Of a DNA stretch of 64,000 bases, positions 1 to 64,000 are shown piece after piece. Each line of letters begins with the position of its first letter. Positions within the stretch are counted from its first letter, which is position 1. A program made the position numbers and the translations under genes. Source of the DNA: Methanobacteriota archaeon (GTDB lineage: Archaea > Thermoplasmatota > DTKX01 > VGTL01); the NCBI GenBank assembly GCA_016874675.1, contig VGTL01000004.1:4949-68948 (forward strand). Reading direction: 5' to 3'. The notes below the pieces were generated by a model. It was given only the letters and a program-made list of their open reading frames with translations. It did not search any database and had not been told where the DNA came from.

Positions 1-1
1 C

Positions 2-559
2 GTGTACTCGACCATACACGCCGACTCGGTGCGCTCGATGGTGCACAGGCTGGAGAACCCGCCAATTGAGCTCCCGCGCCTTCTTCTGTCGTCGCTCAAC
101 CTCGTGCTCCTCCAGGGGCAGGTGAAGGTCGGGCGCCAGATGACCCGGCGGGTGAAGGGCCTCATAGAGATCGTGGGCATTGAGCCCGAGACCAACGAGC
201 TCATCACGAACACGGTCTTCTCCTGGAGCCCGGCGACCGACGTCTTCACCTACAACGGCCACTCCTTCCTCTTCGAAAAGATCATGTCGGCCAAGAACCT
301 GACCAACGACCAGATGAAGGAAGAGTACCAGAAACGCATCGACGTGCTCAACTACATGGTCAAGACCAACGTGAAAAACCACACGGAGTTCGCCAAGGTC
401 ATAACGGGCTACTACCGCGACCCGGAGAAGGTCATCAACAACGCCCGCCAGGTCCTCTACGGGACCCAGATACCGGCCCCGGCCGAGCCCCTGATACAGG
501 GAGCGGGAGGCGCGGGCGGTCCCCCGCCGCCCAGGATAGTGCAGCCGCCAGCGATCTGA
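2..559 (+). CDS. Type II/IV secretion (TadA/FlaI/VirB11-like) ATPase, C-terminal part; truncated by window edge
   Basis: STIHADSVRSMVHRLENPPI and EIVGIEPETNELITNTVFSW motifs typical of archaeal pilus/archaellum ATPases; Pro-rich tail. Confidence 0.85.
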   Translation: MYSTIHADSVRSMVHRLENPPIELPRLLLSSLNLVLLQGQVKVGRQMTRRVKGLIEIVGIEPETNELITNTVFSWSPATDVFTYNGHSFLFEKIMSAKNLTNDQMKEEYQKRIDVLNYMVKTNVKNHTEFAKVITGYYRDPEKVINNARQVLYGTQIPAPAEPLIQGAGGAGGPPPPRIVQPPAI

Positions 560-575
560 CGACGACGCTGCGCGG

Positions 576-735
576 TCGGTTCGGGGGACGTGTTGTTGCG
601 ATTGGTTCGGGGGACGTATTTTCATAATTGGTGAGGGGTGACGACGACGGGGATGTTGGGACCATGGTTCTTTCCCGTCCCCCGAACCGATATCGCCAAC
701 ACGTCCCCCGAACCGATATGACCAACACGTCCCCC
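576..735. repeat. Inverted array of ~26-bp units (GGTTCGGGGGACGTGTTG... / ...CAACACGTCCCCCGAACC)
   Basis: Two units at 578-617 and about 2.3 reverse-complement units at 676-735, around a unique centre. Confidence 0.85.
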
Positions 736-743
736 TGACCAGT

Positions 744-780
744 AAAAAAAAAGCGGCGCGCCGGCCGGCCGGCGCGCCGC
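744..780 (-). terminator. Perfect 28-bp GC palindrome followed by T9 on the minus strand
   Basis: 753-780 GCGGCGCGCCGGCCGGCCGGCGCGCCGC is its own reverse complement; A9 at 744-752. Confidence 0.6.
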
Positions 781-860
781 TGGACATTGCGTTTTCTCAC
801 TTCTTCTTGCCCATCCGTTTCTCCCTCCGCCACGTCCATGGCTGTACAGAAAGATATAGA

Positions 861-918
861 TTGCTACGAAACGTACATATCGTACTTGTTACGAGACAAA
901 AGTATGAAATAGTAGCAA
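861..918. promoter_or_regulatory. Putative operator repeats upstream of the RHH gene
   Basis: TTGCTACGAAAC (861) and TTGTTACGAGAC (886) direct repeat; GTAGCAA (912) is the inverted copy of TTGCTAC; AT-rich region. Confidence 0.45.
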
Positions 919-934
919 AAACCTAGACAATGCC

Positions 935-1126
935 GTGACGAAGAAGGCACCCCAGGCGCAGTTCAACATCCGGTTGGACGCCGAGCTGTACCGGAAGTAC
1001 CGGGCCTACTGCGCGGACAACGGCCTCGACCCGGTCCTGCAGATAATAAACTACATCCAGCGCCTGGTCCGGACGCAGTTCAACGTCCAAGAGAAGCTCT
1101 GGGAGGTCATGCGCAAGGAGGACTAG
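935..1126 (+). CDS. Ribbon-helix-helix (Arc/CopG-like) DNA-binding protein
   Basis: 63 aa; QFNIRLDAELYRKYRAYC beta-strand plus helix pattern; GTG start. Confidence 0.7.
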   Translation: MTKKAPQAQFNIRLDAELYRKYRAYCADNGLDPVLQIINYIQRLVRTQFNVQEKLWEVMRKED

Positions 1127-2193
1127 CCCAGCACGGCCTCGAAGCGCCGGCGCAGGGAGGCTTCCGTCGCCGGCTCGAGCGCCCCGGGCGCCGCGGAGGC
1201 GATCACGACCCCGCCGCACTCCGCCGCCGCGTCCACGGCCCCTTTTGCGAACCGGACGAGCCGGGCGGCGTCCCCGTAGGGCCGCAATCCGTCCAGCCCG
1301 TCAAGGAGGACCAGCGCCCCCGGTCCCGCCCTCAGGTGGCGCAGGACGGCCCTCAGGCCCTCGACCGCGTACCCCTGTGGCCGCAGGACACCGGCACCGC
1401 CGGAGCTCTCGCTGAGCCAGAGGATCTCCGAATTGGAGAAATCGAACGCCTCCTTTATCCTCCGCGGCGGGTGCGGGGTCAGGAAGAGCGTCCGGCGGCC
1501 CCGGGCGCCGGCCTCCATGAGCCGGTAGGCGGCATCGCCGGCCCCGCGTATCAGGACCGAGGGGCGGCCCCCCGGGATGACGCCGGGCAATCTCTCGGGG
1601 GCCCGGGGCCCCTCCACGGGCCGGACGGTGTCGAATACGGACATGAGGGCTGCCCGCTCCCGGTCGGAGAGCGCCCCGGGCTCGGCCGACGCCAGGAAGG
1701 TCCCCCGCAGCTCGGCGGCCGAGTCGGCCACCCTCTTGACGAAGCGGAGCACCGTCCCGAAGCCGCACTGCGATGAGAGGTAGTCGAGATCGTCGAGCAG
1801 GAGGATGGCGCCCTTCTGGACCCTCAGGTGGCGGTTGACGCGCCCGAGCATCTCGTACTCCAGCGTCTGGGGCGCGAGCGTCTCCTCCTTCGAGCCGGCG
1901 TAGGCCGAAAGCCAGACGAGGGCGGCTTCGTCGAGGCCGAAGCGCAGCCGAAGCCGCGCCGGGTGGGCGCCGCTGAGCACCAGCGCCGGCCTCCCCCCGG
2001 AGAGCATCCGGAAGAGCCTCCAGGGCTCGTCCGAGGCCGGGCCCAGGAAGAGGGCGGAGCGGCCGGGGATGCCGAGCTCCTCCGGGGCGGGGCCGTCCGG
2101 CGCCCTTTCAGGCGGGGCCGGAGGGGCGACCACCTTGGGGGGCCGGGAAGGGCTCGCCCTGGAGGGCATGGCCGGGAAGAGCTCCTTTGGCAT
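1123..2193 (-). CDS. Tandem DUF835-domain protein
   Basis: Two copies of the L(V/F)L(S/T)xxHP...WLS...(I/V)LLDxL(D)xL...F(V/A)K pattern. Confidence 0.75.
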   Translation of the reverse strand: MPKELFPAMPSRASPSRPPKVVAPPAPPERAPDGPAPEELGIPGRSALFLGPASDEPWRLFRMLSGGRPALVLSGAHPARLRLRFGLDEAALVWLSAYAGSKEETLAPQTLEYEMLGRVNRHLRVQKGAILLLDDLDYLSSQCGFGTVLRFVKRVADSAAELRGTFLASAEPGALSDRERAALMSVFDTVRPVEGPRAPERLPGVIPGGRPSVLIRGAGDAAYRLMEAGARGRRTLFLTPHPPRRIKEAFDFSNSEILWLSESSGGAGVLRPQGYAVEGLRAVLRHLRAGPGALVLLDGLDGLRPYGDAARLVRFAKGAVDAAAECGGVVIASAAPGALEPATEASLRRRFEAVLG

Positions 2194-2248
2194 CCGGTGC
2201 GGAAAAGCAGGTTCCGACTATTTCATGCTAACGACGGGGCTTTCAACG

Positions 2249-2395
2249 ACCGGGTGCCGGGTGCCGGGTGCCGGGTGGCGGGTGCCGGGTTCCGAGAGGT
2301 TACGGCCATTTCCCGGCCCCCGGCCCCCGACCCCCGGATTCGTCCCTGCCCCCGGCCCCCGGCCCCCGGATTCGTCCCTGCCCCCGGCCCCCGGC
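2249..2395. repeat. Family B palindromic heptamer element, (CCGGGTG)n...(CCCGGCC)n, with two CCGGATTCGTCCC cores
   Basis: Cores at 2334-2346 and 2366-2378 (32-bp period). Confidence 0.85.
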
Positions 2396-2449
2396 TTTCA
2401 CCAACCTCCCCAAAGGGCTTAAGTAGGCCCGCACGCGCTATCAATACCG

Positions 2450-3232
2450 ATGCTCCGCCGCTCCTTCGTCCTTCTTCGCGGCGTCGGCCGCCGGACCGAG
2501 AGGCACCTGCGCTCGCTCGGGGTCGTCGACTGGAAGGGGTTTCTGGCCGCGCCCCAGATAGCAGGCATCGGCAAGGCGCGCAAGGCGGCCCTGGACGCGC
2601 ACCTCAGGGCCCTGGACAGGTGCCTCGAGCGCGGCAACGCCGCCACCCTGGCACAAGCCCTTCCCCCCTCCGAGAAGTGGCGCCTGTACCCCGACTTCCG
2701 CGACCGGGCCGCCTTCCTCGATATTGAGACCACCGGCCTGGACCTTCCGGCCACCGTCACCGTCGTCGGCATCACGGTCGGGCGCGACCACACGCCCCTC
2801 GTGCGCGGCGTGAATCTTTCCAAGGCCGCCATAGAGCGCGCCCTGCGCCCGGCCAGGATCATCGTCACCTTCAACGGGAGCTCCTTCGACCTGCCCGCCC
2901 TGCGCATGGCGTTCCCCGGCCTCGAACTGGACCTGCCCCACATCGATTTGCGGCATCTTGCGCCCCGTGCCGGCATCCGGGGCGGGCTCAAGAAGGTGGA
3001 GCGCATCCTCGGGATCCGGCGGGCCAGGGAGGTCCGGATGCTCTGCTCCCACGACGCCGTGTACCTTTGGCGCATCTGGGAGCGCAAGCGGTCCGGCAAC
3101 GCCCTGCGCCTGCTCATCGACTACAACCGGGCCGACGTCGAGAACCTGCGGGCGGTGGCCGACGCGGTCGTGGACATAATGGCGAGGAAGAACGGATACC
3201 AAGAGGTGATTTCAGATGAAGGAAAATGCTAA
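2450..3232 (+). CDS. YprB-like RNase H-fold (DEDD) exonuclease domain protein
   Basis: AFLDIETTGL, TFNGSSFDLP, HIDL, GLKKVE, YNRADV motifs; N-terminal GVG..TE helix-hairpin-like segment. Confidence 0.8.
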   Translation: MLRRSFVLLRGVGRRTERHLRSLGVVDWKGFLAAPQIAGIGKARKAALDAHLRALDRCLERGNAATLAQALPPSEKWRLYPDFRDRAAFLDIETTGLDLPATVTVVGITVGRDHTPLVRGVNLSKAAIERALRPARIIVTFNGSSFDLPALRMAFPGLELDLPHIDLRHLAPRAGIRGGLKKVERILGIRRAREVRMLCSHDAVYLWRIWERKRSGNALRLLIDYNRADVENLRAVADAVVDIMARKNGYQEVISDEGKC

Positions 3233-3494
3233 CATTTATTTAATGCATACGTGCTATATAGCACCGTTGAAGAAAACCGAACCGAGCCCGGACCTGGACA
3301 CTCTGAACAGGGACCACGAGTGGCATTGCAACATGGACCTGGCCCCCTTCGCCGGCCAGTGGATAGCGGTGCTGGAGAAAAAGATCCTGGCCTCCGACAT
3401 GGACATCGAGGCCCTGATGAAGAAGCTCGAGACCCTGAAGCTCGCCCGGAAACCGCTCTTTTTCAAGGTGCCCGGTCATCCCATCGTGGGGTGA
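3216..3494 (+). CDS. DUF5678-like small protein
   Basis: FAGQWIAVLEKKILASD...PLFFKVP motif; true start may lie further downstream. Confidence 0.6.
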   Translation: MKENANIYLMHTCYIAPLKKTEPSPDLDTLNRDHEWHCNMDLAPFAGQWIAVLEKKILASDMDIEALMKKLETLKLARKPLFFKVPGHPIVG

Positions 3495-3500
3495 GGGCCT

Positions 3501-3630
3501 ATGCGTTCATATGCAGTCTCATTTGCCAAACTCAGTGCTCACCACGGGGCGATTCGAAGGTACCCGATGTTGCCAGTATCACTGACTGTCGCAGGGGCGG
3601 AAATGAATGTGAGCATGCTTCAGACCAATC
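3501..3630 (+). pseudogene. Probable truncated remnant of a retroviral-type aspartyl protease partner gene
   Basis: YPMLPVSLTV..EMNVSML resembles the N-terminus of such partners, but no D(T/S)G motif follows; lower GC. Confidence 0.3.
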
Positions 3631-3697
3631 GACCCTTTTGCCGGCTCCCCGATTGGCCCCCAAGCTTGCTGGCTTTTCCCGCGCCCGGCCCCCGGAT

Positions 3698-4858
3698 TCA
3701 TCCCCGCGCGAAGTTCCTGGCGAGCTTCTGCACGGCCTTCCTCGTCGCGTCCCGCGCCCCCCGCTTGTAGACCTCGGCGAAGAGCGCCCCCACCTGGGCC
3801 ATGTCGTCCTCGCGCATGCCCCGGTGCGTCACCTCTCCGGTCCCCAGCCGGCCTCCCGCGTCGCAGAAAATCCCCGCCTTCTCCATGCGCCGGCAGAGCT
3901 CGGCGGCCCGGCCCTCCTTGACGTCGAGGAGCACCTGGTGGGATTCGGTGTAGCCGCGGTCTGCGAAGCGGACCGGGACGCCCTCCTCCTCCAGCGCCCG
4001 GGCCAGGGCCTTGGCGTTCTTTATGACCTGCGTGCCAAAGCCGCGGTCCCGCTCCAGCTCCTCCAGCGCGATCCCGAGCGCCGCGATGCGGTTCACGTGC
4101 GGGTTGTCCACGAGGCCTATCCCGCTCTCCACGTCGACGTCGAGGAAGGAGCGCATCCTCTCGTCGAGCTCCTTCGAGTTGGTCAGTATGAGCCCGCCCT
4201 GCGGCCCGTAGAGCGACTTGTGGGTGCTGCCCAGGAGCACATCGGCGCCCTCGCGCAGCGGGTCCTGGAACTCGCCCGTGGCGATGAGGCCCAGCACGTG
4301 GGCGCCGTCGTAAACGACCTTCGTGGGGAGGTTTTCGGCGCGCACGTGGTCCGCCACGGCCCTCACGGGGTGGGGGAAGAATATGAACGACGAGCCCAGG
4401 AAGGCGAGGGCGGGCCTCTCCCCGGAGAGCACCGATCTGGCCTTCTCGGCGTCGGGGACGTACGTGGCCCCGTCGACGGGCAGAAAGACCCTCTCCCGGT
4501 GGAACTTGGAGATGCCGAACGGGAACCCGCCGTGCGTGAAGGGCGGGATGGCGACCCTGTCGCCGGGCTTCGTGAAAGCATGGAGCACCGTGAGGTCGCA
4601 GGTGAGCCCCGAAAGGGGCGTCACGAGCGCATAGCGCGACCTAAAGACGCGCCGGGCCGCCTTTTCCGTCTCCTCGATTATCCGGAGGATGTGCTCGGTG
4701 CCGCCGTACCAGGTGGAGTGGTACCGTCCCGCAAGGTCGGTCGCCAGCGCCTGGCGCACCGCCGGGGAGAGCCAGTTCTCGGAGGGGATGAGGTTGAGGC
4801 CCTCCGACCGCAGCTTCTCGTGCCTGGCCACCAGTTCGGAAATGACCGACCCGACCAT
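3698..4858 (-). CDS. glyA: Serine hydroxymethyltransferase-family PLP enzyme (divergent)
   Basis: LNLIPSEN, YDGAHVLGLIA, STHKSLYGPQGG (PLP Lys), SHQVLLD, RLGTGEVT. Confidence 0.75.
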   Translation of the reverse strand: MVGSVISELVARHEKLRSEGLNLIPSENWLSPAVRQALATDLAGRYHSTWYGGTEHILRIIEETEKAARRVFRSRYALVTPLSGLTCDLTVLHAFTKPGDRVAIPPFTHGGFPFGISKFHRERVFLPVDGATYVPDAEKARSVLSGERPALAFLGSSFIFFPHPVRAVADHVRAENLPTKVVYDGAHVLGLIATGEFQDPLREGADVLLGSTHKSLYGPQGGLILTNSKELDERMRSFLDVDVESGIGLVDNPHVNRIAALGIALEELERDRGFGTQVIKNAKALARALEEEGVPVRFADRGYTESHQVLLDVKEGRAAELCRRMEKAGIFCDAGGRLGTGEVTHRGMREDDMAQVGALFAEVYKRGARDATRKAVQKLARNFARG

Positions 4859-4866
4859 CCCATCAC

Positions 4867-5391
4867 CTACTCTATGAGGACGAGGCTGTACCAGTTCTGG
4901 GTCTCATTTTCGTTCTTGAGCGTGGAGATTGGCAGGTCCTGGCGCCTCGCCGTGGCGTAGACGTCGATGCCCAGGGCCTGCATCGCCGGGCGGGCCTGCT
5001 TCGGAAGCCGGCAGGGCTCAGGGTGGGCGCACTGGTCGCAAAGCGAGCAGTCGCTCAGGCTGAACGCGAAGTAGTGGCCGTCGACGAACGCCTGGCGCTC
5101 CAAGGCATAGGATATCTTCTGGGAGCTCTTCTTGTCGGGGCAATGGACGAGGACGGCGCTCTTGTACCGCTTGAGGATGTTTTTGAAGTCCCACGGCTTG
5201 ATGGCGCCCGGGGCGGAGGGGCAGGTCCAGTTTCGGCCCCAGTCCTTGCAGCCGTACATGCACTTGAGGTAGGTGCGCGGGTCCAAGACCACCTCGGAGG
5301 CCCTGATGGCCACGGCGGAGGCGGCCCCCATCTCCAGCGCCATCGCCACGTAACGGCCGGCCTTCCCGCCGGCCTTCCTGCTCCCGGCCAT
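4867..5391 (-). CDS. DUF2284 Cys-rich metal-binding protein
   Basis: KCMYGCKDWGRNWTCP, CSLCDQC, CRLPKQARPAMQALGIDV; start set at the second ATG. Confidence 0.8.
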   Translation of the reverse strand: MAGSRKAGGKAGRYVAMALEMGAASAVAIRASEVVLDPRTYLKCMYGCKDWGRNWTCPSAPGAIKPWDFKNILKRYKSAVLVHCPDKKSSQKISYALERQAFVDGHYFAFSLSDCSLCDQCAHPEPCRLPKQARPAMQALGIDVYATARRQDLPISTLKNENETQNWYSLVLIE

Positions 5392-5478
5392 GCGGGAGGG
5401 ATGGCGGTCTTTGAATAAAAGCAATGTGGAGCCCCCGGGTTCTTATATCCCTTTCAGGAAATTCAACCCTTCTAATTC

Positions 5479-5594
5479 AAGGCGCAAGGCGCAGGGCGCA
5501 CGGCGCAAGGCCAAAGGCTCGAGGGATGAGGCGCAAGGAACAAGGGAGGAATCCACGGTCGTTGCCTTGCTCCTTCCGCCCTGCGCCCTGCGCC
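5479..5594. repeat. Family A palindromic heptamer element, (GGCGCAA/G)n...(C/TTGCGCC)n
   Basis: Tandem heptamers with an inverted right arm, between divergent genes. Confidence 0.8.
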
Positions 5595-5655
5595 TTTTTT
5601 CAACATTCGGAAAAAAACCATTAAATGCCCCCAGGCCAATCTTGCGCCGAGGGCC

Positions 5656-6216
5656 ATGGACGCCATCGGGACCCTGAGGCGCTCCCTGGAGCGCTCCGAC
5701 GTCATCCGGGTGGGCCGGTACCACTACTTCGTCCACCCGGTCTCCGACGGCATACCCTCCCTGGAGCCGGCCCTCCTCGAGGGCCTGGCGGCCGAGATGG
5801 CCTCCAGGGTGGACGGGAGCTTCGACCGGGTGCTGACCGTGGAGGCGCTGGGCATCCCCATAGCCACGGCGCTCTCGCTCCGCCTGGGCAAGCCCCTGAC
5901 CGTCGTGCGCAAGAAGAGGTACGGCCTGCCCGGCGAGGTGGCCGCGCCCTGCTCGACCGGGTATGCCACCTTCACTCTCTACCTCAACGGGGTCGGCCGG
6001 GGCCAAAGGCTTCTCTTCGTCGACGACGTGCTCAGCACCGGCGGGACGCTGCGCGCGGTGGCCCGGGCGGTGAGGGAGGCCGGGGCGACGCTCAGTGACG
6101 CCCTCGTGGTCATCGAGAAGGGCCGCTCGCGCGAGGGCCTGGAGCGCGAGCTGGGCATGCCGGTCAAGTCCCTCGTCAGGGTGGACATAACGAAAGGCAA
6201 GGTGGTGGCAAGATGA
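5656..6216 (+). CDS. hpt: Purine phosphoribosyltransferase (archaeal HGPRT/APRT type)
   Basis: YHYFVHPVSDGIP, VEALGIP, VRKKRYG, FVDDVLSTGGT PRPP-binding motif. Confidence 0.85.
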   Translation: MDAIGTLRRSLERSDVIRVGRYHYFVHPVSDGIPSLEPALLEGLAAEMASRVDGSFDRVLTVEALGIPIATALSLRLGKPLTVVRKKRYGLPGEVAAPCSTGYATFTLYLNGVGRGQRLLFVDDVLSTGGTLRAVARAVREAGATLSDALVVIEKGRSREGLERELGMPVKSLVRVDITKGKVVAR

Positions 6217-7220
6217 CGCTCTCGTTCCTGGATTCGCTGCAGCCGGACCTCGATTCTGCCTGCGAGGCGATAAACTCGCGCCACGCAAAGCTCGTGGGCG
6301 CCCAGCTGCCCGACGGCCTGCGCTCCCACTTCCGGGAGCTCGCCCGGTACATCGAGGCCCGGACCGGGGCGACCGTGGCGATGATGGTGGACATGTGCTG
6401 CGGCGCCTGCATGGCCGAGCACAATCCGGAGTTCGAGCTGATATTGCATATCGCGCACGCCGAGCTGCGGTCGACCGGCGGCGCCCCGATGAAGCACTCG
6501 CGCGTCCTGTTCATCCGGCACCAGCCCGGCCTGGAGGTCGAGGAGAGCGTGAAGGAGGCCATCCCCATGCTGACGGCTCCCGCGGGCGTGCTGACCACCT
6601 CCACCCACGCCGACAGGCTGCCCGGGGTGCTCCGGCTCCTGAAGGAGGCGGGGCTGGAGCCCCAGACGGCCACCGGCAAGCGCACCGGCGGCCGCGGCAT
6701 CATACTGGGCTGCGACTTCAGCGCGGCGCGCAAGCTGGCAAAGAAGGTCAACTCGTTCCTCTTCATCGGGAGCGGCGCCTTCCACCCCGTCGGGGCCGGG
6801 ATCGCCACCGGGAAGCCCGTGATAGGAGCCGACCCGTACACCGGGCAGGCCCTGGTCTACACCGACATCAAGGACCGGATGCTGCGCAAGCGCTTCGCCG
6901 CGATGGAGCTTGCCAAGAACGCCCGCATCTTCGGCATACTGCTGGGGCTCTACCCGGGCCAGCTCCGCCGGCGAAAGGCCTTGGAGCTCAAGCGGCTGCT
7001 CGAGCACGAGGGCCGGGAGGCCTACATCCTGGCGGCCCGGCGCTTCGACCCGGAGAACCTCTCCCACATAGGCATGGACGCGCTCGTGAGCACCGCCTGC
7101 AGCCGCATCGCCATAGACGACGACGCCCGCTACCCCATCCCGCTGCTCACCCCGCCCGAGCTCGACATCGTCCTGGGCAAGCGGGACTGGAACGATTACG
7201 TCCTTGACGAGTTAGGTTGA
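6213..7220 (+). CDS. dph2: Diphthamide biosynthesis enzyme Dph2
   Basis: QLPDGL, GAC, ILGC, FIGSGAFHP, TACSRIAIDD, LLTPPE; three Fe-S Cys present. Confidence 0.9.
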   Translation: MTLSFLDSLQPDLDSACEAINSRHAKLVGAQLPDGLRSHFRELARYIEARTGATVAMMVDMCCGACMAEHNPEFELILHIAHAELRSTGGAPMKHSRVLFIRHQPGLEVEESVKEAIPMLTAPAGVLTTSTHADRLPGVLRLLKEAGLEPQTATGKRTGGRGIILGCDFSAARKLAKKVNSFLFIGSGAFHPVGAGIATGKPVIGADPYTGQALVYTDIKDRMLRKRFAAMELAKNARIFGILLGLYPGQLRRRKALELKRLLEHEGREAYILAARRFDPENLSHIGMDALVSTACSRIAIDDDARYPIPLLTPPELDIVLGKRDWNDYVLDELG

Positions 7221-7224
7221 AGGG

Positions 7225-7420
7225 AAGGCGCAGGGCGCAGGGCGCGAGGCGCAAGGGAAGGTACAGGGCGCAGGGCAGAGGGCGCAAGGGAATGCACAAG
7301 GGCCACGGCACAAGGGGCAGGGGTTTTTCGGGGAACGTACCCCATCAACAATCCCCCTCGATTCTTGCGCCTTCCCCCTTGCGCCTCAAGCCTTGCGCCC
7401 TGCGCCCTGCGCCTTGCCCC
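7225..7420. repeat. Family A palindromic heptamer element
   Basis: GGCGCAG/A arm, unique centre, TTGCGCC arm; between convergent genes. Confidence 0.85.
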
Positions 7421-7428
7421 TTCTCCCT

Positions 7429-10400
7429 TCACCACCTGTCAAACTTCCTCTTGAGCTGGTTGAACTCCACTTCCTTCATCGCCTTGCCGTTGACGTTCAC
7501 CAGGACGGTGGCGCCGCTCACCGAGGCCACCTCGTTTATGGTGTGGATGAACTCCAGCACCTTCTCGATGCCGTGGCCCTGGATGAGCAGCTCCAGGCCG
7601 TCGAGCAGGACGACGGCGTTGGCCCCCTTCTCCTTTATGAACGTGATGATCTTCTCGGCCAGCTCGTACTCCATCTTGGCCGGGTCCAGGGAGGGCGTGT
7701 CCCCGGTCACGTCGGAGAGCCAGAACATCTCCACGTTCTCCATGTCGTAGGATTTGTTGACCTTGTTGGGATGAACCGGCGTGACGAGCATCGCGGAGGC
7801 CCCCTCGGAGGCCATCTTCGAGAGGGTGTTGTAGGCCGTTTCGGGCGTCTCGCGGTCGATGAGGTAGTTGAGGCCCTCCTCGATGACCACCTCGTCCCGG
7901 GTGTGGGTGACGGGCGTGGGCGCGATGAGCGACTGCGGGCCCTCGGGGGCGTGGGGCTCCCCGTCGACCTCGGGCGGCGGTGCCGGCTCCGTCCTGCGGC
8001 GCCGCGAGGCGGCCACCCCCGCGAGCGCCAGGACCATCACGGCCACGAGCGCAAGTATCATGTACGGCGCCCAGTCCACGGCCGGGGCGGGCTTCTCCGG
8101 GTCGGCGACGGTCACGTCGCGGCTGAATATGTCAAGGAGGGCGCCTTCGTCGCGCACCTGCAGGGTGACGCTGTAGGCGCCCTTCGACGAGTAGGAGTGC
8201 GTCACAATCCTGCCGTAGGCGACGGACCCGTCCCCGAAGTTCCAGGTGAAGTTCAGCGTGGCGGGGCTCTCGTCCACCGTCCCGGAGGCGTTGAACTCGA
8301 CCTCCTGGCCCACCGTCGGGTGGGCGGGCAAGCGGGCGAAATGGGCGACCGGGGGCCGGTTGTCCCGGGGGCCGACCCCCACCGTGAGCTGGGCCGTCCC
8401 CGACAGCCCCGACCTGTCCGTCACGGTGAGGCGGACCGTGAACGGCCCGGCGGAGATGTATGTGTGGTGGACCGGGTTCCCGGCGGCGGTGGCGCCGTCG
8501 CCGAGGTCCCAGGCGAAGGTGCAGTTGGCCAGGTCCTCGTCGGTGGAGTTGGAGCCGTCGAACACCACCCCCTCGTTCACGTAGGCGACGTTGAGCTGGG
8601 TGATGTGCGGGAGCGGGGCCTTGTCCTGGCCCTTGACATACACCCGGACCTGCCGGATGTCCAGGCCGGAGAGGCCGCCGCGGTCGGTGACCTTGAGGGA
8701 GAGGGTGTAGTCGCCCTCCCGCTCGTAGGTGTGGACCACCGTCACACCGGAGGCGGCGCCGCCGTCGCCGAAGGTCCAGAAAAACGAGAGCGCGGCCGGG
8801 TCCTCGTCCGTGGAGCCGGCACCGCTGAAGGTGGCGCGCTCGCCGGCGAAGAGGGTGTCCAGCCGGCCGATGACGGCTTCGGGCGGGTAGTTGACCCCCG
8901 TGGACAGTATGTTTATGTCGGCGGCGGCGGTGGAGGTCAGGCCGGCCCTGTCCGTGACGGTGAGCGTCACGCGGTACATGCCCGCCCGGGTGAAGACGTG
9001 CCCGGAGGCAACGGCGGTGGAGTTCAGGCCGTCGCCGAAGTTCCACAGGAAAACGACCGCGTCGGTGGAGGCGCTCCCGTCGAACTGCACGGTGGTGTTG
9101 ACATAGGCCGTCTTGGGAAGGTCAATCCGGGCGACGGGCGGATGCCGGTCGATGCTTACCGTCACCGAGAGCGCCGGTTCGACATTCCCCACGAGGTCCA
9201 CCGAGCGGAAGGCGACCGTGTGGGCACCGTCCTCCTCGAGAAGCAGCGACGACCCTTCCGTGAACTCGCCCCCGTCGAGAGAGAGCTCCGTCCGGGAGAC
9301 GCCGCTCGTGTTGTCCGATGCCGAGAGCGTCAGGTTGACCGGAACGGTGTACCAGCCGTTGGCCCCGTTCGGGGCCGCCGGAAAGGCCGCGGCGGCGGTG
9401 GCGGGCGGCGAGGCGTCCTGGGTGCATTCACGCGGGGTCGAGAAGTTGCCCTGCCGGCCGGCCAGGTCCCGGGCGGCCACGCCGTAGTAGTACGTGACAC
9501 CGTCCTCCAGGCCAGTGAACTCGCAGGTGGTGCCGTTCGTCTCGACGGTCCAAAGCGGGCTGGAGAGGTCCGACGAGTCGTCGCAGCCGGCCAGGAAGCG
9601 GTCGATGCCCGAGAGCGCGTCGGGGGTGAAGTTCCACGCAAGCTGCCGGGTGGAGCCGTTGGCGAACCGGGGCAGCTCCTCTAGCACCGGGGCGTCGGGG
9701 GGTGTGCTGTCGATCTTGATGACGTACCGCGGGCTGACGTTCCAGTTTCCGGCCGCGTCGCTCACGTTGCAGCGGAGCAGGTTGAGCGTCTCGGAGTCCC
9801 GGTCGAAGGGCACCGACCAGGCGGTGACGTTCTCGGCGGAGAGCGAGCCGTTGGGGCCGGTGCAGTTCACGGACGGGGCCGGCGTCCAGTTGCCGCCGCC
9901 GTCCACGGAGTACTCGGCCGACACTTTGCCGGTGTCCAGGCCCGAAAGGTTGTCCGAGACGGCCACCCGGACCGACGGCCGCCGGTCGGCGGAATGCCAG
10001 TCGAGCGGGTAGCGGAGCAGCCACCCCCCGGGCGGGGCGGTGTCGATGCGGACGGTGTAGCTCGGGCTCGTGCCATTGTTGCCGGCCGTATCCCTGATGC
10101 GGAACCGGATTAGGTTGGTGCCGGCCGAGTCGTTGCCGAACGTGACCGAGGCGGCCGTCACGGTCTGGTTGGCGGTGGTCCAGTCGGCGCCGGTGCAGGT
10201 CGCCGGCCTCCAGTTGGACCAGCTGGCGCCGCTGTCGTTGGAGAACTGGTACTCTGCCGACGAGACCCGCAGCCCGGAGCGCCAGTCGCTGACGTTGACC
10301 AAGCAGTCCACCGTGCGCGAGCGGGACCATCCTGCCGGCGCAAAGCCGGTCCAGTTGCCGGGGGCGACGGCGTCGATCGTGGAGTTGCCGGCCGGGTTGT

Positions 10401-10938
10401 AGGCGACGTCGGGCCAGGTCCGATCCGCTATTGTCAGCATGTCAACGCCGATCATGGCGTCGACCCGGTTCCCGTCCGTGGCGTTGTCGGCGATGTCGAG
10501 CGCGATGTAGAACTGCCTGTCCCGGCGCCTCTGGAGGCCGTAGCTGAAGTCGAGCACGACGGGATTTGCGGTTATTGTCGAGTTGGTGCCCAGAAGTATG
10601 TCAGTGGCGCTGTTGAACGTGCCGCCGGCGTTGTTGCTCTCCCGGTAGATGCGGGCTGCCTTTATGTCGGAGAGATTGGTCCCGTTATAGGTCACCCGGG
10701 CCTGGGTGAAGTCCTCATTGTTTGCGTCGTCCCAGAGGGTGAATGTCATCACTGGCACGGATTGTGCCGCTGGCGCGGTGAAGTTGGGGCACAGGTCGGC
10801 CACATCGACCGTGGTGAGGTTGGTGTTCCGTATCGCGGCCGTGGTCTCCGCCACGAGCGGGATCAGGAGGCCGCCGCATAACAGAATCACCGCGACGAAC
10901 GCGGCATCGCCCCTTCCGGAACGCCCCTTCATCTCCAA
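7429..10938 (-). CDS. Exported Ig/FN3/4xPKD protein with TM helix and cytoplasmic DUF835 domain
   Basis: Signal peptide; four W(N/T/D)(F/L)GDG PKD motifs; TM PYMILALVAVMVLALAGVAA; C-terminal MLVTPVHP..FWLS..VLLDGLELL. Confidence 0.85.
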   Translation of the reverse strand: MEMKGRSGRGDAAFVAVILLCGGLLIPLVAETTAAIRNTNLTTVDVADLCPNFTAPAAQSVPVMTFTLWDDANNEDFTQARVTYNGTNLSDIKAARIYRESNNAGGTFNSATDILLGTNSTITANPVVLDFSYGLQRRRDRQFYIALDIADNATDGNRVDAMIGVDMLTIADRTWPDVAYNPAGNSTIDAVAPGNWTGFAPAGWSRSRTVDCLVNVSDWRSGLRVSSAEYQFSNDSGASWSNWRPATCTGADWTTANQTVTAASVTFGNDSAGTNLIRFRIRDTAGNNGTSPSYTVRIDTAPPGGWLLRYPLDWHSADRRPSVRVAVSDNLSGLDTGKVSAEYSVDGGGNWTPAPSVNCTGPNGSLSAENVTAWSVPFDRDSETLNLLRCNVSDAAGNWNVSPRYVIKIDSTPPDAPVLEELPRFANGSTRQLAWNFTPDALSGIDRFLAGCDDSSDLSSPLWTVETNGTTCEFTGLEDGVTYYYGVAARDLAGRQGNFSTPRECTQDASPPATAAAAFPAAPNGANGWYTVPVNLTLSASDNTSGVSRTELSLDGGEFTEGSSLLLEEDGAHTVAFRSVDLVGNVEPALSVTVSIDRHPPVARIDLPKTAYVNTTVQFDGSASTDAVVFLWNFGDGLNSTAVASGHVFTRAGMYRVTLTVTDRAGLTSTAAADINILSTGVNYPPEAVIGRLDTLFAGERATFSGAGSTDEDPAALSFFWTFGDGGAASGVTVVHTYEREGDYTLSLKVTDRGGLSGLDIRQVRVYVKGQDKAPLPHITQLNVAYVNEGVVFDGSNSTDEDLANCTFAWDLGDGATAAGNPVHHTYISAGPFTVRLTVTDRSGLSGTAQLTVGVGPRDNRPPVAHFARLPAHPTVGQEVEFNASGTVDESPATLNFTWNFGDGSVAYGRIVTHSYSSKGAYSVTLQVRDEGALLDIFSRDVTVADPEKPAPAVDWAPYMILALVAVMVLALAGVAASRRRRTEPAPPPEVDGEPHAPEGPQSLIAPTPVTHTRDEVVIEEGLNYLIDRETPETAYNTLSKMASEGASAMLVTPVHPNKVNKSYDMENVEMFWLSDVTGDTPSLDPAKMEYELAEKIITFIKEKGANAVVLLDGLELLIQGHGIEKVLEFIHTINEVASVSGATVLVNVNGKAMKEVEFNQLKRKFDRW

Positions 10939-10965
10939 CCTTCCAGTTCGTATTCCCCTTGATAC

Positions 10966-10972
10966 TTATAAA
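10966..10972 (+). promoter_or_regulatory. TATA-like box upstream of the C/D sRNA
   Basis: TTATAAA about 20-25 nt before the outer stem starting at 10993. Confidence 0.4.
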
Positions 10973-11015
10973 TTGTTCCCAAAAGTCTAATTCCCGGAAA
11001 CCCATGAGGATTTTC

Positions 11016-11078
11016 GCTACGATGATGAGGAACGCATCTCACGCTGACGGATGATGACTGATGGGCGAGCTGAGTAGC
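11016..11078 (+). ncRNA. Box C/D methylation-guide sRNA (double guide)
   Basis: C box ATGATGA 11022-28, D' CTGA 11044-47, C' ATGATGA 11051-57, D CTGA 11070-73, terminal stem GCTAC/GTAGC. Confidence 0.85.
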
Positions 11079-11186
11079 ACCCGGCGAGCTGCCTGCGGCC
11101 GGTGAACCGAACCGTTGGTTTCCGGGGTTCATATGTATATAATATCATAAAATCGGACCCTGATACTTAATAGTTTTCTCTCGCGA

Positions 11187-11415
11187 TGCAACAGAGGGAA
11201 AGGGCAGCAAGGCAGCAGGGCAGCAAGGCAGCAAGGGAAGGCAGGAAGGCAGCAAGGCAGAAAGGCAGCAAGGCAGAAAGGGAGGCAGGAAGGCAGGAAG
11301 GGAGGAAGGCAGGAAGGGAGGCAACAAGGCAACAAGGGAGGAAGGCAGGATGGGTACGGGGATGCGTCCCTTGCTTCCCTCCTGCCCTGCTGCCTTCCTG
11401 CCTTGCTCCCCCTCC
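11187..11415. repeat. Family D palindromic octamer element, (GGCAGCAA/GGCAGGAA)n...(TTGCTGCC/TTCCTGCC)n
   Basis: Long purine arm and shorter inverted arm. Confidence 0.85.
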
Positions 11416-11416
11416 C

Positions 11417-12253
11417 TCACTTGATTTCAGGCAGCCTTCCCGTCGCCTGCGCCCTCCTCGCTATCTCCTTGACCTCGGCCACCGGCTCGGGCCATTTCAT
11501 GGGGAGGGCCTCGAGCGTCTCCACGAGCACCCGGGCGACCGAGAGGTTGCGGTACCACTTCTTGTCCGAGGGCACGATGTACCAGGGGGCCTCCTTCGTG
11601 GAGCATTTCGACAGCGCGTCCTCGTAGGCCTCCATGTACTCGTCCCAGTGGTCCCGCTCCTTGAGGTCCCCGGTGCTGAACTTCCAGTTCTTCTTCGGGT
11701 CCAGCAGGCGCTTCATCATCCGCTCCTCCTGCTCCTTCTTGGAGATGTGGAGGTAGAACTTGCGTATCACGACGTTGTTCTCCGCAAGGTACCTCTCGAA
11801 ATCGTTTATCTGGGAGTAGCGGGCCTTCCAGACCTCCCTGGGGACGAGGTTGTGGACGCGCACGACCAGAACGTCCTCGTAGTGGGAACGGTTGAAGATG
11901 CATATCTCGCCCTTGCGCGGGAGGGATTTGTGTATCCGCCAAAGATAGTCGTGGTCGCGCTCCTCCTCGGAGGGCACCTTGAACGGGACGACCGTGCAGC
12001 CCTGCGGGTTGAATATCGACATCACCGACCGGATGAGGCCGTCCTTGCCCCCGGCGTCCATCGCCTGTATGACGATGAGCAGCGAGTACCGGTTGTCGGC
12101 GTACATCAGCCTTTGCAGGTCGAAGAGCCGGTCCTTGAGCTTGTTCAGCTCGTCCAGGGTGTCCTCCTCGTTTTTGAACTTGCCCGTGAAATCGGGGTCG
12201 TAGTCCTTGAGGTCCACCTTCGTCCCGGCCTCGACTCGAATGTCCTGTCCCAT
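11417..12253 (-). CDS. ppk2: Polyphosphate kinase 2 family protein (class III-like)
   Basis: QAMDAGGKDG, FKVPSEEERDHDYLWR, IFNRSHYEDVL, WKFSTGDLKER; start MGQDIRV. Confidence 0.9.
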   Translation of the reverse strand: MGQDIRVEAGTKVDLKDYDPDFTGKFKNEEDTLDELNKLKDRLFDLQRLMYADNRYSLLIVIQAMDAGGKDGLIRSVMSIFNPQGCTVVPFKVPSEEERDHDYLWRIHKSLPRKGEICIFNRSHYEDVLVVRVHNLVPREVWKARYSQINDFERYLAENNVVIRKFYLHISKKEQEERMMKRLLDPKKNWKFSTGDLKERDHWDEYMEAYEDALSKCSTKEAPWYIVPSDKKWYRNLSVARVLVETLEALPMKWPEPVAEVKEIARRAQATGRLPEIK

Positions 12254-12303
12254 ACGGCGCACCGGGAGATGCAACGGGGTGGGGAAATATGAAATTAATT
12301 GAG

Positions 12304-12435
12304 AAGGCGCATGGCGCGAGGGCCAGGGCGCAAGGAGCAAGCATTGGTCAGGGGATTCATCCCAAGGCCCTGCGCCCTGCGCCCTCCGCCTTGCGCCTTC
12401 TAGCCTTGCGCCTTGCGCCCTGCGCCCTGCGCCTT
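12304..12435. repeat. Family A element overlapping the 3' end of the S8 gene
   Basis: Heptamer arms; S8 stop at 12400-12402 lies inside the right arm. Confidence 0.85.
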
Positions 12436-14745
12436 CCTCCTGCGGTCCCAGAAGTAATAGGCCGCCCCCGCGGCGACGGCGGCGGCCAGGAGGCCCAGGA
12501 TGAGCGGCAGGTTGTCCGGCCTGACGACGGGCTTCGGCGGGGGCTTCTCCTCGACGAGCCGGCTGAAGTCGTAGAAGTGGCGCGGCAGCACCATCGTGAC
12601 AGTGCCGTTGGGGTCGAAGGGCCCGAACTGCCACTGGGCGTAGGCGGCGCGGAGGTCCACCTCCGGGACCCTGATCTCCCCGGAGCCCTGAAACATCGCC
12701 TGGATTCCCAGCGTGTAGTGGACCAGGACCTCGCGGAACTGGTTGAAGACGGGGTTGTCCTTGCCGATCACGGGGAGCTTGAAGTAGGTCCCCTCGACGT
12801 AGAAGTCGACCACGGAGCCGGCGCCCAGAGTGGAGGCCCCGACCTCGTCGTGCTTCCAGCCGGAGTGCTGCCAGCCGCCCTGGCCGCGCCAGTCCATCGA
12901 GCCGTCGCGGTTGGTGTCCACCGCCACGGTGAGCTCGCCGACGGCCTTCTCGCTGCCGATGATCGGGTCGTAGTTGAGGTCGATTATCAGGGTGCTGGCG
13001 TTCTGGGGGACGTACACGGAGCGGGCGTGGCTCGTCACGAGGGTGTTGCGCGCGTCGAGGAGGTACCCCCAGTCGCCCCTCCAGCTCGTCACGAGGCTGC
13101 TCGTGGGATACTTCACATCGCCCGTCTTGTGCAGTCCGCCGGAGCGCTTGAACGCCCGGAACGCCTCCATGACGGTGGCGCAGGCGTCGGCGCGGCGCAT
13201 CTCCTCGAGTACGAGGCTGACCTGGACCGCCCGGCTGGCGTTGATCAGGCCGTAGCCCTGGGCGAAGTCGTGGGGCCGCTCATCGAACTCGGCCGAGCCG
13301 GTGGAGTTGTTGGCGGGGACGCCGTTGCTCTCCGTCGAGGGCATGTAGTCGGAGGTGAGCTTGAGGACGTACTCCGCCTCGGTTATCCGCGTGTTCGGGT
13401 CGGCGTGCCAGGCCGCCTGGTCGCCGGCGTGCTCGGAGTGAACCTCGGAGATGCGCAGGCTGGGGCAGGCCTGCATCATCAGCGCCACGCAGCCGGAGAC
13501 GTGGGGCGTCGCCATGGAGGTGCCGCTGATGGACATGTAGTAGGCATCGACCCGGTCCTCCGGGTTCTGCTTGGTCATCGCGGTTATCTGCGTCCCGCGG
13601 GCCTCGGTGGCCCAGATGCGGACGCCCGGGGCCGCGATGTCGGGCCAGGTGTGGTTGAGGTCCGACTGTCCCCGGGAGCTGAACGAGGCCATCCCGTCGC
13701 CGTCGTGGAGGGCCGCCGCCACCTCGACCACGAAGGGGGCGTTGCCGTAGTTGCTGGTCTGGATGGTGCTTCCGTCCACCCCGCCCGAGTTCCCCGCGGC
13801 GAAGACCACGACCACGCCGTTCTCGAACACGAGCTTGCGGTTTATCTGGGTGATGGAGTCCGCCGGGTCGTACTCGCCGGGACCGGCGCCCCAGGAGTTG
13901 GAGCAAACGCGGATGTTGTCGGGGTTGTTGCCCGGCCGGCTGTGCTCGTAGACCCAGGTCAGGGCGCCCAGGACGTTCTGCAGCCAGTGCTCCCCGGTGG
14001 AGATGGAGACGAGCCGGGCCCCGGGCGCCACACCCCGCCGGGCGCCCGCCGAGGCGTCCCCGTTGCCCAGGATGGTCCCGGCGCAGTGCGTCCCGTGGCC
14101 CGAGCCGGTGTCGGAGTCCTGGACCTCGGTGTAGCTTTGGTCGAAGTCCGACTTGAGGTTGATTATCGTCTTGGAGCCGTAGTCCAGGTCGGGGTGGCCG
14201 GCGTCGCAGCCGGTGTCGACGAGGGCCACGGTGACGCCCGTGCCGTCTATCGGGTCCCTGCTGCCGCCGCCCTGGTACAGTATCTCCGAGTTCCAGACGG
14301 TGGTGGCGTTGATGGTGGTGGTGGTGCCGTTCATCAGGAGCTCCATCCTCTGGTTGTGCTCGATGTAGTAGGTGCCCGGGTGGGCAGAAAGCCACTGCAC
14401 CGCCTCCTTGGGGCCGACCGCGTAGACGGCGTCGAGGGGGGCGAACTCGCGCAGAATCCTCATGTTGAGGTTGGCCAGGAGCTGTCGGGTGCTGTCGCCG
14501 ACCGGGCGCTTGAACTGGATGACCGTCTCGAGGGTCCCGTATCGCGGCGTGCGGTCCATCACGGCCCGGAGGGTCTTGTCCATGACATCGGCCGGCTCGT
14601 ACCTTTGGACCGCCTTCGCCGGGGCGGCCGGGCGGGGCAGCTCCAGGGCCGAGGCCGGGAGCGCCAGGACGAGCAATGCGGCGCCCAGGGCGAACGCCGT
14701 CATTGATGTCCGCTGCCTGCCTCGTGGATGCCAGAGCGCGCCCAT
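12400..14745 (-). CDS. Membrane-anchored subtilisin-like S8 serine protease
   Basis: Catalytic VDTG / HGTHCAG / SGTSMATPH; signal peptide; C-terminal TM; alternative start at 14703. Confidence 0.9.
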   Translation of the reverse strand: MGALWHPRGRQRTSMTAFALGAALLVLALPASALELPRPAAPAKAVQRYEPADVMDKTLRAVMDRTPRYGTLETVIQFKRPVGDSTRQLLANLNMRILREFAPLDAVYAVGPKEAVQWLSAHPGTYYIEHNQRMELLMNGTTTTINATTVWNSEILYQGGGSRDPIDGTGVTVALVDTGCDAGHPDLDYGSKTIINLKSDFDQSYTEVQDSDTGSGHGTHCAGTILGNGDASAGARRGVAPGARLVSISTGEHWLQNVLGALTWVYEHSRPGNNPDNIRVCSNSWGAGPGEYDPADSITQINRKLVFENGVVVVFAAGNSGGVDGSTIQTSNYGNAPFVVEVAAALHDGDGMASFSSRGQSDLNHTWPDIAAPGVRIWATEARGTQITAMTKQNPEDRVDAYYMSISGTSMATPHVSGCVALMMQACPSLRISEVHSEHAGDQAAWHADPNTRITEAEYVLKLTSDYMPSTESNGVPANNSTGSAEFDERPHDFAQGYGLINASRAVQVSLVLEEMRRADACATVMEAFRAFKRSGGLHKTGDVKYPTSSLVTSWRGDWGYLLDARNTLVTSHARSVYVPQNASTLIIDLNYDPIIGSEKAVGELTVAVDTNRDGSMDWRGQGGWQHSGWKHDEVGASTLGAGSVVDFYVEGTYFKLPVIGKDNPVFNQFREVLVHYTLGIQAMFQGSGEIRVPEVDLRAAYAQWQFGPFDPNGTVTMVLPRHFYDFSRLVEEKPPPKPVVRPDNLPLILGLLAAAVAAGAAYYFWDRRRKAQGAGRKAQG

Positions 14746-14826
14746 CCCGTATCCCTGTCCCCTTTGCCCTATTGGGAGGTCCTATCGTGCATTCTTTACT
14801 AATAATTATTGGTAGGTCAATAGGAT

Positions 14827-15011
14827 GCAGGGCGCAGGGCGCAGGGCGCAAGGCAAGGGACGAGGGCGCAAGGGGCAAGGCGCAAGGCGCGAGGGTGGAT
14901 TGGCTGCAATCGGGAAGCCATTTTCCCACACGCCCTTCCTTGAGCCTTGATCCTTCGGCCTTGTGCCGTCCGCCCTCGTCCCTTGCGCCTTGCGCCATGT
15001 GCCTTGCGCCC
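14827..15011. repeat. Family A palindromic element
   Basis: Heptamer arms flanking a unique centre, between divergent genes. Confidence 0.85.
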
Positions 15012-15046
15012 TCATGTTTATTATCCAACCGACCCAATCACCCGCC

Positions 15047-16327
15047 GTGAGAATCCTCCAGCTCTGTACCCGCTTCCCGCCGGCGCCGGGAGGGGTCGAG
15101 ACCCACGTCCTGGAGATATCCAGGAGGATGCGGCTTGCCGGGCACGAGGTTTCGGTGCTCACCTCGGACCTCTATTCGGAGACGCCGCTCGTACGCATGG
15201 AGAAGTGGGAGCGGGAGGTGGAGGGCGTTCCCGTCCGGCGCTTCCGCGCCTACACGCCCGGCGGGGAGGCTCACTACCTGGTCTACCCGTCCATGAAGGC
15301 GGCGCTCATGAAGGCCCCGGCCGAGGTCGTCCACGCCCACTCCTACGGCTACTTCCAGACCAACCTCCTGCCCCTCGTCCGCAAGCTCCGGCGGCTGCCG
15401 ACGGTCCTCACGGCCCACTTCCACCCCGACTGGTCCACCTGGGGCGGGGAGAAGCGCCGGGGGCTGCGCAAGGTATACGATTCAACGCTGGGGAAGGCCG
15501 TGCTCAACAACGTCGATATAGTAATAGCCCACACGCGAGAGGAGATCGGGCTCATGGAGCAGGTCGGGCTGGACACCTCCGGCAACCGGGTCAGGATCGT
15601 CCCGGCCGGCATAGACTTCGCAAAGTACGAGAGGGTCCCGGACGGGGCGCCCTTCCGGGAGCGTTTCGGCATCGGCCAGGACGAGATGGTCGTGCTCTTC
15701 TCTGGCCGGCTGGCCCAGAACAAGGGGCTGGCGGTGCTTGCAGAGGCCGCGCCGGAGGTGCTCCGGTCCTTCCCGCGCGCGCGCTTCGTGCTCGTCGGGC
15801 AGGACATGGGCGTGCGGGAAAAGCTCGAAAAACGGCTGGGGGAGCTCGGCGTCCGGGACCGGTTCCTGTTCACCGGGCATCTAGATGACGATGCCCTGTT
15901 CCGGTCGGCCTACGGCGCCTGCGACGTGTTCGTGCTGCCATCGGAGTACGAGGCGTTCGGGCTCGTCCTGCTGGAGGCGATGGCGTCCGAGAAACCCGTC
16001 GTGGCCAGTGCAGTCGGGGGGATGCCGGAGGTTCTGGGTGCCGGGAGCCGGGTGCCGGGTGCCGGGACGAATCCGGGTGCGGGGGGCAGGGGGCAGGGGG
16101 CCGGACGGAAAGGGGCGGAAGGGACCGTCACGGCGACCGAGTGCGGCCTGCTGGTGGGGTACGAGGACCGGAAGGCGCTGGCGGAGGCCATCTGCCGGCT
16201 TCTCGGCGACGACGGCATGCGGCGGAGGATGGGGGCGGCCGGGCGCGAGCGCGCCCGCCGGGAGTTCAACTGGGACAGCGTCACGGGGCGGATAATCGAT
16301 ATATACCGGGAACTTTCGGGGCATTGA
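15047..16327 (+). CDS. GT4-family glycosyltransferase carrying an in-frame repeat insertion
   Basis: RILQL..RFPPAPGGVE, VHAHS, GRLAQNKG, VLPSEYEAFGLVLLEAMA; GTG start. Confidence 0.9.
   Translation: MRILQLCTRFPPAPGGVETHVLEISRRMRLAGHEVSVLTSDLYSETPLVRMEKWEREVEGVPVRRFRAYTPGGEAHYLVYPSMKAALMKAPAEVVHAHSYGYFQTNLLPLVRKLRRLPTVLTAHFHPDWSTWGGEKRRGLRKVYDSTLGKAVLNNVDIVIAHTREEIGLMEQVGLDTSGNRVRIVPAGIDFAKYERVPDGAPFRERFGIGQDEMVVLFSGRLAQNKGLAVLAEAAPEVLRSFPRARFVLVGQDMGVREKLEKRLGELGVRDRFLFTGHLDDDALFRSAYGACDVFVLPSEYEAFGLVLLEAMASEKPVVASAVGGMPEVLGAGSRVPGAGTNPGAGGRGQGAGRKGAEGTVTATECGLLVGYEDRKALAEAICRLLGDDGMRRRMGAAGRERARREFNWDSVTGRIIDIYRELSGH
16036..16104. repeat. Family B half-element inside the glycosyltransferase CDS
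   Basis: (CCGGGTG/AG)n plus GGGACGAATCCGG core at 16064-16076. Confidence 0.8.
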
Positions 16328-16363
16328 AAAACCTTTTCTACCGCCAGCCCATTTCTCTGCGGA

Positions 16364-17962
16364 ATGAAGACCAAGTTCGACAACCTCAAGATACGCTCCG
16401 GGGCCCGCGCCTCGACCAAGGCGCAGGAGCGGGCGCTCATCGAGAAGGCCGAGCGGCTCCGCAAGGACCCCGACCTCGCGTTCCCCAGGTGCGAGGGCTC
16501 CTGCTGGTTCTGCGACTTCAAGAGCGGCCGGCGCTCCTGCGAGAAGGTGCTGGACGCCGCTGAAGAAGAGAAGAAGCTCGAGCGGCTCGCCGAGTCGGGC
16601 AACGAGTTCGCCCGCGCCCTCGCCGGCACGCTGCTCCTGCGCAAGCAGGGAAAGGTGCCGTACCTCTTCGCGCTCAAGACGCCCTTCGGGGAGGTGGCCT
16701 ACGCCATCCGGGGCAGCGTCAAGAAGGAACGCCTCGTGATGATGCAGCACTTCGACCACCCCCGGGCAAAGCTCCTGGGCGTGGTCGACCTCGTGAGGGA
16801 CAAGAAGCTCCACATCTTCGCATTCGAGGACCGGATGGTGTGCACCGGCCGGGACCCGCGGCCGCCGGAGGGCTTCGTGGATTACCTCGTGGGGCAGCTC
16901 AAGACGCCCCTGGACAAGTACGGCCGAAACTACCTGTGCCGCCATCTGGCCGACACCAGGGCCGCAAAGCACATCGCGCCCCTTCCGCACCTGGAGATAT
17001 CCTGGAAGCCCGCCGGCGTGGCGCTGCGCCTTTGCGAGAGGTGCGCCCGGCCCGGGGAGAACACCCTGCTCTCGATGCTCACCTACATGGCGATACCCAA
17101 CCCGCGGCTGGAGTTCGACTTCAGCGCCAGGGGCGGCTTCGAGTGCGAGGGCAAGTGCGAGGGCTGCCGCATCCCGCAGGTCGAGATGGACCAAAAGACC
17201 AGGGAGAAGTACGTCCACGGGGAGCTTGACGACCGGGGGCTCATCGAGAAGCAGACCATCAAGGGCCTGCAGGCCATCCGGGAGGGCGGCGTCAAGGTCT
17301 ACATCCTGGGCCGCCGCTGCTTCGGCAAGGACCTGGACGCCTTCATCGACGCCCTGAACCCCAACGAGGAGGAGCGCATAGGGCTGACGACCGTGCTCAA
17401 GACCGTCAAGGGCCCGGTGGTCGTCGAGGGCGAGACCGCCGCGGCGATGCTCGAGAAGTTCTGGGAGGAGCACGGCGAGGCTGCCATGGAGGCGGTCTGC
17501 GGCGACCGGGAGGTGGCCTGCGGCCTCATGGAGAAGTACAGGGGCACCAAGATGGGCCCGTCCCAGCTCCTCAAGGAGGCCATCGCCTGCGTACGCCAAA
17601 AGGAGATCATCTCGCAGCTGCCGGTCTACGGGAAACTACCGGCGGTGGCGAAGTTCGCCGACGAGATGGCCCGCATCTACTTCACGCGGGGGAAGGAGGA
17701 CGCCGCCCGGGCGATAGGGGACTTCACCTCCGAGGACAGCGGGGTGAAGTCGACGGCGTACGCATTCCTGCTCGCGATGGGCATCGAGGCCAACAGGCAG
17801 TGGCAGTACATGGTCCACGAGCGGGAGTTCGCCGAGTACCTCCTGCCCGCCGCCAGGAAGTTCCTGGAATCGACCCCGGAGACCTACCACCAGAACCTCC
17901 AGGCGATGCTCTCCGCCACCGGCTCCACCGAGACCATTCCGGAGCCGAAGAGGAAATCATAA
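16364..17962 (+). CDS. Cys-rich hypothetical protein (532 aa)
   Basis: Good codon usage; CEGSCWFC, LCRH, CERC and CEGKCEGC clusters. Confidence 0.75.
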   Translation: MKTKFDNLKIRSGARASTKAQERALIEKAERLRKDPDLAFPRCEGSCWFCDFKSGRRSCEKVLDAAEEEKKLERLAESGNEFARALAGTLLLRKQGKVPYLFALKTPFGEVAYAIRGSVKKERLVMMQHFDHPRAKLLGVVDLVRDKKLHIFAFEDRMVCTGRDPRPPEGFVDYLVGQLKTPLDKYGRNYLCRHLADTRAAKHIAPLPHLEISWKPAGVALRLCERCARPGENTLLSMLTYMAIPNPRLEFDFSARGGFECEGKCEGCRIPQVEMDQKTREKYVHGELDDRGLIEKQTIKGLQAIREGGVKVYILGRRCFGKDLDAFIDALNPNEEERIGLTTVLKTVKGPVVVEGETAAAMLEKFWEEHGEAAMEAVCGDREVACGLMEKYRGTKMGPSQLLKEAIACVRQKEIISQLPVYGKLPAVAKFADEMARIYFTRGKEDAARAIGDFTSEDSGVKSTAYAFLLAMGIEANRQWQYMVHEREFAEYLLPAARKFLESTPETYHQNLQAMLSATGSTETIPEPKRKS

Positions 17963-18245
17963 CGCGCAAGGCGCAAGGCGCAAGGCGCGAGGCGCGAGGC
18001 GCAAGGCGCAAGGCGCAAGGGGCCGGAGCGGGGCAGCAAGGGATAATGGGAGCAAGGGAGAAAGGGAGAAAGGCAGCAAGGGGAGGGCCATCCACCCCTT
18101 CTGCCTCCGTAGGCGAGCTTCGCTCGCCTAGGCCGAGAAGGCCGCCGCAGCGGTCTTCTACGGTGCTCCCTTGCTGCCTTGCTGCCTTGCTGCCTTGCTG
18201 CCTTGCTGCCTTGCTGCCTTGCTCCCTTGCTGCCTTGCTGCCTTC
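17963..18245. repeat. Composite A+D element enclosing a structured core (18103-18166)
   Basis: GGCGCAA arm, GGCAGCAA arm, core, then (TTGCTGCC)n. Confidence 0.85.
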
Positions 18246-18344
18246 TGCCCACAGCAAATGGTAGGTACCACGCCACCATTATAAACCAGGAGCGACAGAG
18301 CCGTCCCCGATGTGCCAGGCGGGGAGGACGGCGGACGGGGTTTC

Positions 18345-18460
18345 GGGCAGGGTGCGGGGTGCAGGGGAAGGGGCAGCGGGCAGCGGCCAGCAGGGAGCGG
18401 GGAAGAAATGACGCCCGTCGTCCACCGCTCCCCGCTGCCCGCTCCCCGCTCCCCTTCCCC
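18345..18460. repeat. Family C element, (GGGCAGC)n...(GCTGCCC/GCTCCCC)n
   Basis: Inverted heptamer arms; right arm lies inside the next CDS if its ATG at 18408 is used. Confidence 0.7.
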
Positions 18461-18944
18461 CACAGCCTGCACCCTGCGTCGCGACAACCGCGCGGTCGGC
18501 GGGTTCTTCGAGGAGATCCCGGCGTTCGTCGTGGTGGTGCTGTCCGTGTCCCTATTCATGGTCGCGGCGGGAACGACGATAGGCATTATGGGGGACGACG
18601 GGGAGCTTTCGGGGTTGCAGGACCGGAGCGCGCGACTGTGCCGGGCGTTCCTTAGCTGCGAGGCCGTGCTCGAGCGGGGCGCCCTCTCGCAGGAGCCCCT
18701 GGCCGGCCGCCTCGACGCCGGAAAGCTGGACCGGCTCAACGACACGGCCCTGCGGGGGGAGCTCAACTCGCCCCACCCGTACAACCTGACCGTCCGGGAC
18801 CTCTCGTCGGGACGGGAATGGACCTTCGGGAGGCCCGTGCCCGACGGCGCCCCGCTGAAGGCGAGCGCGGCCTCGGCCGCCGTGGTCGAGTTAGACGACG
18901 GCCGCCGCGACCCGGCGCGCGTGGAGGTGGTGGTGTGGCGGTGA
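18408..18944 (+). CDS. Pilin-like protein with class III-like signal peptide
   Basis: RRDNRA|VGGFFEEIPAFVVVVLSVSLFMV; start uncertain. Confidence 0.65.
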   Translation: MTPVVHRSPLPAPRSPSPTACTLRRDNRAVGGFFEEIPAFVVVVLSVSLFMVAAGTTIGIMGDDGELSGLQDRSARLCRAFLSCEAVLERGALSQEPLAGRLDAGKLDRLNDTALRGELNSPHPYNLTVRDLSSGREWTFGRPVPDGAPLKASAASAAVVELDDGRRDPARVEVVVWR

Positions 18945-19468
18945 TGCTCCGGCGTCGCCGGCGGGGCCTGTCGGCCCTCTTCGACGCCGTCCTTTTCTTC
19001 ACCATCATTCTGGCCGCCACCGGAGCCCTGTTCTGGTGGGCGTCGGCGGCCCGGGCCGGCGCCACCGCGGACATCGCCACGCGCGACCTGGGCCGGGCCG
19101 CAGCGGACATCCAGTCCGCGGCGCTCGAGTGCACGGTCGGGCCCGTGGACTACTCGCTCGGGGGGCGGTCGCTCCTATTCACCGGAACGGTCTGCGAGTG
19201 CCTCGCTTTGATCGTCCGGTGCCGGAGCGCCGGCCCGGACAGCGGCACGGCCGGGCTGGAGGGGGCGGTCCGGCGCATATACGCCCTTCTCGTCGAAGAG
19301 CCCCTCCGCTTCGAGGTCCGGGCCTCGGCGGAGGGTCTCGTCCAAGACATCGTGATATCCGATGAGGGTGCTGGGCCGGGCGGCCCGGGAGAGGTCCGGT
19401 GGACCTGCTCCGTTCCGCTGGTTGTCAACGGTCTCGAGGGGGAGCTTGCGCTCCATCTTTGGAGGTGA
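18944..19468 (+). CDS. Pilin-like protein with class III-like signal peptide
   Basis: MLRRRRRG|LSALFDAVLFFTIILAATG; overlaps the upstream stop. Confidence 0.7.
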   Translation: MLRRRRRGLSALFDAVLFFTIILAATGALFWWASAARAGATADIATRDLGRAAADIQSAALECTVGPVDYSLGGRSLLFTGTVCECLALIVRCRSAGPDSGTAGLEGAVRRIYALLVEEPLRFEVRASAEGLVQDIVISDEGAGPGGPGEVRWTCSVPLVVNGLEGELALHLWR

Positions 19469-19472
19469 TGGA

Positions 19473-22400
19473 ATGGGATTTTGTTGGGCGAAGGACAGGT
19501 CCGGAAGGGTGCCGTTCTCGGTGATCGCGGTGGCCATCCTGGTCGGAAGCGTGGCGACCGGGGCCTACATGCACCAGGTCTCGACGACCTCCGGAGGGGG
19601 CCCGGGAAGGTCCGCCGGCCCCTCCCCGGACGCCATCGTGCCCCAGCTGCGGCTGGGGCTCGAGCAGGCCGCCGCCCGCTCCATGGCGGCGGCCGTGGAC
19701 CGGCAGACGGCCCCCGGCGTCGACGACGGCTCCCAGGGCCTCTGGCGTGTGGACCGGTCCTTCCGGGAGTTCTTCGGCCAGGAGATCGGCCGCGCCTGGA
19801 GCGGCAAGCGCTACGACCGGTACTGCCTTACCGTCGAGGCGGGCGATTTCGAGCTGCGGCTCGCCACGTTCCCGGCGACCCTGGGCGCCATCAACCGCCT
19901 CGGCATGGCCGTGAACATGACCGTCCCCGCCGGGTTCCGCGCCGGCGGCACGGTCAACTTCACCTTCACCACCGGCGGAGGCCAGCCGGTCCGCCGGGGC
20001 GTGGACTTCGCGGTGGAGATGCCCAGCTGGTACCCTCTGGCGCTCTTCCAGGCCGACCGGCTGAGGCGGGACTGCGTGAACGAGGGGCTCGTCGAGCTCC
20101 TGCTGCGTGAGATGCTCGGCGGCTTCCTGGACACCCATTTTGCCGAATTGCTCGCCCGGCGCAACGATGCCCGGCGGGCCTACCCAGAGAGCACCGTCAC
20201 GGTCGGCGACCTCTGGAAGAAGCGGGACCTCGACGAGCCGGTCCTCAACGCCGTTCAGCTCGCCCTGCTTGTCGAGGAGCAGACGCTCTTCGGCGGGCGC
20301 GGGGGCACGCTGGACTTCTACTACAACCTCACCCCGCACAGGCCGCTCGACGTGTCCGCGATGATGGACTACCCAAGGGGCGGCTTCTCCGGCTGCTCGG
20401 CGTTCTCCGCGGGCGAGGACGGGGGGCTTGAGCTGGATCTCGGGCCCTTCCACCACGGCCTGACCCTCTCATCGGTCGACGGCAAGGGCGCCGGGGCGCG
20501 CCTTTCGCCCTTCGTCGTCAGGTCCCTCTGGATCGTGCCTCCCCTCATCGAGCTCCGCAGGGCGACCTTCGCCGGGGAGGACGAGATGACGGACGTCTAC
20601 ATCCTCGAGGTGACGGTCAACGGCGTCTACCGGCTGATCGCCGGCCCCGACGGGGACCACCTGATGAGGCTGGACATCCCCCTCCACCTGCAGTTCACCA
20701 TGGACCACCGGATAGACGAGAGGGACCGATCGCGCTCCGAGGACGGGCGGCTCCACTGCGAGATCGAGGACCTCGGGCTTTTCTACAGGGAGTACGCCGG
20801 ATTGTACTCGACCCCGGTGAACCTCACGCTGGACATCGTCAACTCCTCCGGGGTACCTGCCCGCGGGATGGGCGCCGGGTGCAGCGTCGATCTCTCGCTC
20901 GACGGAGACTACCTGGGCACGTTCCGCGGGGGCGAGGCCGGGCCGGGCGGGCTCCTCCTCTGCCGCGTTCCGTCCGGCCCGCACGGGCTCTCCGTATTCT
21001 GGAGCGGCGGCGGCTCCGGCGGGAGCGAGCACGGCTCCGTCACGGTCGTGCTGGAGGGCGCCGACTCGGCGGTCCGGGTCCGCACCGAGCCGCGGCTTTC
21101 CACCTCCCCGTTCTGGACGCTGGCCCTGACCTACATCCGCGACGCTCCGGCGGAACAGAGGCTCACCCGGCTGGTGGAGTTCATATCCCTGCTTGCCGGC
21201 CACCAGCCCCCGGGCGACCCCGGCCACATGCCTCTGGCCACCGTTGAGAACGCCCGGTTCATGGAGATTTGGCTCGCGGGGCTTGAGGATTCCCTCGATT
21301 CCGCCCAGGCGAATCCGGACCTCGCCCCCGCCGCCGGAGCGGTGGTGCTCGAGGGCGCGCTCGCCGTGGTAAAGACTATCCGGGAGACGCTCCGGTGGAT
21401 GGAGAAGGTGGGCTCGGCGGTCGATGGCTACAACAGGCTGCACCCCGCCGCGCCGACCGGCGTGGAGCCGACCATCACCTACACGGGCCAGAACGGGGCG
21501 GAGTCGCTCGTCCTGCGGGCCGAGGGGGCGTTCGGCGGGGAAAGGCTCGCCCTGGAGCGACCCGCAGGCTCATCGGGCTGGAGCTCCTCCGGAACCGGCC
21601 GTGAGCCGGGCGCCGGGATGGGGAAGGCCGGGCCCGAGAGGCTCGGGGCGGCACTGGACATCGCGGTCACGGTCACGATGGTCTTTTCGGCATACGTCAA
21701 GTACGTGAAGTACGAGGCGACGGACGGCACGGACAAGGTCTCCGAGCGGGTGGACCTCGATCTGGAGGCCATCAAGCTGACATTGCAGGTCACGAGGGTC
21801 CTGGTGAAGCATGTGGCGAGGTCCTTCCTCGACAATCTCGCAATGGGCGCCAGCCTGGCGGGGAAGCTCGCCACAGCCCTCGGCGTCATCATCGCGGCCG
21901 TGACGGTCCTCCAGATGGTCTCGGAGGAGAGCCGCAAGTACCGCGGGGACGCCGCGGCCTGGAGCGCCCTTTTCACGGGCCTGGACCTGGACACCGCGGT
22001 GTTCCACCTCTCGCTGACCGCGCTGGCGCTGGGGGTGGCCGAGCTTTGCTTCATCTGCCTCAAGATGGCCGCGTTCGTCCCGGTGGTGGCGGCCCTGATG
22101 GCCGTGGTGGCCCTGGTGCTCATCGTGTGCATCATGGTGTTCGACTGGAACGCCTTCTCGACGTTCGTGTCCGGGACGCTCACGGACGGCGACCGCGACC
22201 GGATGGCCGGCTCAATCGAGCGCACCTTGCGCGACACGGCCGGGACGGTGGCCCGCCTCAACGAGTACCCGGCCGACGCCGAGATGCTCTCCGCCCGGCA
22301 GGCCCGGGGCACCGCCTCGCTCCTGGCGGGCATCGCCTCGTTCACGAGCGCCCGGCAGGTCTCGCTCGAGACGCGCAACCTGTCCCGGTACCAGTACGAC

Positions 22401-23606
22401 CTCGCCTGGGCCCGGGAGCACCAGGCCCGGGCGGTGCGGAGCCTCCGGTTCTTCAACATCGCCCTGTGGAAGCAGGTCGATGAGTTCGGCGGCCAGGCCC
22501 GGACCGCCCTCCATCCCCTCAGGGATCAAACCTGGGACAGCCGGATAACCATCACCTGGCCCAACGGCGACAGGTCGGGCATCGAGCTCGATTACATACA
22601 GGTCTTCCTGCTGGGCCTCAACACCACGTCCCTGAGGGACACAGGGATCGACTTCGAGATCACCGGCCGGGTGGTGGTGGACCGCCTGCCCTGCTGGACG
22701 GACCCGCTCTCCCGCATTGGGGACCAGGTGACGCTCTGGAGCGGGCGGCTCCGGGCGAGCCAGGAGATGAAGACCTTCCTCTACGGCCTGGACAGCGTCA
22801 GGTACCGCAACGACTGGGGGATGCTGGGCCTCAGGCTCTCCCCGACCTACCTCTCCTGCAACCTGGAGGTCACCTCCGGGGGCCCGTTCGATTACCAGGA
22901 CGGTGCGGAGGCCGGCCGCGCGCCCGTGCTGCGCAAGACACTCACCCCGTCCGAGGAGACCACCTATTTCTACGTCGAACCCGGCTCCTACACGCTCCGC
23001 TTTTCCGGCCAGGAGCCCCGCCACGAGCTGGGCTTGAAGAACAACCGCGCAACGGTCAAGGTGGTGGACCTGTACTCTCCCGACTTCGGAAAAAGCATCG
23101 TCGGCGTCAACCCGAGGCCGGAGCCCATCTACTTCCAGGTCAAAAACGGGTTCAAGGGCGGCGTGAGGGTCTCCGTGGACGTGATAGACAGCAGGAGCAG
23201 GGTCGTCGGCGCCCTGGGGACCGTCTTCGAGGACGGAAACGGCACCGCGCATGGCGGCAAGCAGTACATCGACGACGGCTGGGTGCCGGACTTCGACTTC
23301 GACGGCTCGATGTGGGGCGGTTCCCTGGACTGGATAAAGTCCCTGGCCCTGCGCATCCGCTTCACGGTCGGGCTGGACCGGGAGCGGGACGGCGAATACG
23401 AGCTCACACGCACCCGGACCGTCCACGTGAACGACATCCGCAACGACCATGTCGCCAGGATGCAATCGGAGGACGGCAAGCGCGACGACCAGCTCGGCTA
23501 CTACCTCACCATCCTCGACACGCCCTTCCGGCAGAAGATCGGCGAGGATGCCGAGGGCAACGACCTGATGCTGGAGCAGTACCTGAGGTGGGAGAAGATA
23601 GGGTAG
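19473..23606 (+). CDS. Large (~1377 aa) pilin-like/membrane protein
   Basis: KDRSG|RVPFSVIAVAILVGSV N-terminus; internal hydrophobic helices; beta-rich C-terminus. Confidence 0.75.
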   Translation: MGFCWAKDRSGRVPFSVIAVAILVGSVATGAYMHQVSTTSGGGPGRSAGPSPDAIVPQLRLGLEQAAARSMAAAVDRQTAPGVDDGSQGLWRVDRSFREFFGQEIGRAWSGKRYDRYCLTVEAGDFELRLATFPATLGAINRLGMAVNMTVPAGFRAGGTVNFTFTTGGGQPVRRGVDFAVEMPSWYPLALFQADRLRRDCVNEGLVELLLREMLGGFLDTHFAELLARRNDARRAYPESTVTVGDLWKKRDLDEPVLNAVQLALLVEEQTLFGGRGGTLDFYYNLTPHRPLDVSAMMDYPRGGFSGCSAFSAGEDGGLELDLGPFHHGLTLSSVDGKGAGARLSPFVVRSLWIVPPLIELRRATFAGEDEMTDVYILEVTVNGVYRLIAGPDGDHLMRLDIPLHLQFTMDHRIDERDRSRSEDGRLHCEIEDLGLFYREYAGLYSTPVNLTLDIVNSSGVPARGMGAGCSVDLSLDGDYLGTFRGGEAGPGGLLLCRVPSGPHGLSVFWSGGGSGGSEHGSVTVVLEGADSAVRVRTEPRLSTSPFWTLALTYIRDAPAEQRLTRLVEFISLLAGHQPPGDPGHMPLATVENARFMEIWLAGLEDSLDSAQANPDLAPAAGAVVLEGALAVVKTIRETLRWMEKVGSAVDGYNRLHPAAPTGVEPTITYTGQNGAESLVLRAEGAFGGERLALERPAGSSGWSSSGTGREPGAGMGKAGPERLGAALDIAVTVTMVFSAYVKYVKYEATDGTDKVSERVDLDLEAIKLTLQVTRVLVKHVARSFLDNLAMGASLAGKLATALGVIIAAVTVLQMVSEESRKYRGDAAAWSALFTGLDLDTAVFHLSLTALALGVAELCFICLKMAAFVPVVAALMAVVALVLIVCIMVFDWNAFSTFVSGTLTDGDRDRMAGSIERTLRDTAGTVARLNEYPADAEMLSARQARGTASLLAGIASFTSARQVSLETRNLSRYQYDLAWAREHQARAVRSLRFFNIALWKQVDEFGGQARTALHPLRDQTWDSRITITWPNGDRSGIELDYIQVFLLGLNTTSLRDTGIDFEITGRVVVDRLPCWTDPLSRIGDQVTLWSGRLRASQEMKTFLYGLDSVRYRNDWGMLGLRLSPTYLSCNLEVTSGGPFDYQDGAEAGRAPVLRKTLTPSEETTYFYVEPGSYTLRFSGQEPRHELGLKNNRATVKVVDLYSPDFGKSIVGVNPRPEPIYFQVKNGFKGGVRVSVDVIDSRSRVVGALGTVFEDGNGTAHGGKQYIDDGWVPDFDFDGSMWGGSLDWIKSLALRIRFTVGLDRERDGEYELTRTRTVHVNDIRNDHVARMQSEDGKRDDQLGYYLTILDTPFRQKIGEDAEGNDLMLEQYLRWEKIG

Positions 23607-23607
23607 G

Positions 23608-23858
23608 GAAGGCACAGGGCGCAAGGCGCGAGGCGCAAGGGCGGAGGGCAGGAGGGCGGGAAGGCAGCAAGGGAGCAAGGGAGCAAGGCAGCAAGGGAGC
23701 AAGGCAGCAAGGGAGCAAGGGGACGGCCGTCGTCCCTTGCTGCCTTGCTGCCTTGCTGCCTTGCTGCCTTCCCTTGCTGCCTTGCTGCCTTGCTGCCTTG
23801 CTGCCTTTCTGCTTTCGACCCTTGACCCTTCGCCCCTTGCGCCCTGCGCCTTGCCCCT
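23608..23858. repeat. Nested A(D[core]D')A' palindromic element
   Basis: Core GGGACGGCCGTCGTCCC at 23720-23736; between convergent genes. Confidence 0.9.
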
Positions 23859-23866
23859 TCTTCTTC

Positions 23867-24676
23867 TCAGACCCCCACCCACACGTTCCCGGCGATCTTG
23901 CGGATGGCCGAGACGGCCGAGAGCGCCGCAAGGTAGCTGGTCTTGGGGTTCTTCGGGGAGGGGACGTTGCGCACCTCGATCTCGAGCACCCCGAAGTCGC
24001 CCTTGACCAGGAGCTTGTGGATGTTGCGGTTGGTGTTGGGGTCGGCGATTATGCGCACCCGGGTCCGCTCGAAGCCGATGCCCGCCAGGCTCAGGGCGGC
24101 GGCCACGTTGATGTTTTGGGGGAAGTGCGTCACCGCCTCCGCAGCCGAGCCCTCGAAGAGGACGGTGGGCTTGACGATGGCGTTGAGGTTGATCTTGTGG
24201 TCCAGGACGTAGCTGCTCTGGCGGAACGCCTCCGGAGGCTTTATGGTGTTGAGCATGACCTCCTCTATCTTGGCGGTCGCGGCGGCGCAGACGCCGTCGA
24301 TGCCGGCGATGGCGCCCGAGGCGAGGTAGATCTTGCGGTGCCTGCGGCGGGCGATCTCCTCTATCCGCTCCCGGAAGGGCCGGTCCACGAGCGCCCCCAC
24401 GCTCAGGATGAGCACGCTCTTGCCCTTCTCCAGCGCCACCGGCGCGTACTTCTTGGCCGCCTCCTGGGAGGCCGCCTCGATGACCAGGTCGGAGCGCTCT
24501 ATTATCTCCACGATGTCTTCGAGGATCCGGCCCTTCTTGAGCGACCGGGCCAGCCCCTTCTCCATGCGCTTGGACCGGTCGTACAGGTAGATGGACTCGA
24601 TTTCGGGCATGTCCTCGACCATGCTCGCTATGGTCGACCCGATGGCCCCGCAGCCGATGAGCGCCAGTCTCACCAT
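23867..24676 (-). CDS. nadX: L-aspartate dehydrogenase
   Basis: LIGCGAIG, EAASQEA, SVGAL, SGAIAGIDG, FPQNINVAAALSLAG, NPKTSYLAALS. Confidence 0.92.
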   Translation of the reverse strand: MVRLALIGCGAIGSTIASMVEDMPEIESIYLYDRSKRMEKGLARSLKKGRILEDIVEIIERSDLVIEAASQEAAKKYAPVALEKGKSVLILSVGALVDRPFRERIEEIARRRHRKIYLASGAIAGIDGVCAAATAKIEEVMLNTIKPPEAFRQSSYVLDHKINLNAIVKPTVLFEGSAAEAVTHFPQNINVAAALSLAGIGFERTRVRIIADPNTNRNIHKLLVKGDFGVLEIEVRNVPSPKNPKTSYLAALSAVSAIRKIAGNVWVGV

Positions 24677-24758
24677 GGCCGCGAAATCGGAAAAGGGGGT
24701 ATTAAAGCGTTGCAGTGCCGGGGGCAACCTACTTATCCGGCGCGCAACATGGGCTCTT

Positions 24759-25508
24759 GTGGACGACCGGAGGGGCCTCGGCTCCAGGCTACTGATGGTG
24801 GAGGTGCTCGAATCGACCAACTCGGTCCTGAAGGAGATGGCCGAGGCGGGCGAGCCCGAAGGCACGGTGGTAGTGGCGGAGGAGCAGCGCGCCGGCCGCG
24901 GCCGCCTGGGCCGGGGCTGGGCGTCCCCCCGGGGCGGGCTCTGGTTCTCCGTGCTCCTGCGCCCGGAGGTTCCCCCGGCCGAGGCTCCGTCCCTGACACT
25001 GATGGCGGGCGTGGCCGTGGCGCAGGCCCTCAAGGCCCAGCTCGGGCTCGACGCCCGGCTCAAGTGGCCCAACGACGTTCTCGTGCGGGGGAAGAAGCTC
25101 TGCGGCCTGCTTGCGGAATCCCGGTCCGACGGGAGGCTGGAATATGTCATCCTGGGCATCGGGATAAACGCCAACTTCCTCCTGTCCGCCCTCCCGGAGG
25201 AGCTGCGCCGGACGGCCATCACCGTCAGGGAGATACTCCAGCGGCCGGTGGACCGCCTGGCCCTGATGCGGGCCATAATCAAGGAGCTGGACGCCGGCTA
25301 CAAGGCCTTCCGGGACGGGGGGATCGCCCCATTCCTCGAAAGATGGAGGGAGCTCTCCGAGACGCTGGACAGGGCCGTGCGCGTCGAGACCGCCACCGGT
25401 ATCGTACAGGGCGTCGCGGAGGACATCGACGCCACCGGGGCGCTGCGGGTCAGGACCCCCAATGGCCCCGTCACGGTCGGGTCGGGGGATTGCGTGCACC
25501 TGGACTAG
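24759..25508 (+). CDS. birA: Biotin--protein ligase
   Basis: STN, AEEQRAGRGRLGRGW, KWPNDV, KKLCGLL, GIGIN; GTG start inferred. Confidence 0.9.
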   Translation: MDDRRGLGSRLLMVEVLESTNSVLKEMAEAGEPEGTVVVAEEQRAGRGRLGRGWASPRGGLWFSVLLRPEVPPAEAPSLTLMAGVAVAQALKAQLGLDARLKWPNDVLVRGKKLCGLLAESRSDGRLEYVILGIGINANFLLSALPEELRRTAITVREILQRPVDRLALMRAIIKELDAGYKAFRDGGIAPFLERWRELSETLDRAVRVETATGIVQGVAEDIDATGALRVRTPNGPVTVGSGDCVHLD

Positions 25509-25599
25509 CCCGGGGGCCGGGACGAATCCGGGTGCCGGGAGCCGGGAGCCGGGAGCCGGGAACGACGCATCGTACCCGGCACCCGGCACCCGGCACCCT
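25509..25599. repeat. Family B palindromic element
   Basis: Core GGGACGAATCCGG at 25519-25531; (CCGGGAG)n and (CCCGGCA)n arms. Confidence 0.85.
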
Positions 25600-25648
25600 G
25601 TATCGCCGTCATGCATACTTTCATATCCCGCCCGGCCGATTCTGTGCC

Positions 25649-25954
25649 GTGACGGCATCGAACTGGGGCCTCATCGTAATGCTGGTCGGCTGGGCGCTCG
25701 TGCTGACCGGCGTGGCCTGCCTGGTGTACATCGCCTACTGCGGCCGGCGCAACGGCCGCGCCCTCGCCGCCGCCAGGGCCCGCCATGACAAGCTGGGCAG
25801 GAAGGAGAGGCTCGCGCGCCTTCGCCACCGCGACTTTCCCGCCTTCTGCCTCGAGGTCAACAACCTGCGCGCCCAGCGCAACGAGAAGCCCATACCCGTC
25901 GAGCTTTTGCGCAGGGTCCAGTTCAACCTGATGTACACGATAGACGAGGACTGA
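25649..25954 (+). CDS. Small single-pass membrane protein
   Basis: N-terminal TM GLIVMLVGWALVLTGVACLVYIAYC; start uncertain. Confidence 0.55.
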   Translation: MTASNWGLIVMLVGWALVLTGVACLVYIAYCGRRNGRALAAARARHDKLGRKERLARLRHRDFPAFCLEVNNLRAQRNEKPIPVELLRRVQFNLMYTIDED

Positions 25955-25958
25955 TGGC

Positions 25959-26366
25959 GTGAGCAGGATTGCCGGCGCGCTGGCGGTGGTGGGCGGGGCG
26001 ATGCTGGTCGTCGGGGGTTTCGTCTCGACTTCGGGCTCGACCCTGGAGAACGCCCGGGATGCGGTCAGCGCGTGGATGGGCGGAAGCGACCAAAACGGCA
26101 TGATCGTGACGGCCCTGACCGTAATGATCCACATCGCCCTGCTGGGCGGGTTCGCCGTGATACTGGGGGGCTACCTGATGTGGAAGGGGTTCGACATCGC
26201 CGGCAAGGTCTGCGTCTGGCTGGGCGCGGGACTGGGGGGGATGTCGCTGGTGGTGGCGGGGGTCGTGGCCTACGCCAGCGGAGGTTGGGGCGCCTTCGTC
26301 ACCTCCAGCATGACATTCGTCGGGATGGGGCTGGCGCTTTCCATCGCAGCGAGGAGGCTGGCCTGA
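25959..26366 (+). CDS. Hypothetical four-TM membrane protein
   Basis: Four hydrophobic segments; operon spacing with neighbours. Confidence 0.65.
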   Translation: MSRIAGALAVVGGAMLVVGGFVSTSGSTLENARDAVSAWMGGSDQNGMIVTALTVMIHIALLGGFAVILGGYLMWKGFDIAGKVCVWLGAGLGGMSLVVAGVVAYASGGWGAFVTSSMTFVGMGLALSIAARRLA

Positions 26367-26383
26367 GGACGAGGGGTGATATC

Positions 26384-27484
26384 ATGGACGGCAAGGAGAA
26401 GGTGGACGCCATCAACATCGCAAAGCCGATGCTGGGACCGGAGGAGAAGAACGCCGTGCTCGAGGTGATGAGCTCCGGGAAGCTCGCCCAGGGGGAGAAG
26501 GTCGACCGGTTCGAGAAGGCGTTTGCGGCCTACGTCGGGACCAGGCACGCCGTGGCCGTCGGGAACGGGACGATAGCCATCCACCTGGCGCTGCTCGCCC
26601 ACGGGGTCGGCAGGGGCATGGAGGTCGTGACCACGCCTTTCACGTTCATAGGAAGCGTTACGCCGATACTATTCTGCCAGGCCAGGCCGGTGTTCGCCGA
26701 CATCGTGGAGAAGACGTATAACATCGACCCGGCCGACATGAAGAAGGCCATGACGAGGCAGACAAAGGCCATCATCCCGGTCCACCTCTTCGGGCTGGCC
26801 GCGGACATGGACCCCATCATGGAGGCGGCCGGCGACGTCCCGGTGATCGAGGACGCCTGCCAGGCCCACGGCGCGGTCTACAAGGGGCGGAACGTTGGCT
26901 CCATCGGCTCCTGCGCCTGCTACAGCTTCTACCCGACGAAGAACATGACCACCGGCGAGGGCGGGATGATTACCACGAACAACGAGGAGCTGGCGGCCAA
27001 GCTCAGGCTCCTTAGAGACCACGGCCAGAAGACCCGCTACGAGCACGTGGTCATCGGCTACAACTACCGGATGAACGACATATCGGCGGCGATAGGCATC
27101 GAGCAGCTCCGGAAGCTCGAAAGCTTCAACGGGAGGCGCATCGCGAACGCCAAGGTGCTCTCCGACGGGATGTCGGGCGTGAAGCAGGTGAAGACGCCCG
27201 TCGTGCCGGAGGGCTACAGGCACGTCTTCCACCAGTACTCCATTCGCGCCAAAAAGCGCGACGGCCTCAAGGACTTCCTCAATTTGGAGAACATCCGCTG
27301 CGGGATCTACTACCCGAGGCTCGTCACCGCCAACGCGCCGATAAAGCCCTTCGCCACCCGGCCGACGCCCCGGGCCGAGAGGGCCACGCGCGAGGTGCTG
27401 GCCCTGCCGGTACACCCGGGGCTCAGCCAGGAGGACCTGGCCCGGATGGTCAACACCGTGGCCGCGTTCTACGTGGAGAAGTGA
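26384..27484 (+). CDS. DegT/DnrJ/EryC1/StrS sugar aminotransferase
   Basis: IEDACQAHGA, SFYPTKNMTTGEGG, GYNYRM; SD GGGGTGA upstream. Confidence 0.92.
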   Translation: MDGKEKVDAINIAKPMLGPEEKNAVLEVMSSGKLAQGEKVDRFEKAFAAYVGTRHAVAVGNGTIAIHLALLAHGVGRGMEVVTTPFTFIGSVTPILFCQARPVFADIVEKTYNIDPADMKKAMTRQTKAIIPVHLFGLAADMDPIMEAAGDVPVIEDACQAHGAVYKGRNVGSIGSCACYSFYPTKNMTTGEGGMITTNNEELAAKLRLLRDHGQKTRYEHVVIGYNYRMNDISAAIGIEQLRKLESFNGRRIANAKVLSDGMSGVKQVKTPVVPEGYRHVFHQYSIRAKKRDGLKDFLNLENIRCGIYYPRLVTANAPIKPFATRPTPRAERATREVLALPVHPGLSQEDLARMVNTVAAFYVEK

Positions 27485-27552
27485 GCTCCCGCGCGCCTCC
27501 CGGCCCCGGTGACCGCTGCCGCTCCGTCCGAAGTGCCCCCGGTAAATGGATG

Positions 27553-27627
27553 TAGCGGGGAGTAGATTTGAACTACTGATCTACGGGTTATGAGCCCGTC
27601 GGGATTTCCTGGCTACCCTACCCCGCT
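27553..27627 (-). tRNA. Initiator tRNA-Met (CAT)
   Basis: AGCGGGG/CCCCGCT acceptor stem with A1-U72, three G-C pairs around CTCATAA loop, T-arm AGTAG-TTCAAAT-CTACT; CCA not encoded. Confidence 0.95.
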
Positions 27628-27685
27628 GTCCTGGATTGGACCCCTAATAACCTCCACTGGGATAAAAGCCTTACTGAAAGAAGAA

Positions 27686-27918
27686 GGGGCAAGGCGCAGG
27701 GCGCAGGGCGCAAGGCGCAAGGGGCGAAGGGTCAAGTGTCGAAGGCAGAAAGGCAGCAAGGCAGAAAGGCAGAAAGGCAGCAAGGGAAGGCAGCAAGGCA
27801 GCAAGGGACGACGGCCGTCCCCTTGCTCCCTTGCTGCCTTGCTCCCTTGCTCCCTTGCTGCCTTCCCGCCCTCCTGCCCTCCGTCCTTGCGCCTTGCGCC
27901 CTGCGCCCTGCGCCTTGC
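27686..27918. repeat. Nested A(D[core]D')A' element, opposite orientation to the 23608 copy
   Basis: Core GGGACGACGGCCGTCCC at 27805-27821 is the reverse complement of 23720-23736. Confidence 0.9.
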
Positions 27919-27976
27919 AGACCATATGAATACAGTAATAAACCCCTATTCCTTTTTGAGTCAGCCCGATGGGGAA

Positions 27977-28966
27977 GTGAGCGGTTTGGCGAACGGCCTC
28001 GGCTACGGCAAGGTCATCCTGTTCGGGGAGCACTTCGTGGTGTACGGCCTGCCGGCCATCGCCTCGGCGGTGTCGGACAGCACCCTGGCCGAAATCACCC
28101 TGGCGAAGGGGGCGACGCCCCCCGGGAGGCCCGGGCCGGGGGCCTTCATCCAGGAGGGCCGGGGCTGGACCCTCCACGATTCCCGCCCGGAAACGCCGGG
28201 CTACAAGGTCGAGAAGGCCCCGGAGCAGAAGAGGTCCATCGAGCTCATGCTGGCGGTCCTCAAGATCGATGCCGCCCGGACGCCCCTGAAGATAACGCTG
28301 GCCGGGGACCTGAAGGCGGCCTCCGGCGTCGGCGCCAGCGCCGCCTCCTGCGCCGCCATCGCCCGGGCGCTCTCGGGACTTTTCGGACTCGGGCTCTCGG
28401 ACGCGCAGGTCAACGAGGTCGCCCACGAGGGAGAGAAGGGCTACCACGGGACGCCCTCGGGCATCGACGACACGGCGGCCACCTACGGCGGCCTGTTCCT
28501 GTTCAGGAAGGGCCAGCCGAAAAACCTCGTCGAGCCCATCCGGACCGGCAGGCCGGTGGAGATAGTGATGGGCAACTCGGGCCTCACGGCCAGCACCACA
28601 AAGATAGTGGATGGCGTGAGGCAACGCCGGGCCGCCGATCCCGGGAGGTTCGACCGCATCTTCGCCGAGGCCGAAAGGATAGTGCAGGAATCGAGAAGGG
28701 CCCTCCAGGCCGGCGAGCTGGAAAGGGTCGGGGAGCTCATGGACCGAAACCACCGGCTGCTCGTGGAGATAGGCGTCTCGGGGGAGAGGCTGGAGCAGCT
28801 GGTCGGGATCGCCAAAAGGGAGGGGGCGCTCGGTGCCAAGATCACCGGCACCGGCGTCGGAGGGTACATGGTGGCGCTCACGCCCGGCAGGGAGCTTCAG
28901 CAAAATGTGGCGAGGGCGATGGAGAGGGCCGGTTTCTCGGCATTGAGGACCAGCATCGGAAAATGA
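27977..28966 (+). CDS. mvk: Mevalonate kinase
   Basis: GKVILFGEHFVVYG, ASGVGASAA, GTPSGID, GAKITGTGVGG; GTG start. Confidence 0.9.
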   Translation: MSGLANGLGYGKVILFGEHFVVYGLPAIASAVSDSTLAEITLAKGATPPGRPGPGAFIQEGRGWTLHDSRPETPGYKVEKAPEQKRSIELMLAVLKIDAARTPLKITLAGDLKAASGVGASAASCAAIARALSGLFGLGLSDAQVNEVAHEGEKGYHGTPSGIDDTAATYGGLFLFRKGQPKNLVEPIRTGRPVEIVMGNSGLTASTTKIVDGVRQRRAADPGRFDRIFAEAERIVQESRRALQAGELERVGELMDRNHRLLVEIGVSGERLEQLVGIAKREGALGAKITGTGVGGYMVALTPGRELQQNVARAMERAGFSALRTSIGK

Positions 28967-28975
28967 GGTGGGAGC

Positions 28976-30295
28976 GTGGAGTTTCGGGAGTTCATCCGGC
29001 ATCTGGAGGAGAAGGGGCAGATCACGCACATCGAGCGGCAGGTGGACCCGGTCTACGAGGTCTCCACCCTCATCAAGAAACTGGACGGCAGGCCGCTGCT
29101 CTTCGAGAACGTGAAGGGCCATTCGATGCAGGTGATATCGAACATCTGCGCCACCCGGGACCTCGTGTGCGAGGGCCTGGGCATCCCCCGCAAGGAGCTC
29201 ATTGTCAGGCTGGCCGAGGCGATGGACAATCCGAGGCCCCCGGCGGTCGAGGAGGCCTCGGGCTACCGGGACATCGGTCCCGACCTGACCAAGCTCCCCA
29301 TCCTGACCTACTACGCCGTGGACGGCGGCCCCTATGTCGCCTCCGGGATAGCCATCGCGGCCGACCGCGAGTTCGGCCTCAACGCCTCCTACCACAGGTC
29401 CATGATGTTCAAGGGCGGGGACGGGAAATTGCTCAAGGACCGGTTCGTCCTGCGCATCCTCCAGCGCGACCTCGACGCCTACATTGAACGCGGTCTCAAG
29501 GAGTTCGCCTTCTGCATCGGCAACTCCATTCCGGTCCTCCTGGGGGCCGCCATCTCCGTCCCGATAGCCGTCGACGAGATGGCCATCGCCAACGCGCTGG
29601 CGGAGACCCGGCTCGTCCGCCTGGGCGGCCACACAGTGCCCAAATCGGACATAGTCATGATGATGGAGCTCACCGGCGAGATGCACAAGGAGGGTCCGTT
29701 CGTCGATCTTACGGAAACGGTGGACATCGTGCGCGAGCAGCGGGTGGCGCGGGTCAAGAACATATTCGTCCAAAAGGACGCGGTCTTCCACGCCCTCCTG
29801 CCCGGGGGGCTCGAGCACAAGGTCCTGATGGGCATGCCCCGCGAGCCCACGATATACCGCGAGGTGGGCAAGGTGTGCCGGGTCAAGGACGTGCTCGTCA
29901 CGCCAGGGGGCGCCTCCTGGCTGCACGGCGTCGTGTCCATCGTCAAGAAGAACCCCGACGACGGCATGAAGGCGATCGACGCGGCGTTCAAGGGCCACAG
30001 GTCGATGAAGCACGTCTTCATCGTGGACGACGACATAGACGTAAACGACCCCCACGAGGTGGAGTGGGCGATGGCGACGCGCTTTCAGGGAAAGCGCGGC
30101 ATCCGGATGTTCGAGGACAAGGGCTCGTCGCTGGACCCGTCGTCGGACATGAGGACCCAGATGACGACCAAGATGGGCTTCGACCTGACCATACCGCCCG
30201 ACGAGCCGTCGGAGAAGGGGGCCAGGAAGGAGTTCCGGAAGCCCCCCCTGCCGATAAAGCTGAACGTGGACGACTATCTGCGGTCCTGCAAGTAG
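28976..30295 (+). CDS. UbiD-family decarboxylase (probable anhydromevalonate phosphate decarboxylase)
   Basis: DGGPY, EGPFVDLT, EHKVLMGMPREP, VDDDIDV..EVEWAMATRFQ; operon context. Confidence 0.85.
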   Translation: MEFREFIRHLEEKGQITHIERQVDPVYEVSTLIKKLDGRPLLFENVKGHSMQVISNICATRDLVCEGLGIPRKELIVRLAEAMDNPRPPAVEEASGYRDIGPDLTKLPILTYYAVDGGPYVASGIAIAADREFGLNASYHRSMMFKGGDGKLLKDRFVLRILQRDLDAYIERGLKEFAFCIGNSIPVLLGAAISVPIAVDEMAIANALAETRLVRLGGHTVPKSDIVMMMELTGEMHKEGPFVDLTETVDIVREQRVARVKNIFVQKDAVFHALLPGGLEHKVLMGMPREPTIYREVGKVCRVKDVLVTPGGASWLHGVVSIVKKNPDDGMKAIDAAFKGHRSMKHVFIVDDDIDVNDPHEVEWAMATRFQGKRGIRMFEDKGSSLDPSSDMRTQMTTKMGFDLTIPPDEPSEKGARKEFRKPPLPIKLNVDDYLRSCK

Positions 30296-30303
30296 GTGGT
30301 GCG

Positions 30304-31494
30304 ATGCATCTTACGAACGAGGAGGAAAAGGTGCTTGCGGGCGAGCGGGGCGAGGTCCCGGCGCGCTCGATGCGCCTGCTCGTGAAGCTTGGCGACATCT
30401 ACGGCGCCGAGAGGATGATCCCCGTCGGCTCGGCCCAGGTCGCCGGCGTTTCGTACAAGTCCATCGGCGACCCGGGGCGCGACTTCCTCGAGGACTACGC
30501 TCGGCTGGGGGCGAAGGTGAGGGTGCCCACCTTCCTCAACCCCGCCGGCATGGACATCGAGGACTGGGAGGGGCTCAGGTTCCCCAAGCGGTTCGCCGAG
30601 CAGCAGCTGAGGATAATGGAGGCCTTCCGCAAGATGGGCATCATCATGAGCGCCTCCTGCACGCCGTACCTTGCGGGCAACCTGCCCCGCTTCGGCGAGC
30701 ACATCGCCTGGTCCGAGTCCTCGGCGGTGTCGTTTGCGAACTCGGTCATCGGGGCCCGGACCAACCGGGAGGGCGGGCCGTCGGCGCTGGCGGCCGCCAT
30801 ATGCGGCGTGACCCCCGACTACGGGTACCACCGGGACGAGAACCGCCATCCCCACTTCCAGGTCAATGTCTCCGCCGGGCTCGGGTTCTCGTCGGACTAC
30901 GGGGCGCTGGGCTGGTTCGTCGGGAAGGTCGTCAAGGACAAGATACCCCATTTCACCGGCCTTCCGGAGGACGCCGGCACGGACGAGCTCAAGGCCCTCG
31001 GGGCCGCCATGGCGGCTTCCGGGGCCGTGGCGCTCTACCACGCCGAGGGGCTCACGCCCGAGGCGCGCTGGGCGAGGAAGGAGGACCTGCAGACGGTCGA
31101 TTTCGGGGACAGGGAGCTCGAAGAGACCTATGCGAAGCTGAGCCCGGCCAAAGACCCCGACCTGGTCGTCATCGGGTGCCCGCACGCCTCGATGAAGGAG
31201 ATAGCGCGCGTGGCCGCACTGGTCGACGGCAAGCATCTGAAGAGGCCCCTGTGGGTCTGCACCTCGCGCGTCATGAAGGAGGCGGCGCGAAGGATGGGCT
31301 TTGCCGCCATCATCGAGAAGGCCGGCGGGAGGATAGTCGCCGACACCTGCATGGTGGTGGCGCCCATAGAGGAGATGGGTTTCAAGACCACCGGCGTGAA
31401 CTCGGGCAAGGCCGCAAGCTACCTCCCGGGCCACTGCAAGCAGGGCGTGATGTACGGCCGGATAGAGGACCTGGTGGAGGCGGCCTCCAAGTGA
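30304..31494 (+). CDS. Aconitase X catalytic subunit (phosphomevalonate dehydratase large subunit)
   Basis: SCTPY, AWSESSAV, GARTNREGGPSALAAA, IGCPHAS, ADTCMVVAP, NSGKAASY. Confidence 0.9.
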   Translation: MHLTNEEEKVLAGERGEVPARSMRLLVKLGDIYGAERMIPVGSAQVAGVSYKSIGDPGRDFLEDYARLGAKVRVPTFLNPAGMDIEDWEGLRFPKRFAEQQLRIMEAFRKMGIIMSASCTPYLAGNLPRFGEHIAWSESSAVSFANSVIGARTNREGGPSALAAAICGVTPDYGYHRDENRHPHFQVNVSAGLGFSSDYGALGWFVGKVVKDKIPHFTGLPEDAGTDELKALGAAMAASGAVALYHAEGLTPEARWARKEDLQTVDFGDRELEETYAKLSPAKDPDLVVIGCPHASMKEIARVAALVDGKHLKRPLWVCTSRVMKEAARRMGFAAIIEKAGGRIVADTCMVVAPIEEMGFKTTGVNSGKAASYLPGHCKQGVMYGRIEDLVEAASK

Positions 31495-32426
31495 TCGACA
31501 AGGCAGTGCTCGATGCGCTCAGGGCGGCCATCGAGGCCGCCTCGGGCGAGGCGCTGGGGAAGGCGAAAGGCGCAGGGCGCGAGGCGCAAGGTGCGAGGGC
31601 GCAAGGGTCGGGGCGCAAGGCACAAGGGGCCCCACCGGAATCTTTTCTCCCCGTTGCCCCGTGCCCCTCGCCCCTTGCCCCTTCGTCCCCTGCGCCTTGC
31701 GCCTCGCGCCCTGCGCCTTCCATCGCGCTCTTCGACCTCGACGGCACCCTGGCCCGGGGCCACATGATATTCGACTTCCCGGCGCACCTGGGGCGCGCCG
31801 GGCTCTTCCCGCCGGCCAGCCTGGACGAGGTCGGCAAGATGCGCGCCGATTTCTCCGCAGGCAAGCTGACCTACCGCTTCGTCGCCGAGAGGCTTCCCCT
31901 GATATACGCCGAAGGCGTCAAGGGACAGAGGGCCGAAATCATCGCGCTCGAGGCCGAACGATTCGTTGAGGGCCGCATGGACCGCGTGTTCGCCTATGCC
32001 CGTCCCCTGGTCCGCCTCATGCGCGAGGCCGGCCGTCCGGCGCTAGCCCTCAGCGGCTCGCCCGTCGAGACGGTCGGCGCCCTGGCCCGAAGAATCGGGA
32101 TTGAGGCGTCCGTCGGCACCGATCTCGCGACACGCGGCGGCCGCTTCACCGGCGGGGTGCTCCAAAACTACATTCTCGGCGAGACCAAGTCCGCCGCGCT
32201 CTCCGAGCTGGTCAAGACGCTCCGCCTCGAAATGCCGGCCTGCTTCGGCTTCGGCGACACCGAGCAGGATGTCTCGTTCCTGGGCCGCGTCGGCCACCCG
32301 GTCTGCCTCAATCCTTCGAAGGAGCTCCGGGCGGAAGCTTTGAAGAAGGGCTGGCCGATGCTCGGCGAGGCCGAGGACGTGGTCGCCAAGGTGAGGGAAC
32401 TGGTGGTGAGGGCGGATGCAGTATAA
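31491..32426 (+). CDS. HAD-IB (SerB-like) phosphatase with an in-frame palindromic insertion
   Basis: FDLDGT, LSGS, K, FGDTEQD motifs; GTGA overlap with the AcnX stop. Confidence 0.8.
   Translation: MIDKAVLDALRAAIEAASGEALGKAKGAGREAQGARAQGSGRKAQGAPPESFLPVAPCPSPLAPSSPAPCASRPAPSIALFDLDGTLARGHMIFDFPAHLGRAGLFPPASLDEVGKMRADFSAGKLTYRFVAERLPLIYAEGVKGQRAEIIALEAERFVEGRMDRVFAYARPLVRLMREAGRPALALSGSPVETVGALARRIGIEASVGTDLATRGGRFTGGVLQNYILGETKSAALSELVKTLRLEMPACFGFGDTEQDVSFLGRVGHPVCLNPSKELRAEALKKGWPMLGEAEDVVAKVRELVVRADAV
31560..31719. repeat. Family A palindromic element inside the HAD CDS
   Basis: GGCGCA(A/G) arm, centre, TTGCGCC/GCCCCT arm; open in the HAD frame. Confidence 0.85.
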
Positions 32427-32805
32427 GGGCAGGTCCATAAACCCCGGCGCGGCCGAGGGCGAGGCCATCGTTTCAAAGGAGCCCATAGGATTCTACGGCG
32501 GGGTCGACCCCAAGACCGGCCTCTTCATCGAGAAGGGCCACGAGCTCGAGGGAGTGTCCGTCCGCGGCAAGATACTGGTGTTCCCCAAGGGAAAGGGCTC
32601 CACCGTGGGCTCCTACGTGATCTACGGCCTGGCGGCGAACAAGGTCGGGCCCCTGGCCATCGTCAACTCCGAAACGGAGACCATCGTCGCCACCGGCGTC
32701 ATCCTGGCGGACATCCCCTGCGTCGACGGCATCCCCACCGACAGGCTCAGGACCGGCGACCGCCTCAGGGTGGATGCGACGAACGGGACGGTCGAGGTGC
32801 TCTAG
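32416..32805 (+). CDS. DUF126 / AcnX swiveling subunit (phosphomevalonate dehydratase small subunit)
   Basis: GGVDPKTG, GKILVFPKGKGSTVGSY, ETIVATG. Confidence 0.92.
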   Translation: MQYKGRSINPGAAEGEAIVSKEPIGFYGGVDPKTGLFIEKGHELEGVSVRGKILVFPKGKGSTVGSYVIYGLAANKVGPLAIVNSETETIVATGVILADIPCVDGIPTDRLRTGDRLRVDATNGTVEVL

Positions 32806-32807
32806 GG

Positions 32808-32925
32808 AAAGAAGGCAGGAAGGCAGCAAGGCAGAAAGGGAGAAAGGGACGGCCGTCGTCCCTTCCTGCCTTTCTGCCCTCCTACCCCCCTTTCTCCCTT
32901 TCTGCCTTGCTGCCTTGCTGCCTCC
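32808..32925. repeat. Family D element with conserved core
   Basis: Core GGGACGGCCGTCGTCCC at 32846-32862. Confidence 0.85.
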
Positions 32926-32961
32926 ATAACCTATTTATGAGAAGCGCGTCATCCTCGTCCG

Positions 32962-35900
32962 ATGCGCTCCGAGGGACGCCCGCTGCCGGCGCTCGCGCTG
33001 GCGATCCTACTGGCCTTCCCGGCCATCCTGGCCATCCCGGCACTCGCGCCCGGCGAGTCCTCAGCGGACCATTCCCGGCCTTCCGTCCTGCTGCGGTTCC
33101 GGGCCGGGGAGTACGACCCGGACCGCCAGCCGCCGCCGCTCCCCCGCCCGCTCGTCCTCGACAGGCCGCAAGGCGTCTTCATCGTGCAGTTCGACGGCCC
33201 GGTGCTCGTCGAATGGGCGCGGTGGCTCTCGGAGAGGGGCGACATCCTGGCATACATCCCGGATTTCGCGTTCGTGGTCCGTTCCCCCGATTCCTCCCCG
33301 GCCTCGCTGCGCTCCCACCCGAATGTCCGTTTCGTCGGGCCCTTCGAACCCGGCTTCAAGCTCGAGCCGGCGCTCAGGCTCGACGGGACCGAGCGCAGGC
33401 TCAACATCGTGCCCTTTCCGGGCGCCGACCTTTCGGCCCTCGGCCGCCGGCTCGCCTCCCTGGGCGCCGCGATCCTCCAGGAGGACCCTTTCCTTGTCGT
33501 CGCCAGCGCCACCGGGCGGACGGCGCTCAGGCTGGCCTTCGACCCCGATGTCCAGTGGATAGAGGAGGCCGGGGAGGACTCGCCGGACAACCACAGGGCA
33601 TCCATCATCAGCGCCGTCCGCTCGGCCAAGGACGGCGCCTACGACTGGAACGGCACGGATTCGCTTTGGAGCTACAACGCCACCACCGGGAGGTTCGAGG
33701 GCCACGCCGGCCAAAACGTCACGGTGGCGGTGTGCGACACCGGCGTTGACGGCACCCACCCGGCGTTCGAGGGGAGGATGACCGGCTACGTGAACTACTC
33801 CGGCGGCACCGAGTGGACGGACCCGGGCTGGCACGGCACCCACGTCGCCGGGACGGTGCTGGGCAACGGCAGCCGGCGCGCCGGGGACCCGGGCACCGCC
33901 GGCTACTACGCCGGCATGGCGCCCCTGGCGAATCTTGTGGGCCAGAACCGCTTCTCCGGCGGCGGCAACTACACCGCGTTCTGCCGGGACGCCTTCCGGC
34001 TCAACGCCACCATCCAGAGCAACAGCTGGAGCTCGTCGACGGCCTCCGACGGAGGGAAGTACGAGACCCGCGCGGTCGCCTACGACCGCCTCGTGCGCGA
34101 TGCCGACCCCGACACCGACGGCAACCAGACCATCACCGAGGTCTTCTCGGCGGGCAACAACGGCCCCGGGGCGCGCACCGTGAGCCCCCCCACGACGGCC
34201 AAGAACGTGATATCCGTCGGCGCCGCCGACAATGCGAACGGGACGACCATCGCCTCGTTCAGCTCGAGGGGCCCGTGCCTGGACGGCCGCGTCAAGCCCG
34301 ACATCGTCGCCCCCGGCGTATCCGTGACCTCGGCCCGGGCCAACAGCGCCTCCTCCTACTGGTCCGCCTCGGGCACGAGCATGTCCTGCCCGGTGGTGTC
34401 GGGCGCGGCGGCCGTCGCCTACGGCTTCCATAACGGGACCCGCGGCGCCCCGCCCAGCCCGGCGATGCTCAAGGCCGTGCTGCTCAACGGGGCCGACCCC
34501 CTGCCGGGCTACCAGTGGCCCGGACCGGACCAGGGCTGGGGCCGGCTCAACCTGTCCAGGTCCCTCCTCAACACGACCGGGAGGACCATCTGGAGCGAGG
34601 ACCAGAACGGGAACCTCTCGACCGGCGAGTGGCGCAACTACACATTCCGCGTGACGAACTCGTCGGAGCTCAAATTGACGCTCGTCTGGACCGACGTCCC
34701 GGGAGCCCTGAACGCCAACCCGGCGCTGGTCAACGACCTGGACCTTTTGCTCGTGTCGCCCTCGGACGTCACCTACCGCGGCAACCAGTTCACGGACGGC
34801 TACTCGAACCAAAGCGCCCAAAACGACACCCTCAACAACGTCGAGATGGCCCGGCTGGCGGCGCCCGAGACGGGCTGGTGGACACTCTCGGTGCGCGGCG
34901 CCAACGTTCCCGTGGGCCCGCAGGAGTTCGCGCTGGTGGTGTCGGGCCCCTTCGGGTTCGTCTTCCCCGAGGCCGTCGACCTGCGCGCCACGGACCTCCG
35001 GATCGCCCCGCAGGACCCCGAAGAGGGCGACCTCCTCACCGTCACGGGCAGCCTGACCAACGACGGCCCCGTCGTGCTTCCCCAGTTCGATTGCCGCGTC
35101 CGCGTGATGTCCGACGGCGGGCCCGTCTGCGAGACGGTCCTCTCGGCGCCGCGCCTTGCGCCGGGCGAGAACTGGACGCTCGAGCTCGGCTGGGTGGCGG
35201 TCCGCGGCTTCTACAACGCAACGCTCGAGGTGGACCCGCTCCTCGACATCCCGGAGCGCCTGGAGGACAACAACGGCCTGTCGGCGGGCTTCAAGGTGCG
35301 CGGGTACGGCCTCGTCCTCTCCTGCGCGGCCGACCGCTCGGCCGTGGACCCCGGCGCCTCGGCCGGATACGAGCTCTCGCTCGAGAACACGGGCAACGCG
35401 CCCGACGGCATACTGGTTGCCATTGAGGCCCCGCCGGGGAATGGCTGGAGCGCCGCGCTGGATTCCCTTTTGGTCCAGCTCGGTCCCGGAGAGGCCCGGA
35501 CCGTCCGGGCGACGCTGGCCTGCCCCGCCGGCGCCAAGGCCTTCGGGCGTGCCTCGTTCGACGTGAGGGCGACCTCGGAGGGCAATTCCACCTACACGTC
35601 GGCCGTGTCGCTGGCCGCCGCCGTCAACCAGATCTTCGGCCTGGGGCTTGCGGCCGAGCGGACCGAGATGTCCGTCCTCCCCGGCGAGACCGCCTCGTTC
35701 TTCCTGACGCTCTCGAACGCCGGCAACGGGCCCGATACGTATACGCTGCATTCGAGCGCGGCCTTCCCCGCCTGGCCGGCCCGGCTGGATACGAAAAGGG
35801 CATCGCTCGAGAGCGGGGAATCCGAAAACATCACGCTGAACGTCACGCCGCCGGTTCACGCGCTGGCGTTCGAATCCTGCACCGTGACCGTCCGATCTTC

Positions 35901-36786
35901 GGACGGCGGCCGGGCGCCCGACCGGACACTGACGTTCACGACGCGCGTGAGGCCGGTGCCCGGCCTGAGGCTTGAGCTTGCGAGCTCCCCTCCGGCAATA
36001 CTTCCGGGCTCTTCGGGGCGCTACCTCCTGCGCCTGACCAACGCCGGCAACCACGAGGAGACCTTCCGGCTGGAAGCGTCGCTCCCAGCGGGCTGGACCG
36101 GGGGCTTCGACCGGGAGGCGGTCCGCCTGCCCGCGCGCGGCGCCGCCACGGTGTCGCTCCTCGTGTCCGTCCCGCCCGGAGAGACGCCCGGGGTCCGGGC
36201 GCTCTCGGCCACCGCCGTCTCCTCGTCGAACTCGTCCGTCAACCGCACGGTCGCCCTGGCGTGCCCCGTGGGCCAGCTCTTCGGGTTGGAGACGGAGACC
36301 GCCCTGGCGGCCGCGACCGTGGAGCCGGGCAACGGCACCGAGTTCGTCTTCAGCCTGCGCAACACCGGCACGGGCGAAGACACGTTCATACTGGAGCTGC
36401 AGGGTGCAAAGCGCTTCGGTTGGTCCGGGGAGCTCAACGCCTCGGAGGTCACGCTCTCGCCCGGAGAGGCGGCCACCTTCACGCTCGACGTGTCCACCCC
36501 ATCGGAGGAGACCAACGGCACCAATGTGATCCGCGTGAGCGTGCGGTCGGCCGGGGATCCCTCCGAGACCGACGAGCTGGCATTCAGCGTGGAGACGGTC
36601 CGGCCCCCGGAACCGGCCCGGCCGGCGCCTCCGCCGCCGCCACCGCCGCCGCCGCCCATCCTCGACAACTCGACCATCGATGTCGGGAGGCCAAGAAGCC
36701 TGCTCCTGCCGGGAATGGTCCTCGCGGCGGCCGTGCTGGTTGTCGCCGTGGCGGCGCTCGTCTACTGGCGGAACCGGAGGAAGTGA
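32962..36786 (+). CDS. Membrane-anchored S8 protease (KP-43-like) with CARDB/Ig-like repeats
   Basis: CDTG, HGTHVAG, SSRGP..DGRVKPD, SGTSMSCP; repeated LxNxGN Ig modules; C-terminal TM. Confidence 0.9.
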   Translation: MRSEGRPLPALALAILLAFPAILAIPALAPGESSADHSRPSVLLRFRAGEYDPDRQPPPLPRPLVLDRPQGVFIVQFDGPVLVEWARWLSERGDILAYIPDFAFVVRSPDSSPASLRSHPNVRFVGPFEPGFKLEPALRLDGTERRLNIVPFPGADLSALGRRLASLGAAILQEDPFLVVASATGRTALRLAFDPDVQWIEEAGEDSPDNHRASIISAVRSAKDGAYDWNGTDSLWSYNATTGRFEGHAGQNVTVAVCDTGVDGTHPAFEGRMTGYVNYSGGTEWTDPGWHGTHVAGTVLGNGSRRAGDPGTAGYYAGMAPLANLVGQNRFSGGGNYTAFCRDAFRLNATIQSNSWSSSTASDGGKYETRAVAYDRLVRDADPDTDGNQTITEVFSAGNNGPGARTVSPPTTAKNVISVGAADNANGTTIASFSSRGPCLDGRVKPDIVAPGVSVTSARANSASSYWSASGTSMSCPVVSGAAAVAYGFHNGTRGAPPSPAMLKAVLLNGADPLPGYQWPGPDQGWGRLNLSRSLLNTTGRTIWSEDQNGNLSTGEWRNYTFRVTNSSELKLTLVWTDVPGALNANPALVNDLDLLLVSPSDVTYRGNQFTDGYSNQSAQNDTLNNVEMARLAAPETGWWTLSVRGANVPVGPQEFALVVSGPFGFVFPEAVDLRATDLRIAPQDPEEGDLLTVTGSLTNDGPVVLPQFDCRVRVMSDGGPVCETVLSAPRLAPGENWTLELGWVAVRGFYNATLEVDPLLDIPERLEDNNGLSAGFKVRGYGLVLSCAADRSAVDPGASAGYELSLENTGNAPDGILVAIEAPPGNGWSAALDSLLVQLGPGEARTVRATLACPAGAKAFGRASFDVRATSEGNSTYTSAVSLAAAVNQIFGLGLAAERTEMSVLPGETASFFLTLSNAGNGPDTYTLHSSAAFPAWPARLDTKRASLESGESENITLNVTPPVHALAFESCTVTVRSSDGGRAPDRTLTFTTRVRPVPGLRLELASSPPAILPGSSGRYLLRLTNAGNHEETFRLEASLPAGWTGGFDREAVRLPARGAATVSLLVSVPPGETPGVRALSATAVSSSNSSVNRTVALACPVGQLFGLETETALAAATVEPGNGTEFVFSLRNTGTGEDTFILELQGAKRFGWSGELNASEVTLSPGEAATFTLDVSTPSEETNGTNVIRVSVRSAGDPSETDELAFSVETVRPPEPARPAPPPPPPPPPPILDNSTIDVGRPRSLLLPGMVLAAAVLVVAVAALVYWRNRRK

Positions 36787-36791
36787 GGACT

Positions 36792-36962
36792 TCACATCCG
36801 GAGCACCGTCACGTCGAACCCCTCACCCGTCCGGAAGACCTTCGAGAGCTCGCGGACGAATGCCCGGAACGCCTCGAGCGACATGTCCGCCATCATCCCG
36901 TTGATCCAGGCGGCGCAGGCCTCGAGCCCTTTCCCGCCCGGGACGACGTGGTCGAAGACCGA
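36792..36962 (-). pseudogene. Start-less remnant (HNH-like C-terminus?), copy 1
   Basis: VFDHVVPGGKGLEACAAWINGMMADMSLEAFRAFVRELSKVFRTGEGFD, preceded by an in-frame TGA. Confidence 0.4.
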
Positions 36963-37005
36963 TCACCGCGGGCCCTGAAATCATCCGCCTCCGGCGGGAC
37001 CGGCC

Positions 37006-38274
37006 CTACAGCCAGACCGCCGGCAGGTGGCAGACCGTCGTCCCGCCCCTCCTCTCGACGCCGAACCTGTCCAGCGTGACGACCAGGGCCCTCCTGGGCC
37101 TGTACGCGTCGCAGAAGCTCCAGAAGCTGCGCCCGGGCTTCCCGCCGAGCTTCACCTCTACTGGAACGACCGTCTCGCCGCGCACCAGCACAAAATCGAC
37201 CTCTGCCTTTCCCGTCGTCCTCCAGTACTTCAGCTCCCACCCGCCGAACGCGTCCCGGAGCTCGCGGAACACGTAATTCTCCAGCAGCTTGCCGCGGTCC
37301 TCCCTCCGGGCAAAACAGGTGAAATTGCCGATGAGGGAATTGCGCAGCCCGCCATCCAGGAAGCAGATCCGGCGCGCCTTCCGAAGCTCGGTCACCAGGT
37401 TCCTGTGGTACGGGCGCAAGAGGGCGATGATGTAGGTGTTCTCCAGTATCGACAGGAACTCCAGGGCGGTCGGGTGGGAGAGCCCCAGCTGTCCGGCGAC
37501 ATCCGACACGTTCAGGACGGTCGGCGCCGCAAACGCGAGCGCCCTCGCAAAATCCTCAAACAGCGCCGAGTCCCGTATGCGGAATATGGACGAGATGTCC
37601 TTTTCCAGGTAGATGGCGCGAATCGAGTTCAGGACGAGCTCCGGCTCCCCGCGCCGGCCGGCCAGCACGGCGCCCGGGTACCCGCCCAGGACCAGATATT
37701 CCTCCAGGAGTTTTTGGAGCTCGCCCTGGAACGGCTTCTCCTTCGGGGCTCCCCCCCCCTCGACGAACCCGCGCACCTCCGAGCGGGCATTGTAAAAGAG
37801 GCGGGCGAGCCCGGTATCATTGGCCCGGAGGAACTCGCCGAACCCGAATGTCAGAAGCTCGAACGGGAATGCGCGGCCGACCAGGGACGGCATGACCCGT
37901 TGCCCGAGATCCATGGTCGAGGAGCCGGAAACGACCATCTTGACGTCCCGGTTATCGTAGATGAGCTTGAGCCCCGGCCCGGCCCCGTCGCAGGATTGTA
38001 TCTCGTCCAGGAACATGACCGGGGGCCGGTCCTTGCGGAAACGGTCCGCAAAGGCCAGGGGGTCCTTTGCGAACTCCCGCCTGTAATCCGGGAGCTCCAT
38101 GTTCAGGAAGACGCAGTCCCGGCCCTTGCGGACGGAGGATTCGAGCATCCGCAGGAGGGTGGTCTTCCCGGCCTGGCGCGGGCCGCGCACGAGGAGAATC
38201 TCGCGGCGGTCCAGGAGCTTGCGCAATACCTCCGCGAGGTCCCTCTCGACAAGCCCCTTGGCCGCTTCCGGCAT
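37006..38274 (-). CDS. AAA_14 ATPase with DUF4143 C-terminus
   Basis: GPRQAGKTT, FLDEIQ, SGS, GGYP, K..FLDGGLRN, GKLLENYV, EVDFV, PVEVK. Confidence 0.9.
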   Translation of the reverse strand: MPEAAKGLVERDLAEVLRKLLDRREILLVRGPRQAGKTTLLRMLESSVRKGRDCVFLNMELPDYRREFAKDPLAFADRFRKDRPPVMFLDEIQSCDGAGPGLKLIYDNRDVKMVVSGSSTMDLGQRVMPSLVGRAFPFELLTFGFGEFLRANDTGLARLFYNARSEVRGFVEGGGAPKEKPFQGELQKLLEEYLVLGGYPGAVLAGRRGEPELVLNSIRAIYLEKDISSIFRIRDSALFEDFARALAFAAPTVLNVSDVAGQLGLSHPTALEFLSILENTYIIALLRPYHRNLVTELRKARRICFLDGGLRNSLIGNFTCFARREDRGKLLENYVFRELRDAFGGWELKYWRTTGKAEVDFVLVRGETVVPVEVKLGGKPGRSFWSFCDAYRPRRALVVTLDRFGVERRGGTTVCHLPAVWL

Positions 38275-38396
38275 CCTTGTCGGAACACCATATTATTTAT
38301 TGAATATTTCAATTTAACCCTATTAAATTGTAAAAATCATAAAAAATTATGGCCTCTATATATACTATTTAAATGCCTGCCGTCGATCGCCGGCCC

Positions 38397-38560
38397 CTAT
38401 CGGACATCCAGGACGCGTGTGTCGAACGGCTCCCCAGTCCGGAAGACCCTGGCGAGCTCCCGCACGAGGGCCTTGTACCCTTCATTGCTCATGCCCGCCT
38501 TCATCCGAGAGGAGACCGCCACCTGGGCCCCGCGCTTTTGGCGCGACGTGCGGTCGTTAC
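38397..38560 (-). pseudogene. Degenerate paralogous remnant, copy 2
   Basis: ...RMKAGMSNEGYKALVRELARVFRTGEPFDTRVL* aligns with the 36792 remnant. Confidence 0.4.
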
Positions 38561-38744
38561 CGGACCCGTCCTTCGGGCCGGCTCCGGGAAGGCGGTGGCC
38601 TCCTCTCGGGTGAGACAGCTCTTCTCCTTCAGGTCCGGCAAGGCTCCCGCCGGACGGTCAAACGTCTCCGGGCCTGATCAGCCTTCCCCTCGACGGGCGG
38701 CAGGCTTATCCGCCCCGGCGGGAATATGGAACCCGGGCCCCGGC

Positions 38745-39068
38745 ATGAAATCCAAATCCATCCCGATACTCCTTTTTATTGGGGCGACCCTGCTGATATC
38801 CGGCGCGGTCGCGTTCGTCGCGATGGAGCGGCGGCTCGCCACGGTCAATGACGGGATCGCGGGCCTCACGCCGACGGGCGCCGGGGATGGCTGGTCCGAC
38901 CGGCTCGACGACCTGACCATGGAGCGGGATCTTCTGGCCGGGCAGATTCCCTGGGCGCTCGCGGCAATATGCATCGGCGGGACCTGCCTGGCGGCCGGGG
39001 GCCTGCTCAAACTGAGAGAACGAAAAACCGGCCGAGGGCGCTCCATGTCCGCCGGGCACGACCCGTGA
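38745..39068 (+). CDS. Small two-TM hypothetical protein
   Basis: MKSKSIPILLFIGATLLISG... and a second TM WALAAICIGGTCLAAGGLL. Confidence 0.55.
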   Translation: MKSKSIPILLFIGATLLISGAVAFVAMERRLATVNDGIAGLTPTGAGDGWSDRLDDLTMERDLLAGQIPWALAAICIGGTCLAAGGLLKLRERKTGRGRSMSAGHDP

Positions 39069-39146
39069 TCGCCGCCTGTCCGTTGGCCTGGCCTCCGCCT
39101 CTATGTTTATCTACCCCCAGACGAATGGAGATGACCGGAAACCGAA

Positions 39147-39530
39147 TTGAAGGAGCAGGAGCAGAACTGGGCCAAGCAGGGCCGGCGCGAGCTCGAAAGC
39201 GCCAAAAAGGCGCTCGCCGCAGAAGACCATTACCTCGTGGCCTATCTGAGCCACCAGGCGGTCGAGAAATTGCTCAAGGCGCTCATCCTGCACATCCACC
39301 TGGAGCCGCCGCCGCACACCCACTCGCTCCTGCGCCTCGGCTCGCTGGTCAAGGTGCCCTCGGAACACGAGGGGCGCCTCAGGGAACTGACGCCGCACTA
39401 CATGCTGTCGAGATATCCGGATGCCTCGGGAGAACCGCCCTACGAACTCTACACCCGTGCGAAGGCCGAGACGATATTGAAGGACGCCGTGGAGGTGATC
39501 GCGTGGATCGAGAAACAGCTCAGGCAATGA
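39147..39530 (+). CDS. HEPN domain protein
   Basis: HQAVEKLLKA, THSL..L, SRYPD; TTG start. Confidence 0.85.
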   Translation: MKEQEQNWAKQGRRELESAKKALAAEDHYLVAYLSHQAVEKLLKALILHIHLEPPPHTHSLLRLGSLVKVPSEHEGRLRELTPHYMLSRYPDASGEPPYELYTRAKAETILKDAVEVIAWIEKQLRQ

Positions 39531-39820
39531 GCCGCCTCCTCGCCGCGCTCAAAGTGAAGTATGCAATCACGAAGGCCATAGTCTTCGGCAGCCGCGCCCG
39601 GGGCGACCACCACCGCCATTCCGACTTGGACATCGTGCTGGTCTCGCCGGATTTCGGGGCCCTCCCATTCATAGACCGCCCGGCCGAGATTCTGAGGTAC
39701 TGGGAGGGCGACTGGGACCTGGAGCCCCTCTGCTACACGCCGGAGGAGTACGAGCGCCTGCGCGGCATGATGGGCATCCTGACCGTCGCGGAGCGCGAGG
39801 GCGAGGTGCTGGCGGTCTGA
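39527..39820 (+). CDS. Minimal nucleotidyltransferase (MNT)
   Basis: FGSRARG...SDLDIVLVS..F; ATGA overlap with the HEPN gene. Confidence 0.85.
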   Translation: MSRLLAALKVKYAITKAIVFGSRARGDHHRHSDLDIVLVSPDFGALPFIDRPAEILRYWEGDWDLEPLCYTPEEYERLRGMMGILTVAEREGEVLAV

Positions 39821-39831
39821 TGGTCCCGGGA

Positions 39832-39923
39832 CCCTTGCGCCCTGCGCCCTGCGCTAGCCCCCCGGGCTGAAGTCCGGGGTCTCCCTTGCTCCCTTGCTGC
39901 CTTTCTGCCTTGCTGCCCTCTTC
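39832..39923. repeat. Partial A and D arms
   Basis: TTGCGCCCTGCGCC and TTGCTGCC runs between convergent genes. Confidence 0.6.
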
Positions 39924-39924
39924 C

Positions 39925-40866
39925 CTAGTCCCGTATCCCGTCCTTCGTCACCGAGAATACGGCCTCCCCGTCGGGCAGGTTGGGGCTGTCCACGAGCCGC
40001 GCTATACGCTTGTCGCCCTTGCTCTTGCGCATGTAGAGCCTGAAGGTCGCGGTGTGCCCCACTATGTGGCCCCCGATTGGGCGCGTCGGGTCGCCGAAGA
40101 AGGTGTCGGGCTTGGCCTGGACCTGGTTCGTGACCAATATGACCGCGTTGTGGATATCGGCAATCCGGAGCAGGTTGTGCATGTGGGTGTTGAGCTTCTG
40201 CTGCCGGTCCGCAAGCGCCCCCCGGCCGACGAACTCGGCCCGGAAGTGCGCCGTGAGCGAGTCGACGATCACGAGCCGGATGGGCGTGTCCTTGGCCATC
40301 TCGGCTATCTTTTCCGCAAGGAGCATCTGGTGGTGCGAGTTGAACGCGCGCGCCACGCGTATGTTCTGGAGCGTCTCCTTGGGGTCCAGGTCGAAGGCCG
40401 TGGCCATCTGCAGTATCCTTTCGGGCCGGAAGGTGTTCTCGGTGTCTATCATGACCACCTGGCCCTCGAGGCCCCCCTCCTTCCTGGGCAGCTGGACGGT
40501 GACCGCGAGCTGGTGGGCTATCTGCGTCTTGCCGGAGCCGAACTCGCCGTACACCTCGGAGATCGCCTGGGTCTCGAACCCGCCGCCCAGCAGGTCGTCA
40601 AGCGCCTTGGCGCCGGAGGTCAGCTTCCCGACCAGCTTTCGGCGCTCCAGTATCGTGTCCCCGGTCTCGAAGCCGCCGATGTCGGCCTCCTTCCGGGCGG
40701 CGTTGATTATCTTTATAGCGGTCCCCTCGCCTATCTCGGCCACCTCGGCGAGGTCGGACGGCGACGCCACTGCCAGTGACATGAGGTCCCGGTAGCCGGC
40801 CTCCTTGAGCTTCTCGGCCGTGGTCGGTCCGACCCCGGGCAGGTCTTCGATGGATTTCTCGGACAT
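39925..40866 (-). CDS. radA: DNA repair and recombination protein RadA
   Basis: N-terminal Hh[34 protein letters not shown]; no intein. Confidence 0.97.
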
Positions 40867-40948
40867 TGAGTTGCCTCGGACCGATTAAATCGACTCATTG
40901 GATATAAAGCTTGTCCGGTCATGACCGAAAGTGGGGCACCGCCAGGAA

Positions 40949-41068
40949 AGGGCAGCGGGCGGAGGGCAGCGGGCAGCAGGGGGGCATCGGGCATCGGGCA
41001 GCGGGAGCGATGGACGACGGGACCCGTTTCGTCACCGCTGCCCGCTGCCCGCTGCCCGCTGCCTTTCC
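40949..41068. repeat. Family C palindromic element
   Basis: (GGGCAGC)n ... (CCGCTGC)n. Confidence 0.8.
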
Positions 41069-41138
41069 TTCCACCACCTTCACCCACCCCCCCGCAAGCC
41101 TGATTATCACGATGGCGCATCGCTCTCCGGGGATCCCG

Positions 41139-41924
41139 ATGAATGTCATCGACCTGCCCAAGGAGCACGAGGAGCTCTTCTTCATCTGCCTCGAGGACTG
41201 GTCCGACGAGGCCAAGGAGGGCGTCGCGCGCCGGCGCGCCTGGTACTCGAAAATGAAGGAGCGGGGGCTGCGCGTCAAGCTCGCCCTGGACGGCCGGGGC
41301 GTGGTGGGGGGCATGATACAGTACGCCCCCATCGAGCGGACCCACGTGGACGGCGAGGGGCTCTATTTCATATATTGTATATGGGTCCACGGGCACAAGA
41401 AGGGCCGGGGCGACCTCACCGGGCGGGGCATGGGGAAGGCGTTGCTCAAGGCAGCCGAGGAGGACGCCCGGGCGCTGGGCGCGAAGGGCATGGCCGCCTG
41501 GGGCATATCGCTCCCGTTCTGGATGAAGGCCTCCTGGTTCAAAAAGCAAGGTTACCGGAAGGCGGACAGGGACGGGATGGCGGTCTTGATGTGGAAGCCG
41601 TTCGTCGAGGCTGCCCGGCCGCCGCGGTGGATCAGGCTCACCCGGCTGCCCCAGCCGGTCCCCGGCAAGGTCAACGTCACCATCTTCTCGAACGGCTGGT
41701 GCTCGGCCCAGAACTTGCCGGTCGAGAGGGCCCTGAGGGCCGCCCGCGAGCTGGGCGACAGGGTGGTCGTGCAGGAGATAGACACCTTCGAGCCGGCCGA
41801 TTTCCGCCGATGGGGGCGATGCGACGCCCTGTTCATCGACGGCAGGGAGGTCCGCACGGGGCCGCCACCGTCCTACGAGAAGGTCAAGCGGCTCATCGAG
41901 AAACGCCTGCGGAAGCTCCGCTGA
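41139..41924 (+). CDS. GNAT acetyltransferase with YoaP/thioredoxin-like C-terminus
   Basis: FIYCIWV, GRGMGKALL, ASWFKKQGY, NGWCSAQ; alternative start 41112. Confidence 0.75.
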   Translation: MNVIDLPKEHEELFFICLEDWSDEAKEGVARRRAWYSKMKERGLRVKLALDGRGVVGGMIQYAPIERTHVDGEGLYFIYCIWVHGHKKGRGDLTGRGMGKALLKAAEEDARALGAKGMAAWGISLPFWMKASWFKKQGYRKADRDGMAVLMWKPFVEAARPPRWIRLTRLPQPVPGKVNVTIFSNGWCSAQNLPVERALRAARELGDRVVVQEIDTFEPADFRRWGRCDALFIDGREVRTGPPPSYEKVKRLIEKRLRKLR

Positions 41925-41975
41925 GCACCAACTTCATATCCCGGCCGCGCGTTCGCCCTCCGGCGGTGAGGGAAG

Positions 41976-42950
41976 CTGGACGAAAGCGCGCTCATCAGGC
42001 TGGGCGCCTCCGGCCTCCTGGTCTCGAGGCTCTGCGTCGGAACGTGGCAGTGGGGCTCGAAGCTCGTCTGGGGCTACGGCCGCGGCTACGGCGAGGCCGA
42101 GGTCTGCGGCTGCTTTGCGGCGGCCCTGTCCTCCGGGGTGAACTTCTTCGACACGGCCGAGGTGTACGGCTGGGGGGCCTCCGAGAGGATCCTGGGCGGC
42201 TGCGTGAGGGGCGACCCCTCGGCACGCCCGGTCATCGCCACCAAGTTCACGCCTCTGTACAGATTCAGGAAGGGCTCGCTGGAGAGGGCCCTGCGAAAAA
42301 GCCTCCTCCGCCTTGGCCTGCCCCGGGCCGACCTCTACCAGGTCCACCAGATGGACGGCCTGCGCAACATCCCCAGGTGGATGGACGCCATGGCCGACAT
42401 GCACGAGAAGGGCCTGGTCGGGGCGGTAGGCGTGTCCAACCACTACCCGGACGCGATGGCCGCGGCGATCGACTCGCTTGCGAAGCGGGGCCTGAAGCTT
42501 GCCAGCAACCAGATGCACCTGAGCCTGCTCTTCCGCAGGCACGAGCGCAACGGCCTCATCCGGATGTGCCGGGACCAGAACGTCGCCTTTCTCGCCTACA
42601 TGCCCTTCGCCTGGGGCGTGCTCGCCGGGAAGTTCTCCAGGGACGATCCGCCGAAGGGCTTCATCCGCCACCGGGTGGCCAACCGCAGGCTGGTCGAGAG
42701 GAGCGAGCCCCTGCTCCGGCTGATGAAGGACATCGCCTGGAAGAAGGAGGGCCGGACGGTGTCGCAGGTGGCGCTCAACTGGGTCATCGCCAAGGGCGCC
42801 ATCCCCATCGCCGGCGTCAAGACCCCCCGGCAGGCCGCCGAGGATTTCGGCGCCTTGAAATGGAGCCTCTCGCAGTCCGAGGTCTCCGAGCTGGACGCGG
42901 CATCGGACGCACTGGGGGCGGCGCCGCTGAAGACGTTGTGGACATCGTAG
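41976..42950 (+). CDS. Aldo/keto reductase (probable CTG start)
   Basis: LGASGLLVSRLCVGTWQWG, FFDTAEVYG, IATKF, DLYQVH, GVSN, NWVIAKG, IAG.K. Confidence 0.85.
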   Translation: MDESALIRLGASGLLVSRLCVGTWQWGSKLVWGYGRGYGEAEVCGCFAAALSSGVNFFDTAEVYGWGASERILGGCVRGDPSARPVIATKFTPLYRFRKGSLERALRKSLLRLGLPRADLYQVHQMDGLRNIPRWMDAMADMHEKGLVGAVGVSNHYPDAMAAAIDSLAKRGLKLASNQMHLSLLFRRHERNGLIRMCRDQNVAFLAYMPFAWGVLAGKFSRDDPPKGFIRHRVANRRLVERSEPLLRLMKDIAWKKEGRTVSQVALNWVIAKGAIPIAGVKTPRQAAEDFGALKWSLSQSEVSELDAASDALGAAPLKTLWTS

Positions 42951-42957
42951 GAACGAA

Positions 42958-43152
42958 GGGGCAAGGCGCAAGGCGCAGGGCGCAAGGCTTGAGGTGCGAG
43001 GAACAAGGCACGAGGAAAAAGGGAGCAGAACTGGAAACTCTCCATGGCCGTTGCCCGTTGTTCCTTCGGTATTGCGCCCTATGCCTCCCCCTCTCCCTTG
43101 CGCCATGCGCCTTGCCCCTTCCCTTGCGCCTTGCGCCATGCGCCTTGCGCCA
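42958..43152. repeat. Family A palindromic element
   Basis: GGCGCAA arm and (TTGCGCC/ATGCGCC)n arm. Confidence 0.8.
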
Positions 43153-43218
43153 TGATTGAACCCATTCGCAACCTTCTTATCGCCCGTCGGGCTTACTATC
43201 CCCGTGGTCCTGCCGGGG

Positions 43219-43449
43219 ATGCTCGGGAAGGGGAAGCGGGGCGGCGCCCGCAAGGCCGGGGCGAGGCTGGACTGGGACCGGGAGCTCTGCACGCTCTGCG
43301 GCGGCTGCGCGCCGCTGTGCCCGTCCGGCGCCATCACCGTGTACGAGACCTACCTGGACATAGCCCGGGAGAGGTGCACCGCCTGCGGCGCCTGCCCGCC
43401 GGGCTGCCCGTCCGGCGCGCTGCGAATCGCTGGGGGTCGATCCCGATGA
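43219..43449 (+). CDS. 2[4Fe-4S] ferredoxin
   Basis: Two CxxCxxCxxxCP motifs. Confidence 0.85.
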   Translation: MLGKGKRGGARKAGARLDWDRELCTLCGGCAPLCPSGAITVYETYLDIARERCTACGACPPGCPSGALRIAGGRSR

Positions 43450-44408
43450 CCCGTCTCGACGAGCGCGGCGAGCGCTGGATGGTCGGCCGGATCCAGAGGC
43501 TCCTGGGCGACCGGACGGTCGGCGACGACACCGCCTACATCCCGTGGGGCAGGGACTACCTCCTGGCCACCACGGACGCCACCACCATCCGGACGCACTA
43601 CCCCTGGCACTCGCCCGAGGCTTGGGGATGGTACGTCGCCGCGGTCAACCTCAGCGACATCGCCTGCAAGGGCGGGGAGCCGCTGGGCCTGCTGCTCTCG
43701 CTCCTCCTGCCGCGCGAGACGGAGGTCGCCACCGTGGAGGGCATCATGAGGGGCGCCAAGAGGTGCTGCGCCCGCTACGGCACGAAGGTCGCCGGCGGGG
43801 ACACGAAGGAGGGACGGGAGATCTGCCTGGTGGGCGCGGCATTCGGCCGCGTCGGCCGGGCCGAGTTCATGCCCCGCGGAGGCGCCCGCCCGGGCGACAT
43901 ATTGGCCCTGACCGGCACGCTGGGGGCGGCCGCCTCCGGGTACATCGCCCTCCAGGAGGGCGTCACCGGCCCGGGCCTTCGCGGCGAGGAGCGGCGCCTG
44001 CTCCGGCCATATCCCCGGGTCTTCGAGGGGAGGGCCGCGGCGCGCACGAGGGCGGTGCACGCCTGCACCGACCTCTCCGACGGCCTCCTGGCCTCCGTGC
44101 ACCAGCTGTGCCTGCCCTCCGGCGTCGGGGCCGAGGTGATGTGGGAGGCGGTGCCGGTCTCGGCCGCGCTGAGACGGCGCGGCCAGGCGACCGAGGAGTG
44201 GGCGCTGGGCTTCGGGGGCGACTTCGAGCTCCTGATGGCCGTGCCGCCGGGACGCTTCGACAAGGTGCGCCGCGCCGTGCGGGGGAAGGGCACCCGCCTG
44301 ACCGCCATCGGGAGTGTGCGCCGGGAGCGGAAGGTCGAGCTCGTCGGACGCGGCTGGCGCCGCCCGCTGAAATACGGAGGCTGGGAGCACTTCAGGGGTG
44401 GCGGCTGA
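43446..44408 (+). CDS. thiL: Thiamine-monophosphate kinase
   Basis: GDDTA, AVNLSDIA.KGGEP, GGDT, DLSDGL, GGDFELL. Confidence 0.9.
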   Translation: MTRLDERGERWMVGRIQRLLGDRTVGDDTAYIPWGRDYLLATTDATTIRTHYPWHSPEAWGWYVAAVNLSDIACKGGEPLGLLLSLLLPRETEVATVEGIMRGAKRCCARYGTKVAGGDTKEGREICLVGAAFGRVGRAEFMPRGGARPGDILALTGTLGAAASGYIALQEGVTGPGLRGEERRLLRPYPRVFEGRAAARTRAVHACTDLSDGLLASVHQLCLPSGVGAEVMWEAVPVSAALRRRGQATEEWALGFGGDFELLMAVPPGRFDKVRRAVRGKGTRLTAIGSVRRERKVELVGRGWRRPLKYGGWEHFRGGG

Positions 44409-44447
44409 TGGGATGCCGGGGGTCCGGTTGATGGCGGGGGCCGGCTG

Positions 44448-45236
44448 ATGGACAAACGGGCGGTGGTCCTGCTCTCCGGCGGGATGGACTCCGCCACGGC
44501 GGCGGCGGTCGCCCGCTCCAACGGCTTCGAGCTGTACGCCCTCACGTTCGACTACGGGCAGAGGCACAGGAAGGAGCTTTGGTGCGCGCGCGCCCTGGCC
44601 CGCTTCTTCAAGGCCCGGGAGCACCGGGTCCTCAGAATCGGATTGGGGAAGCTCGGGGGCTCGGCCCTCACGGACCGGGCCATCGAGGTGCCGGACGCCG
44701 GCGGCGGCTGGACCGGCGGAAGGCCCATCCCGGCGACCTACGTCCCGGCGCGCAACCTCGTGCTGCTGTCCTTCGCCGCGGCCTACGCCGAGACTGTCGG
44801 CGCGGGAACGGTCTTCATCGGCGCCAACGCGGTCGACTACTCGGGCTACCCCGACTGCCGTTCGGAGTTCCTGCGCGCGTTCGAGGAGGCGGCCCGGCTG
44901 GGCACAAAATGCGGCGTCTCAGGCCGGCCGCTGCGGGTCGAGGCGCCGCTCCTGCGCCTCTCGAAGGCGCAGGTAGTCCGCCTGGGCGCCTCCTTGCTCG
45001 TCCCGTTCGACCTCACCTGGAGCTGCTACCGGGGAGGGAAGCGCCCGTGCAGGAGGTGCGACTCGTGCCATCTGAGGGCGAAGGGGTTCGAGGAGGCGGG
45101 GATGGTCGATCCAGTTCTCGAGGAAGGCTCGGGGCGCAAGGCGCAAGGCGCGAGGGACGAGGGCGCAAGGCGCAAGGCGCAAGGTGCGAAGGCGCAAGGG
45201 GGAAGGCGCAAGGGGCAAGGGGGAATGCGGCGATGA
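44448..45236 (+). CDS. queC: 7-cyano-7-deazaguanine synthase with repeat-derived C-terminal tail
   Basis: LLSGGMDS, YGQRH, TYVPARN, YSGYPDCR, TWSCY, C..CDSC. Confidence 0.95.
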   Translation: MDKRAVVLLSGGMDSATAAAVARSNGFELYALTFDYGQRHRKELWCARALARFFKAREHRVLRIGLGKLGGSALTDRAIEVPDAGGGWTGGRPIPATYVPARNLVLLSFAAAYAETVGAGTVFIGANAVDYSGYPDCRSEFLRAFEEAARLGTKCGVSGRPLRVEAPLLRLSKAQVVRLGASLLVPFDLTWSCYRGGKRPCRRCDSCHLRAKGFEEAGMVDPVLEEGSGRKAQGARDEGARRKAQGAKAQGGRRKGQGGMRR

Positions 45237-45320
45237 CCACGGCCCGTCTCCCCCCCTTGTCCCTTGCGCCTTCCCCCTTGCGCCTTCGCACCTTGCGCCT
45301 CGCGCCTTGCGCCTTGCCCC
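45128..45320. repeat. Family A palindromic element at the queC/queE junction
   Basis: Left arm is read in the queC frame; right arm is intergenic. Confidence 0.85.
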
Positions 45321-45345
45321 CTCATTTCGATCGGAGGCGCCGTCC

Positions 45346-45987
45346 TTGAGGATATGCGAGGTCTTTCTCTCCATCCAGGGCGAGGGCCTGGACATCGGCC
45401 TGCCCACGGTCTTCGTCCGGACCACGGGCTGCAACCTGCGCTGCAGCTGGTGCGACACGAAGTACGCCTACGAGGGCGGGGCCGAGTGGTCATTGGACAG
45501 CCTGGAGGACAGGATCCGTACGCACAAGGCCCGGAGGGTGTGCCTCACCGGGGGAGAGCCGCTGCTCCAGAAGGACGCGGCCGAGCTCGTGTCGCGGCTT
45601 CTTGGTGCCGGCTACGACGTTTCGGTGGAGACCAACGGCTCGCTGCCCGTCGGGGAGCTTTTGGCGCTCGACCGGGCCGGCCGGTTGCGCGTCTTGATGG
45701 ACATCAAGTGCCCGTCGTCGAAGATGCACCGCCGGATGCGCCTGGAGAACCCGGGCGCCCTGCGCGAGCGGGACCAGGTCAAGTTCGTCTTGCGCGACCT
45801 GCGGGACTACGCCTTCGCCCGGGAGTTCCTGAAGGGGCCCCCGACCAGGGCGGCGGTGGTCTTCCAGCCCGTTTGGGGCAGGAGCGGGGCGCGCATCGCC
45901 GAGGCGGTCCTGAGGGACGGGCTGGACGTGCGGGTGCTCGTCCAGCTGCACAAGGTGCTCTGGGGCTCACGGACCAGGGGACGCTGA
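45346..45987 (+). CDS. queE: 7-carboxy-7-deazaguanine synthase (radical SAM)
   Basis: EVFLSIQGEG, GCNLRCSWCDT, TGGEPLLQ, ETNGS; TTG start with GGAGG upstream. Confidence 0.92.
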   Translation: MRICEVFLSIQGEGLDIGLPTVFVRTTGCNLRCSWCDTKYAYEGGAEWSLDSLEDRIRTHKARRVCLTGGEPLLQKDAAELVSRLLGAGYDVSVETNGSLPVGELLALDRAGRLRVLMDIKCPSSKMHRRMRLENPGALRERDQVKFVLRDLRDYAFAREFLKGPPTRAAVVFQPVWGRSGARIAEAVLRDGLDVRVLVQLHKVLWGSRTRGR

Positions 45988-46050
45988 GGAACGAAGGCAG
46001 CGGGCAGCGGACAGAAAAGCAGATATAACCCGCCCGGCGGTCCGGTCACC

Positions 46051-47055
46051 ATGACCGCCGAAAAGATGAAGGCGGGCGCCCTCAACGCCCTCAAGACCAT
46101 ACTGAAGGTCGGGAAGAGGTCCACGGTCCTGGTCGTGACGGACGGGCCCAAGCTGCCCATCGGCCAGGCGTTCGACGCCGCCGCCCGCGAGCTCGGGGCA
46201 GAGACGTTCATGTACAAGCTACCGGCCGAGCGCCCGATCAAGGCGCTTCCGTCGGACCTCCCGGAGCTCGTCGACAGCTACAAGCCCCGCGCCGCCGACA
46301 CCGTGTTCATCAACGCCTTCTCGGGACTGGCCGAGGAGACGCCCGTCCGCATCCAGCTCATCAAGCGAGAGATGGCGGTCGGCGCCAAGGTGGGCCACGC
46401 CCCCGGCATCACCGCCGACATGATGACCCGCGGCCCGATGAACGTCGACTACAGGGCAATCGCCAGATCGGCCTGGAGGCTGATGAAGCGCTTCGAGGGC
46501 GCCCGGAGCGTCCGCATCACGGCCCCCGGGGGGACCGACCTCACGCTGGACATCTCCGGCCGGGACTTCGAGACCGATCTCGAGATAAAGAACGGGAGCA
46601 TGGGCAACCTCCCCGCCGGCGAGATCTGGTGCGGCCCGGTGGAGGACCGCGGGAGCGGCCTCATCGTCGTCGACGGCTCCGTCGGCGACCTGGGCCAGAT
46701 GAGAAAGCCCCTGAGGATATCGGTCGTGGACGGCCGCGTCGACGACCTCCGCGGCGGGACGCCGGCCGTGCTCAGGAGGCTAGACGCGCTCATGAAGGTC
46801 GACGAGCAGGCGCGCGTCATCGGCGAGCTCGGGATAGGCCTCAACCCCGGGGCGCGCATCACGGGCAACCTGCTCGAGGACGAGAAGGCCGGCGGTACCG
46901 CCCACATCGCCTTCGGCAACAACACCGACATGCCCGGCGGGAAGAACAGCTCCGGGACGCACCGCGACTTCCTCTTCCACAGGCCCACCATCGAGGTCAC
47001 CTACGAGGACGGCCGGACCGAGACCCTTATCGAGGACGGGGAAGTGACGAGATAG
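46051..47055 (+). CDS. M29-family aminopeptidase-like protein
   Basis: HAPGIT, PGGTDL, GNLPAGE, IGELGIGLNP, LEDEKAGGTAHIAFG, HRD. Confidence 0.85.
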   Translation: MTAEKMKAGALNALKTILKVGKRSTVLVVTDGPKLPIGQAFDAAARELGAETFMYKLPAERPIKALPSDLPELVDSYKPRAADTVFINAFSGLAEETPVRIQLIKREMAVGAKVGHAPGITADMMTRGPMNVDYRAIARSAWRLMKRFEGARSVRITAPGGTDLTLDISGRDFETDLEIKNGSMGNLPAGEIWCGPVEDRGSGLIVVDGSVGDLGQMRKPLRISVVDGRVDDLRGGTPAVLRRLDALMKVDEQARVIGELGIGLNPGARITGNLLEDEKAGGTAHIAFGNNTDMPGGKNSSGTHRDFLFHRPTIEVTYEDGRTETLIEDGEVTR

Positions 47056-47078
47056 CATTGCTGTGGATTAACTGCGAA

Positions 47079-47240
47079 AAGGCAGGAAGGCAGGAAGGCA
47101 GCAAGGCAGCAAGGGGGGCAGGAAGGCAGCAAGGCAGGAAGGCAGCAAGGCAGGAAGGGGGACGGGATCCAGCGTTCCAGCCCCCCGTCCCCTTCCTGCC
47201 TTGCTCCCTTTCTGCCCCCCTGCCTCCCTTCCTGCCTTGC
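47079..47240. repeat. Family D palindromic element
   Basis: GGCAG(G/C)AA arm, centre with CAGCGTTCC, inverted arm. Confidence 0.85.
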
Positions 47241-47302
47241 TCCATCGTTATTGAAAAAACTATATCTATTCGTTAATACATGACAACCATTAGTTAACAA
47301 CC

Positions 47303-47968
47303 GTGACGGCCATGCCCAAGGAGCCCGAGCTCACCATAGACGAGCTCCTGGCGGTGCTGGGGAACCCTCTCCGCCGGGAGATACTCTCGCGCATCGCCCA
47401 GGAGACCAGCTACCCGCTCCAGCTCTCCAGGGAGCTCGGGGTGAGCCAGCAGGCCGTCATGAAGCACCTTGCGGTGCTGCGCCGGTACAGCCTCGTGCGC
47501 TGCACCGACCCAAAGACCAACACCCTGGGCCCCCCGAGGAAGTGCTACGTCAGCACCGGGCAGTTCTCCATCCGGATAGACTTCGGCCCAAGCGAGCTCG
47601 AGACGCGCCTGATACGCGTCAAGGCCGGGCCGGGGGGGGCGCTGTCACCCCTGGAAGCGGACTTTCACAGGGCCGCCGGGCTGGAGACCCCGGCCGACCG
47701 GTTGCGCTCCTACAAGGAGACACTCTCCAAGGTGCACGACGAGGTGGAGCGGCTGGAGGAGAGGCGCATCGCCCTCATGCGCCTCAGGCAGGAGATACTC
47801 AAGCAGGCCTACGGGGAGATCGCCGGCCTGAGCCCCGACCAGCAGGAGAGGCGGCTCCTTTACATGCTCACCGGGAACCCGGCCACCCCGGTGGACGACA
47901 TGGCCCGGACGCTGAAGATGCAGACCGAGGCGCTCCTCCGGGTGTACCGCGAGTTCTTCGAGGAGTAG
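47303..47968 (+). CDS. ArsR-family HTH transcriptional regulator with coiled coil
   Basis: LGNPLRREIL..YPLQLSRELGVSQQAVMKHL; alternative start 47312. Confidence 0.85.
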   Translation: MTAMPKEPELTIDELLAVLGNPLRREILSRIAQETSYPLQLSRELGVSQQAVMKHLAVLRRYSLVRCTDPKTNTLGPPRKCYVSTGQFSIRIDFGPSELETRLIRVKAGPGGALSPLEADFHRAAGLETPADRLRSYKETLSKVHDEVERLEERRIALMRLRQEILKQAYGEIAGLSPDQQERRLLYMLTGNPATPVDDMARTLKMQTEALLRVYREFFEE

Positions 47969-47979
47969 CCCGGGGCACC

Positions 47980-50900
47980 TCAGCTCTTGAGCCGCCTCAT
48001 GATGTCCTCGAGGCTGCGGTCGACATCGGGGGTCTTGCGGGCGCGGGCGTCCTCCTCCTCCCAGGGCACCGCCTCCTCGCTCATCCCCGGCTCCATCGGC
48101 GGCGCCTCGCCCCCGGGCGTTTCCTCGGGCTCGGGCACGGACGGCAGGTGGGGGCCGGTCCCGGCGGTCCCGCGACGGGGCGGGGCGGCGTCCCTCCGGG
48201 CGCCCTCGAGCCAGGGCGCCGGCCGGTAGCCCTGCTCCCTATCGGCGGGCTCGGGCGGGTGGTAGGCCTCGTCCGGGCGGGCGTACTCGGGCGGCGGCAG
48301 GTCCACCCGGACCGAAGGCCGCGGGGCCGGCGAGGCGGCCGGGCGCGGCGGGGCCGGCTCCTCCGTGCCCGGGCGGCCCCCGGTCCCCCGGGGGGCCAGC
48401 TCGTCGGGGACGTAGTACCTCCCGGGCTCGGGCTCCTCCGGGGCCAGCACCACCACGCGCTCCTTCCTCCGGCGGCGTCCGACCGCCAGGCCGGCGACCG
48501 CGCCGATGATGAGCCCCGCCAGGATCCCCCCGACCAGCAGGGGCGTCTCCTCCTCGGAGATGGAGAGCGCGCCCGTGCGGGTGACCTGAATAATCTTCGT
48601 GGTCGGGTTGCCCGCGGCGTCGACGGAGGTGACCACGATGGAGTTCTCGCCCTCCGTGAGCGGTATCTCGGCGGTGAACCGGCCCGACCGGTCCATCTGG
48701 GCGGCCACGCCGTTGACCATGACGGAGGAGCCCGCGTCGGTGTTGCCCCGGACCATGACCTTGGAATCGGCGATGCGGCTGCCGCTGGTCGGGCTCGTGA
48801 TGACCACCACGGGCGGCACCTGGTCCAGAGTGACCGTCCGGTTGAGCGTTGCGGCGTTGCCGGCGGCGTCCACGGCCCTGACGGTGACGGTGTTGTCCCC
48901 CGAGACCAGCCTCACCGCATGGGCGAAGCTGCCGTTGGTGTTCACCGCCGCGACGCCGTTGACGGTGACCGCCGCCCCGGGCTCGGTGACGCCGGTGACG
49001 GAGAGGGAGGCCACGTTGGTCGTGAGGCCCTCCGGCGGCGAGACGAGCTGCAGGAAGGGCGGCCGGGTGTCCAGCGCAACCGAGAGCACCACCGTGGCGC
49101 GGTTTTGGGCCTCGTCGGCCGCGACCACCTCTATGCGGTTCTCGCCCTCGGCGAGGTGGAGCACCACCCGGAACCTGCCCTGGAGCACCTCCGCGGTGAC
49201 GTTGCCCGCCGAGACCGAGACGCCGTCAGTCCCTCCCTCCACCAGAAGCTCGCGGCGGTTGGTCAGGAGGGGAAGGTCCGGGGCCGGGCTCTCCACGACG
49301 AGCTTGGGGGGCACGGTGTCCCTGCGGATGGAGACGGAGAGGTTTTGGAAGTTTCCGGCGGCGTCCGTGACCCGGACCTCCAGTAGGTTGGTCCCCTCGG
49401 CCAGCGGGACCATCACGGAGAAGGCGCCGTCCGGGCCGGGAGTGTACTGGTCGCCGGCGATGACGAGCGACGCGCCCGGCTCGGTCCGGCCGCGGAAGGG
49501 CACGACCGGCGAGGCGACCGTGGAGCCGTTCTTGGGCGAATCCAGATCGAGCGGCGGCGCCACGGTGTCGATGTCGATGGCCACCGTCACGGTCGCCGAG
49601 TTGCCGGTGGCGTCGCGGGCGGTGACCGCCAGGACGTGGTGACCGTCGGTGAGGTCCAAGACGAACTCGAAGCGGCCCTCGCTGTCCACGTCCGTGGCGT
49701 TCTCGCGGACGCTGACGTTCGAGAAGGGCTCGGCCCAGCCGGAGACTGTGACCGTGCCGTCGTTGAGCAGGGCCCCGTCCGCCGGCCCGTCGAGCTCGAG
49801 CGAGATGACCGTGTCGACCGTGACCGCCAGCGCGGCCTCCCCGGCGCTGCCGGCGACGTCGTAGGCCCTGACCCTGACGTTGTGCCTGCCGTCGGCCAGG
49901 TCCAGCGTGAAGGCCCACTCCTCCAATCCCTCCAGGAGGGTCCAGTTGCCCCCGTCCACCAGGCGCTCGACGCGCAGGAGGCCCGATGCGAAGTCCACCG
50001 CCCTCCCGGAGAAATCGATGCGGGTCCGGTTGGTCAGGAGGTTCCCGGGCGGCGAGACAATCGTGACGACGGGCGGGTCGGGGTCGGAGAGGGTGAGCCT
50101 CACGGTCTGGTTGTTGGAGCGGATGTCGCGCTTTTCGCTCTTGCGGACGCCGCTCTTGGAGGCCGAGAACTCGAAGCGGGTGTAGTTCTCCCAGAGCATT
50201 TGGGTGCGGGAGTACTCCTGGAGCGGGATGCCGAAAAGCTCTCCCCTCCGGTCCACCCGGCCGTCGAAAACCGTGTCGTTTCGGGCGTTGGCGATGGTCA
50301 GGGTGGCATTGGCGACCCGGGCGGCGTTCTGCCACTGCACGGCGACGTTGGTGTACCACCAGACGTTGATCCGGCTCGTGGGCTCCCGGAACGTGACGCG
50401 GTACTGGTCGAAGAGGGTGTTGTAGAGGTCGAGCAGGCAGTTGCCCCCCGTGTCCAGGTAGATGTAGCTCGAGCTGGAGGCACCGGTCGTCACCGTCGAG
50501 TTGTGGGACTTGACCGTGGCGTTGCTCGAGGCGTATATGGCGTAGCTGCGCGTGGCGTAGATGCTGGAGCCGTGGAGCTCGAGCGAGCCCTCGATGACCA
50601 GGGCCCCGTAGTAGTTTCTCGCCTCCACCCAGCTCTCCCGCAGGACGGCCCGGGCACCGTAGTAGTAGATGTAGAGCCCGTAGGTTGCGGCCGTCACGCT
50701 GGTGCGCTCCAGGAGGACCGACGCCCCGTAGTAGGCCAGCACGCCGGCCCGCTCGCTGGAGCTGACGTTGCAGCGGTAAAGCTCGACGCGGCCCCGGTTG
50801 GAGTAGATGCCGTCGTAGCGGGAGCCGATGTCGCAGTTTACGGCCGAGAGGGACCCCGACGAGGCGGCGAGGGCGCCGTAGCTGTTGCGGGCGGTCATTG

Positions 50901-52095
50901 TGCAGTTGTCGAGCGCAAGGGAGCCGTAGGTGTTGGAGTAGGCGCCGTAGCCGCTCTCTGAGACCATGGAGCACCAGGATACGGAGACAGCGGCCCCCGA
51001 GGCGATGACGGGTGCGTCGTTCACGCTGGACAGGGTGGAGCGCGCCAATCGGGGCGAGGAGCTGCCCGAGGCGTAGACCGCCGGCCGGTAGGTGCAGCTC
51101 ATCTCGCATTGCTCTATCAGAGGCGAGGCGCCGTCAGTGCACACCACTCCGTTGCCGTAGTCGGGGCTCGAGAAGACGTTTCGCTCGCAGACGCCGGCGC
51201 TGTACTCGTTGTAACGTACGCCCCCGCCGTTGTACCAGTCCGACTGGCCGTTGCGGGTGAAGGTGCAGTCGCGTATCTCGGGGGTGCTGTAGAGCGTCGC
51301 GTAGATGCCGTTGTAGTAGTTGTCCTTGAAAGTGCAGTTCTCGACCCGGCCGCCGCGGCAGTAGGAGAGGTACACGCCGTAGTAGTGGTTCGAGAAGGCG
51401 CAGCGCGATATCCAGGGGTCGGCGCCGGAGGCCACGATGCCGTACGAGCTTCCGGTGAGGTCGCTGCCCAGGATCGAGGGCGCGCCCCTGGCGATGTATA
51501 TCCCGTAGGAGCCGATGCTGCGGAACAGGCTGTTGCTCACCCGGGGCGCCGCGCCGTCGACGTACACGCCGTAGGTGCTGTTGGTGATGGTGCACGAGTC
51601 CATGGTTGCGTTGTCCGAGGCGACGTAGATGCCGTTGTTCTCGGCCGGGCCGTTGCTGTAGGTGTGCCCGGCGTGGCTCACGGTGGAGTTGCCGAGGCTC
51701 GCGAACGCCCCGGCCCTTATCCGGAAGTTGTACCGCAGCGAGGGGTTGGAGCAGGAGACGGTGGAGCCGCTCTTGAGAACGAGCGTCCCCCCGGATTGCA
51801 CCTCTATCTGGAACTGGCCGTTCTGGTCCATCCTCATCACGAGGTCGACATTGCTCAGGGTCAGGCTGGCGCCGTTCCGGACGACGAGGTTGCCGCGGTC
51901 GAGCGTTATGGCCACGTTGCTGTAGGAGCGAACATCGGTCACGGTCCAGTCGCCGCTGACCGTCCCGCCCGACGAGGGCGGGTCGTTGATGGCGGCCGCC
52001 GGCTCCACGGCCGCGAGGAGACCGCAAACGACCAGCGCCGCTGCCACCCACTTTCTTGCGCCCAGCAAGATACCCCCGGCCCGTGTTTCCGTCAA
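47980..52095 (-). CDS. Large surface protein: beta-helix, Ig-like repeats, TM and Pro-rich tail
   Basis: Signal peptide; YG(I/V)Y beta-helix repeats; repeated DTxPP...D.AGN modules; TM LLVGGILAGLIIGAVAGLAV. Confidence 0.85.
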   Translation of the reverse strand: MTETRAGGILLGARKWVAAALVVCGLLAAVEPAAAINDPPSSGGTVSGDWTVTDVRSYSNVAITLDRGNLVVRNGASLTLSNVDLVMRMDQNGQFQIEVQSGGTLVLKSGSTVSCSNPSLRYNFRIRAGAFASLGNSTVSHAGHTYSNGPAENNGIYVASDNATMDSCTITNSTYGVYVDGAAPRVSNSLFRSIGSYGIYIARGAPSILGSDLTGSSYGIVASGADPWISRCAFSNHYYGVYLSYCRGGRVENCTFKDNYYNGIYATLYSTPEIRDCTFTRNGQSDWYNGGGVRYNEYSAGVCERNVFSSPDYGNGVVCTDGASPLIEQCEMSCTYRPAVYASGSSSPRLARSTLSSVNDAPVIASGAAVSVSWCSMVSESGYGAYSNTYGSLALDNCTMTARNSYGALAASSGSLSAVNCDIGSRYDGIYSNRGRVELYRCNVSSSERAGVLAYYGASVLLERTSVTAATYGLYIYYYGARAVLRESWVEARNYYGALVIEGSLELHGSSIYATRSYAIYASSNATVKSHNSTVTTGASSSSYIYLDTGGNCLLDLYNTLFDQYRVTFREPTSRINVWWYTNVAVQWQNAARVANATLTIANARNDTVFDGRVDRRGELFGIPLQEYSRTQMLWENYTRFEFSASKSGVRKSEKRDIRSNNQTVRLTLSDPDPPVVTIVSPPGNLLTNRTRIDFSGRAVDFASGLLRVERLVDGGNWTLLEGLEEWAFTLDLADGRHNVRVRAYDVAGSAGEAALAVTVDTVISLELDGPADGALLNDGTVTVSGWAEPFSNVSVRENATDVDSEGRFEFVLDLTDGHHVLAVTARDATGNSATVTVAIDIDTVAPPLDLDSPKNGSTVASPVVPFRGRTEPGASLVIAGDQYTPGPDGAFSVMVPLAEGTNLLEVRVTDAAGNFQNLSVSIRRDTVPPKLVVESPAPDLPLLTNRRELLVEGGTDGVSVSAGNVTAEVLQGRFRVVLHLAEGENRIEVVAADEAQNRATVVLSVALDTRPPFLQLVSPPEGLTTNVASLSVTGVTEPGAAVTVNGVAAVNTNGSFAHAVRLVSGDNTVTVRAVDAAGNAATLNRTVTLDQVPPVVVITSPTSGSRIADSKVMVRGNTDAGSSVMVNGVAAQMDRSGRFTAEIPLTEGENSIVVTSVDAAGNPTTKIIQVTRTGALSISEEETPLLVGGILAGLIIGAVAGLAVGRRRRKERVVVLAPEEPEPGRYYVPDELAPRGTGGRPGTEEPAPPRPAASPAPRPSVRVDLPPPEYARPDEAYHPPEPADREQGYRPAPWLEGARRDAAPPRRGTAGTGPHLPSVPEPEETPGGEAPPMEPGMSEEAVPWEEEDARARKTPDVDRSLEDIMRRLKS

Positions 52096-52173
52096 TAATG
52101 AGTCTTCCCCGATATAATCCCTTTGGTGCCGGAAGGAGCATCTTTAATATCCGGCAAGTGGCTAGTCCGCGAG

Positions 52174-52413
52174 ATGAAGGCCCCGGACCTCGCCCGGGCG
52201 GGGCAGGCGCTGGTCTTCCTGGGCGGCATCATGGTGCTCGTCTTCATCGGCGCGGCATTGCTCTCCGGGCCGGCCCGGGAGGGAGGCTGGGAGGGCGCCT
52301 GGTTCCGCCCGGGCTCCCAGTTCTCGCTGTGCCCCGCGTTGGGGCTCTTGCTCCTCGTCTCGGGGCTGGCCCTCTACATCGCCGGCCGCGGCTGGCGCCG
52401 GGAGGGCGGGTGA
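52174..52413 (+). CDS. Small two-TM membrane protein
   Basis: Two hydrophobic helices; directly upstream of hflX. Confidence 0.55.
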   Translation: MKAPDLARAGQALVFLGGIMVLVFIGAALLSGPAREGGWEGAWFRPGSQFSLCPALGLLLLVSGLALYIAGRGWRREGG

Positions 52414-52426
52414 ATACATATTAATC

Positions 52427-53737
52427 GTGGCGGGTCGATTTCCTCCCGTGGAAGAGGTGCCAAGGGAGGCGCTGCTCCTTTCGCCGCACGGCGCCACAGC
52501 CGAGACGGAGGCTCTGGCCCGCTCCGCCGGGCTGAGGGTGGCCGCCACCTTCCGGCAGAACGTGCGCCGGCCGGACCCCAGGTACTTCCTGGGCGAGGGG
52601 AAGGTCCGAGAGATCGCCGGCTTCGTGGAGGCGGGTGGCGGAGGCGACGGCGGCGGCGGGCCATCGCGCCGGCCCGCCCTGGCGGTCTTCGACGGCGACC
52701 TCAAGCCCACCCAGGTGTTCCACCTGGAGAAGGCGCTCGGGGTGCCGGTCTTCGACCGGACCCGGCTCATCCTCGAGATATTCACGCGGCGGGCCAGGAG
52801 CCCCGAGGCGCGCCTGCAGGTCGAGCTCGCCCGCCTGCAGTACGACGTCCCGCTGGTGCGCGAGTACATCCACCGGACCCGCACGGGCGAGCACCCCGGC
52901 CTCTTCTTCGCCGGCGGCGCCTACCAGGTCGACGACTACCACCGCGTGATAAAGGGCCGGATGGCGCGGATAAGGCGGGAGCTGGCCCGGATAGGCCAAG
53001 AGCGCGCCCAGAGACGGAAGACCCGCCGCCGGGGCGGCCAGGCCCTGCTGGCGCTGGCCGGCTACACCAACGCCGGAAAGAGCGCCCTCTTCCGGGAGCT
53101 CTGCGACGAGAGCGTCCCCGTCGGCGACGAGCTCTTCACGACGCTCTCCACGACGACCCGCCGGCTGCGCTTCCCGCTCCAGGGCTCCCAGGCGCTGCTC
53201 ACCGACACCGTCGGGTTCATACGGGACCTGCCCCCCTGGCTCGTGGAGGCGTTCCTGTCCACGCTCGAGGAGGTGTTCCTCTCGGACGCGATAATCCTGG
53301 TCCTGGACCTCTCGGACCCGCCGGACGAGGCCCTCTCCAAGCTCGAGACCACCCTGGGCATCCTGCGCAAGGGGGGGCGGGACATACCGCTCGTGGCGGC
53401 CTTCAACAAGGTGGATCTTTTGGACCGGGAGGAGGCGGAGCGCCGGGCGGGCGCGCTGCTTGCGGCCCACGGGCTTCCCCGCTTCGGCCTGGTGTCGGCC
53501 GTTTCGGGCGAGGGCCTGCCGGGGCTCGTGCGGACGGTGCTGTCGTCGCTTGGTGACTTCTTCTTCGGGTCGGTGAGCGGGCCGGCCGGGGAGGTCCTCG
53601 CCCTCGGGGCCGAGGGGATCAGGCCGGAGCCGGCCACAGGCGACGGGACGGCGACCGCCCGGCCGGTGCTCCTTCGGAACTGGAAGCTCCAGGAGCTCTC
53701 CGGGAGGCACCCAACGCTCGCGTTCTCCCGCGAGTAA
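52427..53737 (+). CDS. hflX: GTPase HflX
   Basis: EARLQVELARLQY, GYTNAGKS, LFTTLSTTTR, DTVGFI, NKVD. Confidence 0.93.
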   Translation: MAGRFPPVEEVPREALLLSPHGATAETEALARSAGLRVAATFRQNVRRPDPRYFLGEGKVREIAGFVEAGGGGDGGGGPSRRPALAVFDGDLKPTQVFHLEKALGVPVFDRTRLILEIFTRRARSPEARLQVELARLQYDVPLVREYIHRTRTGEHPGLFFAGGAYQVDDYHRVIKGRMARIRRELARIGQERAQRRKTRRRGGQALLALAGYTNAGKSALFRELCDESVPVGDELFTTLSTTTRRLRFPLQGSQALLTDTVGFIRDLPPWLVEAFLSTLEEVFLSDAIILVLDLSDPPDEALSKLETTLGILRKGGRDIPLVAAFNKVDLLDREEAERRAGALLAAHGLPRFGLVSAVSGEGLPGLVRTVLSSLGDFFFGSVSGPAGEVLALGAEGIRPEPATGDGTATARPVLLRNWKLQELSGRHPTLAFSRE

Positions 53738-53776
53738 AAGCTTTTAATAACGCCCAGGCCGTTCCTCGCTGGAGCG

Positions 53777-55450
53777 GTGGCCCGCATGTGCGGCAAGTTC
53801 CTGATAGAGCAGGTGGAGGAGGAGAAGCAGCAGAGGGCGCGGGACGAGGCGCGGCGGCCCGCCCTCCGGCAGCGCCTCGAGCACTGGCGCTCCCGCGGCT
53901 ACGAGGTCTCCGGCCTGGCCCGGGCCGTCGAGGGCGACGTGCCCTCGGCCGAGCGGGCGATGGCGGAGTTCGAGACCGGCGTCCGGAGGCTCGCGGACGC
54001 CCAGGTCAGGCTCAACGCGCTGGACGTGATGGGGTTCCCCGGAGAGGTGCTGGCCATCCGCCAGAGGCTCGCCGACCCCGGGCGGGCCGCCGAGGCCGAA
54101 ATACTCCTGGCCGAGCTCGCCGACAAGATAAAGGCAAGGAAGGAGGAGGAGCGGAGGAGGCGCCACGAGGAGGCGCTGAAGGAGAAGGCCGCCAGGATGG
54201 CCTCCTACCGCCAGCGCGTCGCCGCCTGGTCCGAGAAGGGCTACTCCGTGAAGCGGCTGGACGGGCTGCTCGACGACCCCGAATCCGACAGCGTCACCAT
54301 CGAAAAGAGGCTCTCGGAGTATGACCGGGACGTCCAGCGGCTCCTGGAGCTTCGCAGGGCGCTCGACGGCGTGCGGGCGGTCGCCACGGAGGCCGAGCTC
54401 GCAGAGGCCGAAAGGGAGCTCTCCGATCCCGACGCCCTGGCCCCGCTCCACGCCCGGGTGGACTCCCTCTCGGAGAGGTTCTACCAGAAGAAGTCCGAGG
54501 ACCAAAAGCGCGCCGCCCTCCGGGCCCGCCTGGAGGAGTACCGGCAGAAGGGCTACAAGGTGGCCCGGCTCGAGGGCGCTCCCGACCGGCCGCTCCCGGA
54601 GGCCGAGGCCGCCTTCGCCTCCTACGACCGGGACGTGGGCGCCCTCTTCGGTCTCTGGGACCGGCTCCGGGCGCTGGACCGCTCGCTCTTCCCCGACGAG
54701 TGGGAGGCGGCGCGCGGCCGGATGAACGACCCCGGCCAGGTGGAGGAGGTCCGCAAGGCGGTGGAGGCGCTCGAGCGGAGGCAGGCCGCCGAATCCGGGC
54801 GCCGGGCCGAGGAGGACCGCCGGCTCGCGCTGGAGGCCAAGCAGTTCGTCGCCGGCGTGTTCGAGAAGATGAGGGCCGGGGCCCCCGACTACAACCCGCT
54901 CGGGTTCTACACGAGGGAGGCCCGCTGGGAGCCGCACCTTGCGCCCGACGGGATGTTCGCCAAGGGCGAGGCGCGCTCGGGGCTCATCTCGAAGAGCGCG
55001 GCCGTGGTGGCGTGCGGTTTCGCGCCGTCGCTCCAGAAGCAGGCCGTGATGAACGAGGCCGAGTCGGCGCGCTCGTCGGAGCAGTTCGTCGCCCACTGCT
55101 TCGTGATGAATCGGGTGGCGCCGGAGCTCGCCTCGATGGCGCGCGCTTTTTCGCACCCCAACCTGTCGATATACATACGCGACCTGGCCGCCGGCGAGCT
55201 CGTGTTCAACGCCGAGGACCCCAAGACCCGGGCCTACTCCGAGTGGTTCGTCCCGGCGGCGCCCGTCTCGGGCATGAAGGGGGCGGTGAGGGCCGTCTCC
55301 GACCGCCACGGTATATTCACCCGGGCCGTCCTGCAGGAGATGCTCGGCCTCCAGCCGCGCGAGGCCGACGAGCTCATCCGGGTGTGGACCGGGCGCAACG
55401 AGGTCGTCCAGGTGAGCAAGATACGGGACGAGTACTCCTTCATGGACTGA
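53777..55450 (+). CDS. Helical-repeat protein with a C-terminal alpha/beta domain and putative winged helix
   Basis: Three (W/Y)xxxGYxVxxL repeats; C-terminal FTRAVLQEMLGLQPREADELIRVW. Confidence 0.75.
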   Translation: MARMCGKFLIEQVEEEKQQRARDEARRPALRQRLEHWRSRGYEVSGLARAVEGDVPSAERAMAEFETGVRRLADAQVRLNALDVMGFPGEVLAIRQRLADPGRAAEAEILLAELADKIKARKEEERRRRHEEALKEKAARMASYRQRVAAWSEKGYSVKRLDGLLDDPESDSVTIEKRLSEYDRDVQRLLELRRALDGVRAVATEAELAEAERELSDPDALAPLHARVDSLSERFYQKKSEDQKRAALRARLEEYRQKGYKVARLEGAPDRPLPEAEAAFASYDRDVGALFGLWDRLRALDRSLFPDEWEAARGRMNDPGQVEEVRKAVEALERRQAAESGRRAEEDRRLALEAKQFVAGVFEKMRAGAPDYNPLGFYTREARWEPHLAPDGMFAKGEARSGLISKSAAVVACGFAPSLQKQAVMNEAESARSSEQFVAHCFVMNRVAPELASMARAFSHPNLSIYIRDLAAGELVFNAEDPKTRAYSEWFVPAAPVSGMKGAVRAVSDRHGIFTRAVLQEMLGLQPREADELIRVWTGRNEVVQVSKIRDEYSFMD

Positions 55451-55459
55451 GGGTAAACC

Positions 55460-55466
55460 TTTATAA
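55460..55466 (+). promoter_or_regulatory. TATA-like box for the ESCRT-III/Vps4 pair
   Basis: TTTATAA in the short intergenic gap; SD-like GGGAGG before the ATG. Confidence 0.45.
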
Positions 55467-55504
55467 CCGCCCAATACCTATCATCCCTCAAGGGAGGCCC
55501 CACG

Positions 55505-56062
55505 ATGATAGACCTTTTCAAAAAGAAGCTGTCACCGCAGGAACTGGTAACCAAGATATCGATTTCCGAAAAGAAGCTCGAGAAGCGGGAGGCCCAGATA
55601 AAGGAGAAGCGCGACCGGGCCCGCGAGGACGCCAAGAACGCCCTCAAGAACGGCGACGAGCGGGGCTTCCGGGTGGCCTCCAAGCAGTACGGCTCCGCCG
55701 CGGGCCAGATGAACACCGTGGGCTCCATGCTCGAGATGTCGTCCACCATGCGCAACGCCCTCCAGGACCAGGAGAGCCTCACCGAGATAGTGGAGATAGG
55801 CAAGGACCTCGCCACGGCCCAGAAGGCGATGGGCTTCGACAGCCAGAAGATGGAGGCGGCAATCACCGCGATACGGACCTCGGTTGAGAAGGTTACCGCG
55901 ACCTCCGAGCTCCTCTCCACGCAGATGGAGACCCTCACCTCGCCCGAGTCGACCCGCGAGCAGGAGTCGCTCAAGTCCGAGCTCCTGGCCGAGCTCAAGA
56001 GCGAGGCCGGGACGGAGGGCGCCCTCGAGGAGAAGATCCGCAAGGAGAAGGAGAAGGCGTAG
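55505..56062 (+). CDS. ESCRT-III (Snf7/CdvB-like) protein
   Basis: 185 aa all-helical; basic N-half and acidic C-half; KNALKNGDE hairpin turn; MIM1-like end; adjacent to a MIT-AAA gene. Confidence 0.7.
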   Translation: MIDLFKKKLSPQELVTKISISEKKLEKREAQIKEKRDRAREDAKNALKNGDERGFRVASKQYGSAAGQMNTVGSMLEMSSTMRNALQDQESLTEIVEIGKDLATAQKAMGFDSQKMEAAITAIRTSVEKVTATSELLSTQMETLTSPESTREQESLKSELLAELKSEAGTEGALEEKIRKEKEKA

Positions 56063-56103
56063 GCGGCCCCCGCCCCCCGAAGTGACCGCCCGGGTGCTTG
56101 CAT

Positions 56104-57312
56104 ATGGGAGCCGCCGACAATTTCGTCGCCGAGGGGAAGGCCTACGCCACCGCCGCCCGCAGGAAGGAGGAGGCGGGCGAGAAGGAGGCCGCCCGCGACC
56201 TCTACCTCCAGGCGGCCGAATCCTACCTGAACGCGTCGAAGGCCTCCTCCGACAAGGACGAGAAGGAGTTCCGGGCCAACATGGCCCAGACGTTCTACGG
56301 GAAGGCGGTCTCCATGCGGCCGCAGGCCCGCCGCGCCCAAAGCAGCGGCGGCCCGGGCGACGGCGGGGCCGACGAGGAGAAGCTCCGGGAGGTCGTCCCG
56401 ATAGAAAAGCCCAACATCAACTTCGCCAACGTGGGAGGGCTGGACGCGGTGAAGGAGGAGATCCGCAAGGCGATAGTGTACCCCTTCCGGCACCCCGAGA
56501 TATTCGAACTCTACGGAAAGCGCGCCGGCGAGGGCATACTGCTCTACGGGCCGCCGGGCTGCGGCAAGACCTTCATCGCCCGCGCCGCCGCGGGCGAGTG
56601 CAACGCCAACTTCCTCACAATGACCATCAGCGAGATACTGAGCAAGTGGGTTGGCGACAGCGAGCGCAACGTGCGCGCCGCCTTCGAGAGCGCCCGGAAG
56701 TACGCCCCGGCGATACTGTTCTTCGACGAGATAGACGCCGTCGGCGGCCGCCGCGACGAGGCGCGGGAGGGCTACGCCAAGCGGCTCGTGAACGAGATGC
56801 TCATCAACCTCGACGGCGTGCAGGGCCCGCTCGAGAAGGTCCTGGTCCTTGCGGGTACCAACTCCCCCTGGGACGTCGACCCGGCCCTGCGCCGGCCCGG
56901 CCGCTTCAGCAAGCTCGTGTTCGTCCCGCCCCCCGACCGGGTCTCCCGGGCCCAGATACTGAGGATCCACATGAAGGAGCGCCCCATCGACCCGTCCGTG
57001 GACATCGACGAGCTTTCGGCGCGCACCGACGGCTTCTCCTCTGCGGACCTGGCCCAGATATGCATCGAGGCCGCCGACGCGCCCCTCATGGAGGCACTTT
57101 CGGGAAAACAGCCGCGCAAGATAAACCGCGACGACTTCATGTCCGTCCTCCAAAAGCGCGGCTCGTCGCTCTACCCGTGGTTCAAGCTCGCCCGCCAGGA
57201 GATCGAGCACTCCGGCGAGCAGGAGATATTCTCCGAGCTCCTCAAGTCCATCGACTACCACCTTGCGAAACTGCCCCCCTCTCCGGGGGCGACGATGAGG
57301 GAGCGGGCGTAA
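56104..57312 (+). CDS. Vps4/CdvC-like AAA+ ATPase with N-terminal MIT domain
   Basis: MIT-like three-helix segment (ARDLYLQAAESYL..A); GPPGCGKT, SKWVGDSE, FFDEID, DPALRRPGRF. Confidence 0.85.
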   Translation: MGAADNFVAEGKAYATAARRKEEAGEKEAARDLYLQAAESYLNASKASSDKDEKEFRANMAQTFYGKAVSMRPQARRAQSSGGPGDGGADEEKLREVVPIEKPNINFANVGGLDAVKEEIRKAIVYPFRHPEIFELYGKRAGEGILLYGPPGCGKTFIARAAAGECNANFLTMTISEILSKWVGDSERNVRAAFESARKYAPAILFFDEIDAVGGRRDEAREGYAKRLVNEMLINLDGVQGPLEKVLVLAGTNSPWDVDPALRRPGRFSKLVFVPPPDRVSRAQILRIHMKERPIDPSVDIDELSARTDGFSSADLAQICIEAADAPLMEALSGKQPRKINRDDFMSVLQKRGSSLYPWFKLARQEIEHSGEQEIFSELLKSIDYHLAKLPPSPGATMRERA

Positions 57313-57317
57313 CCGGA

Positions 57318-57580
57318 CAAGGCAGCAAGGCAGGAAGGCAGGAAGGCAGCAAGGGAAGGCAGGAAGGCAGGAAGGCAGCAAGGGAAGGCAGGAAGGCAGC
57401 AAGGCAGGAAGGCAGGAAGGGGGCAAGGTGGGCCGGAACGCTGCGTTCGAGCCTCCCGCTCCCTTCCTGCCTTCCTGCCTTGCTGCCTTCCCTTCCTGCC
57501 TTGCTGCCTTGCTGCCTTCCCGCCTTGCTGCCTTCCCGCCTTGCTGCCTTCCCTTCCTGCCTTTCTCCCTTCCTGCCCCT
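57318..57580. repeat. Family D palindromic element
   Basis: Long GGCAG(G/C)AA arm and a mirror arm; between convergent genes. Confidence 0.9.
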
Positions 57581-57598
57581 TCACAGACCGCAAAGCGC

Positions 57599-58360
57599 TC
57601 AACGATACATCCCGGCGGGCGCCTGGTCGATGTCCAGGGGGTTCTGGTGGCCGGCGAGGGCCGGCTGGATCTTGGCCAGGGCGGCGCGTATCTCAATCTC
57701 CATCTTCTCGGCCTCGGCGTAGAGGGGCCGGGTGTCGAGCTGGATCTGGGGCAGGACGGCGTCGATGGTCTCGACGATCCTGGCCGCGGCGCGGGCGTCG
57801 GGATAGGTCTCGTGGGCGTCGGCGATGACGCACAGGACGTCCCGGTCCAGGCGCAGCCCCTCGTTGAGCAGCACCCCCGAGATGCCGGTGATGATGCCCT
57901 CGTTGAGGGGCGGGATCTTTTTCTCGCCCAGGAGGCCGCGGCCCTTCTGGGTGCTCGCCACCCCGTACACCTTGATCTCCTCCGGGTGCTGCCCGGTCTC
58001 CTGCACCGGGAGCCCCTCGGCCGAGATTATGAGCTCGCAGCCGTTCTCAGCCGTCCACGACAGGATGTTGTCCACGATGGGCTTGACGAGCCCGGCCGGC
58101 GGCCGGAACTCGGAGATGAAGACCACGACGCGCCGGTCCCCGTGGATGCGCACCGGGTGGTTGGGCATGCCGTCGCGTATTATCGACGTGACCGGCAGCT
58201 GGCCCGATATCATGCACCCTATCTTGGGGAGCTTGAGCTGCTCGATAATGTAGTTGGCGGCGAGCGTGCTCACCAGCCCCACGCTGGGGAACCCCTCGAT
58301 GACCGCCGCTCCCTTCAGGTCGACCTTCTGCTTCATGAACACCTCGATGCCATCGTCCAT
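57599..58360 (-). CDS. PAC2-family proteasome assembly chaperone
   Basis: EGFPSVGLVSTLAANYI, GISGVLL, YPDARAAA, DTRPL..EAE..E. Confidence 0.88.
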   Translation of the reverse strand: MDDGIEVFMKQKVDLKGAAVIEGFPSVGLVSTLAANYIIEQLKLPKIGCMISGQLPVTSIIRDGMPNHPVRIHGDRRVVVFISEFRPPAGLVKPIVDNILSWTAENGCELIISAEGLPVQETGQHPEEIKVYGVASTQKGRGLLGEKKIPPLNEGIITGISGVLLNEGLRLDRDVLCVIADAHETYPDARAAARIVETIDAVLPQIQLDTRPLYAEAEKMEIEIRAALAKIQPALAGHQNPLDIDQAPAGMYR

Positions 58361-58380
58361 TGTACAGCCCCCTTGATCAC

Positions 58381-58690
58381 GGCGCAAGGCGCAAGGCGCA
58401 AGGCGCAAGGCGCGAGGCGCAAGGGGCGAAGGATTAAGGGTCAAGGGTCAAGGGTCAAGGGTCAAGGGTCGAGGGTCGAGGGAGGACGGATGCCCGTCCG
58501 TCCCTTGACCCGTGCCCCTCGCCCCTTCGTCCCTTGCGCCTTGCGCCTTGCGCCCTGCCCCTTGCGCCTCCGTAGACGACCTTCGGTCGTCTCGGCCTAA
58601 AAGACCGGCCCGTGGCCGGTCTTTCACGGTCGTCCCCTGCGCCTTGCGCCTTGCGCCCTGCCCCTTGCGCCTTGCGCCCTGCGCCTTCGT
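58381..58690. repeat. Composite family A and (GGGTCAA)n element with a structured core (58566-58630)
   Basis: GGCGCAA and GGGTCAA runs, inverted arms and the second copy of the 18103 core. Confidence 0.85.
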
Positions 58691-58808
58691 CCCCATACCG
58701 GGTCCATTCATAATGTACTTTCGCCCGGAGGGCAACGCGGGAAGATGGTCGGATGCGGGCAAACAATTAATACGGCGAACGCTTTCTTTGCCCTACGGAG
58801 GCTCGGAG

Positions 58809-59588
58809 CTGGCCGACATTTCCCAGGCTCTCGGAGAGGCGGCGTACCAGGCCTACGAGAGGGCCCTGCTCGCCAGGGTGCTCGCCGAGCCCGTTCCCCG
58901 CCACCTGGCCATAATAATGGACGGCAACCGCCGCTTCGCCGCCGAGATGGGCATGAACTCGCTCTCAGGGCACGAGATCGGCCGCGACAAGCTCGAGGAG
59001 ATCCTGAACTGGTGCCTCGAGACCGGCATAAAGGTCCTGACGGTGTATGCCTTCTCGACCGAGAACCTCAAGCGCAGCCCCGAAGAGGTGGCGGCCCTCA
59101 TGCGCCTGTTCGCCGAGAACTTCCGCCGGGCCGGCGACGACGAGCGCACCCACCGGCACAGGATACGCGTGAGGGCGATAGGCCAGATGTCCCTGCTCCC
59201 GCCCGACGTTCAGGATTCCATCCGCTACGCCGAGGAGAAGACGGAGGGCTACGACAGCTACTTCTTCAACGTCGCCGTGGCCTACGGCGGGCGCGAGGAG
59301 ATCCTCATGGCCATCCGCGAGATCGCGCGCGAGGCCCGGGACGGGAAGGTCCGGCCCGAGGACATCGACGAGGGGCTGGTCTCGGCGCACCTCTACACCT
59401 CGGACCTTCCGGACCCGGACCTCATATTGCGCACCTCGGGCGAGGAGCGCATCTCCAACTTCCTGCTCTGGCAGCTCGCCTACTCCGAGCTGTACTTTGC
59501 CGACGTCTTCTGGCCCGGCCTGCGCAAGGTGGATTTCCTGAGGGCGATAAGGTCGTACCAGAAGCGGAAGAGGCGGTTCGGAAAGTGA
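58809..59588 (+). CDS. uppS: Polyprenyl diphosphate (cis-prenyltransferase) synthase
   Basis: HLAIIMDGNRRFA, YAFSTEN..R, YGGREE, PDLILRTSGEERISNFLLWQ; start uncertain (CTG 58809, TTG 58788 or ATG 58713). Confidence 0.92.
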   Translation: MADISQALGEAAYQAYERALLARVLAEPVPRHLAIIMDGNRRFAAEMGMNSLSGHEIGRDKLEEILNWCLETGIKVLTVYAFSTENLKRSPEEVAALMRLFAENFRRAGDDERTHRHRIRVRAIGQMSLLPPDVQDSIRYAEEKTEGYDSYFFNVAVAYGGREEILMAIREIAREARDGKVRPEDIDEGLVSAHLYTSDLPDPDLILRTSGEERISNFLLWQLAYSELYFADVFWPGLRKVDFLRAIRSYQKRKRRFGK

Positions 59589-59589
59589 G

Positions 59590-60985
59590 CTACTTCAGGA
59601 CGCCCTCCTTGCCGCAGGCGTCGCACTTCACGTTCAGGGGCCGCTCGCGCGTGTAGACCGGCATGATGCTCTTGCAGCCGGGGCATCTGACCTTGTAGAG
59701 GACCTTTTGCTCGGCCGGCGCGCTCCCGGCCGGCGCATTCCCTCCCGGAGGCCCCCCGGGCGGCGGGGGCGATGCCGGCAGGGGGCTTGCGAAGGGTGGG
59801 GACGGGGAGCTCTCGGGCAGGCTCTCGTCGGGCTGGATGAGGAATGGCGGCGAGGGAAGCTTGGCGGGGGGCGGGGGGGGCCCCGGGCGGTGGAGGCGGG
59901 AGCCTCGGTTCCTCCCTGGTGGGCTCGGCCGCGGCCGGCTGTTCCGCCGGCGGGGCGGCGGCCTCCGGCCCGGAGGCGAGCTTCCGCTCGGCTTGCTCCA
60001 GCCGCTCCCGGAGCGACCGCTCGCTCTCTGCGAGGCGTTCCCGCTCGGATCGGGATTCGGCCTCCCTTCGGCGCGAGGACTCGAGCTCCTCCTCCCGGCC
60101 GGAGAGCCTTCTTCCGGCCTCCTCCTCGGCCGCAAGCAGCGCCCTCTCCCTTTCCTCCAGTCGCCTCTCGAGCCCGGAGAGCTCCCGCTCGCGCGCCGAC
60201 AGCTCCTCGCCGCGCCGGGCGAGCGCTCCCTCCAGCTCGGCGGCCTTCAGGAGCCGGATTTCCAGCTCGCGGGCGGCTTCCGGGGGTAGTGGGGCGGACG
60301 GGGGCGCCTGCGGTGCGGGAGGCTCCGGTGAAGGGGGTGCGGACGGGGGCGCCTGCGGTGCGGGAGGCTCCGGCGAAGGGGGTGCGGACGGGGGCGCCTG
60401 CGGTGCGGGAGGCTCCGGCTGCGAGGGAGCCGGCGCGAGCGCCTCCGGCGGGGTCGAGTCAGAGAGCATGTCGTAGGACACTATCGCCTCCCGGAATATC
60501 TCTATGGCCTGGAGCCTCTGCAGGCGCAGGTCGGCCGGCGTCAGGGCCGGGGGGTGGGGCAGGGGCGCCACCTCCCTTTTCAGGTCCTCCCAGAACTCCA
60601 TCCCGCCCGGGAGCTCCCGGAGCTTCTCACCGTAGAGCGTCTCGGCGGCGAAGACGAGGTTGCGCAGCACGCCGGCGTCCCCGTAGCGCCTCAGCTCTGA
60701 CACCATCTCGACGAGCACCTGGGGCCGGTGGCGGAACACCTCGTCGAAGCCGGTCCGGACGTCCTCCTCCTTTCGCAAAAGCTCGGATTCTATCTCGCGC
60801 CGGGCCCTCTCCTGAAGCGACATCGGGCCGGTGCTCAGGCAGGAGGCGTCCGCCTCGAGCCGCGACCTCATCCGCCGAAGGTCCTCCATCACCGGGGCGA
60901 GCGGGGCCTTGCCGGCCCTCCCGGCAGCGGCCCCCCTTGCACGGCCGGGTGACTTCTCGCGCGGCTTTCGCCTGCCCATCCCCAA
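59590..60985 (-). CDS. Coiled-coil/Pro-rich protein with a C-terminal zinc ribbon
   Basis: CPGC...CDAC at the C-terminus; E/R-rich coiled coil. Confidence 0.7.
60294..60418. repeat. Coding 45-bp tandem repeat (~2.8 copies; SPEPPAPQAPPSAPP)
   Basis: Near-identical units at 60294, 60339 and 60384. Confidence 0.85.
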
Positions 60986-61010
60986 GCATCCCCCGGTGCG
61001 GCCGCCGCCC

Positions 61011-61727
61011 TCACTTCGTGACGATGCGGAAGCCGGTCTTGTCGGCGATGAGCGGGAAGTAGCCCTGGACGTGGTTGGTCTCCCGCATCTTGGCCACGCC
61101 TATCCACCGGCCGACGTTCTTCCCCTCACGCGTGAGATCGATGTGGATGATGCCGTCCGACAGGAAGGACTCGATGCCGTAGTGGCCGAACCTGTTGTCG
61201 ATGTCGTGGATTTCGGAAATGAGGAAGGTGGTGATGCCCAGGTCCCTCAGGCCCTCGACGAAATGGTAGAGCTTCACCCGGGGGTTCTCCATCTGCGAGA
61301 GGGTGTAGAGGGCGTCCAGCGAGTCTATCACGACCAGCTCGCAGCCGAAGTTCTGGCGGTAGGCAGTGATGCCGCGCAGGATGGCCGGCATCCAGTCCTG
61401 CTGGGTCGGGGTGATGGCCATGTCCTTGGTGTTGCGAAGCTTGCTCAGGTCCATTATCACTATCTGGTCCACGCCGGTCATGTCCATGCCGAACTTGGAC
61501 ATCTGCCGGATCATGCTGTCCGCGCGCTGCTCCAGCGAGATGTATATTGAGCGCTTGCTGGCGGTCTTGGCGGCGTTGTAGAGTATGTTGAAGGCGAGGG
61601 TGGACTTCATGCTGCCGGCGCGGCCGGCGAGAAGGACAATGTGCCCGCAGGGTATCCCGCCCTCCATCCTCTCGTCCAGGCCCCTCACGAATGTCTTCAC
61701 CCTTTCCACCTCGCCGCCAGCGGTCAT
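61011..61727 (-). CDS. KaiC/RAD55-like ATPase
   Basis: GLDERMEGGIP, Walker A GRAGSMKS, VIDSL, LISE, ESFLSDGII, KMRETNH. Confidence 0.85.
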   Translation of the reverse strand: MTAGGEVERVKTFVRGLDERMEGGIPCGHIVLLAGRAGSMKSTLAFNILYNAAKTASKRSIYISLEQRADSMIRQMSKFGMDMTGVDQIVIMDLSKLRNTKDMAITPTQQDWMPAILRGITAYRQNFGCELVVIDSLDALYTLSQMENPRVKLYHFVEGLRDLGITTFLISEIHDIDNRFGHYGIESFLSDGIIHIDLTREGKNVGRWIGVAKMRETNHVQGYFPLIADKTGFRIVTK

Positions 61728-61874
61728 GACGGATTCCTCTCGGATTGTATATTTCGGAACCGGATATTTAATGGTTGTCTCTCGGAACCGGGGTGCCGCA
61801 CCGAGTCGCCGGCCGCTCGCGCCTACGACAGATTTAATTACGATGATGATTTTCAGTCAAGCGGGGGTAGGGGT

Positions 61875-62426
61875 CTGCTGGAAATCCGTTTCCACGGTAG
61901 AGGTGGCCAGGGAGCGGTAATAGCGTCCACGATGATGGCCGGCGCCCTCTTCGGCGAGGGCAAGGACGTCCAGGCCTTCCCCTATTTCGGCGTGGAGCGC
62001 CGGGGCGCCCCCGTCACCGCCTTCCTCCGGATGGACGACCGGCCCCTGAGGATCCGGTCGGAGATCTCCGAGCCCGACGTGGTCGTCGTGCTGGACACGT
62101 TCCTGATGAAGTACGTCGATGTGACGGCCGGCCTCAAGCCGGACGGCGTGCTCATAGTCAACTCCACCAAGGGCCCGGCCGCGTACAAGCGGAGCCCCTC
62201 GCTGAAGGTCGCCACGGTGGACGCCACGGGAATAGCCATCCGTCACGGCGTCGGCAGCCGCACCACGCCCATCGTCAACACGGCGATACTGGGGGCGATG
62301 GTCAGGGTGCTGGGCATAGTGAAGCTCGAGTCGGTGCTCAAATCGATTCGGGAGACCGCCCCGGTGAAGCGGGAGGAGAACGCCGCCTCGGCCATCGAGG
62401 CCTACGAGAGGGTGGTGATCGGGTGA
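61875..62426 (+). CDS. porG: 2-oxoacid:ferredoxin oxidoreductase gamma subunit (CTG start)
   Basis: LEIRFHGRGGQG, QAFPYFGVERRGAPV, PIVNTAILGA; substrate specificity not established. Confidence 0.9.
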   Translation: MLEIRFHGRGGQGAVIASTMMAGALFGEGKDVQAFPYFGVERRGAPVTAFLRMDDRPLRIRSEISEPDVVVVLDTFLMKYVDVTAGLKPDGVLIVNSTKGPAAYKRSPSLKVATVDATGIAIRHGVGSRTTPIVNTAILGAMVRVLGIVKLESVLKSIRETAPVKREENAASAIEAYERVVIG

Positions 62427-62707
62427 GCCGGCAACCGAGGAGCTACAAGGACCTCCCCCTGGCCCCCATAACCTACGAGGACACCCGGGAAGCGTTCAAG
62501 ACCGGCTCCTGGAGGACGTTCAAGCCGGTAGTCGACAATTCCAGGTGCAAGAAGTGCTGGATATGCTGGAAGTTCTGCCCCGACATGAGCATCCGGATAC
62601 TGGAGGACGGCACCGGCGTCGAGATCGACTACGACCACTGCAAGGGCTGCGGCATCTGTGCCACCGAGTGCCCGGCCAGGTGCATCGAGATGGTACCGGA
62701 GGACTGA
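62423..62707 (+). CDS. porD: 2-oxoacid:ferredoxin oxidoreductase delta subunit
   Basis: TGSWR..KPV, CKKCWICWKFCP, DYDHCKGCGICATECP. Confidence 0.92.
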   Translation: MSRQPRSYKDLPLAPITYEDTREAFKTGSWRTFKPVVDNSRCKKCWICWKFCPDMSIRILEDGTGVEIDYDHCKGCGICATECPARCIEMVPED

Positions 62708-62711
62708 GCGG

Positions 62712-63899
62712 ATGGCCAAAAAGCTCATAAACGGCAACTACGCCGCGGCCTTTGGCGCCAAGCTCGCCCGGGCCGAGGTCATCGCCGCCTACCCGATAAC
62801 GCCCCAGACGGCCGTGGTGGAGCAGGTCGCCGACTTCGTCGCCTCCGGCGAGATGAAGGCCCGCTACGTCTGCGTGGAGTCGGAGCACAGCGCCATGGCG
62901 GCCTGCATCGCCGCCGCCTCCGCCGGGGCGCGCACCTTCACCGCCACTTCCTCGCAGGGCCTCCTGCTCATGCACGAGCTCCTGCACTGGGCCACCGGCG
63001 CCCGGACGCCTGTCGTGATGGTCAACGTCAACCGCGCAGTGGCGCCCCCCTGGAGCGTGTGGGCCGACCAAACCGACTCCATCTCCCAGCGCGACACCGG
63101 CTGGATGCAGTTCTACTCCGAGAGCACCCAGGAGGAGCTCGACACGGTCATCATGTCCTACAAGGTCGGCGAATCGCCCGACATCATGCTGCCCTCGTTC
63201 ACCACGGAGGACGCCTTCTTCCTCTCCCACACGTTCGAGCCGGTGGAGATCCCGTCCCAGGAGCTCGTGGACGGCTTCCTGCCGCCCTTCCGGCCCGAGA
63301 TACGGCTCGACGTCGAAAACCCCCGGGGCTTCGGCTCGCTCTCCATGCCCCACCAGTGGTACATGGAGCTGCGCTACCTCATCGCCGAGGCGATGGACCG
63401 GGCCCGGGAGAGGATACTCCGGGTCGAGCAGGAGTGGAAGGAGCTCACCGGCCGCAGCTACGGGGGACCTTTGGACGAGTACAGGACCGAGGACGCCGAC
63501 GTCGTGCTCATGAACGCCGGGACGGCGGCCAGCACGATACGCGAGGTCGTCGACAACCTCCGCAGGGAGGGCAAGAGGGTCGGGCTGGCGCGCATCAGGT
63601 GCTTCCGGCCTTTTCCCACCGAAGAGATAAGGGCGCTGGGCCGGCGCGTCCACACCATCGGCGTGATGGACCGCTGCTACACGTTCGGCGACGGCGGGCC
63701 CTTCTTCACGGAGGTCAAGAGCGCGCTGTACAACCTCAAGGACCGGCCGGCGGTGAAGAACTTCGTGGTCGGGATAGGCGGCCGCGACATAACGATGAAG
63801 ACCGTGGGGAAGCTCTACGACAACCTCTTCAGGATAAAGGCGGGCGGCCTCGATTCCGAAAAGGAGTGGATAGACCTCAAGCGCCCGGAGGTGGGCTGA
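62712..63899 (+). CDS. porA: 2-oxoacid:ferredoxin oxidoreductase alpha subunit
   Basis: AAYPITPQT, ESEHSAM, TATSSQGL, FRPFP. Confidence 0.93.
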   Translation: MAKKLINGNYAAAFGAKLARAEVIAAYPITPQTAVVEQVADFVASGEMKARYVCVESEHSAMAACIAAASAGARTFTATSSQGLLLMHELLHWATGARTPVVMVNVNRAVAPPWSVWADQTDSISQRDTGWMQFYSESTQEELDTVIMSYKVGESPDIMLPSFTTEDAFFLSHTFEPVEIPSQELVDGFLPPFRPEIRLDVENPRGFGSLSMPHQWYMELRYLIAEAMDRARERILRVEQEWKELTGRSYGGPLDEYRTEDADVVLMNAGTAASTIREVVDNLRREGKRVGLARIRCFRPFPTEEIRALGRRVHTIGVMDRCYTFGDGGPFFTEVKSALYNLKDRPAVKNFVVGIGGRDITMKTVGKLYDNLFRIKAGGLDSEKEWIDLKRPEVG

Positions 63900-64000
63900 G
63901 TGGTCAAAACGCCCGTCCCGGCCGAGGAGAACGTGGCGCCGGGCCACATGGGCTGCCCCGGCTGCGGGGCCTGCCTGGCGCTCCGGCTGGCGCTCAAGGC
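63900..64000 (+). CDS. porB: 2-oxoacid:ferredoxin oxidoreductase beta subunit, 5' fragment
   Basis: APGHMGCPGCGACLALRL; runs off the window. Confidence 0.85.
   Translation, partial: MVKTPVPAEENVAPGHMGCPGCGACLALRLALK

Follow-up and report, generated by a model that had tools for sequence, protein, structure and literature searches.

The window analysed here, a 64-kb stretch of DNA from an uncultured lake archaeon, carries 20 palindromic tandem-repeat elements. We interpret these, with a probability of about one half, as self-expanding foldback microsatellites that were seeded by hairpins at gene ends, dispersed locally through recombination and are mostly tolerated. On this interpretation each is a non-autonomous palindrome, with one arm a tandem array of a 7-9-nt unit and the other an array of its complement, and the elements are neither genes, nor a classical transposon family, nor a single RNA family. 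Placement of the host in the archaea is backed by RadA, diphthamide synthase, AcnX-type mevalonate genes, ESCRT-III/Vps4 and PAC2, as well as by the labelling of relatives as Thermoplasmata MAGs. We found no report in the literature of such palindromic tandem-repeat elements in archaea.

Results

Merging the arrays gave 43 repeat arms totalling 2,529 nt. The count of 20 elements agrees with the approximately 20 proposed in a preliminary description of this DNA. Tandem Repeats Finder returned 30 rows of period 7 and 15 of period 8, covering all sites of that description and a few extra; five shuffles preserving local composition gave no arrays of period 7-9, compared with 47 rows observed. In non-coding DNA, arrays accounted for 26% (2,264 of 8,720 nt), against 0.5% in coding sequence (265 nt in about 55 kb).

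Each element was built from a purine/G-rich (R) array of 7-8-nt units, a short apex and the complementary (Y) array. All 15 true adjacent arm pairs showed the order of purine arm, centre and inverted pyrimidine arm that had been described, and the lone C-then-G pair was merely the junction of two successive palindromes. The purine arm also came first in relatives (5:0). The four unit families named earlier were all real: A (AAGGCGC / AGGGCGC), B (GGGTGCC, equivalent to CCGGGTG), C (GGGCAGC) and D (AAGGCAGC / AAGGCAGG), with AAGGGAGC and AAGGGTC as further units. Element length and unit make-up varied widely. The proposed nesting of families A and D was confirmed in E23 and E27, and all three gene contexts described earlier were represented (convergent 4, divergent 5, tandem 11). 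MFE prediction indicated pairing across the apex in 19 of 19 folded elements (z-scores -3.4 to -24), with stems reaching 110 bp. At 15 gene 3' ends, an array overlapped the stop codon or began 0-19 nt after it. The elements and one set of arrays within a gene are listed below.

E02, 2250..2395, no strand: (GGGTGCC)n G-rich arm, then C-rich (CCCCCGG / 32-mer) arm, in a divergent gap; MFE -88, z -3.4
E05, 5478..5594, no strand: family A palindrome in a divergent gap; T6 after the Y arm
E07, 7221..7428, no strand: family A palindrome running from stop codon to stop codon across a convergent gap; MFE -128, z -6.4
E11, 11195..11416, no strand: family D palindrome whose R arm is long and whose Y arm is short, adjoining the stop codon of the PPK2 gene (- strand)
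E12, 12300..12436, no strand: small family A palindrome; the S8 peptidase gene (- strand) shares its 3' end with the Y arm, which codes for the tail ...RRRKAQGAGRKAQG*
E14, 14826..15012, no strand: family A palindrome between divergent promoters, with TATA-like boxes outside both arms; MFE -131
GT4 glycosyltransferase gene arrays, 16036..16101, + strand: in-frame G-rich heptamers (GGGTGCC, GGGGGCA) encoding a G/A/R-rich loop
E18a, 17963..18255, no strand: A units outside, D units inside and a central two-hairpin module (18100-18163), beginning at a stop codon; MFE -194, z -15
E18b, 18340..18460, no strand: family C (GGGCAGC / GGGGAGC) palindrome with CGTCGTCC at the apex
E23, 23607..23866, no strand: nested A-D-apex-D'-A' spanning the gap between two stop codons, with apex GGGACGGCCGTCGTCCC and 108 base pairs predicted; MFE -215, z -21
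E25, 25520..25600, no strand: small family B palindrome (CCGGGAG ... ACCCGGC), 12 nt past the stop of a BirA-like ORF
E27, 27680..27920, no strand: nested A-D-core-D'-A', an inverted whole-element copy of E23
E31, 31555..31722, + strand: family A palindrome, in frame within a HAD hydrolase ORF (start GTG 31491 or 31506), between the conserved N-terminal helix and the catalytic motif FDLDGT
E32, 32806..32925, no strand: family D palindrome beginning at a stop codon; same apex as E23
E39, 39834..39921, no strand: A' and D' pyrimidine arms, in that order and without purine arms, flanking a small CCCGGG hairpin at the RadA 3' end, next to a HEPN/nucleotidyltransferase islet
E40, 40940..41075, no strand: family C (GGGCAGC) palindrome in the divergent gap upstream of RadA; GGACGACGG at the apex
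E42, 42951..43155, no strand: family A palindrome that follows the AKR stop codon and whose last Y unit contains the ATG of the next ORF
E45, 45125..45325, no strand: family A palindrome with arms mirrored variant by variant; the R arm codes for the QueC C-terminal tail and the Y arm stops 20 nt before the SD-led QueE start; MFE -174, z -24
E47, 47075..47245, no strand: family D palindrome upstream of a conserved HTH-gene promoter
E57, 57313..57585, no strand: family D palindrome in the Vps4|PAC2 convergent gap; 110 cross-apex pairs; MFE -212
E58, 58378..58690, no strand: A units, AAGGGTC units, apex, Y arm, two-hairpin module (58568-58634) and second Y arm, located between the conserved promoter box and the start codon of PAC2 (5' leader); MFE -226

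The embedded two-hairpin module opened with CCGTAG followed by a hairpin.

We further examined whether the arrays were reproduced in independent assemblies. E57 and E58, the two largest palindromes, were base-for-base identical in three independently assembled JGI samples, and in Logan contigs the arms were entered from both unique flanks in 4/4 runs. The same architecture was present in relatives assembled by JGI, ENA, NCBI and Logan, and several arrays stayed in frame within genes. Logan unitigs did break within arrays, and unit counts in the longest pure arrays, which exceed a read, are those of short-read assembly and may not be exact. Taken together, these observations make an artefact of short-read metagenome assembly extremely improbable as the origin of the arrays.

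Comparison of individual elements revealed how the arrays change. E27 matched the reverse complement of E23 over ~245 nt with ~95% identity at a distance of 4 kb, and the two differed by two indels of exactly 16 nt, or two units, each. The difference between L033 and L034, two samples of the same species, was one 18-nt unit. Within E23 and within E27, the two arms differed in variant composition; across elements, the mirrored order of unit variants exceeded unit-shuffled controls in 9 of 13. E23, E27 and E32 lay within 9 kb and had a common 17-nt apex. E23 and E27 both adjoined CTGA at the same end, and their comparison revealed neither a target duplication nor fixed termini. The 31-mers of apexes and junctions occurred about 1-4 times per genome equivalent, compared with 20 or more for pure-array words. 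A transposon-like burst is disfavoured because the composite elements are low-copy.

Orthologous gaps were not static, and the palindromes in them changed rapidly from one relative to another. Relatives with 80% PAC2 identity had palindromes of unrelated units (GGTAAACC, GTTAACAG/GTTGACAA, GCGGGCAAT and GGGAAGC), or none, and the promoters and genes beside these gaps were conserved in the same relatives. E27 was absent from the orthologous tRNA-Met|MVK gap of L049, and the gap of that genome orthologous to E32's also held a D-family palindrome. E42 was absent in L038, where the flanking ORFs overlap as TGAATG, and the palindrome orthologous to E47 in L038 consisted of GGTAAACC units. E58 was absent in five relatives. 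The Vps4|PAC2 convergent gap contained a hairpin in 6/6 genomes compared, with differing units; small hairpins of relatives had T-rich flanks there, namely T4 after the hairpin (L046), T5 (L048), and A6 before and T3 after it (L033). Genomes with PAC2 identities of 73% or more carried arrays; none were found at 69% and 47% identity, nor in 27 distant loci.

The apex motif GGACGG..CCGTCGTCC was kept while the arms differed. CGTCGTCC occupied five apexes in the window, among 13 matches in total, and recurred at apexes in L033, L028 and L049 in both orientations; the complement GGACGAC was located at apexes in L038 and L047. Such conservation across genomes with unrelated arms hints that the site may be recognised.

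The indels of whole units that separate copies as well as populations, the copying of one element, and gain, loss and replacement at orthologous gaps uphold the earlier proposal of an actively spreading repeat system in an archaeon, in the sense of a dynamic, still-changing one. Slippage plus hairpin templating, which had been offered as its mechanism, fits the unit-multiple indels and the mirrored arms.

Discussion

We propose that the starting point of a foldback microsatellite would be a short hairpin, rich in GC and often of the form GGACGG..loop..CCGTCGTCC, at the edge of a gene. The element would grow and shrink by replication slippage beside the hairpin, where whole units are indeed gained and lost. 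The mirrored arms suggest that one arm may be copied from the other, either by intrastrand template switching or by repair of a processed hairpin or cruciform tip. Elements or their interiors would occasionally be copied to a nearby array-bearing gap in either orientation, as in the one inverted copy observed, presumably by homologous recombination with the shared outer units as homology. As a result, unit families would come to be shared within a genome, and recombination alone may suffice for this genome-wide sharing; between related genomes, units would be replaced at orthologous gaps. Arrays extend up to features such as a stop codon or a promoter, and expansion would be halted there by selection. 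Some arrays run on into linkers or the ends of ORFs; the tails that the purine arm encodes there are K/A/Q/G/R-rich and probably harmless.

It is unlikely, in our judgement, that the elements are instead mobilised in trans by a clade-specific enzyme that inserts or extends them after recognising either the GTAG-tagged hairpin of the module or the hairpin at the apex (GGACGG..CCGTCGTCC), in the way proposed for RAYT on REPs or known for transposases on eukaryotic Foldback elements. The apex kept in either orientation, the inverted copying of a whole element to a new site (E23/E27), with CTGA next to the same end of both, the clean presence or absence of whole palindromes at E42, E27 and E58, the resemblance of the CCGTAG hairpin to GTAG-tagged REPs (PMC3733652) and the confinement of arrays to a subclade would all agree with such an enzyme. 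However, Pfam found no transposase, HUH or RT domain among the genes of the 64-kb window, so that the trans-acting enzyme of the preliminary description was not borne out there. Composite copies are also few, target-site duplications and fixed termini were not seen, lengths and unit make-up differ widely, and the clustering of E23, E27 and E32 within 9 kb suggests local recombination rather than transposition.

We consider it possible, though only tentatively, that the elements are selected gene-boundary structures, their hairpins (RNA or DNA) acting as bidirectional terminators, insulators or mRNA 3'-end stabilisers like enterobacterial REP/BIME, and that the tandem-repeat build merely makes the stem indel-tolerant. 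This is consistent with the 15 gene 3' ends, with the hairpin kept in the Vps4|PAC2 gap despite replaced sequence, and with the T-rich flanks there, which resemble intrinsic-type terminators; given the polarity, the 3' arm would contain U in transcripts of both directions, and in Xanthomonas, comparable repeats coincide with transcript starts or stops more frequently than control repeats do (PMC4692102). Nevertheless, five elements lie between divergent promoters, where mRNA ends are not expected, presence is not conserved at most orthologous gaps, sense-strand RNA folds no better than antisense RNA, and no T-run follows the 3' arm of the large elements in the window. E31 precedes the catalytic motif within a translated ORF, E42 and E45 occupy tight, promoter-less operon junctions and E58 is in a 5' leader; therefore, the elements are not obligate terminators, and termination as their general role, which had been suggested, is contradicted. 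We regard as highly improbable a function of the G-rich arrays as non-B DNA (G-quadruplex, i-motif) or histone-positioning signals regulating neighbour genes, modelled on proposals for Xanthomonas and Nostoc heptamers. Families C and B and the variants AGGGCGC, AAGGGAGC and AAGGGTC carry G3 runs at 7-8-nt spacing, and comparable repeats form G4 in vitro (PMC4692102). But G4 potential is not a common property of the class, because the most abundant units (AAGGCGC, AAGGCAGC, AAGGCAGG) have GG runs only and the same architecture in relatives is built from GGTAAACC, GTTAACAG and GTTGACAA without G runs, in a gap of 40% GC.

The comparison with the STRR heptamers of heterocystous cyanobacteria made in the preliminary description was fair, but a closer published one exists. 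The known repeats most similar to our elements are the GGGAATC heptamers of Xanthomonas, which form inverted pairs and have the same gene-relative polarity (PMC4692102). Rehm et al. (2015) described (GGGAATC)n in Xanthomonas campestris and X. axonopodis and GGGGA(C/T)T repeats in Nostoc; their length varies between close relatives and their function is unknown (PMC4692102). The 70-75 pairs per Xanthomonas genome converge on opposite strands and are thus inverted repeats, the G-rich strand being the coding strand right after stops, sometimes overlapping them, and the non-coding strand right before starts (PMC4692102). Our elements share with these heptamers the tandem 7-nt units and the dispersed intergenic location, and with the Xanthomonas pairs the inverted pairing, gene-relative polarity and length variation between close relatives. 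They differ in the archaeal host, in several 7-9-nt unit families that coexist and are nested in one element, in units mostly unable to form G3 quadruplexes, in arms of up to 110 bp and arrays making up 26% of non-coding DNA, in the conserved apex motif and embedded two-hairpin module, and in documented whole-element copying and in-ORF palindromes.

STRR heptamers and the TAACTGA direct repeats of Beggiatoaceae, Cyanobacteria and Bacteroidetes (MacGregor 2015; PMC4679880) are likewise abundant, lineage-specific intergenic heptamer repeats of unknown origin. Those, however, are nearly all direct (169 direct sets versus one indirect set in BOGUAY; PMC4679880), short, mostly just upstream of start codons and of one fixed unit, whereas palindromic pairing and many unit families are the rule here. 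REP/BIME and GTAG-/CGTC-tagged repeats (PMC3733652) are also extragenic palindromes at gene ends, sometimes within genes or operons; in our elements, GTAG followed by a hairpin opens the module, and CGTC occurs within the apex. Proposed roles of REP/BIME are mRNA stabilisation, termination and supercoiling, and head-to-head dimers form large hairpins (PMC3733652). REPs have 20-40-bp units with 5-13-bp fixed-sequence stems in many near-identical copies, often with a RAYT transposase (PMC3733652), in contrast to the variable-length tandem-array stems and few composite copies of the window, in which no RAYT was found. Foldback elements such as Drosophila FB, Galileo and Tetris (PMC4079207, PMC3573991) similarly have long inverted arms that consist of tandem subrepeats, vary greatly in length and enclose little or no internal sequence, but they are kilobase-scale, eukaryotic and transposase-mobilised with target duplications, none of which was found here.

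The strict 5' purine / 3' pyrimidine polarity is real and is predicted by no mechanism in the foldback account; explaining it may require a process linked to transcription or a directional enzyme that has escaped recognition. The arrays of this archaeon resemble the repeats of Xanthomonas and cyanobacteria but are far denser. As foldback microsatellites, most copies are probably tolerated passengers. The hairpins retained in 6/6 genomes in the Vps4|PAC2 gap point to selection for structure at that site at least, and copies at convergent gene ends probably still act as the hairpin of a bidirectional transcript-end signal.

Anatomy and density of the palindromic arrays

TRF analysis of the window returned 30 rows with a period of 7 and 15 rows with a period of 8, and shuffles that kept the local composition contained no such tandem arrays. 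After merging, 43 arms with a total length of 2,529 nt covered 26% of non-coding and 0.5% of coding bases (GC3-based gene calls checked with Pfam, gene starts being estimates). These arms belonged to 20 palindromic elements, numbered E02 to E58 by approximate window position in kb, with 4 in convergent, 5 in divergent, and 11 in tandem gene contexts. The order was the same on both strands: a 5' purine/G-rich array of AAGGCGC, AGGGCGC, AAGGCAGC/G, AAGGGAGC, AAGGGTC, GGGCAGC or GGGTGCC units, a short apex, and a 3' array of complementary units. Adjacent arm pairs were G-then-C in 15 cases and truly C-then-G in none (5:0 in related genomes), the sole C-then-G pair of the window being the seam of two successive palindromes. 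Unit families were nested in places, with family A (AAGGCGC/AGGGCGC) outside and family D (octamer-type units) or AAGGGTC inside. The octamer CGTCGTCC was located at five apexes, in either orientation, and occurred 13 times in the whole window. All 19 elements that were folded formed a hairpin across the apex, with maxima of 108-112 base pairs and -215 kcal/mol and z-scores from -3.4 to -24. At 15 gene 3' ends, the purine arm started 0-19 nt past the stop codon or overlapped it, while on promoter sides the pyrimidine arm preceded the promoter and stopped short of the TATA-like box. A preliminary description, made from the sequence alone, had reported about 20 palindromic 7/8-mer arrays in 64 kb with a purine arm, a centre and a pyrimidine arm, sometimes nested and in all three gene contexts; both the number and the layout were confirmed.

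The window has a GC content of 67% and carries housekeeping archaeal genes encoding RadA, diphthamide synthase, an AcnX-type mevalonate operon, ESCRT-III/Vps4, PAC2, PFOR, and QueC/QueE. Several features of the gene map were noted separately from the arrays. Within 53777-57312, the gene of a 557-aa protein without a Pfam match comes first, followed by genes for an ESCRT-III-like protein (55505-56062) and a Vps4-like AAA ATPase (56104-57312), and this gene order was kept across all clade relatives fetched. At 23867-25508, a 469-aa ORF was called on the minus strand, with an aspartate dehydrogenase domain confined to residues 202-455, and a plus-strand ORF (24591-25508) ends in sequence like the biotin-protein ligase C-terminal domain; the real layout is probably a short nadX and a BirA-like gene, with element E25 after the BirA-like stop codon. 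The region 37006-39820 contains an AAA_14/DUF4143 ATPase gene, a 100-nt stretch of extreme AT richness (38290-38375), and a pair of HEPN and nucleotidyltransferase genes (39147-39820), and is possibly an inserted islet. It adjoins E39, which has pyrimidine arms only, as if the insertion had taken away the other arm. Another repeat type lies at 578-735 (and 745-790): the 13-mer GGTTCGGGGGACG occurs twice with 26-nt spacing, followed by three copies of the complement CGTCCCCCGAACC at 26-nt spacing with variable 13-nt spacers, and then by an A9 run and the perfect GC palindrome GCGGCGCGCCGGCCGGCCGGCGCGCCGC. The arrangement is suggestive of iterated binding sites for a protein (ORB- or iteron-like), not of a microsatellite.

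Turnover among related genomes

Graded relatives, labeled as Thermoplasmata MAGs, were gathered by protein search and contig look-ups; a metagenome-contig scan with PAC2 gave a single relative. At approximately 80% PAC2 identity, gene order was kept over 34 kb and more, which allowed gap-by-gap comparison.

State of orthologous gaps in the window and in relatives
HTH/M29 gap: D-unit palindrome in the window; GGTAAACC palindrome beside a conserved promoter in relatives
Vps4/PAC2 gap: hairpin in the window; hairpin in all six genomes, with five unrelated unit types
AKR junction (E42): palindrome in the window; absent in relatives, where the two ORFs overlap as TGAATG
UppS/PAC2 gap (E58): palindrome in the window; absent from five relatives
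unk642/UppS gap and HflX/next ORF gap: empty in the window; palindrome in a relative
E32 orthologue: D family in the window; D family in a relative too

Orthologous gaps differ by gains, losses, and replacement of units, while the apex motif GGACGG..CCGTCGTCC recurs in relatives regardless of the arm units. A restriction of family D to the lineage of the window was considered and rejected, because the gap orthologous to E32 holds a D-family palindrome in L049, a relative. Array-bearing relatives had at least 73% PAC2 identity, and no arrays were found at 69% or 47% PAC2 identity or in 27 distant loci. A genome-contig scan with AcnX recovered distant relatives only (at most 69% identity), none of them bearing arrays, and served as a negative control. 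Two scans of viral contigs for array words returned only sporadic, unrelated, low-GC contigs and revealed no viral link.

Slippage, arm coupling, and copying

Slippage in unit number was shown by two comparisons: E23 and E27 are set apart by two indels, each exactly 16 nt long, and one 18-nt unit is the difference between two assemblies of a single related species. The order of unit variants was mirrored between the arms in 9 of 13 elements, beating at least 97% of unit-order shuffles; in E45, the arms mirror each other variant by variant.

In reverse complement, E27 matches E23 in its entirety, over about 245 nt at about 95% identity, and the match extends to variant orders that are particular to one arm and not palindromic in themselves. 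E27 is missing at the orthologous tRNA-Met/MVK gap in a relative. Three elements within a 9-kb stretch, E23, E27, and E32, have the common apex GGGACGGCCGTCGTCCC. An inversion between E23 and E27 was rejected by reasoning, since it would yield direct, not inverted, chimeras. The ends of both elements fade into variable outer units, and no target duplication was visible at this pair, the only pair of full copies. At 98% likeness, where single-copy sequence had a depth of 28, apex and junction words ranged from 28 to 110, corresponding to approximately 1-4 copies, whereas words of pure arrays reached a depth of 630. There was no burst of identical composite copies.

Elements inside genes, operons, and leaders

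E31 lies in frame inside the HAD-IB hydrolase gene of the mevalonate operon (window 31491-32426), and the FDLDGT catalytic motif follows downstream of it. In-frame starts are limited to GTG at 31491 and 31506, overlapping the AcnX stop, and the source gene callers give a 311-aa protein. In the HAD hydrolase of relatives, a common N-terminal helix VIDKAVLxALR is followed by a linker of variable length, and one relative has a different in-frame palindrome, of GGGAAGC units, at the place of E31. Translation is predicted to pass through all of E31, giving GKAKGAGREAQGARAQGSGRKAQGA from the purine arm and PVAPCPSPLAPSSPAPCASRPAPS from the pyrimidine arm. Because the unit is 7 nt long, slippage by a single unit would shift the frame, and E31 may possibly act as an on/off switch of the hydrolase.

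Arrays also enter ORFs in the purine sense, where they encode tails or loops rich in K/A/Q/G/R.

Purine-sense arrays in other ORFs
Window 44448-45236: C-terminal tail of QueC, 27 aa longer than in the related locus L038
Window 12400-12450, minus strand: cytoplasmic tail of a membrane-anchored S8 protease
Window 16036-16101: loop of a GT4 glycosyltransferase

Non-coding repeats supply low-complexity tails and linkers to housekeeping proteins in this way (QueC, S8 protease, glycosyltransferase, and HAD hydrolase).

Other elements occupy operons and leaders. There is no space for a promoter at E42, where the ATG of the next ORF falls within the last repeat unit, and the 3' limit of E45 is 20 nt ahead of an SD-led start. 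E58 appears to separate PAC2 from a conserved AAAGTACAWWA promoter box, and five elements sit between divergent promoters. Termination, one of the functions initially proposed, does not seem to fit the elements as a general role, given E31 in an ORF, E42 and E45 in operons, and E58 in a leader. A bidirectional terminator of the intrinsic type would be a hairpin with a T/U tract after it at transcript ends, and would not be expected inside transcription units; in relatives, small orthologues of the Vps4/PAC2 hairpin are flanked by A/T tracts. The retention of this hairpin together with these tracts suggests that a gene-end hairpin may be the functional seed on which arrays grow. Folding of sense- and antisense-strand RNA gave no advantage to the sense strand and no bias of fold energies by gene context; RNA-level selection on the sense strand was therefore dropped.

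Embedded hairpin modules

A conserved module of about 65 nt was found always within or beside pyrimidine arms, in constant relative orientation.

Copies of the ~65-nt module
Window 18100-18163 and 58568-58634: CCGTAG, 7-bp stem with TTCG loop, second hairpin, CTACGG
L038 (related locus) 16735-16815, minus strand: further copy
L047 (related locus) ~1800-1865: further copy

Its fold resembles a three-way junction, and a third copy, in a relative, carries compensatory stem changes. For the same gap, the module is present in L047 and missing in L033. Rfam returned no match for it, tRNA-Met being the only Rfam match in the window. Small CCCGG(R)CT..(Y)CCGGG hairpins, with three in one gap at L033 740-1004 and one at the centre of E39 (window 39855-39885), are another recurrent mini-hairpin type.

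Comparison with known repeat systems

STRR1-3 are specific heptamer sequences in the genomes of heterocystous cyanobacteria. The units in the window differ from these, and the host is an archaeon. The analogy with STRR, drawn at the outset, is a fair one for tandem heptamer arrays. Direct repeats predominate among STRR and TAACTGA sequences (PMC4679880). The inverted (GGGAATC)n pairs of Xanthomonas and the G-rich heptamers of Nostoc are the closest published case, with likeness in gene-relative polarity, closeness to stop codons, and length variation (PMC4692102). As in the GGGAATC type, the window has dispersed intergenic G-rich 7-nt units in head-to-tail tandem (at least two), two convergent arrays on opposite strands as an inverted repeat (15:0 in the window and 5:0 in relatives), and a G-rich strand that is coding just past stops (within 0-50 nt in that type; within 0-19 nt or overlapping in the window) and non-coding before starts. 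The G3+ tracts for G-quadruplexes found in that type are lacking from the main units AAGGCGC and AAGGCAGC/G, which carry GG only, and likewise from the relatives' units GGTAAACC and GTTGACAA.

REP/BIME sequences have only single features in common with the elements (PMC3733652). They are stem-loops of 20-40 bp with conserved sequence, ending on one side in an unpaired GTAG/CGTC tag, present in many near-identical copies and often associated with a RAYT gene, whereas the stems in the window consist of tandem arrays that vary in make-up and reach 110 bp, and composite words occur in 1-4 copies per genome; REP likeness is limited to the ~65-nt module (GTAG and 7-bp stem with TTCG loop). Eukaryotic Foldback elements also have only single features in common. 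MITEs and foldback transposons have defined termini, target-site duplications, and many similar copies moved by a transposase, while the E23/E27 pair is low-copy and without a duplication. In a survey of prokaryotic satellites, most archaea had fewer than 4 per Mb (PMC6749651), compared with about 670 arms per Mb here under a different definition. A search of the literature yielded no account of such elements from archaea.

Origin of the elements

With a probability of about one half, we regard the elements as foldback microsatellites. A boundary hairpin would be the start, slippage and arm-to-arm templating would build the arms around it, recombination between arrays would carry elements locally to nearby gaps, and the arrays would occupy whatever room selection leaves free. 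Alternatively, the elements may be selected as gene-boundary elements. The closeness of purine arms to stop codons can be set on the side of this reading and the elements inside ORFs and operons against it, and we judge it somewhat unlikely. Mobility as a foldback or REP-like system, driven by an enzyme that recognises the apex, is unlikely. The apex motif recurs in relatives, which is in favour of this reading; against it, Pfam searches of the window ORFs found no transposase, no HUH or RT domain, and no RAYT (IS200/IS605-type tyrosine transposase) gene. The preliminary description had envisaged active spreading by slippage plus hairpin templating or by a trans-acting enzyme, with a co-occurring HUH or RT gene to be looked for; slippage and mirrored arms speak for the former, and no ORF of the window matched such an enzyme in Pfam. 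G4 or chromatin signals would agree with the G-rich arms of the window, but this reading is weakened by the relatives' units without G runs and is very improbable. Assembly artefacts were a concern raised early. In three other lake samples from which the same strain was independently assembled, the interior of E57 showed no difference and E58 showed one apex substitution, in one of the three. Logan contigs from four runs entered both arms of E23 from the unique flanks and broke after about 80 nt of array, as expected of repeats; the unit counts given for the longest pure arrays are those of the assembly. The arrays hold up, and an artefactual origin has a negligible probability.

None of these readings accounts for the invariant purine-first polarity. 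A more speculative proposal, which we hold to be quite unlikely, is that the conserved and orientation-flippable apex hairpin GGACGG..CCGTCGTCC is the working site of a clade-specific DNA process of tip opening, unit addition, and rejoining. The tip of a hairpin or cruciform would be opened, units would be added reiteratively, in telomere-like fashion, to both purine-rich 3' ends, and these ends would then be rejoined, so that arrays would grow symmetrically from the apex outwards. If true, such a process would explain why purines are universally 5' and pyrimidines 3', why the variants run in mirrored order in the two arms, why unit families are layered within one another, and why relatives share architecture and not sequence. 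It would be a previously undescribed route of DNA generation in prokaryotes, and might account for the same polarity of bacterial heptamer hairpins.

Heptamer microsatellites have been on record in prokaryotes for decades, to our knowledge with neither a mechanism nor a function assigned to them. The present lineage is an extreme example from nature, with a quarter of its non-coding DNA in palindromic arrays and close relatives with and without arrays for comparison. Arrays gained or lost, units replaced, one element copied as a whole, and genes invaded in frame can all be seen in it. The material makes it possible to test the cause of the strict strand polarity, whether one arm is templated from the other, whether the apex is recognised by an enzyme, and what load of long perfect-stem hairpins a compact archaeal genome can bear in its operons and ORFs.

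Follow-up and report, generated by a model that had tools for sequence, protein, structure and literature searches.

In-frame fusions with host ORFs have been described for Rickettsia palindromic elements (RPEs) and for other intragenic MITE-like repeats such as ERIC and BOX (review PMC10969869). G-rich heptameric repeats form another described group: these are intergenic simple sequence repeats (SSRs) known from Xanthomonas (GGGAATC) and Nostoc (GGGGA(T/C)T), and they include the cyanobacterial STRR repeats (PMC4692102). Finally, the tandem repeats of Borgs create intrinsically disordered regions in proteins, and the repeat units of Borg ORFs are all divisible by three and encode perfect amino-acid repeats (PMC9879509). 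Here we analyze a repeat array located inside the GT4 glycosyltransferase gene of an uncultured Thermoplasmata archaeon and compare it to each of these systems.

The repeats of this archaeon resemble RPEs in that a dispersed family of non-coding repeats is also found in frame in many unrelated housekeeping genes, where the host proteins remain intact and the inserts lie where the fold tolerates them. An RPE, however, is a discrete element that measures about 150 bp and has a conserved peptide, whereas the elements studied here are variable arrays of 7–8-nt units. Moreover, the glycosyltransferase gene contains a single arm, which lacks both defined ends and a target duplication; the loop was already enlarged and the host is an archaeon. 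When compared to the hallmarks of RPEs and MITEs, the loop array belongs to a multi-copy family of the same genome and sits in frame, without stops, in a constrained host and at a permissive site, but it presents neither both arms nor defined termini with a target-site duplication and a precise empty site. The likeness to the SSRs of Xanthomonas and Nostoc lies in the 7-nt units with a tract of at least three G, the hundreds of copies, the variable copy number, the intergenic excess with depletion in coding DNA, and a putative G-quadruplex potential of the arrays. In contrast to these SSRs, which are described as non-coding, the array in the loop appears to be translated; in addition, many different units coexist in this genome, often as hairpins with a G-arm, an apex and a C-arm, and with an 11-nt signature. 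As in Borgs, fast-evolving tandem repeats in archaeal ORFs yield disordered, lineage-specific protein segments, but the unit is 7 nt long and the reading frame is held by total length alone. The protein itself compares well to GT4 enzymes of known structure (GlgM 6tvp, SPS 6kih, MshA 3c4q, PimA 2gej and BshA 5d00), with which it shares both Pfam halves, the EX7E and GGxPE motifs and the two-Rossmann fold (TM 0.7–0.8). It differs from them in the turn that follows GGxPE, which contains 35 residues instead of about 5.

A glycosyltransferase with an enlarged loop

The features discussed below are listed in Table 1, with positions numbered along the window, i.e., the whole stretch of 64,000 nucleotides that was analyzed.

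Table 1. Positions of the glycosyltransferase gene, of the elements of its loop and of two complete repeat elements in the window
Feature	Position	Strand	Evidence
GT4 (GT-B) glycosyltransferase gene	15014..16327	+	ORF list, Pfam, PDB, AF2, Foldseek, dN/dS
GGMPEVL, the conserved GGxPE motif directly before the loop	16016..16036	+	Alignment A1, sequence
First heptamer array, GGGTGCC GGGAGCC GGGTGCC GGGTGCC	16036..16063	+	TRF; repeat family D13
Expanded loop, 35 residues, GAGSRVPGAGTNPGAGGRGQGAGRKGAEGTVTATEC	16037..16141	+	Sequence, alignment, homologue counts, AF2
GGGACGAATCC, 11-nt family B signature interrupting the G-arm	16064..16074	+	Genome motif count
Second heptamer array, GGGTGCG GGGGGCA GGGGGCA GGGGGCC	16075..16102	+	TRF, blastn
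Apex-like segment GCCGGACGG...CCGTCACGGC, with a short stem ACGG...CCGT, encoding RKGAEGTVT	16101..16134	+	Fold centroid, side-by-side display
Complete family B element, opposite arrangement, two GGATTCGTCCC copies	2239..2400	+	
Intergenic family B element in its complete form, used as the intact reference: G-arm containing GGGACGAATCC, apex GGGAACGACGCATCGTACCC and C-arm (CCCGGCA)n	25514..25600	+	

The ORF that encloses the gene extends over 14963..16327 (+) and reads ...GGMPEVLGAGSRVPGAGTNPGAGGRGQGAGRKGAEGTVTATECGLLV...; translation likely starts at the ATG at 15014 (437 aa) or at the annotated GTG at 15047 (426 aa). Both halves of a GT4 enzyme were recognized by Pfam: Glyco_transf_4 at the N-terminus (1.2e-22; 81.2 bits for a cut-off of 28.5) and Glycos_transf_1 at the C-terminus (2.7e-37; 128.4 bits for a cut-off of 26.4). 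The nearest relatives found in the PDB are GlgM, SPS (sucrose-phosphate synthase), MshA and PimA. The EX7E motif PSEYEAFGLVLLEAMA (E-AFGLVLL-E) and GGMPEV form invariant columns in the alignment of orthologues (A1). The loop is visible as an interruption of these matches: Glycos_transf_1 ends at residue 345, the PDB alignments run to residue 344 and restart at residue 371, and in the alignment with 6kih two residues are skipped in 6kih against 33 in the query. The insert is located in the C-terminal Rossmann domain.

To compare loop lengths, we counted the residues between GGxPE[VI][VI] and G[LI]L[V]. Among the 70 parsable homologues of other Thermoplasmatota, 64 possess a turn of five residues and three possess six; the others are single genomes with 3, 4 and 14 residues. 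Within the genome itself, the closest paralogue (C112; 50% identity) also presents the canonical five-residue turn, GGVPEVVDDGSTGLLV (GGVPEVV-DDGST-GLLV). The initial annotation had reported about 30 extra residues between GGMPEVL and ECGLLV, at a place where GT4 enzymes normally have a few, and both statements agree with these counts; the loop peptide that it quoted is the exact reading of the frame. The loop region contains the peptide stretches VPGAGTNPGAGGR and GQGAGR.

The structure of the protein was predicted with AF2 from an alignment of 26 sequences. The model presents a full two-Rossmann GT-B fold (pLDDT 87.3; pTM 0.86), and Foldseek matched it to 6tvp, 6kih, 3c4q and 2jjm with E-values of 1e-24 to 1e-19 and TM of 0.7–0.83. 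Residues 330–360 are modeled without secondary structure between flanking blocks with a pLDDT of 88–94, and values below 50 are confined to residues 337–355 (P0001 numbering). The insert is therefore predicted to form a disordered surface loop, rich in Gly, Ala, Arg and Pro, that leaves the GT-B fold undisturbed. Structure prediction, which had been proposed as a check, gave a confident fold with an unstructured insert. The position is permissive: the loop is unstructured in the AF2 model and its length is variable across the clade.

The gene is intact and under purifying selection on both flanks of the loop. Indeed, comparison with five orthologues yielded dN/dS ratios of 0.10–0.14 over 303–330 codons upstream of the loop and of 0.17–0.38 over 61 codons downstream of it. 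The downstream values imply that the reading frame 3′ of the array is in use, and from this conserved frame we infer that the loop is translated. A pseudogene was rejected in view of the two Pfam halves, the AF2 fold and the purifying selection. An assembly artefact was rejected as the main reading in view of the kept frame, the constrained downstream part and the presence of the identical 437-aa product on four contigs (NCBI and JGI; the longest has 87,178 bp, against 76,598 bp for the contig used here), the last of which argues against a one-off artefact. The order of an S8 protease gene (minus strand), the glycosyltransferase gene and a gene of 531 aa is kept wherever contigs show it.

Repeat DNA of the loop and of the genome

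The genome (3.36 Mb; 66.3% GC), like the window, is full of tandem arrays of 7- and 8-nt units. Using TRF, we identified 1083 merged arrays of period 7 or 8, which amount to 67 kb in total. Many of them occur in pairs, in which an apex separates a G-rich arm from a C-rich one. A pattern of five G3N4 units was matched 334 times in this genome and 132 times in the genome G001 of the sister genus, compared to about 0–4 times in most other relatives.

Two arrays of this kind were detected by TRF in the loop: GGGTGCC in 4.4 copies at 16036–16066 (period 7; 91% matches) and GGGGGCA in 2.9 copies at 16082–16101 (period 7), after which the loop DNA continues with GGACGGAAAGGGGCGGAAGGGACCGTCACGG. At most two consecutive units are perfect. 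The sense strand contains nine tracts of at least three G in 70 nt. Repeat family D13 comprises the first array as well as 2239–2303 and 25524–25560. When 16029–16135 was compared to the whole genome by blastn, 112 HSPs were obtained, with 82–91% identity over 51–69 nt and E-values down to 9e-17. These HSPs cover query positions 8–76, i.e., 16036–16104 of the window (23 codons), and a repeat origin can consequently be demonstrated for about 23 of the approximately 30 extra residues. An exact match of 27 nt is shared with an intergenic copy (C83:1005).

Between the two arrays lies the 11-nt signature GGGACGAATCC, which is not a heptamer. The genome contains 11 copies of it for 2.4 expected, and nine of these copies are located within arrays of the heptamers GGGTGCC or GGGGGCC. 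When its flanks are included (CCGGGACGAATCCGGG), it is present six times for 0.01 expected. These numbers are much higher than chance would produce. In intergenic copies, the elements follow each other in the order first G-arm, GGGACGAATCC, second G-arm, apex (GGGACGGAGGCGTC... or GGGAACGACGCATCGT...) and C-arm (CCCGGCA)n, and the units of the loop are arranged in the same order as in the copy at 25514–25600 and in C83, C108, C43 and C36.

The correspondence is less clear toward the end of the loop. The apex-like segment resembles the GGGACGGAGGCGTC apex of copies C43 and C36, but the match is weak, and the last 30 nt or so have no significant blastn match to other copies. The centroid of the local fold retains the apex-like stem with z = −2.2. 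A C-rich arm was not found within 500 nt of the loop array; the loop copy is not palindromic and consists of a G-arm and the apex-like stem. A hairpin within the gene was rejected on the basis of this missing arm and of a fold z-score of only −2.2. The locus had initially been described as a family B half-element with its core. The G-arm, the beginning of the apex, the unit order and the missing C-arm are all in line with this description, in which the apex is the weakest link.

We also searched for arrays in other genes, using a heuristic GC3 filter on both flanks, which is not a gene call, to define coding-type ORFs. According to this census, the arrays are mostly intergenic and strongly underrepresented in coding DNA: coding-type ORFs, about 24 in number, hold about 30 of the 1083 arrays. 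Seven host genes were confirmed by Pfam (HdrA-like, Kae1/TsaD, ThiI, ThyA-like, DUF1611, PolB and DHH/RecJ-like). Several host genes, including HdrA-like, Kae1 and PolB, contain both arms in frame, with peptides such as GAGCRVPGAG and PAPGTRHPAPG, and the peptide GAGCRVP recurs in unrelated proteins. The glycosyltransferase is thus one instance of a genome-wide pattern of in-frame arrays. Almost all array units (99%) are free of stops in all six frames; this is also true of 98% of letter-shuffled units, so that it reflects composition and not an adaptation. The arrays are stop-free in six frames; their total length alone decides whether the frame is kept and the gene survives, and the length added here keeps it. 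With a unit of 7 nt, the peptide cycles through the three frames of the unit and is not a perfect repeat.

History of the loop in related archaea

A search of 5.8 billion proteins provided a set of 20 orthologues with 60–85% identity. The loop is enlarged in all members of this clade, with lengths from 14 to about 54 residues. The common form has 14 residues and reads GGPNKV[EDA]GV... or G[AE]PSPP[KR]G.... The basal sequence GGPNKV[EDA]G is conserved at the DNA level in at least six lineages, without any period-7 signal, and in a tree built from the 323 N-terminal columns the basal 14-residue loop is ancestral in the crown group. Six close relatives were recovered from metagenomes, and each of them has the basal loop; scanning genome contigs yielded outgroups with at most 53% identity. 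The loop thus has 35 residues in the query, for 14 in the basal form of the clade and 5 in the canonical form of the family. Because the basal loop of the clade has 14 residues, nine of the extra residues predate the array. The array therefore replaced or extended a loop that was already enlarged, which differs from a clean insertion into a short loop.

Within the crown group, four alleles contain arrays: the query, P0002, P0010 and P0007. The P0002 loop (L021) contains a perfect array of 3.9 copies of GGGTGCA according to TRF, and the P0010 loop (L022) contains 4.6 copies of AAGGCGC, the commonest "family A" unit of the genome. The unit of P0007 is probably GGGGGCC, as judged solely from its peptide GGRGPGA, a forced translation. 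Both the unit and the copy number therefore vary at the orthologous loop (GGGTGCC ×4, GGGTGCA ×3.9 and AAGGCGC ×4.6), and all five sequenced alleles are in frame. The alignment of close orthologues, another check proposed initially, has in this way revealed heptamer arrays at the same site in three orthologues, but also a clade in which the basal loop was already 14 residues long.

The query, P0007 and P0010 share a piece G-R-[KN]-G-[PA]-x-G, which suggests that these three alleles descend from a common expanded ancestor. The tree does not settle the branching of the heptamer-bearing orthologues, and a single ancestral array with turnover of its units is indistinguishable from several independent acquisitions. 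P0002 and P0009 form a mosaic: their DNA is 100% identical over about 1 kb, diverges about 10 nt before the loop and presents 50–87% identity after it. The switch at the array corresponds either to a breakpoint of recombination or to a chimera produced during assembly.

Loops can also be long without heptamers. In the sister genus (G001/P0018), the loop has 52 residues, and in P0021 it has 30; neither contains heptamers, and the loop DNA of G001 is single-copy in its genome. These cases indicate that long loops arise at this position by other routes too. The site is a general hot spot for length growth, with repeat arrays as one source among others. An equally long loop in orthologues that lack the repeat family had been named as the observation that would speak against a repeat insertion. 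The loop of G001 corresponds to this in part, as it is longer, single-copy and free of heptamers, but the genome of G001 does possess G3N4 arrays.

Origin of the loop and its significance

Our preferred explanation, which we consider probable, is that the added residues are the translation of a G-rich arm, together with the start of an apex, from the family B heptad-array hairpins, a type of repeat that fills the intergenic spacers of this genome; the array would have spread by seeding, slippage and ectopic copying, and its peptide would be a passenger. The array would have been seeded on a near-unit of the old loop, where relatives present CTGGGCGCC and the query presents CTGGGTGCC. Slippage would then have added new units, and gene conversion or template switching may have copied further sequence ectopically from arrays located elsewhere in the genome, without any involvement of cut-and-paste transposition. 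Ectopic copying would explain why the loop reproduces the composite arrangement (GGGTGCC)n-GGGACGAATCC-(GGGKGCS)n that is seen in intergenic copies. The mechanism would then be microsatellite- or conversion-like, and the same process could account for the other units found in sister lineages (GGGTGCA, AAGGCGC and probably GGGGGCC). A point that counts against this explanation is that the closest match of the loop DNA to another copy reaches 91% over 56 nt, which does not single out a donor. The peptide itself is most likely a tolerated passenger without a function of its own.

Purely local growth of a microsatellite would require no input from other loci: a proto-heptamer would have expanded by slippage, and the likeness to family B would be a convergence under a shared mutational bias. 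The near-units seen in relatives are consistent with such a process (L110 reads CTGGGCGCC, and the basal loop contains CAAGG, to be compared to the AAGGCGC array of L022), as are the units of the orthologues, which differ by one or two substitutions, and the absence of a target-site duplication. Slippage, however, cannot make the 11-nt non-repeat GGGACGAATCC with identical flanks, which the loop has in common with eight other array loci, including the one with the 27-nt exact match. We therefore regard local growth alone as unlikely.

The second alternative is the transposition of a MITE- or RPE-type mobile palindrome, by a transposase acting in trans, followed by the loss of the C-arm. The family is dispersed, some of its copies have identical apexes (GGGAAATGGCCGTAACCTCTCGGAA in C108 and C4:7284), and the HdrA-like, Kae1 and PolB genes hold both arms in frame, all of which speak for transposition. 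But we found no direct repeat at the loop junctions, no defined termini and no terminal inverted repeat, and the C-arm is missing. Relatives present a different 8-residue segment at the site, which indicates that an old segment was replaced and not interrupted. The absence of a target-site duplication and of ends, together with this replacement, argues against classical MITE transposition; furthermore, both the length of the arms and their units show a continuous variation from copy to copy, which resembles that of microsatellites. Transposition is accordingly improbable. The parallel to RPEs drawn in the initial annotation remains apt for the outcome, since a sequence was added in frame to a protein that is intact and under selection, but, with neither a target-site duplication nor a terminal inverted repeat, it does not extend to a demonstrated mechanism.

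We attribute a similarly low probability to a loop selected for its function, in which the repeat would have served as raw material for a Gly/Arg-rich disordered segment used in docking or regulation. The enlargement of the loop throughout the clade (from 14 to about 54 residues) and the conservation of the basal GGPNKVEG could be read in this way, and the disorder-creating tandem repeats of Borgs were reported to be under selection (PMC9879509). Nevertheless, the sequence, the unit type and the length of the loop are not conserved even among orthologues with 80–87% identity, and the peptide is a forced translation of the DNA unit, as illustrated by GAGCRVP in unrelated proteins. Finally, we regard as unlikely a contingency locus in which slippage would turn the glycosyltransferase on and off, in the manner of the LOS glycosyltransferases of bacteria. 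In favor of this reading, the unit of 7 nt is not a multiple of three, the host is a glycosyltransferase, the length of the array varies among orthologues, and the array precedes the 60 final residues that the GT-B fold requires. However, the tract is short and imperfect (4.4 copies, 91% matches, no more than two perfect units in a row), every sequenced allele (5/5) is in frame with a downstream part under purifying selection, and the same arrays are found in essential genes (Kae1 and PolB).

Returning to the translated family B arm, a broader version of this explanation can be considered, albeit tentatively. It is possible, and in our opinion rather doubtful, that copying and homogenization among G3N4 arrays are active throughout the genome, including in coding DNA, and repeatedly rewrite one orthologous loop with the unit that is current in each lineage (GGGTGCC, GGGTGCA, GGGGGCC or AAGGCGC), with the array also acting as a recombination breakpoint, as in the P0002/P0009 mosaic. 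If true, this would be a way, not described so far, in which repeats generate disordered loops in the housekeeping proteins of archaea, distinct from transposon-type RPEs and from tandem repeats with codon-sized units.

The locus is a further case of non-coding repeats supplying floppy protein loops and not a new kind of system. It provides evidence at the DNA level that non-coding repeat arrays of an archaeon become protein sequence at a permissive site of a conserved enzyme, where the same loop has been rewritten differently in sister lineages. With one gene, a conserved synteny and alleles with and without arrays, it also offers a comparable locus for the study of how arrays spread, whether by slippage, conversion or transposition. 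In practice, loops made of arrays lengthen the proteins and interrupt their HMM matches, while assemblies are prone to breaks and chimeras at these positions. More generally, these results bear on the origin of disordered loops in prokaryotic proteins.

Sites of variable length in the glycosyltransferase

The GT4 glycosyltransferase presents a second site of variable length (columns 80-100 of A1, the protein alignment of its orthologues; query residues about 67-70). In the same alignment, 9-20 additional Gly/Ala/Pro-rich residues follow ...VRLxxW in the orthologues P0008, P0021 and P0018, the last from the sister-genus genome G001. At the site where the query has its loop between GGMPEVL and GLLV, the G001 orthologue has 52 residues encoded by single-copy DNA, inside which lies a GGGGAG...CTCCCC inverted repeat. 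A 14-residue loop, GGQAGATGVEVAEG, was found at this GT4 site in the Thermoplasmatota MAG JBFILE010000033.1 (L055); that lineage is unrelated and its loop is independent.

Neighbouring genes

A conserved gene of 531-532 aa is syntenic with the glycosyltransferase gene in most relatives whose contigs are long enough to include both. It encodes several Cys-x2-Cys pairs, and no Pfam match is on record for its orthologues on the related contigs. In L021 (the contig of orthologue P0002) the pair is separated by two genes, one for a 155-aa protein and one for a cupin, and in L025 a different gene, on the minus strand, lies downstream of the glycosyltransferase. Upstream in the window is an S8 subtilisin-like protease gene, whose protein ends in ...RRRKAQGAGRKAQG; a heptamer array at its 3' end encodes this C-terminal tail.

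Divergence at the array and poly-G runs in relatives

The glycosyltransferase genes of L021 and L026 (orthologue P0009) are 100% identical in DNA over about 1 kb. The match breaks off about 10 nt ahead of the loop, and beyond the loop identity is 50-87%. Either the genes recombined exactly at the array or the assembly is chimeric there; both contigs end near the gene. Poly-G runs of 80-130 nt in two relatives' assemblies, G009 and G004, probably arose as artefacts during sequencing or assembly. Such runs raise the counts of the G3N4 unit pattern there.

In-frame arrays in other genes

In the source genome (G000), in-frame heptamer arrays were also found in HdrA-like, Kae1/TsaD, PolB, DUF1611, DHH/RecJ-like, ThyA-like and ThiI genes. 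Several of these arrays have both arms, and the forced peptides GAGCRVPGAG and PAPGTRHPAPG recur among the genes.

Coordinates of the features
Feature	Location	Strand
S8 protease gene	window 12400-14745	-
Array at its 3' end	window 12367-12436	
Second variable site	window about 15210	
531-532-aa gene	window 16364-17962	+
G001 loop DNA	L002:2545-2690	
In-frame array loci, G000	C12:33260-36877	
	C3:58776-59891	
	C93:10033-11649	
	C66:6698-7876	
	C44:10054-11550	
	C14	-
	C4, just upstream of window	-
Poly-G runs	G009:C34:23578-23707	
	G004:C52:4127-4204

Follow-up and report, generated by a model that had tools for sequence, protein, structure and literature searches.

To our knowledge, REP-like elements are well studied in bacteria, and their archaeal equivalents and the enzymes that go with them are essentially uncharacterised. 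The bacterial REP, BIME and REPIN sequences are imperfect palindromes, short and rich in GC, that carry a tag at one end; most form inverted dimers, in many of which the two units differ in their stems (heterodimers), and they are species-specific and occasionally genic (PMC3733652, PMC3116915). Head-to-head heterodimers of GTAG-tagged palindromic units are described by Di Nocera et al. 2013 (PMC3733652) and by Bertels and Rainey 2011 (PMC3116915). For archaeal genomes, a survey from 2025 includes REP-like hairpins of a generic sort and does not characterise families (PMC12306157). In the literature searched, no description of the architecture analysed here was found. No REPIN-RAYT-like system is known to us in Archaea, as far as a non-exhaustive literature search reaches.

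The element described below lies twice in an archaeal window of 64,000 nt (the whole stretch of DNA that was analysed), and its closest known match is the bacterial REP/BIME/REPIN class. It shares with REPs and BIMEs: i) short GC-rich imperfect palindromic units (26-34 nt here) that are repeated and predominantly extragenic; ii) an inverted, head-to-head pairing of two units that differ in their stems; iii) occasional clusters or chains, occasional genic copies and no obvious target duplication; iv) outer unit ends that carry a G(T/C)AG motif; and v) sequence variants that are species-specific and homogeneous within a genome. Unlike them, it is archaeal and present in tens of copies, not hundreds, its asymmetry stems from a single bulged base, its units abut between GG and CC, and it is nested in the arms of 7-8-mer foldback arrays. 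The tag also differs: in this genome the Y of GYAG is T or C about equally often, and the AG pairs with CT, leaving only Y unpaired. In contrast to REPIN-RAYT systems, there is no RAYT gene here and no transposase gene flanked by units. The element thus departs from the class in two of its defining features, having a tag that is variable and partly paired and no repeat-flanked RAYT.

Dyall-Smith et al. reportedly described MITEs/PATEs in Haloquadratum in 2011. Like the IS200/IS605-derived MITEs/PATEs of archaea and cyanobacteria, the element is a small, non-autonomous, hairpin-ended intergenic repeat in a genome with IS200/IS605-type Y1 transposases; unlike them, its ends have no sequence in common with the two IS200-type loci present. 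Rickettsia palindromic elements (RPEs) provide a parallel for a palindromic copy that is read in frame inside an essential gene (here uL3, as a loop of about 70 aa including array sequence), but RPEs are 100-150 bp long, CGTC-tagged and in many cases genic, whereas one of about 20 copies is genic here. The heptamer microsatellite foldbacks of Xanthomonas and cyanobacteria are the kind of array that hosts the element; unlike these, the element itself is a discrete two-hairpin module and no tandem repeat.

Architecture and census of the two-hairpin element

The assembly that holds the window comprises 3.36 Mb in 189 contigs with 66% GC; it is 94% complete and fragmented at repeats. The census used an nhmmer profile of the two window copies and then a covariance model, R1, made from a MAFFT alignment of 19 copies. 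An earlier note, made from the letters of the window, had recognised two segments with two hairpins each; both lie where it placed them and the hairpins read as it described. They match R1 with 82.7 bits (18103-18166; C4:23051-23114) and 83.1 bits (C4:63514-63580), at an E value of about 1e-16 for both, so that the match is not due to chance. The statement that the element is present twice is accurate for these two copies and falls well short for the genome, which holds about 20 full copies, each scoring above 73 bits.

About 30 further variant, single-hairpin and multi-hairpin loci score 20-55 bits. Among these weaker loci is a second dimer type, ACCGCAG-GCGAGCGAAGCTCGC-CTAGGCRAGGASGACCGAAGGTCSTCC-GGGGGCG. 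Single units are found as a lone hairpin 2 at a foldback apex (C90:7828-7866) and a lone hairpin 1 (C16:36034-36067), and chains of three or four hairpins also exist (C46:6369-6476; in a relative, a four-unit chain at L056:1960-2060). The element is therefore modular, occurring as monomers, dimers and chains of 3-4 units. Since several contigs end in or beside the element (C9, C10/C151, C96 and C187), the assembly breaks at the repeat and the copy numbers are lower bounds. A generic census of AG...CT hairpins was too noisy to be of use, with 252 matches versus 218 in a reversed-sequence control.

Two local arrangements were encountered in the census. Paired copies 110 nt and 194 nt apart lie within higher-order duplications of C-rich arrays at C9:846-1019 and C10:54429-54669. 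A subfamily of the form ACCCCCGTAGACGAGC...GGACCGGCCTCGGGCCGGTCC is found at C81:8576-8642 and C11:43220-43286, both copies having a left flank made of a hairpin, a "atccagctttca" box and (CACCCTG)n units.

Trimmed to their conserved ends, the window copies span 18107-18163 (57 nt) and 58570-58629 (60 nt); their parts and surroundings are collected in Table 1. Each basic unit is palindromic, 26-34 nt long and of the form CCG-(Y)-AG-stem-loop-stem-CT-CGG, and is made asymmetric by a one-base bulge or mismatch near its foot. When the halves are split between GG and CC and folded separately, unit 1 adopts (((.((((((((...))))))))))), with a one-base bulge on the 5' side, and unit 2 adopts (((((((((((((....)))))))))).))), with the bulge on the 3' side; the units are therefore mirror images. 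The element is a head-to-head dimer of such asymmetric palindromic units with different stems and no spacer at the junction, a palindrome in which CTCGG is followed directly by CCGAG, and its outer ends read G-Y-A-G and C-T-R-C.

Table 1. The two element copies of the window, the arrays around them, and the gene with a copy in its reading frame (window positions unless a contig is named)
Feature	Position	Strand	Sequence and remarks
Copy 1, unit 1	18107-18132	+	CCG-T-AGGCGAGC-TTC-GCTCGCCT-AGG; hairpin of 8-9 bp, CC/GG closure, imperfection on 5' side
Copy 1, unit 2	18133-18163	+	CCG-AGAAGGCCGC-CGCA-GCGGTCTTCT-A-CGG; hairpin of 13 bp, 1-nt bulge on 3' side, mirror image of unit 1; single G-T pair (AGAAGGCCGC versus GCGGTCTTCT)
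Copy 2, unit 1	58570-58595	+	CCG-T-AGACGACC-TTC-GGTCGTCT-CGG; hairpin of 11 bp, T bulged on 5' side
Copy 2, unit 2	58596-58629	+	CC-TA-AAAGACCGGCC-CGT-GGCCGGTCTTT-CA-CGG; 11-bp hairpin, A-C imperfection near base
Locus 1, G-rich arm of host foldback	17964-18082	+	(GCGCAAG)8, then AAGGGAGA/AAGGCAGC units (TRF)
Locus 1, foldback apex and start of C-rich arm	18083-18106	+	apex GGGGAGGGCCATCCACCCCTTC; ends ...GCCT, abutting the element
Locus 1, C-rich arm resumed	18164-18249	+	(TGCTGCCT)11 directly 3' of the element (TRF)
Locus 2, G-rich arm	58381-58482	+	(GGCGCAA)6 and (CAAGGGT)9 (TRF)
Locus 2, foldback apex	58483-58501	+	GGGAGGACGGATGCCCGTCCGTCCC, GACG...CGTC type
Locus 2, C-rich arm 5' of element	58502-58569	+	CCCTTGC/CCTTGCG units (TRF)
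Locus 2, C-rich arm 3' of element	58630-58687	+	TGCGCCT, same C-rich units as on the 5' side (TRF)
uL3 gene with insert	G000 C2:36660-38063	-	contains element copy C2:37420-37483

Both hairpins are real and are conserved as structures. In the 19 copies from this genome, 93.9% of the cells are paired, versus 35-46% when the partners are slid against each other, and eight pairs have changed on both sides. In 57 distinct copies from this genome and from metagenomes, where the metagenome set was chosen by a pattern in which hairpin 1 and the GGCC linker are fixed, so that the set is unbiased only for hairpin 2 and the ends, 96.4% of the cells are paired (30-50% overall in the slid-partner controls), 11 pairs show two-sided change in 102 cells, and none of 500 shuffles reached the covariation score. 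The two compensatory changes that had been pointed out in hairpin 1 are genuine, and the search of this and related genomes with a covariance model, which the earlier note had proposed, found the pairing of the two hairpins kept in the further copies. The apical parts of hairpin 2 are hypervariable and still palindromic.

The proposed outer CCGT/ACGG stem, closing a three-way junction, did not hold up. Its CCG and CGG are invariant in 56 of 56 variants and therefore carry no covariation, and the fourth pair is T-A in 5 of the 19 copies, T-G in 4, C-G in 2 and unpaired in 8. The minimum-energy fold of the full length consists of two separate bulged hairpins in 44 of 46 variants and includes an outer helix in the other two.

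The folds are very stable (-36 to -45 kcal/mol). As RNA, the plus strands of copies 1 and 2 fold with -38.5 and -36.3 kcal/mol (z of -4.7 and -5.7 against dinucleotide shuffles), and the minus strands do about as well, with -36.6 and -41.0 kcal/mol (z of -3.7 and -6.3). Rfam 15, applied to the whole window at gathering thresholds, returned a tRNA as its sole match, and two related loci had no Rfam match at E values up to 0.1.

Host arrays, multiplication and turnover

Nearly every spacer in the window consists of a G-rich 7-8-mer array followed by its complement. The element had been described as wrapped in repeat arms; it instead interrupts one arm of the foldback, the C-rich one, and has the same C-rich 7-8-mers in the same orientation on both flanks. 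At locus 2 the C-rich units on the two sides are the same, and the element therefore interrupts a direct array. The junction is constant: ...CCT is followed by CCG...CGG and this by TGC.... The 7-8-nt direct repeats that flank the element equal the array period; as possible target duplications they are uninformative, because any insertion into a tandem array yields them. A tRNA-Met gene (27552-27627, minus strand) lies about 55 nt from another, nested foldback array of the window (27684-27918), which is built of AAGGCGC/AAGGCAGC units and their complements.

The genome contains 732 array loci detected by TRF. Nineteen of 21 type-A copies lie in or adjoin an array, and any R1 match at all is found in 34 of the 732 arrays (about 5%). 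The element thus prefers arrays but is no required part of them. With a module in so few of the loci, the suggestion that it is the cargo or the recognition site of the repeat system is not sustained, and a role as an obligatory core of the arrays is ruled out. In relatives it occupies arrays of other unit types (TCCCGCT, CCGGYT, AGCCGGAA and TGCACCC), and a few copies there, including L040 and L037, lie outside arrays.

In the class, the 11 further genomes lack the family. No strong match and isolated weak ones were found among 400 sampled genomes of the phylum, where 13 candidates per genome were scored and weak families could be missed, and none of 40 relatives represented by species-representative genomes has the family. 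A pattern scan of metagenome contigs gave 57 loci with 48 distinct variants; several of these contigs represent the population of this genome and the others show 68-85% nucleotide identity in syntenic flanking genes. One relative carries five identical 67-nt copies, each at a different locus, and apart from a few array bases the flanks of these five loci are unrelated; a second variant is represented by four identical copies and two with one or two base differences. Identical copies at unlinked loci indicate, on sequence grounds, recent copying or homogenisation.

Orthologous spacers change their content quickly. Of 16 that were compared, at least 7 have arrays and element in the relative versus 7-88 nt here, with no room for the element; the remaining ones differ wholly in repeat content, for example two type-A copies versus one type-B copy at C21:27413. 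Copies and spacers show recent multiplication within genomes and quick turnover between related species. No transposition intermediate, no empty site within one population and no target-site signature was seen in the material compared.

A look-alike occurs once in the genome of another family of the same phylum, at L005:1501-1563 (minus strand). It is intergenic, with no arrays nearby, and reads GCCUCCGUAG-hairpin-GUCGGCCUAG-hairpin-CUCCGGUCC, having the unpaired frame of the element and unrelated stems. This sequence may be a relic or the outcome of convergence, or it may point to a host factor that recognises the frame.

DNA repeat versus structured RNA

With a probability of roughly 0.6, we prefer to read the element as a REP/BIME-like repeat that is dispersed at the DNA level, and not as an RNA gene. 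Watson-Crick pairs make up nearly the whole of the stems. G-U occupies 6 of 1262 cells in the 57-copy alignment. Among 1104 predicted pairs, 16 (less than 1.5%) are G-T, and most of these close a hairpin. A-C is the most frequent non-pair; it corresponds to G-U on the other strand and is at least as common as G-U. The two strands also fold equally well. The loop of hairpin 1 occurs in two orientations: several copies have GAA, the exact reverse complement, where others have TTC, and their stem and context are unchanged (C78, C187 and C9 versus C10 and C55). Such a "flip-flop" is expected when hairpins are extruded or templates switched in DNA, and would not result from selection on an RNA loop.

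The gene contexts, assigned with a crude GC3-based gene caller, are unbiased. Copies are found between convergent, tandem and divergent genes alike, and in tandem contexts three have the orientation of the genes and four the opposite one. Nearly all copies are intergenic. The exception, one of about 20, is C2:37420-37483 (identical with L027:1501-1564), which is read in frame (...QTLKDRRAGLLGRDERSSSTEG...) within the gene for ribosomal protein uL3, a protein whose best matches are from archaeal ribosomes. The insert amounts to about 70 residues of array units plus one full two-hairpin element; compared with an archaeal uL3 of solved structure, it falls between residues 120 and 131. At least in this orientation, the copy neither terminates nor destroys an essential mRNA.

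The Watson-Crick bias, the loop flips, the unbiased orientation, the in-frame uL3 copy, the identical copies at unlinked loci and the turnover of spacers therefore fit a DNA-level dispersed repeat better than the new ncRNA motif that had been suggested. The apparent selection on an RNA fold would be the signature of a hairpin-dependent DNA repeat, and the locus should not be counted as a new ncRNA. Spread probably depends on the folding of the units as hairpins in single-stranded DNA. The units that are copied would be those with perfect Watson-Crick stems and the CCG / GGCC / CGG frame, or else palindromes would be restored by intrastrand template switching; hairpin-dependent propagation of this kind would account for the compensatory changes that appear as "covariation". 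More speculatively, an HUH Y1 transposase might copy the units in trans, as RAYTs act on REPs. Effects on transcripts, through stable hairpins in UTRs, would be secondary.

Such effects are primary if the element is a cis-acting RNA structure under selection, whose UTR hairpins shield the ends of mRNAs, cause transcription to pause or terminate, or are bound by a protein that recognises the frame. Bacterial REPs are known to act in these ways (PMC3733652), and the stability of the folds, the co-varying stems around an invariant unpaired frame and the near confinement to intergenic DNA would all be expected. The invariant CCG / GGCC / CGG frame together with the look-alike at L005, which has that frame on different stems, could reflect recognition by a host factor at the RNA level. 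We nevertheless consider selection on a cis-acting RNA unlikely, given that copies show no orientation bias to neighbouring genes and also occupy the promoter regions of divergent genes, that G-U is nearly absent while A-C is no rarer, that loops are flipped to their reverse complement, that a copy is tolerated within the essential uL3 reading frame, and that the element is missing from orthologous spacers of relatives; neither a T-run after the window copies nor an Rfam family match supports it. An intrinsic terminator was rejected separately, the 3' flank consisting of TGC.../TCT... array units with no T-run, and the copies being unbiased in orientation and present in divergent contexts. No promoter-like or terminator-like sequence is conserved among the flanks of the copies.

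The element might instead be a passive by-product of array instability, in which fold-back synthesis or template switching makes palindromes in situ and nothing is copied or selected; the "covariation" would then arise by construction. Each hairpin does resemble a foldback in miniature, with a loop between one G-type and one C-type unit, and the hypervariable yet palindromic apices of hairpin 2, the loop flips, the near confinement of the element to arrays and the extremely fast turnover of these arrays would follow. Independent origin cannot produce five identical 67-nt copies with unrelated flanks, nor can it account for the same two-unit architecture and invariant frame in at least six array unit types and several species, or for copies outside arrays (L040, L037) and inside other repeats (C5:8286, L056, L096); we accord a purely passive origin a low probability. 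A stand-alone small RNA gene with a three-way junction is very improbable, since the complementary, invariant CCG and CGG ends and the two variants with an outer helix are set against the lack of outer-helix covariation, the frequently unpaired fourth position, the ability of each CCG/CGG to close its own unit, the existence of monomers and chains, and the absence of a conserved promoter-like or terminator-like flank, of an Rfam match and of the family from the other genomes of the class.

Candidate enzyme and neighbouring repeats

Two PF01797 loci are present in the genome, an intact gene at C71:430-822 and a frameshifted one at C5:7609-8027, and both are of the IS200/IS605 type (108 and 72 bits, versus 18-22 bits for RAYT). 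The RAYT model NF047646 has no match in the genome, from which a gene could be missed at 94% completeness and with fragmentation at repeats. A RAYT identity was rejected on this negative search and on the IS200-type nature of both Y1 genes.

The intact C71 transposase is single-copy. Its orthologues share 68-82% identity and are each present on one to a few contigs. On three of the orthologue contigs the genes upstream agree, comprising two giant genes and a small ORF. The 11 genomes of the class in which the element is missing have no such gene. This pattern resembles that of a domesticated, RAYT-like gene, and the co-occurrence in one lineage is weak evidence; the C71 Y1 transposase is thus a possible first candidate for the copying enzyme. 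No element match lies within 1.5 kb of the intact gene in the model search, and the hairpin beside it (CGTAYT-TCT-ARTACG) is unlike the element. No IS was found with the 6-nt inverted ends of the element (CCGYAG/CTRCGG), and no tnpB partner was seen. Derivation from IS ends was likewise rejected, the hairpins at both tnpA loci being unlike the units with one exception. A GGCGAG/CTCGCC stem is located 50 nt upstream of the C5 gene, the frameshifted one, and may simply be one more hairpin of the family.

An archaeal counterpart of the REPIN-RAYT system, in which the IS200-like Y1 transposase of C71 would copy in trans the bulge-tagged dimers, which land preferentially at one array phase and invade other repeats too, is a tentative proposal and on balance a doubtful one. 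The family offers a compact and well-delimited way into the repeat system of this lineage, which is so far unexplained. Its ends are sharp and its array phase is fixed; it shows recent bursts and loop flips and comes with a candidate single-copy Y1 transposase, and these properties make the copying mechanism experimentally approachable.

Other repeats were noted in the same genomes. Cassettes of small ORFs with low GC are found in this genome (G000 C105:3462-4430; C50 at about 1052, 1821, 2630, 3930 and 4740; C57:814 and 2534) and at L096:14173-16010 and L093:10458. They are separated by a conserved repeat, CATGCCTCGGATTTC.AATCCGGGGT.CGTGACTTTCG, in an integron-like layout; those of L093 and L096 include toxin-antitoxin genes, and in relatives the cassettes adjoin the syntenic Y1 transposase. 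On L096, a two-hairpin module related to the element is inserted in each of three cassette repeats.

Another mosaic structured repeat, GTTGAAACCGCAGACATTCCACCGCC ... GCCGGTGGTGCTGCGAGCCGGTCGTTTGACA, occurs at C5:8170-8495, C141:1375-1497, C121:4312-4372 and L056:1911-2212 and has no Rfam match at E values up to 0.1. Besides a minimal version of 60 nt it has versions enlarged by nested hairpins, which include a diverged element copy (C5:8286-8349). Compared with the orthologous spacer of a relative (L050:386-631), C5:5416-8725 is a 3.3-kb insertion, placed between a full element copy (C5:5350-5415) and this diverged one. Its cargo consists of the frameshifted IS200-type tnpA and cysteine-rich HNH-like ORFs, and an HNH-like ORF similar to these adjoins the intact tnpA on C71.
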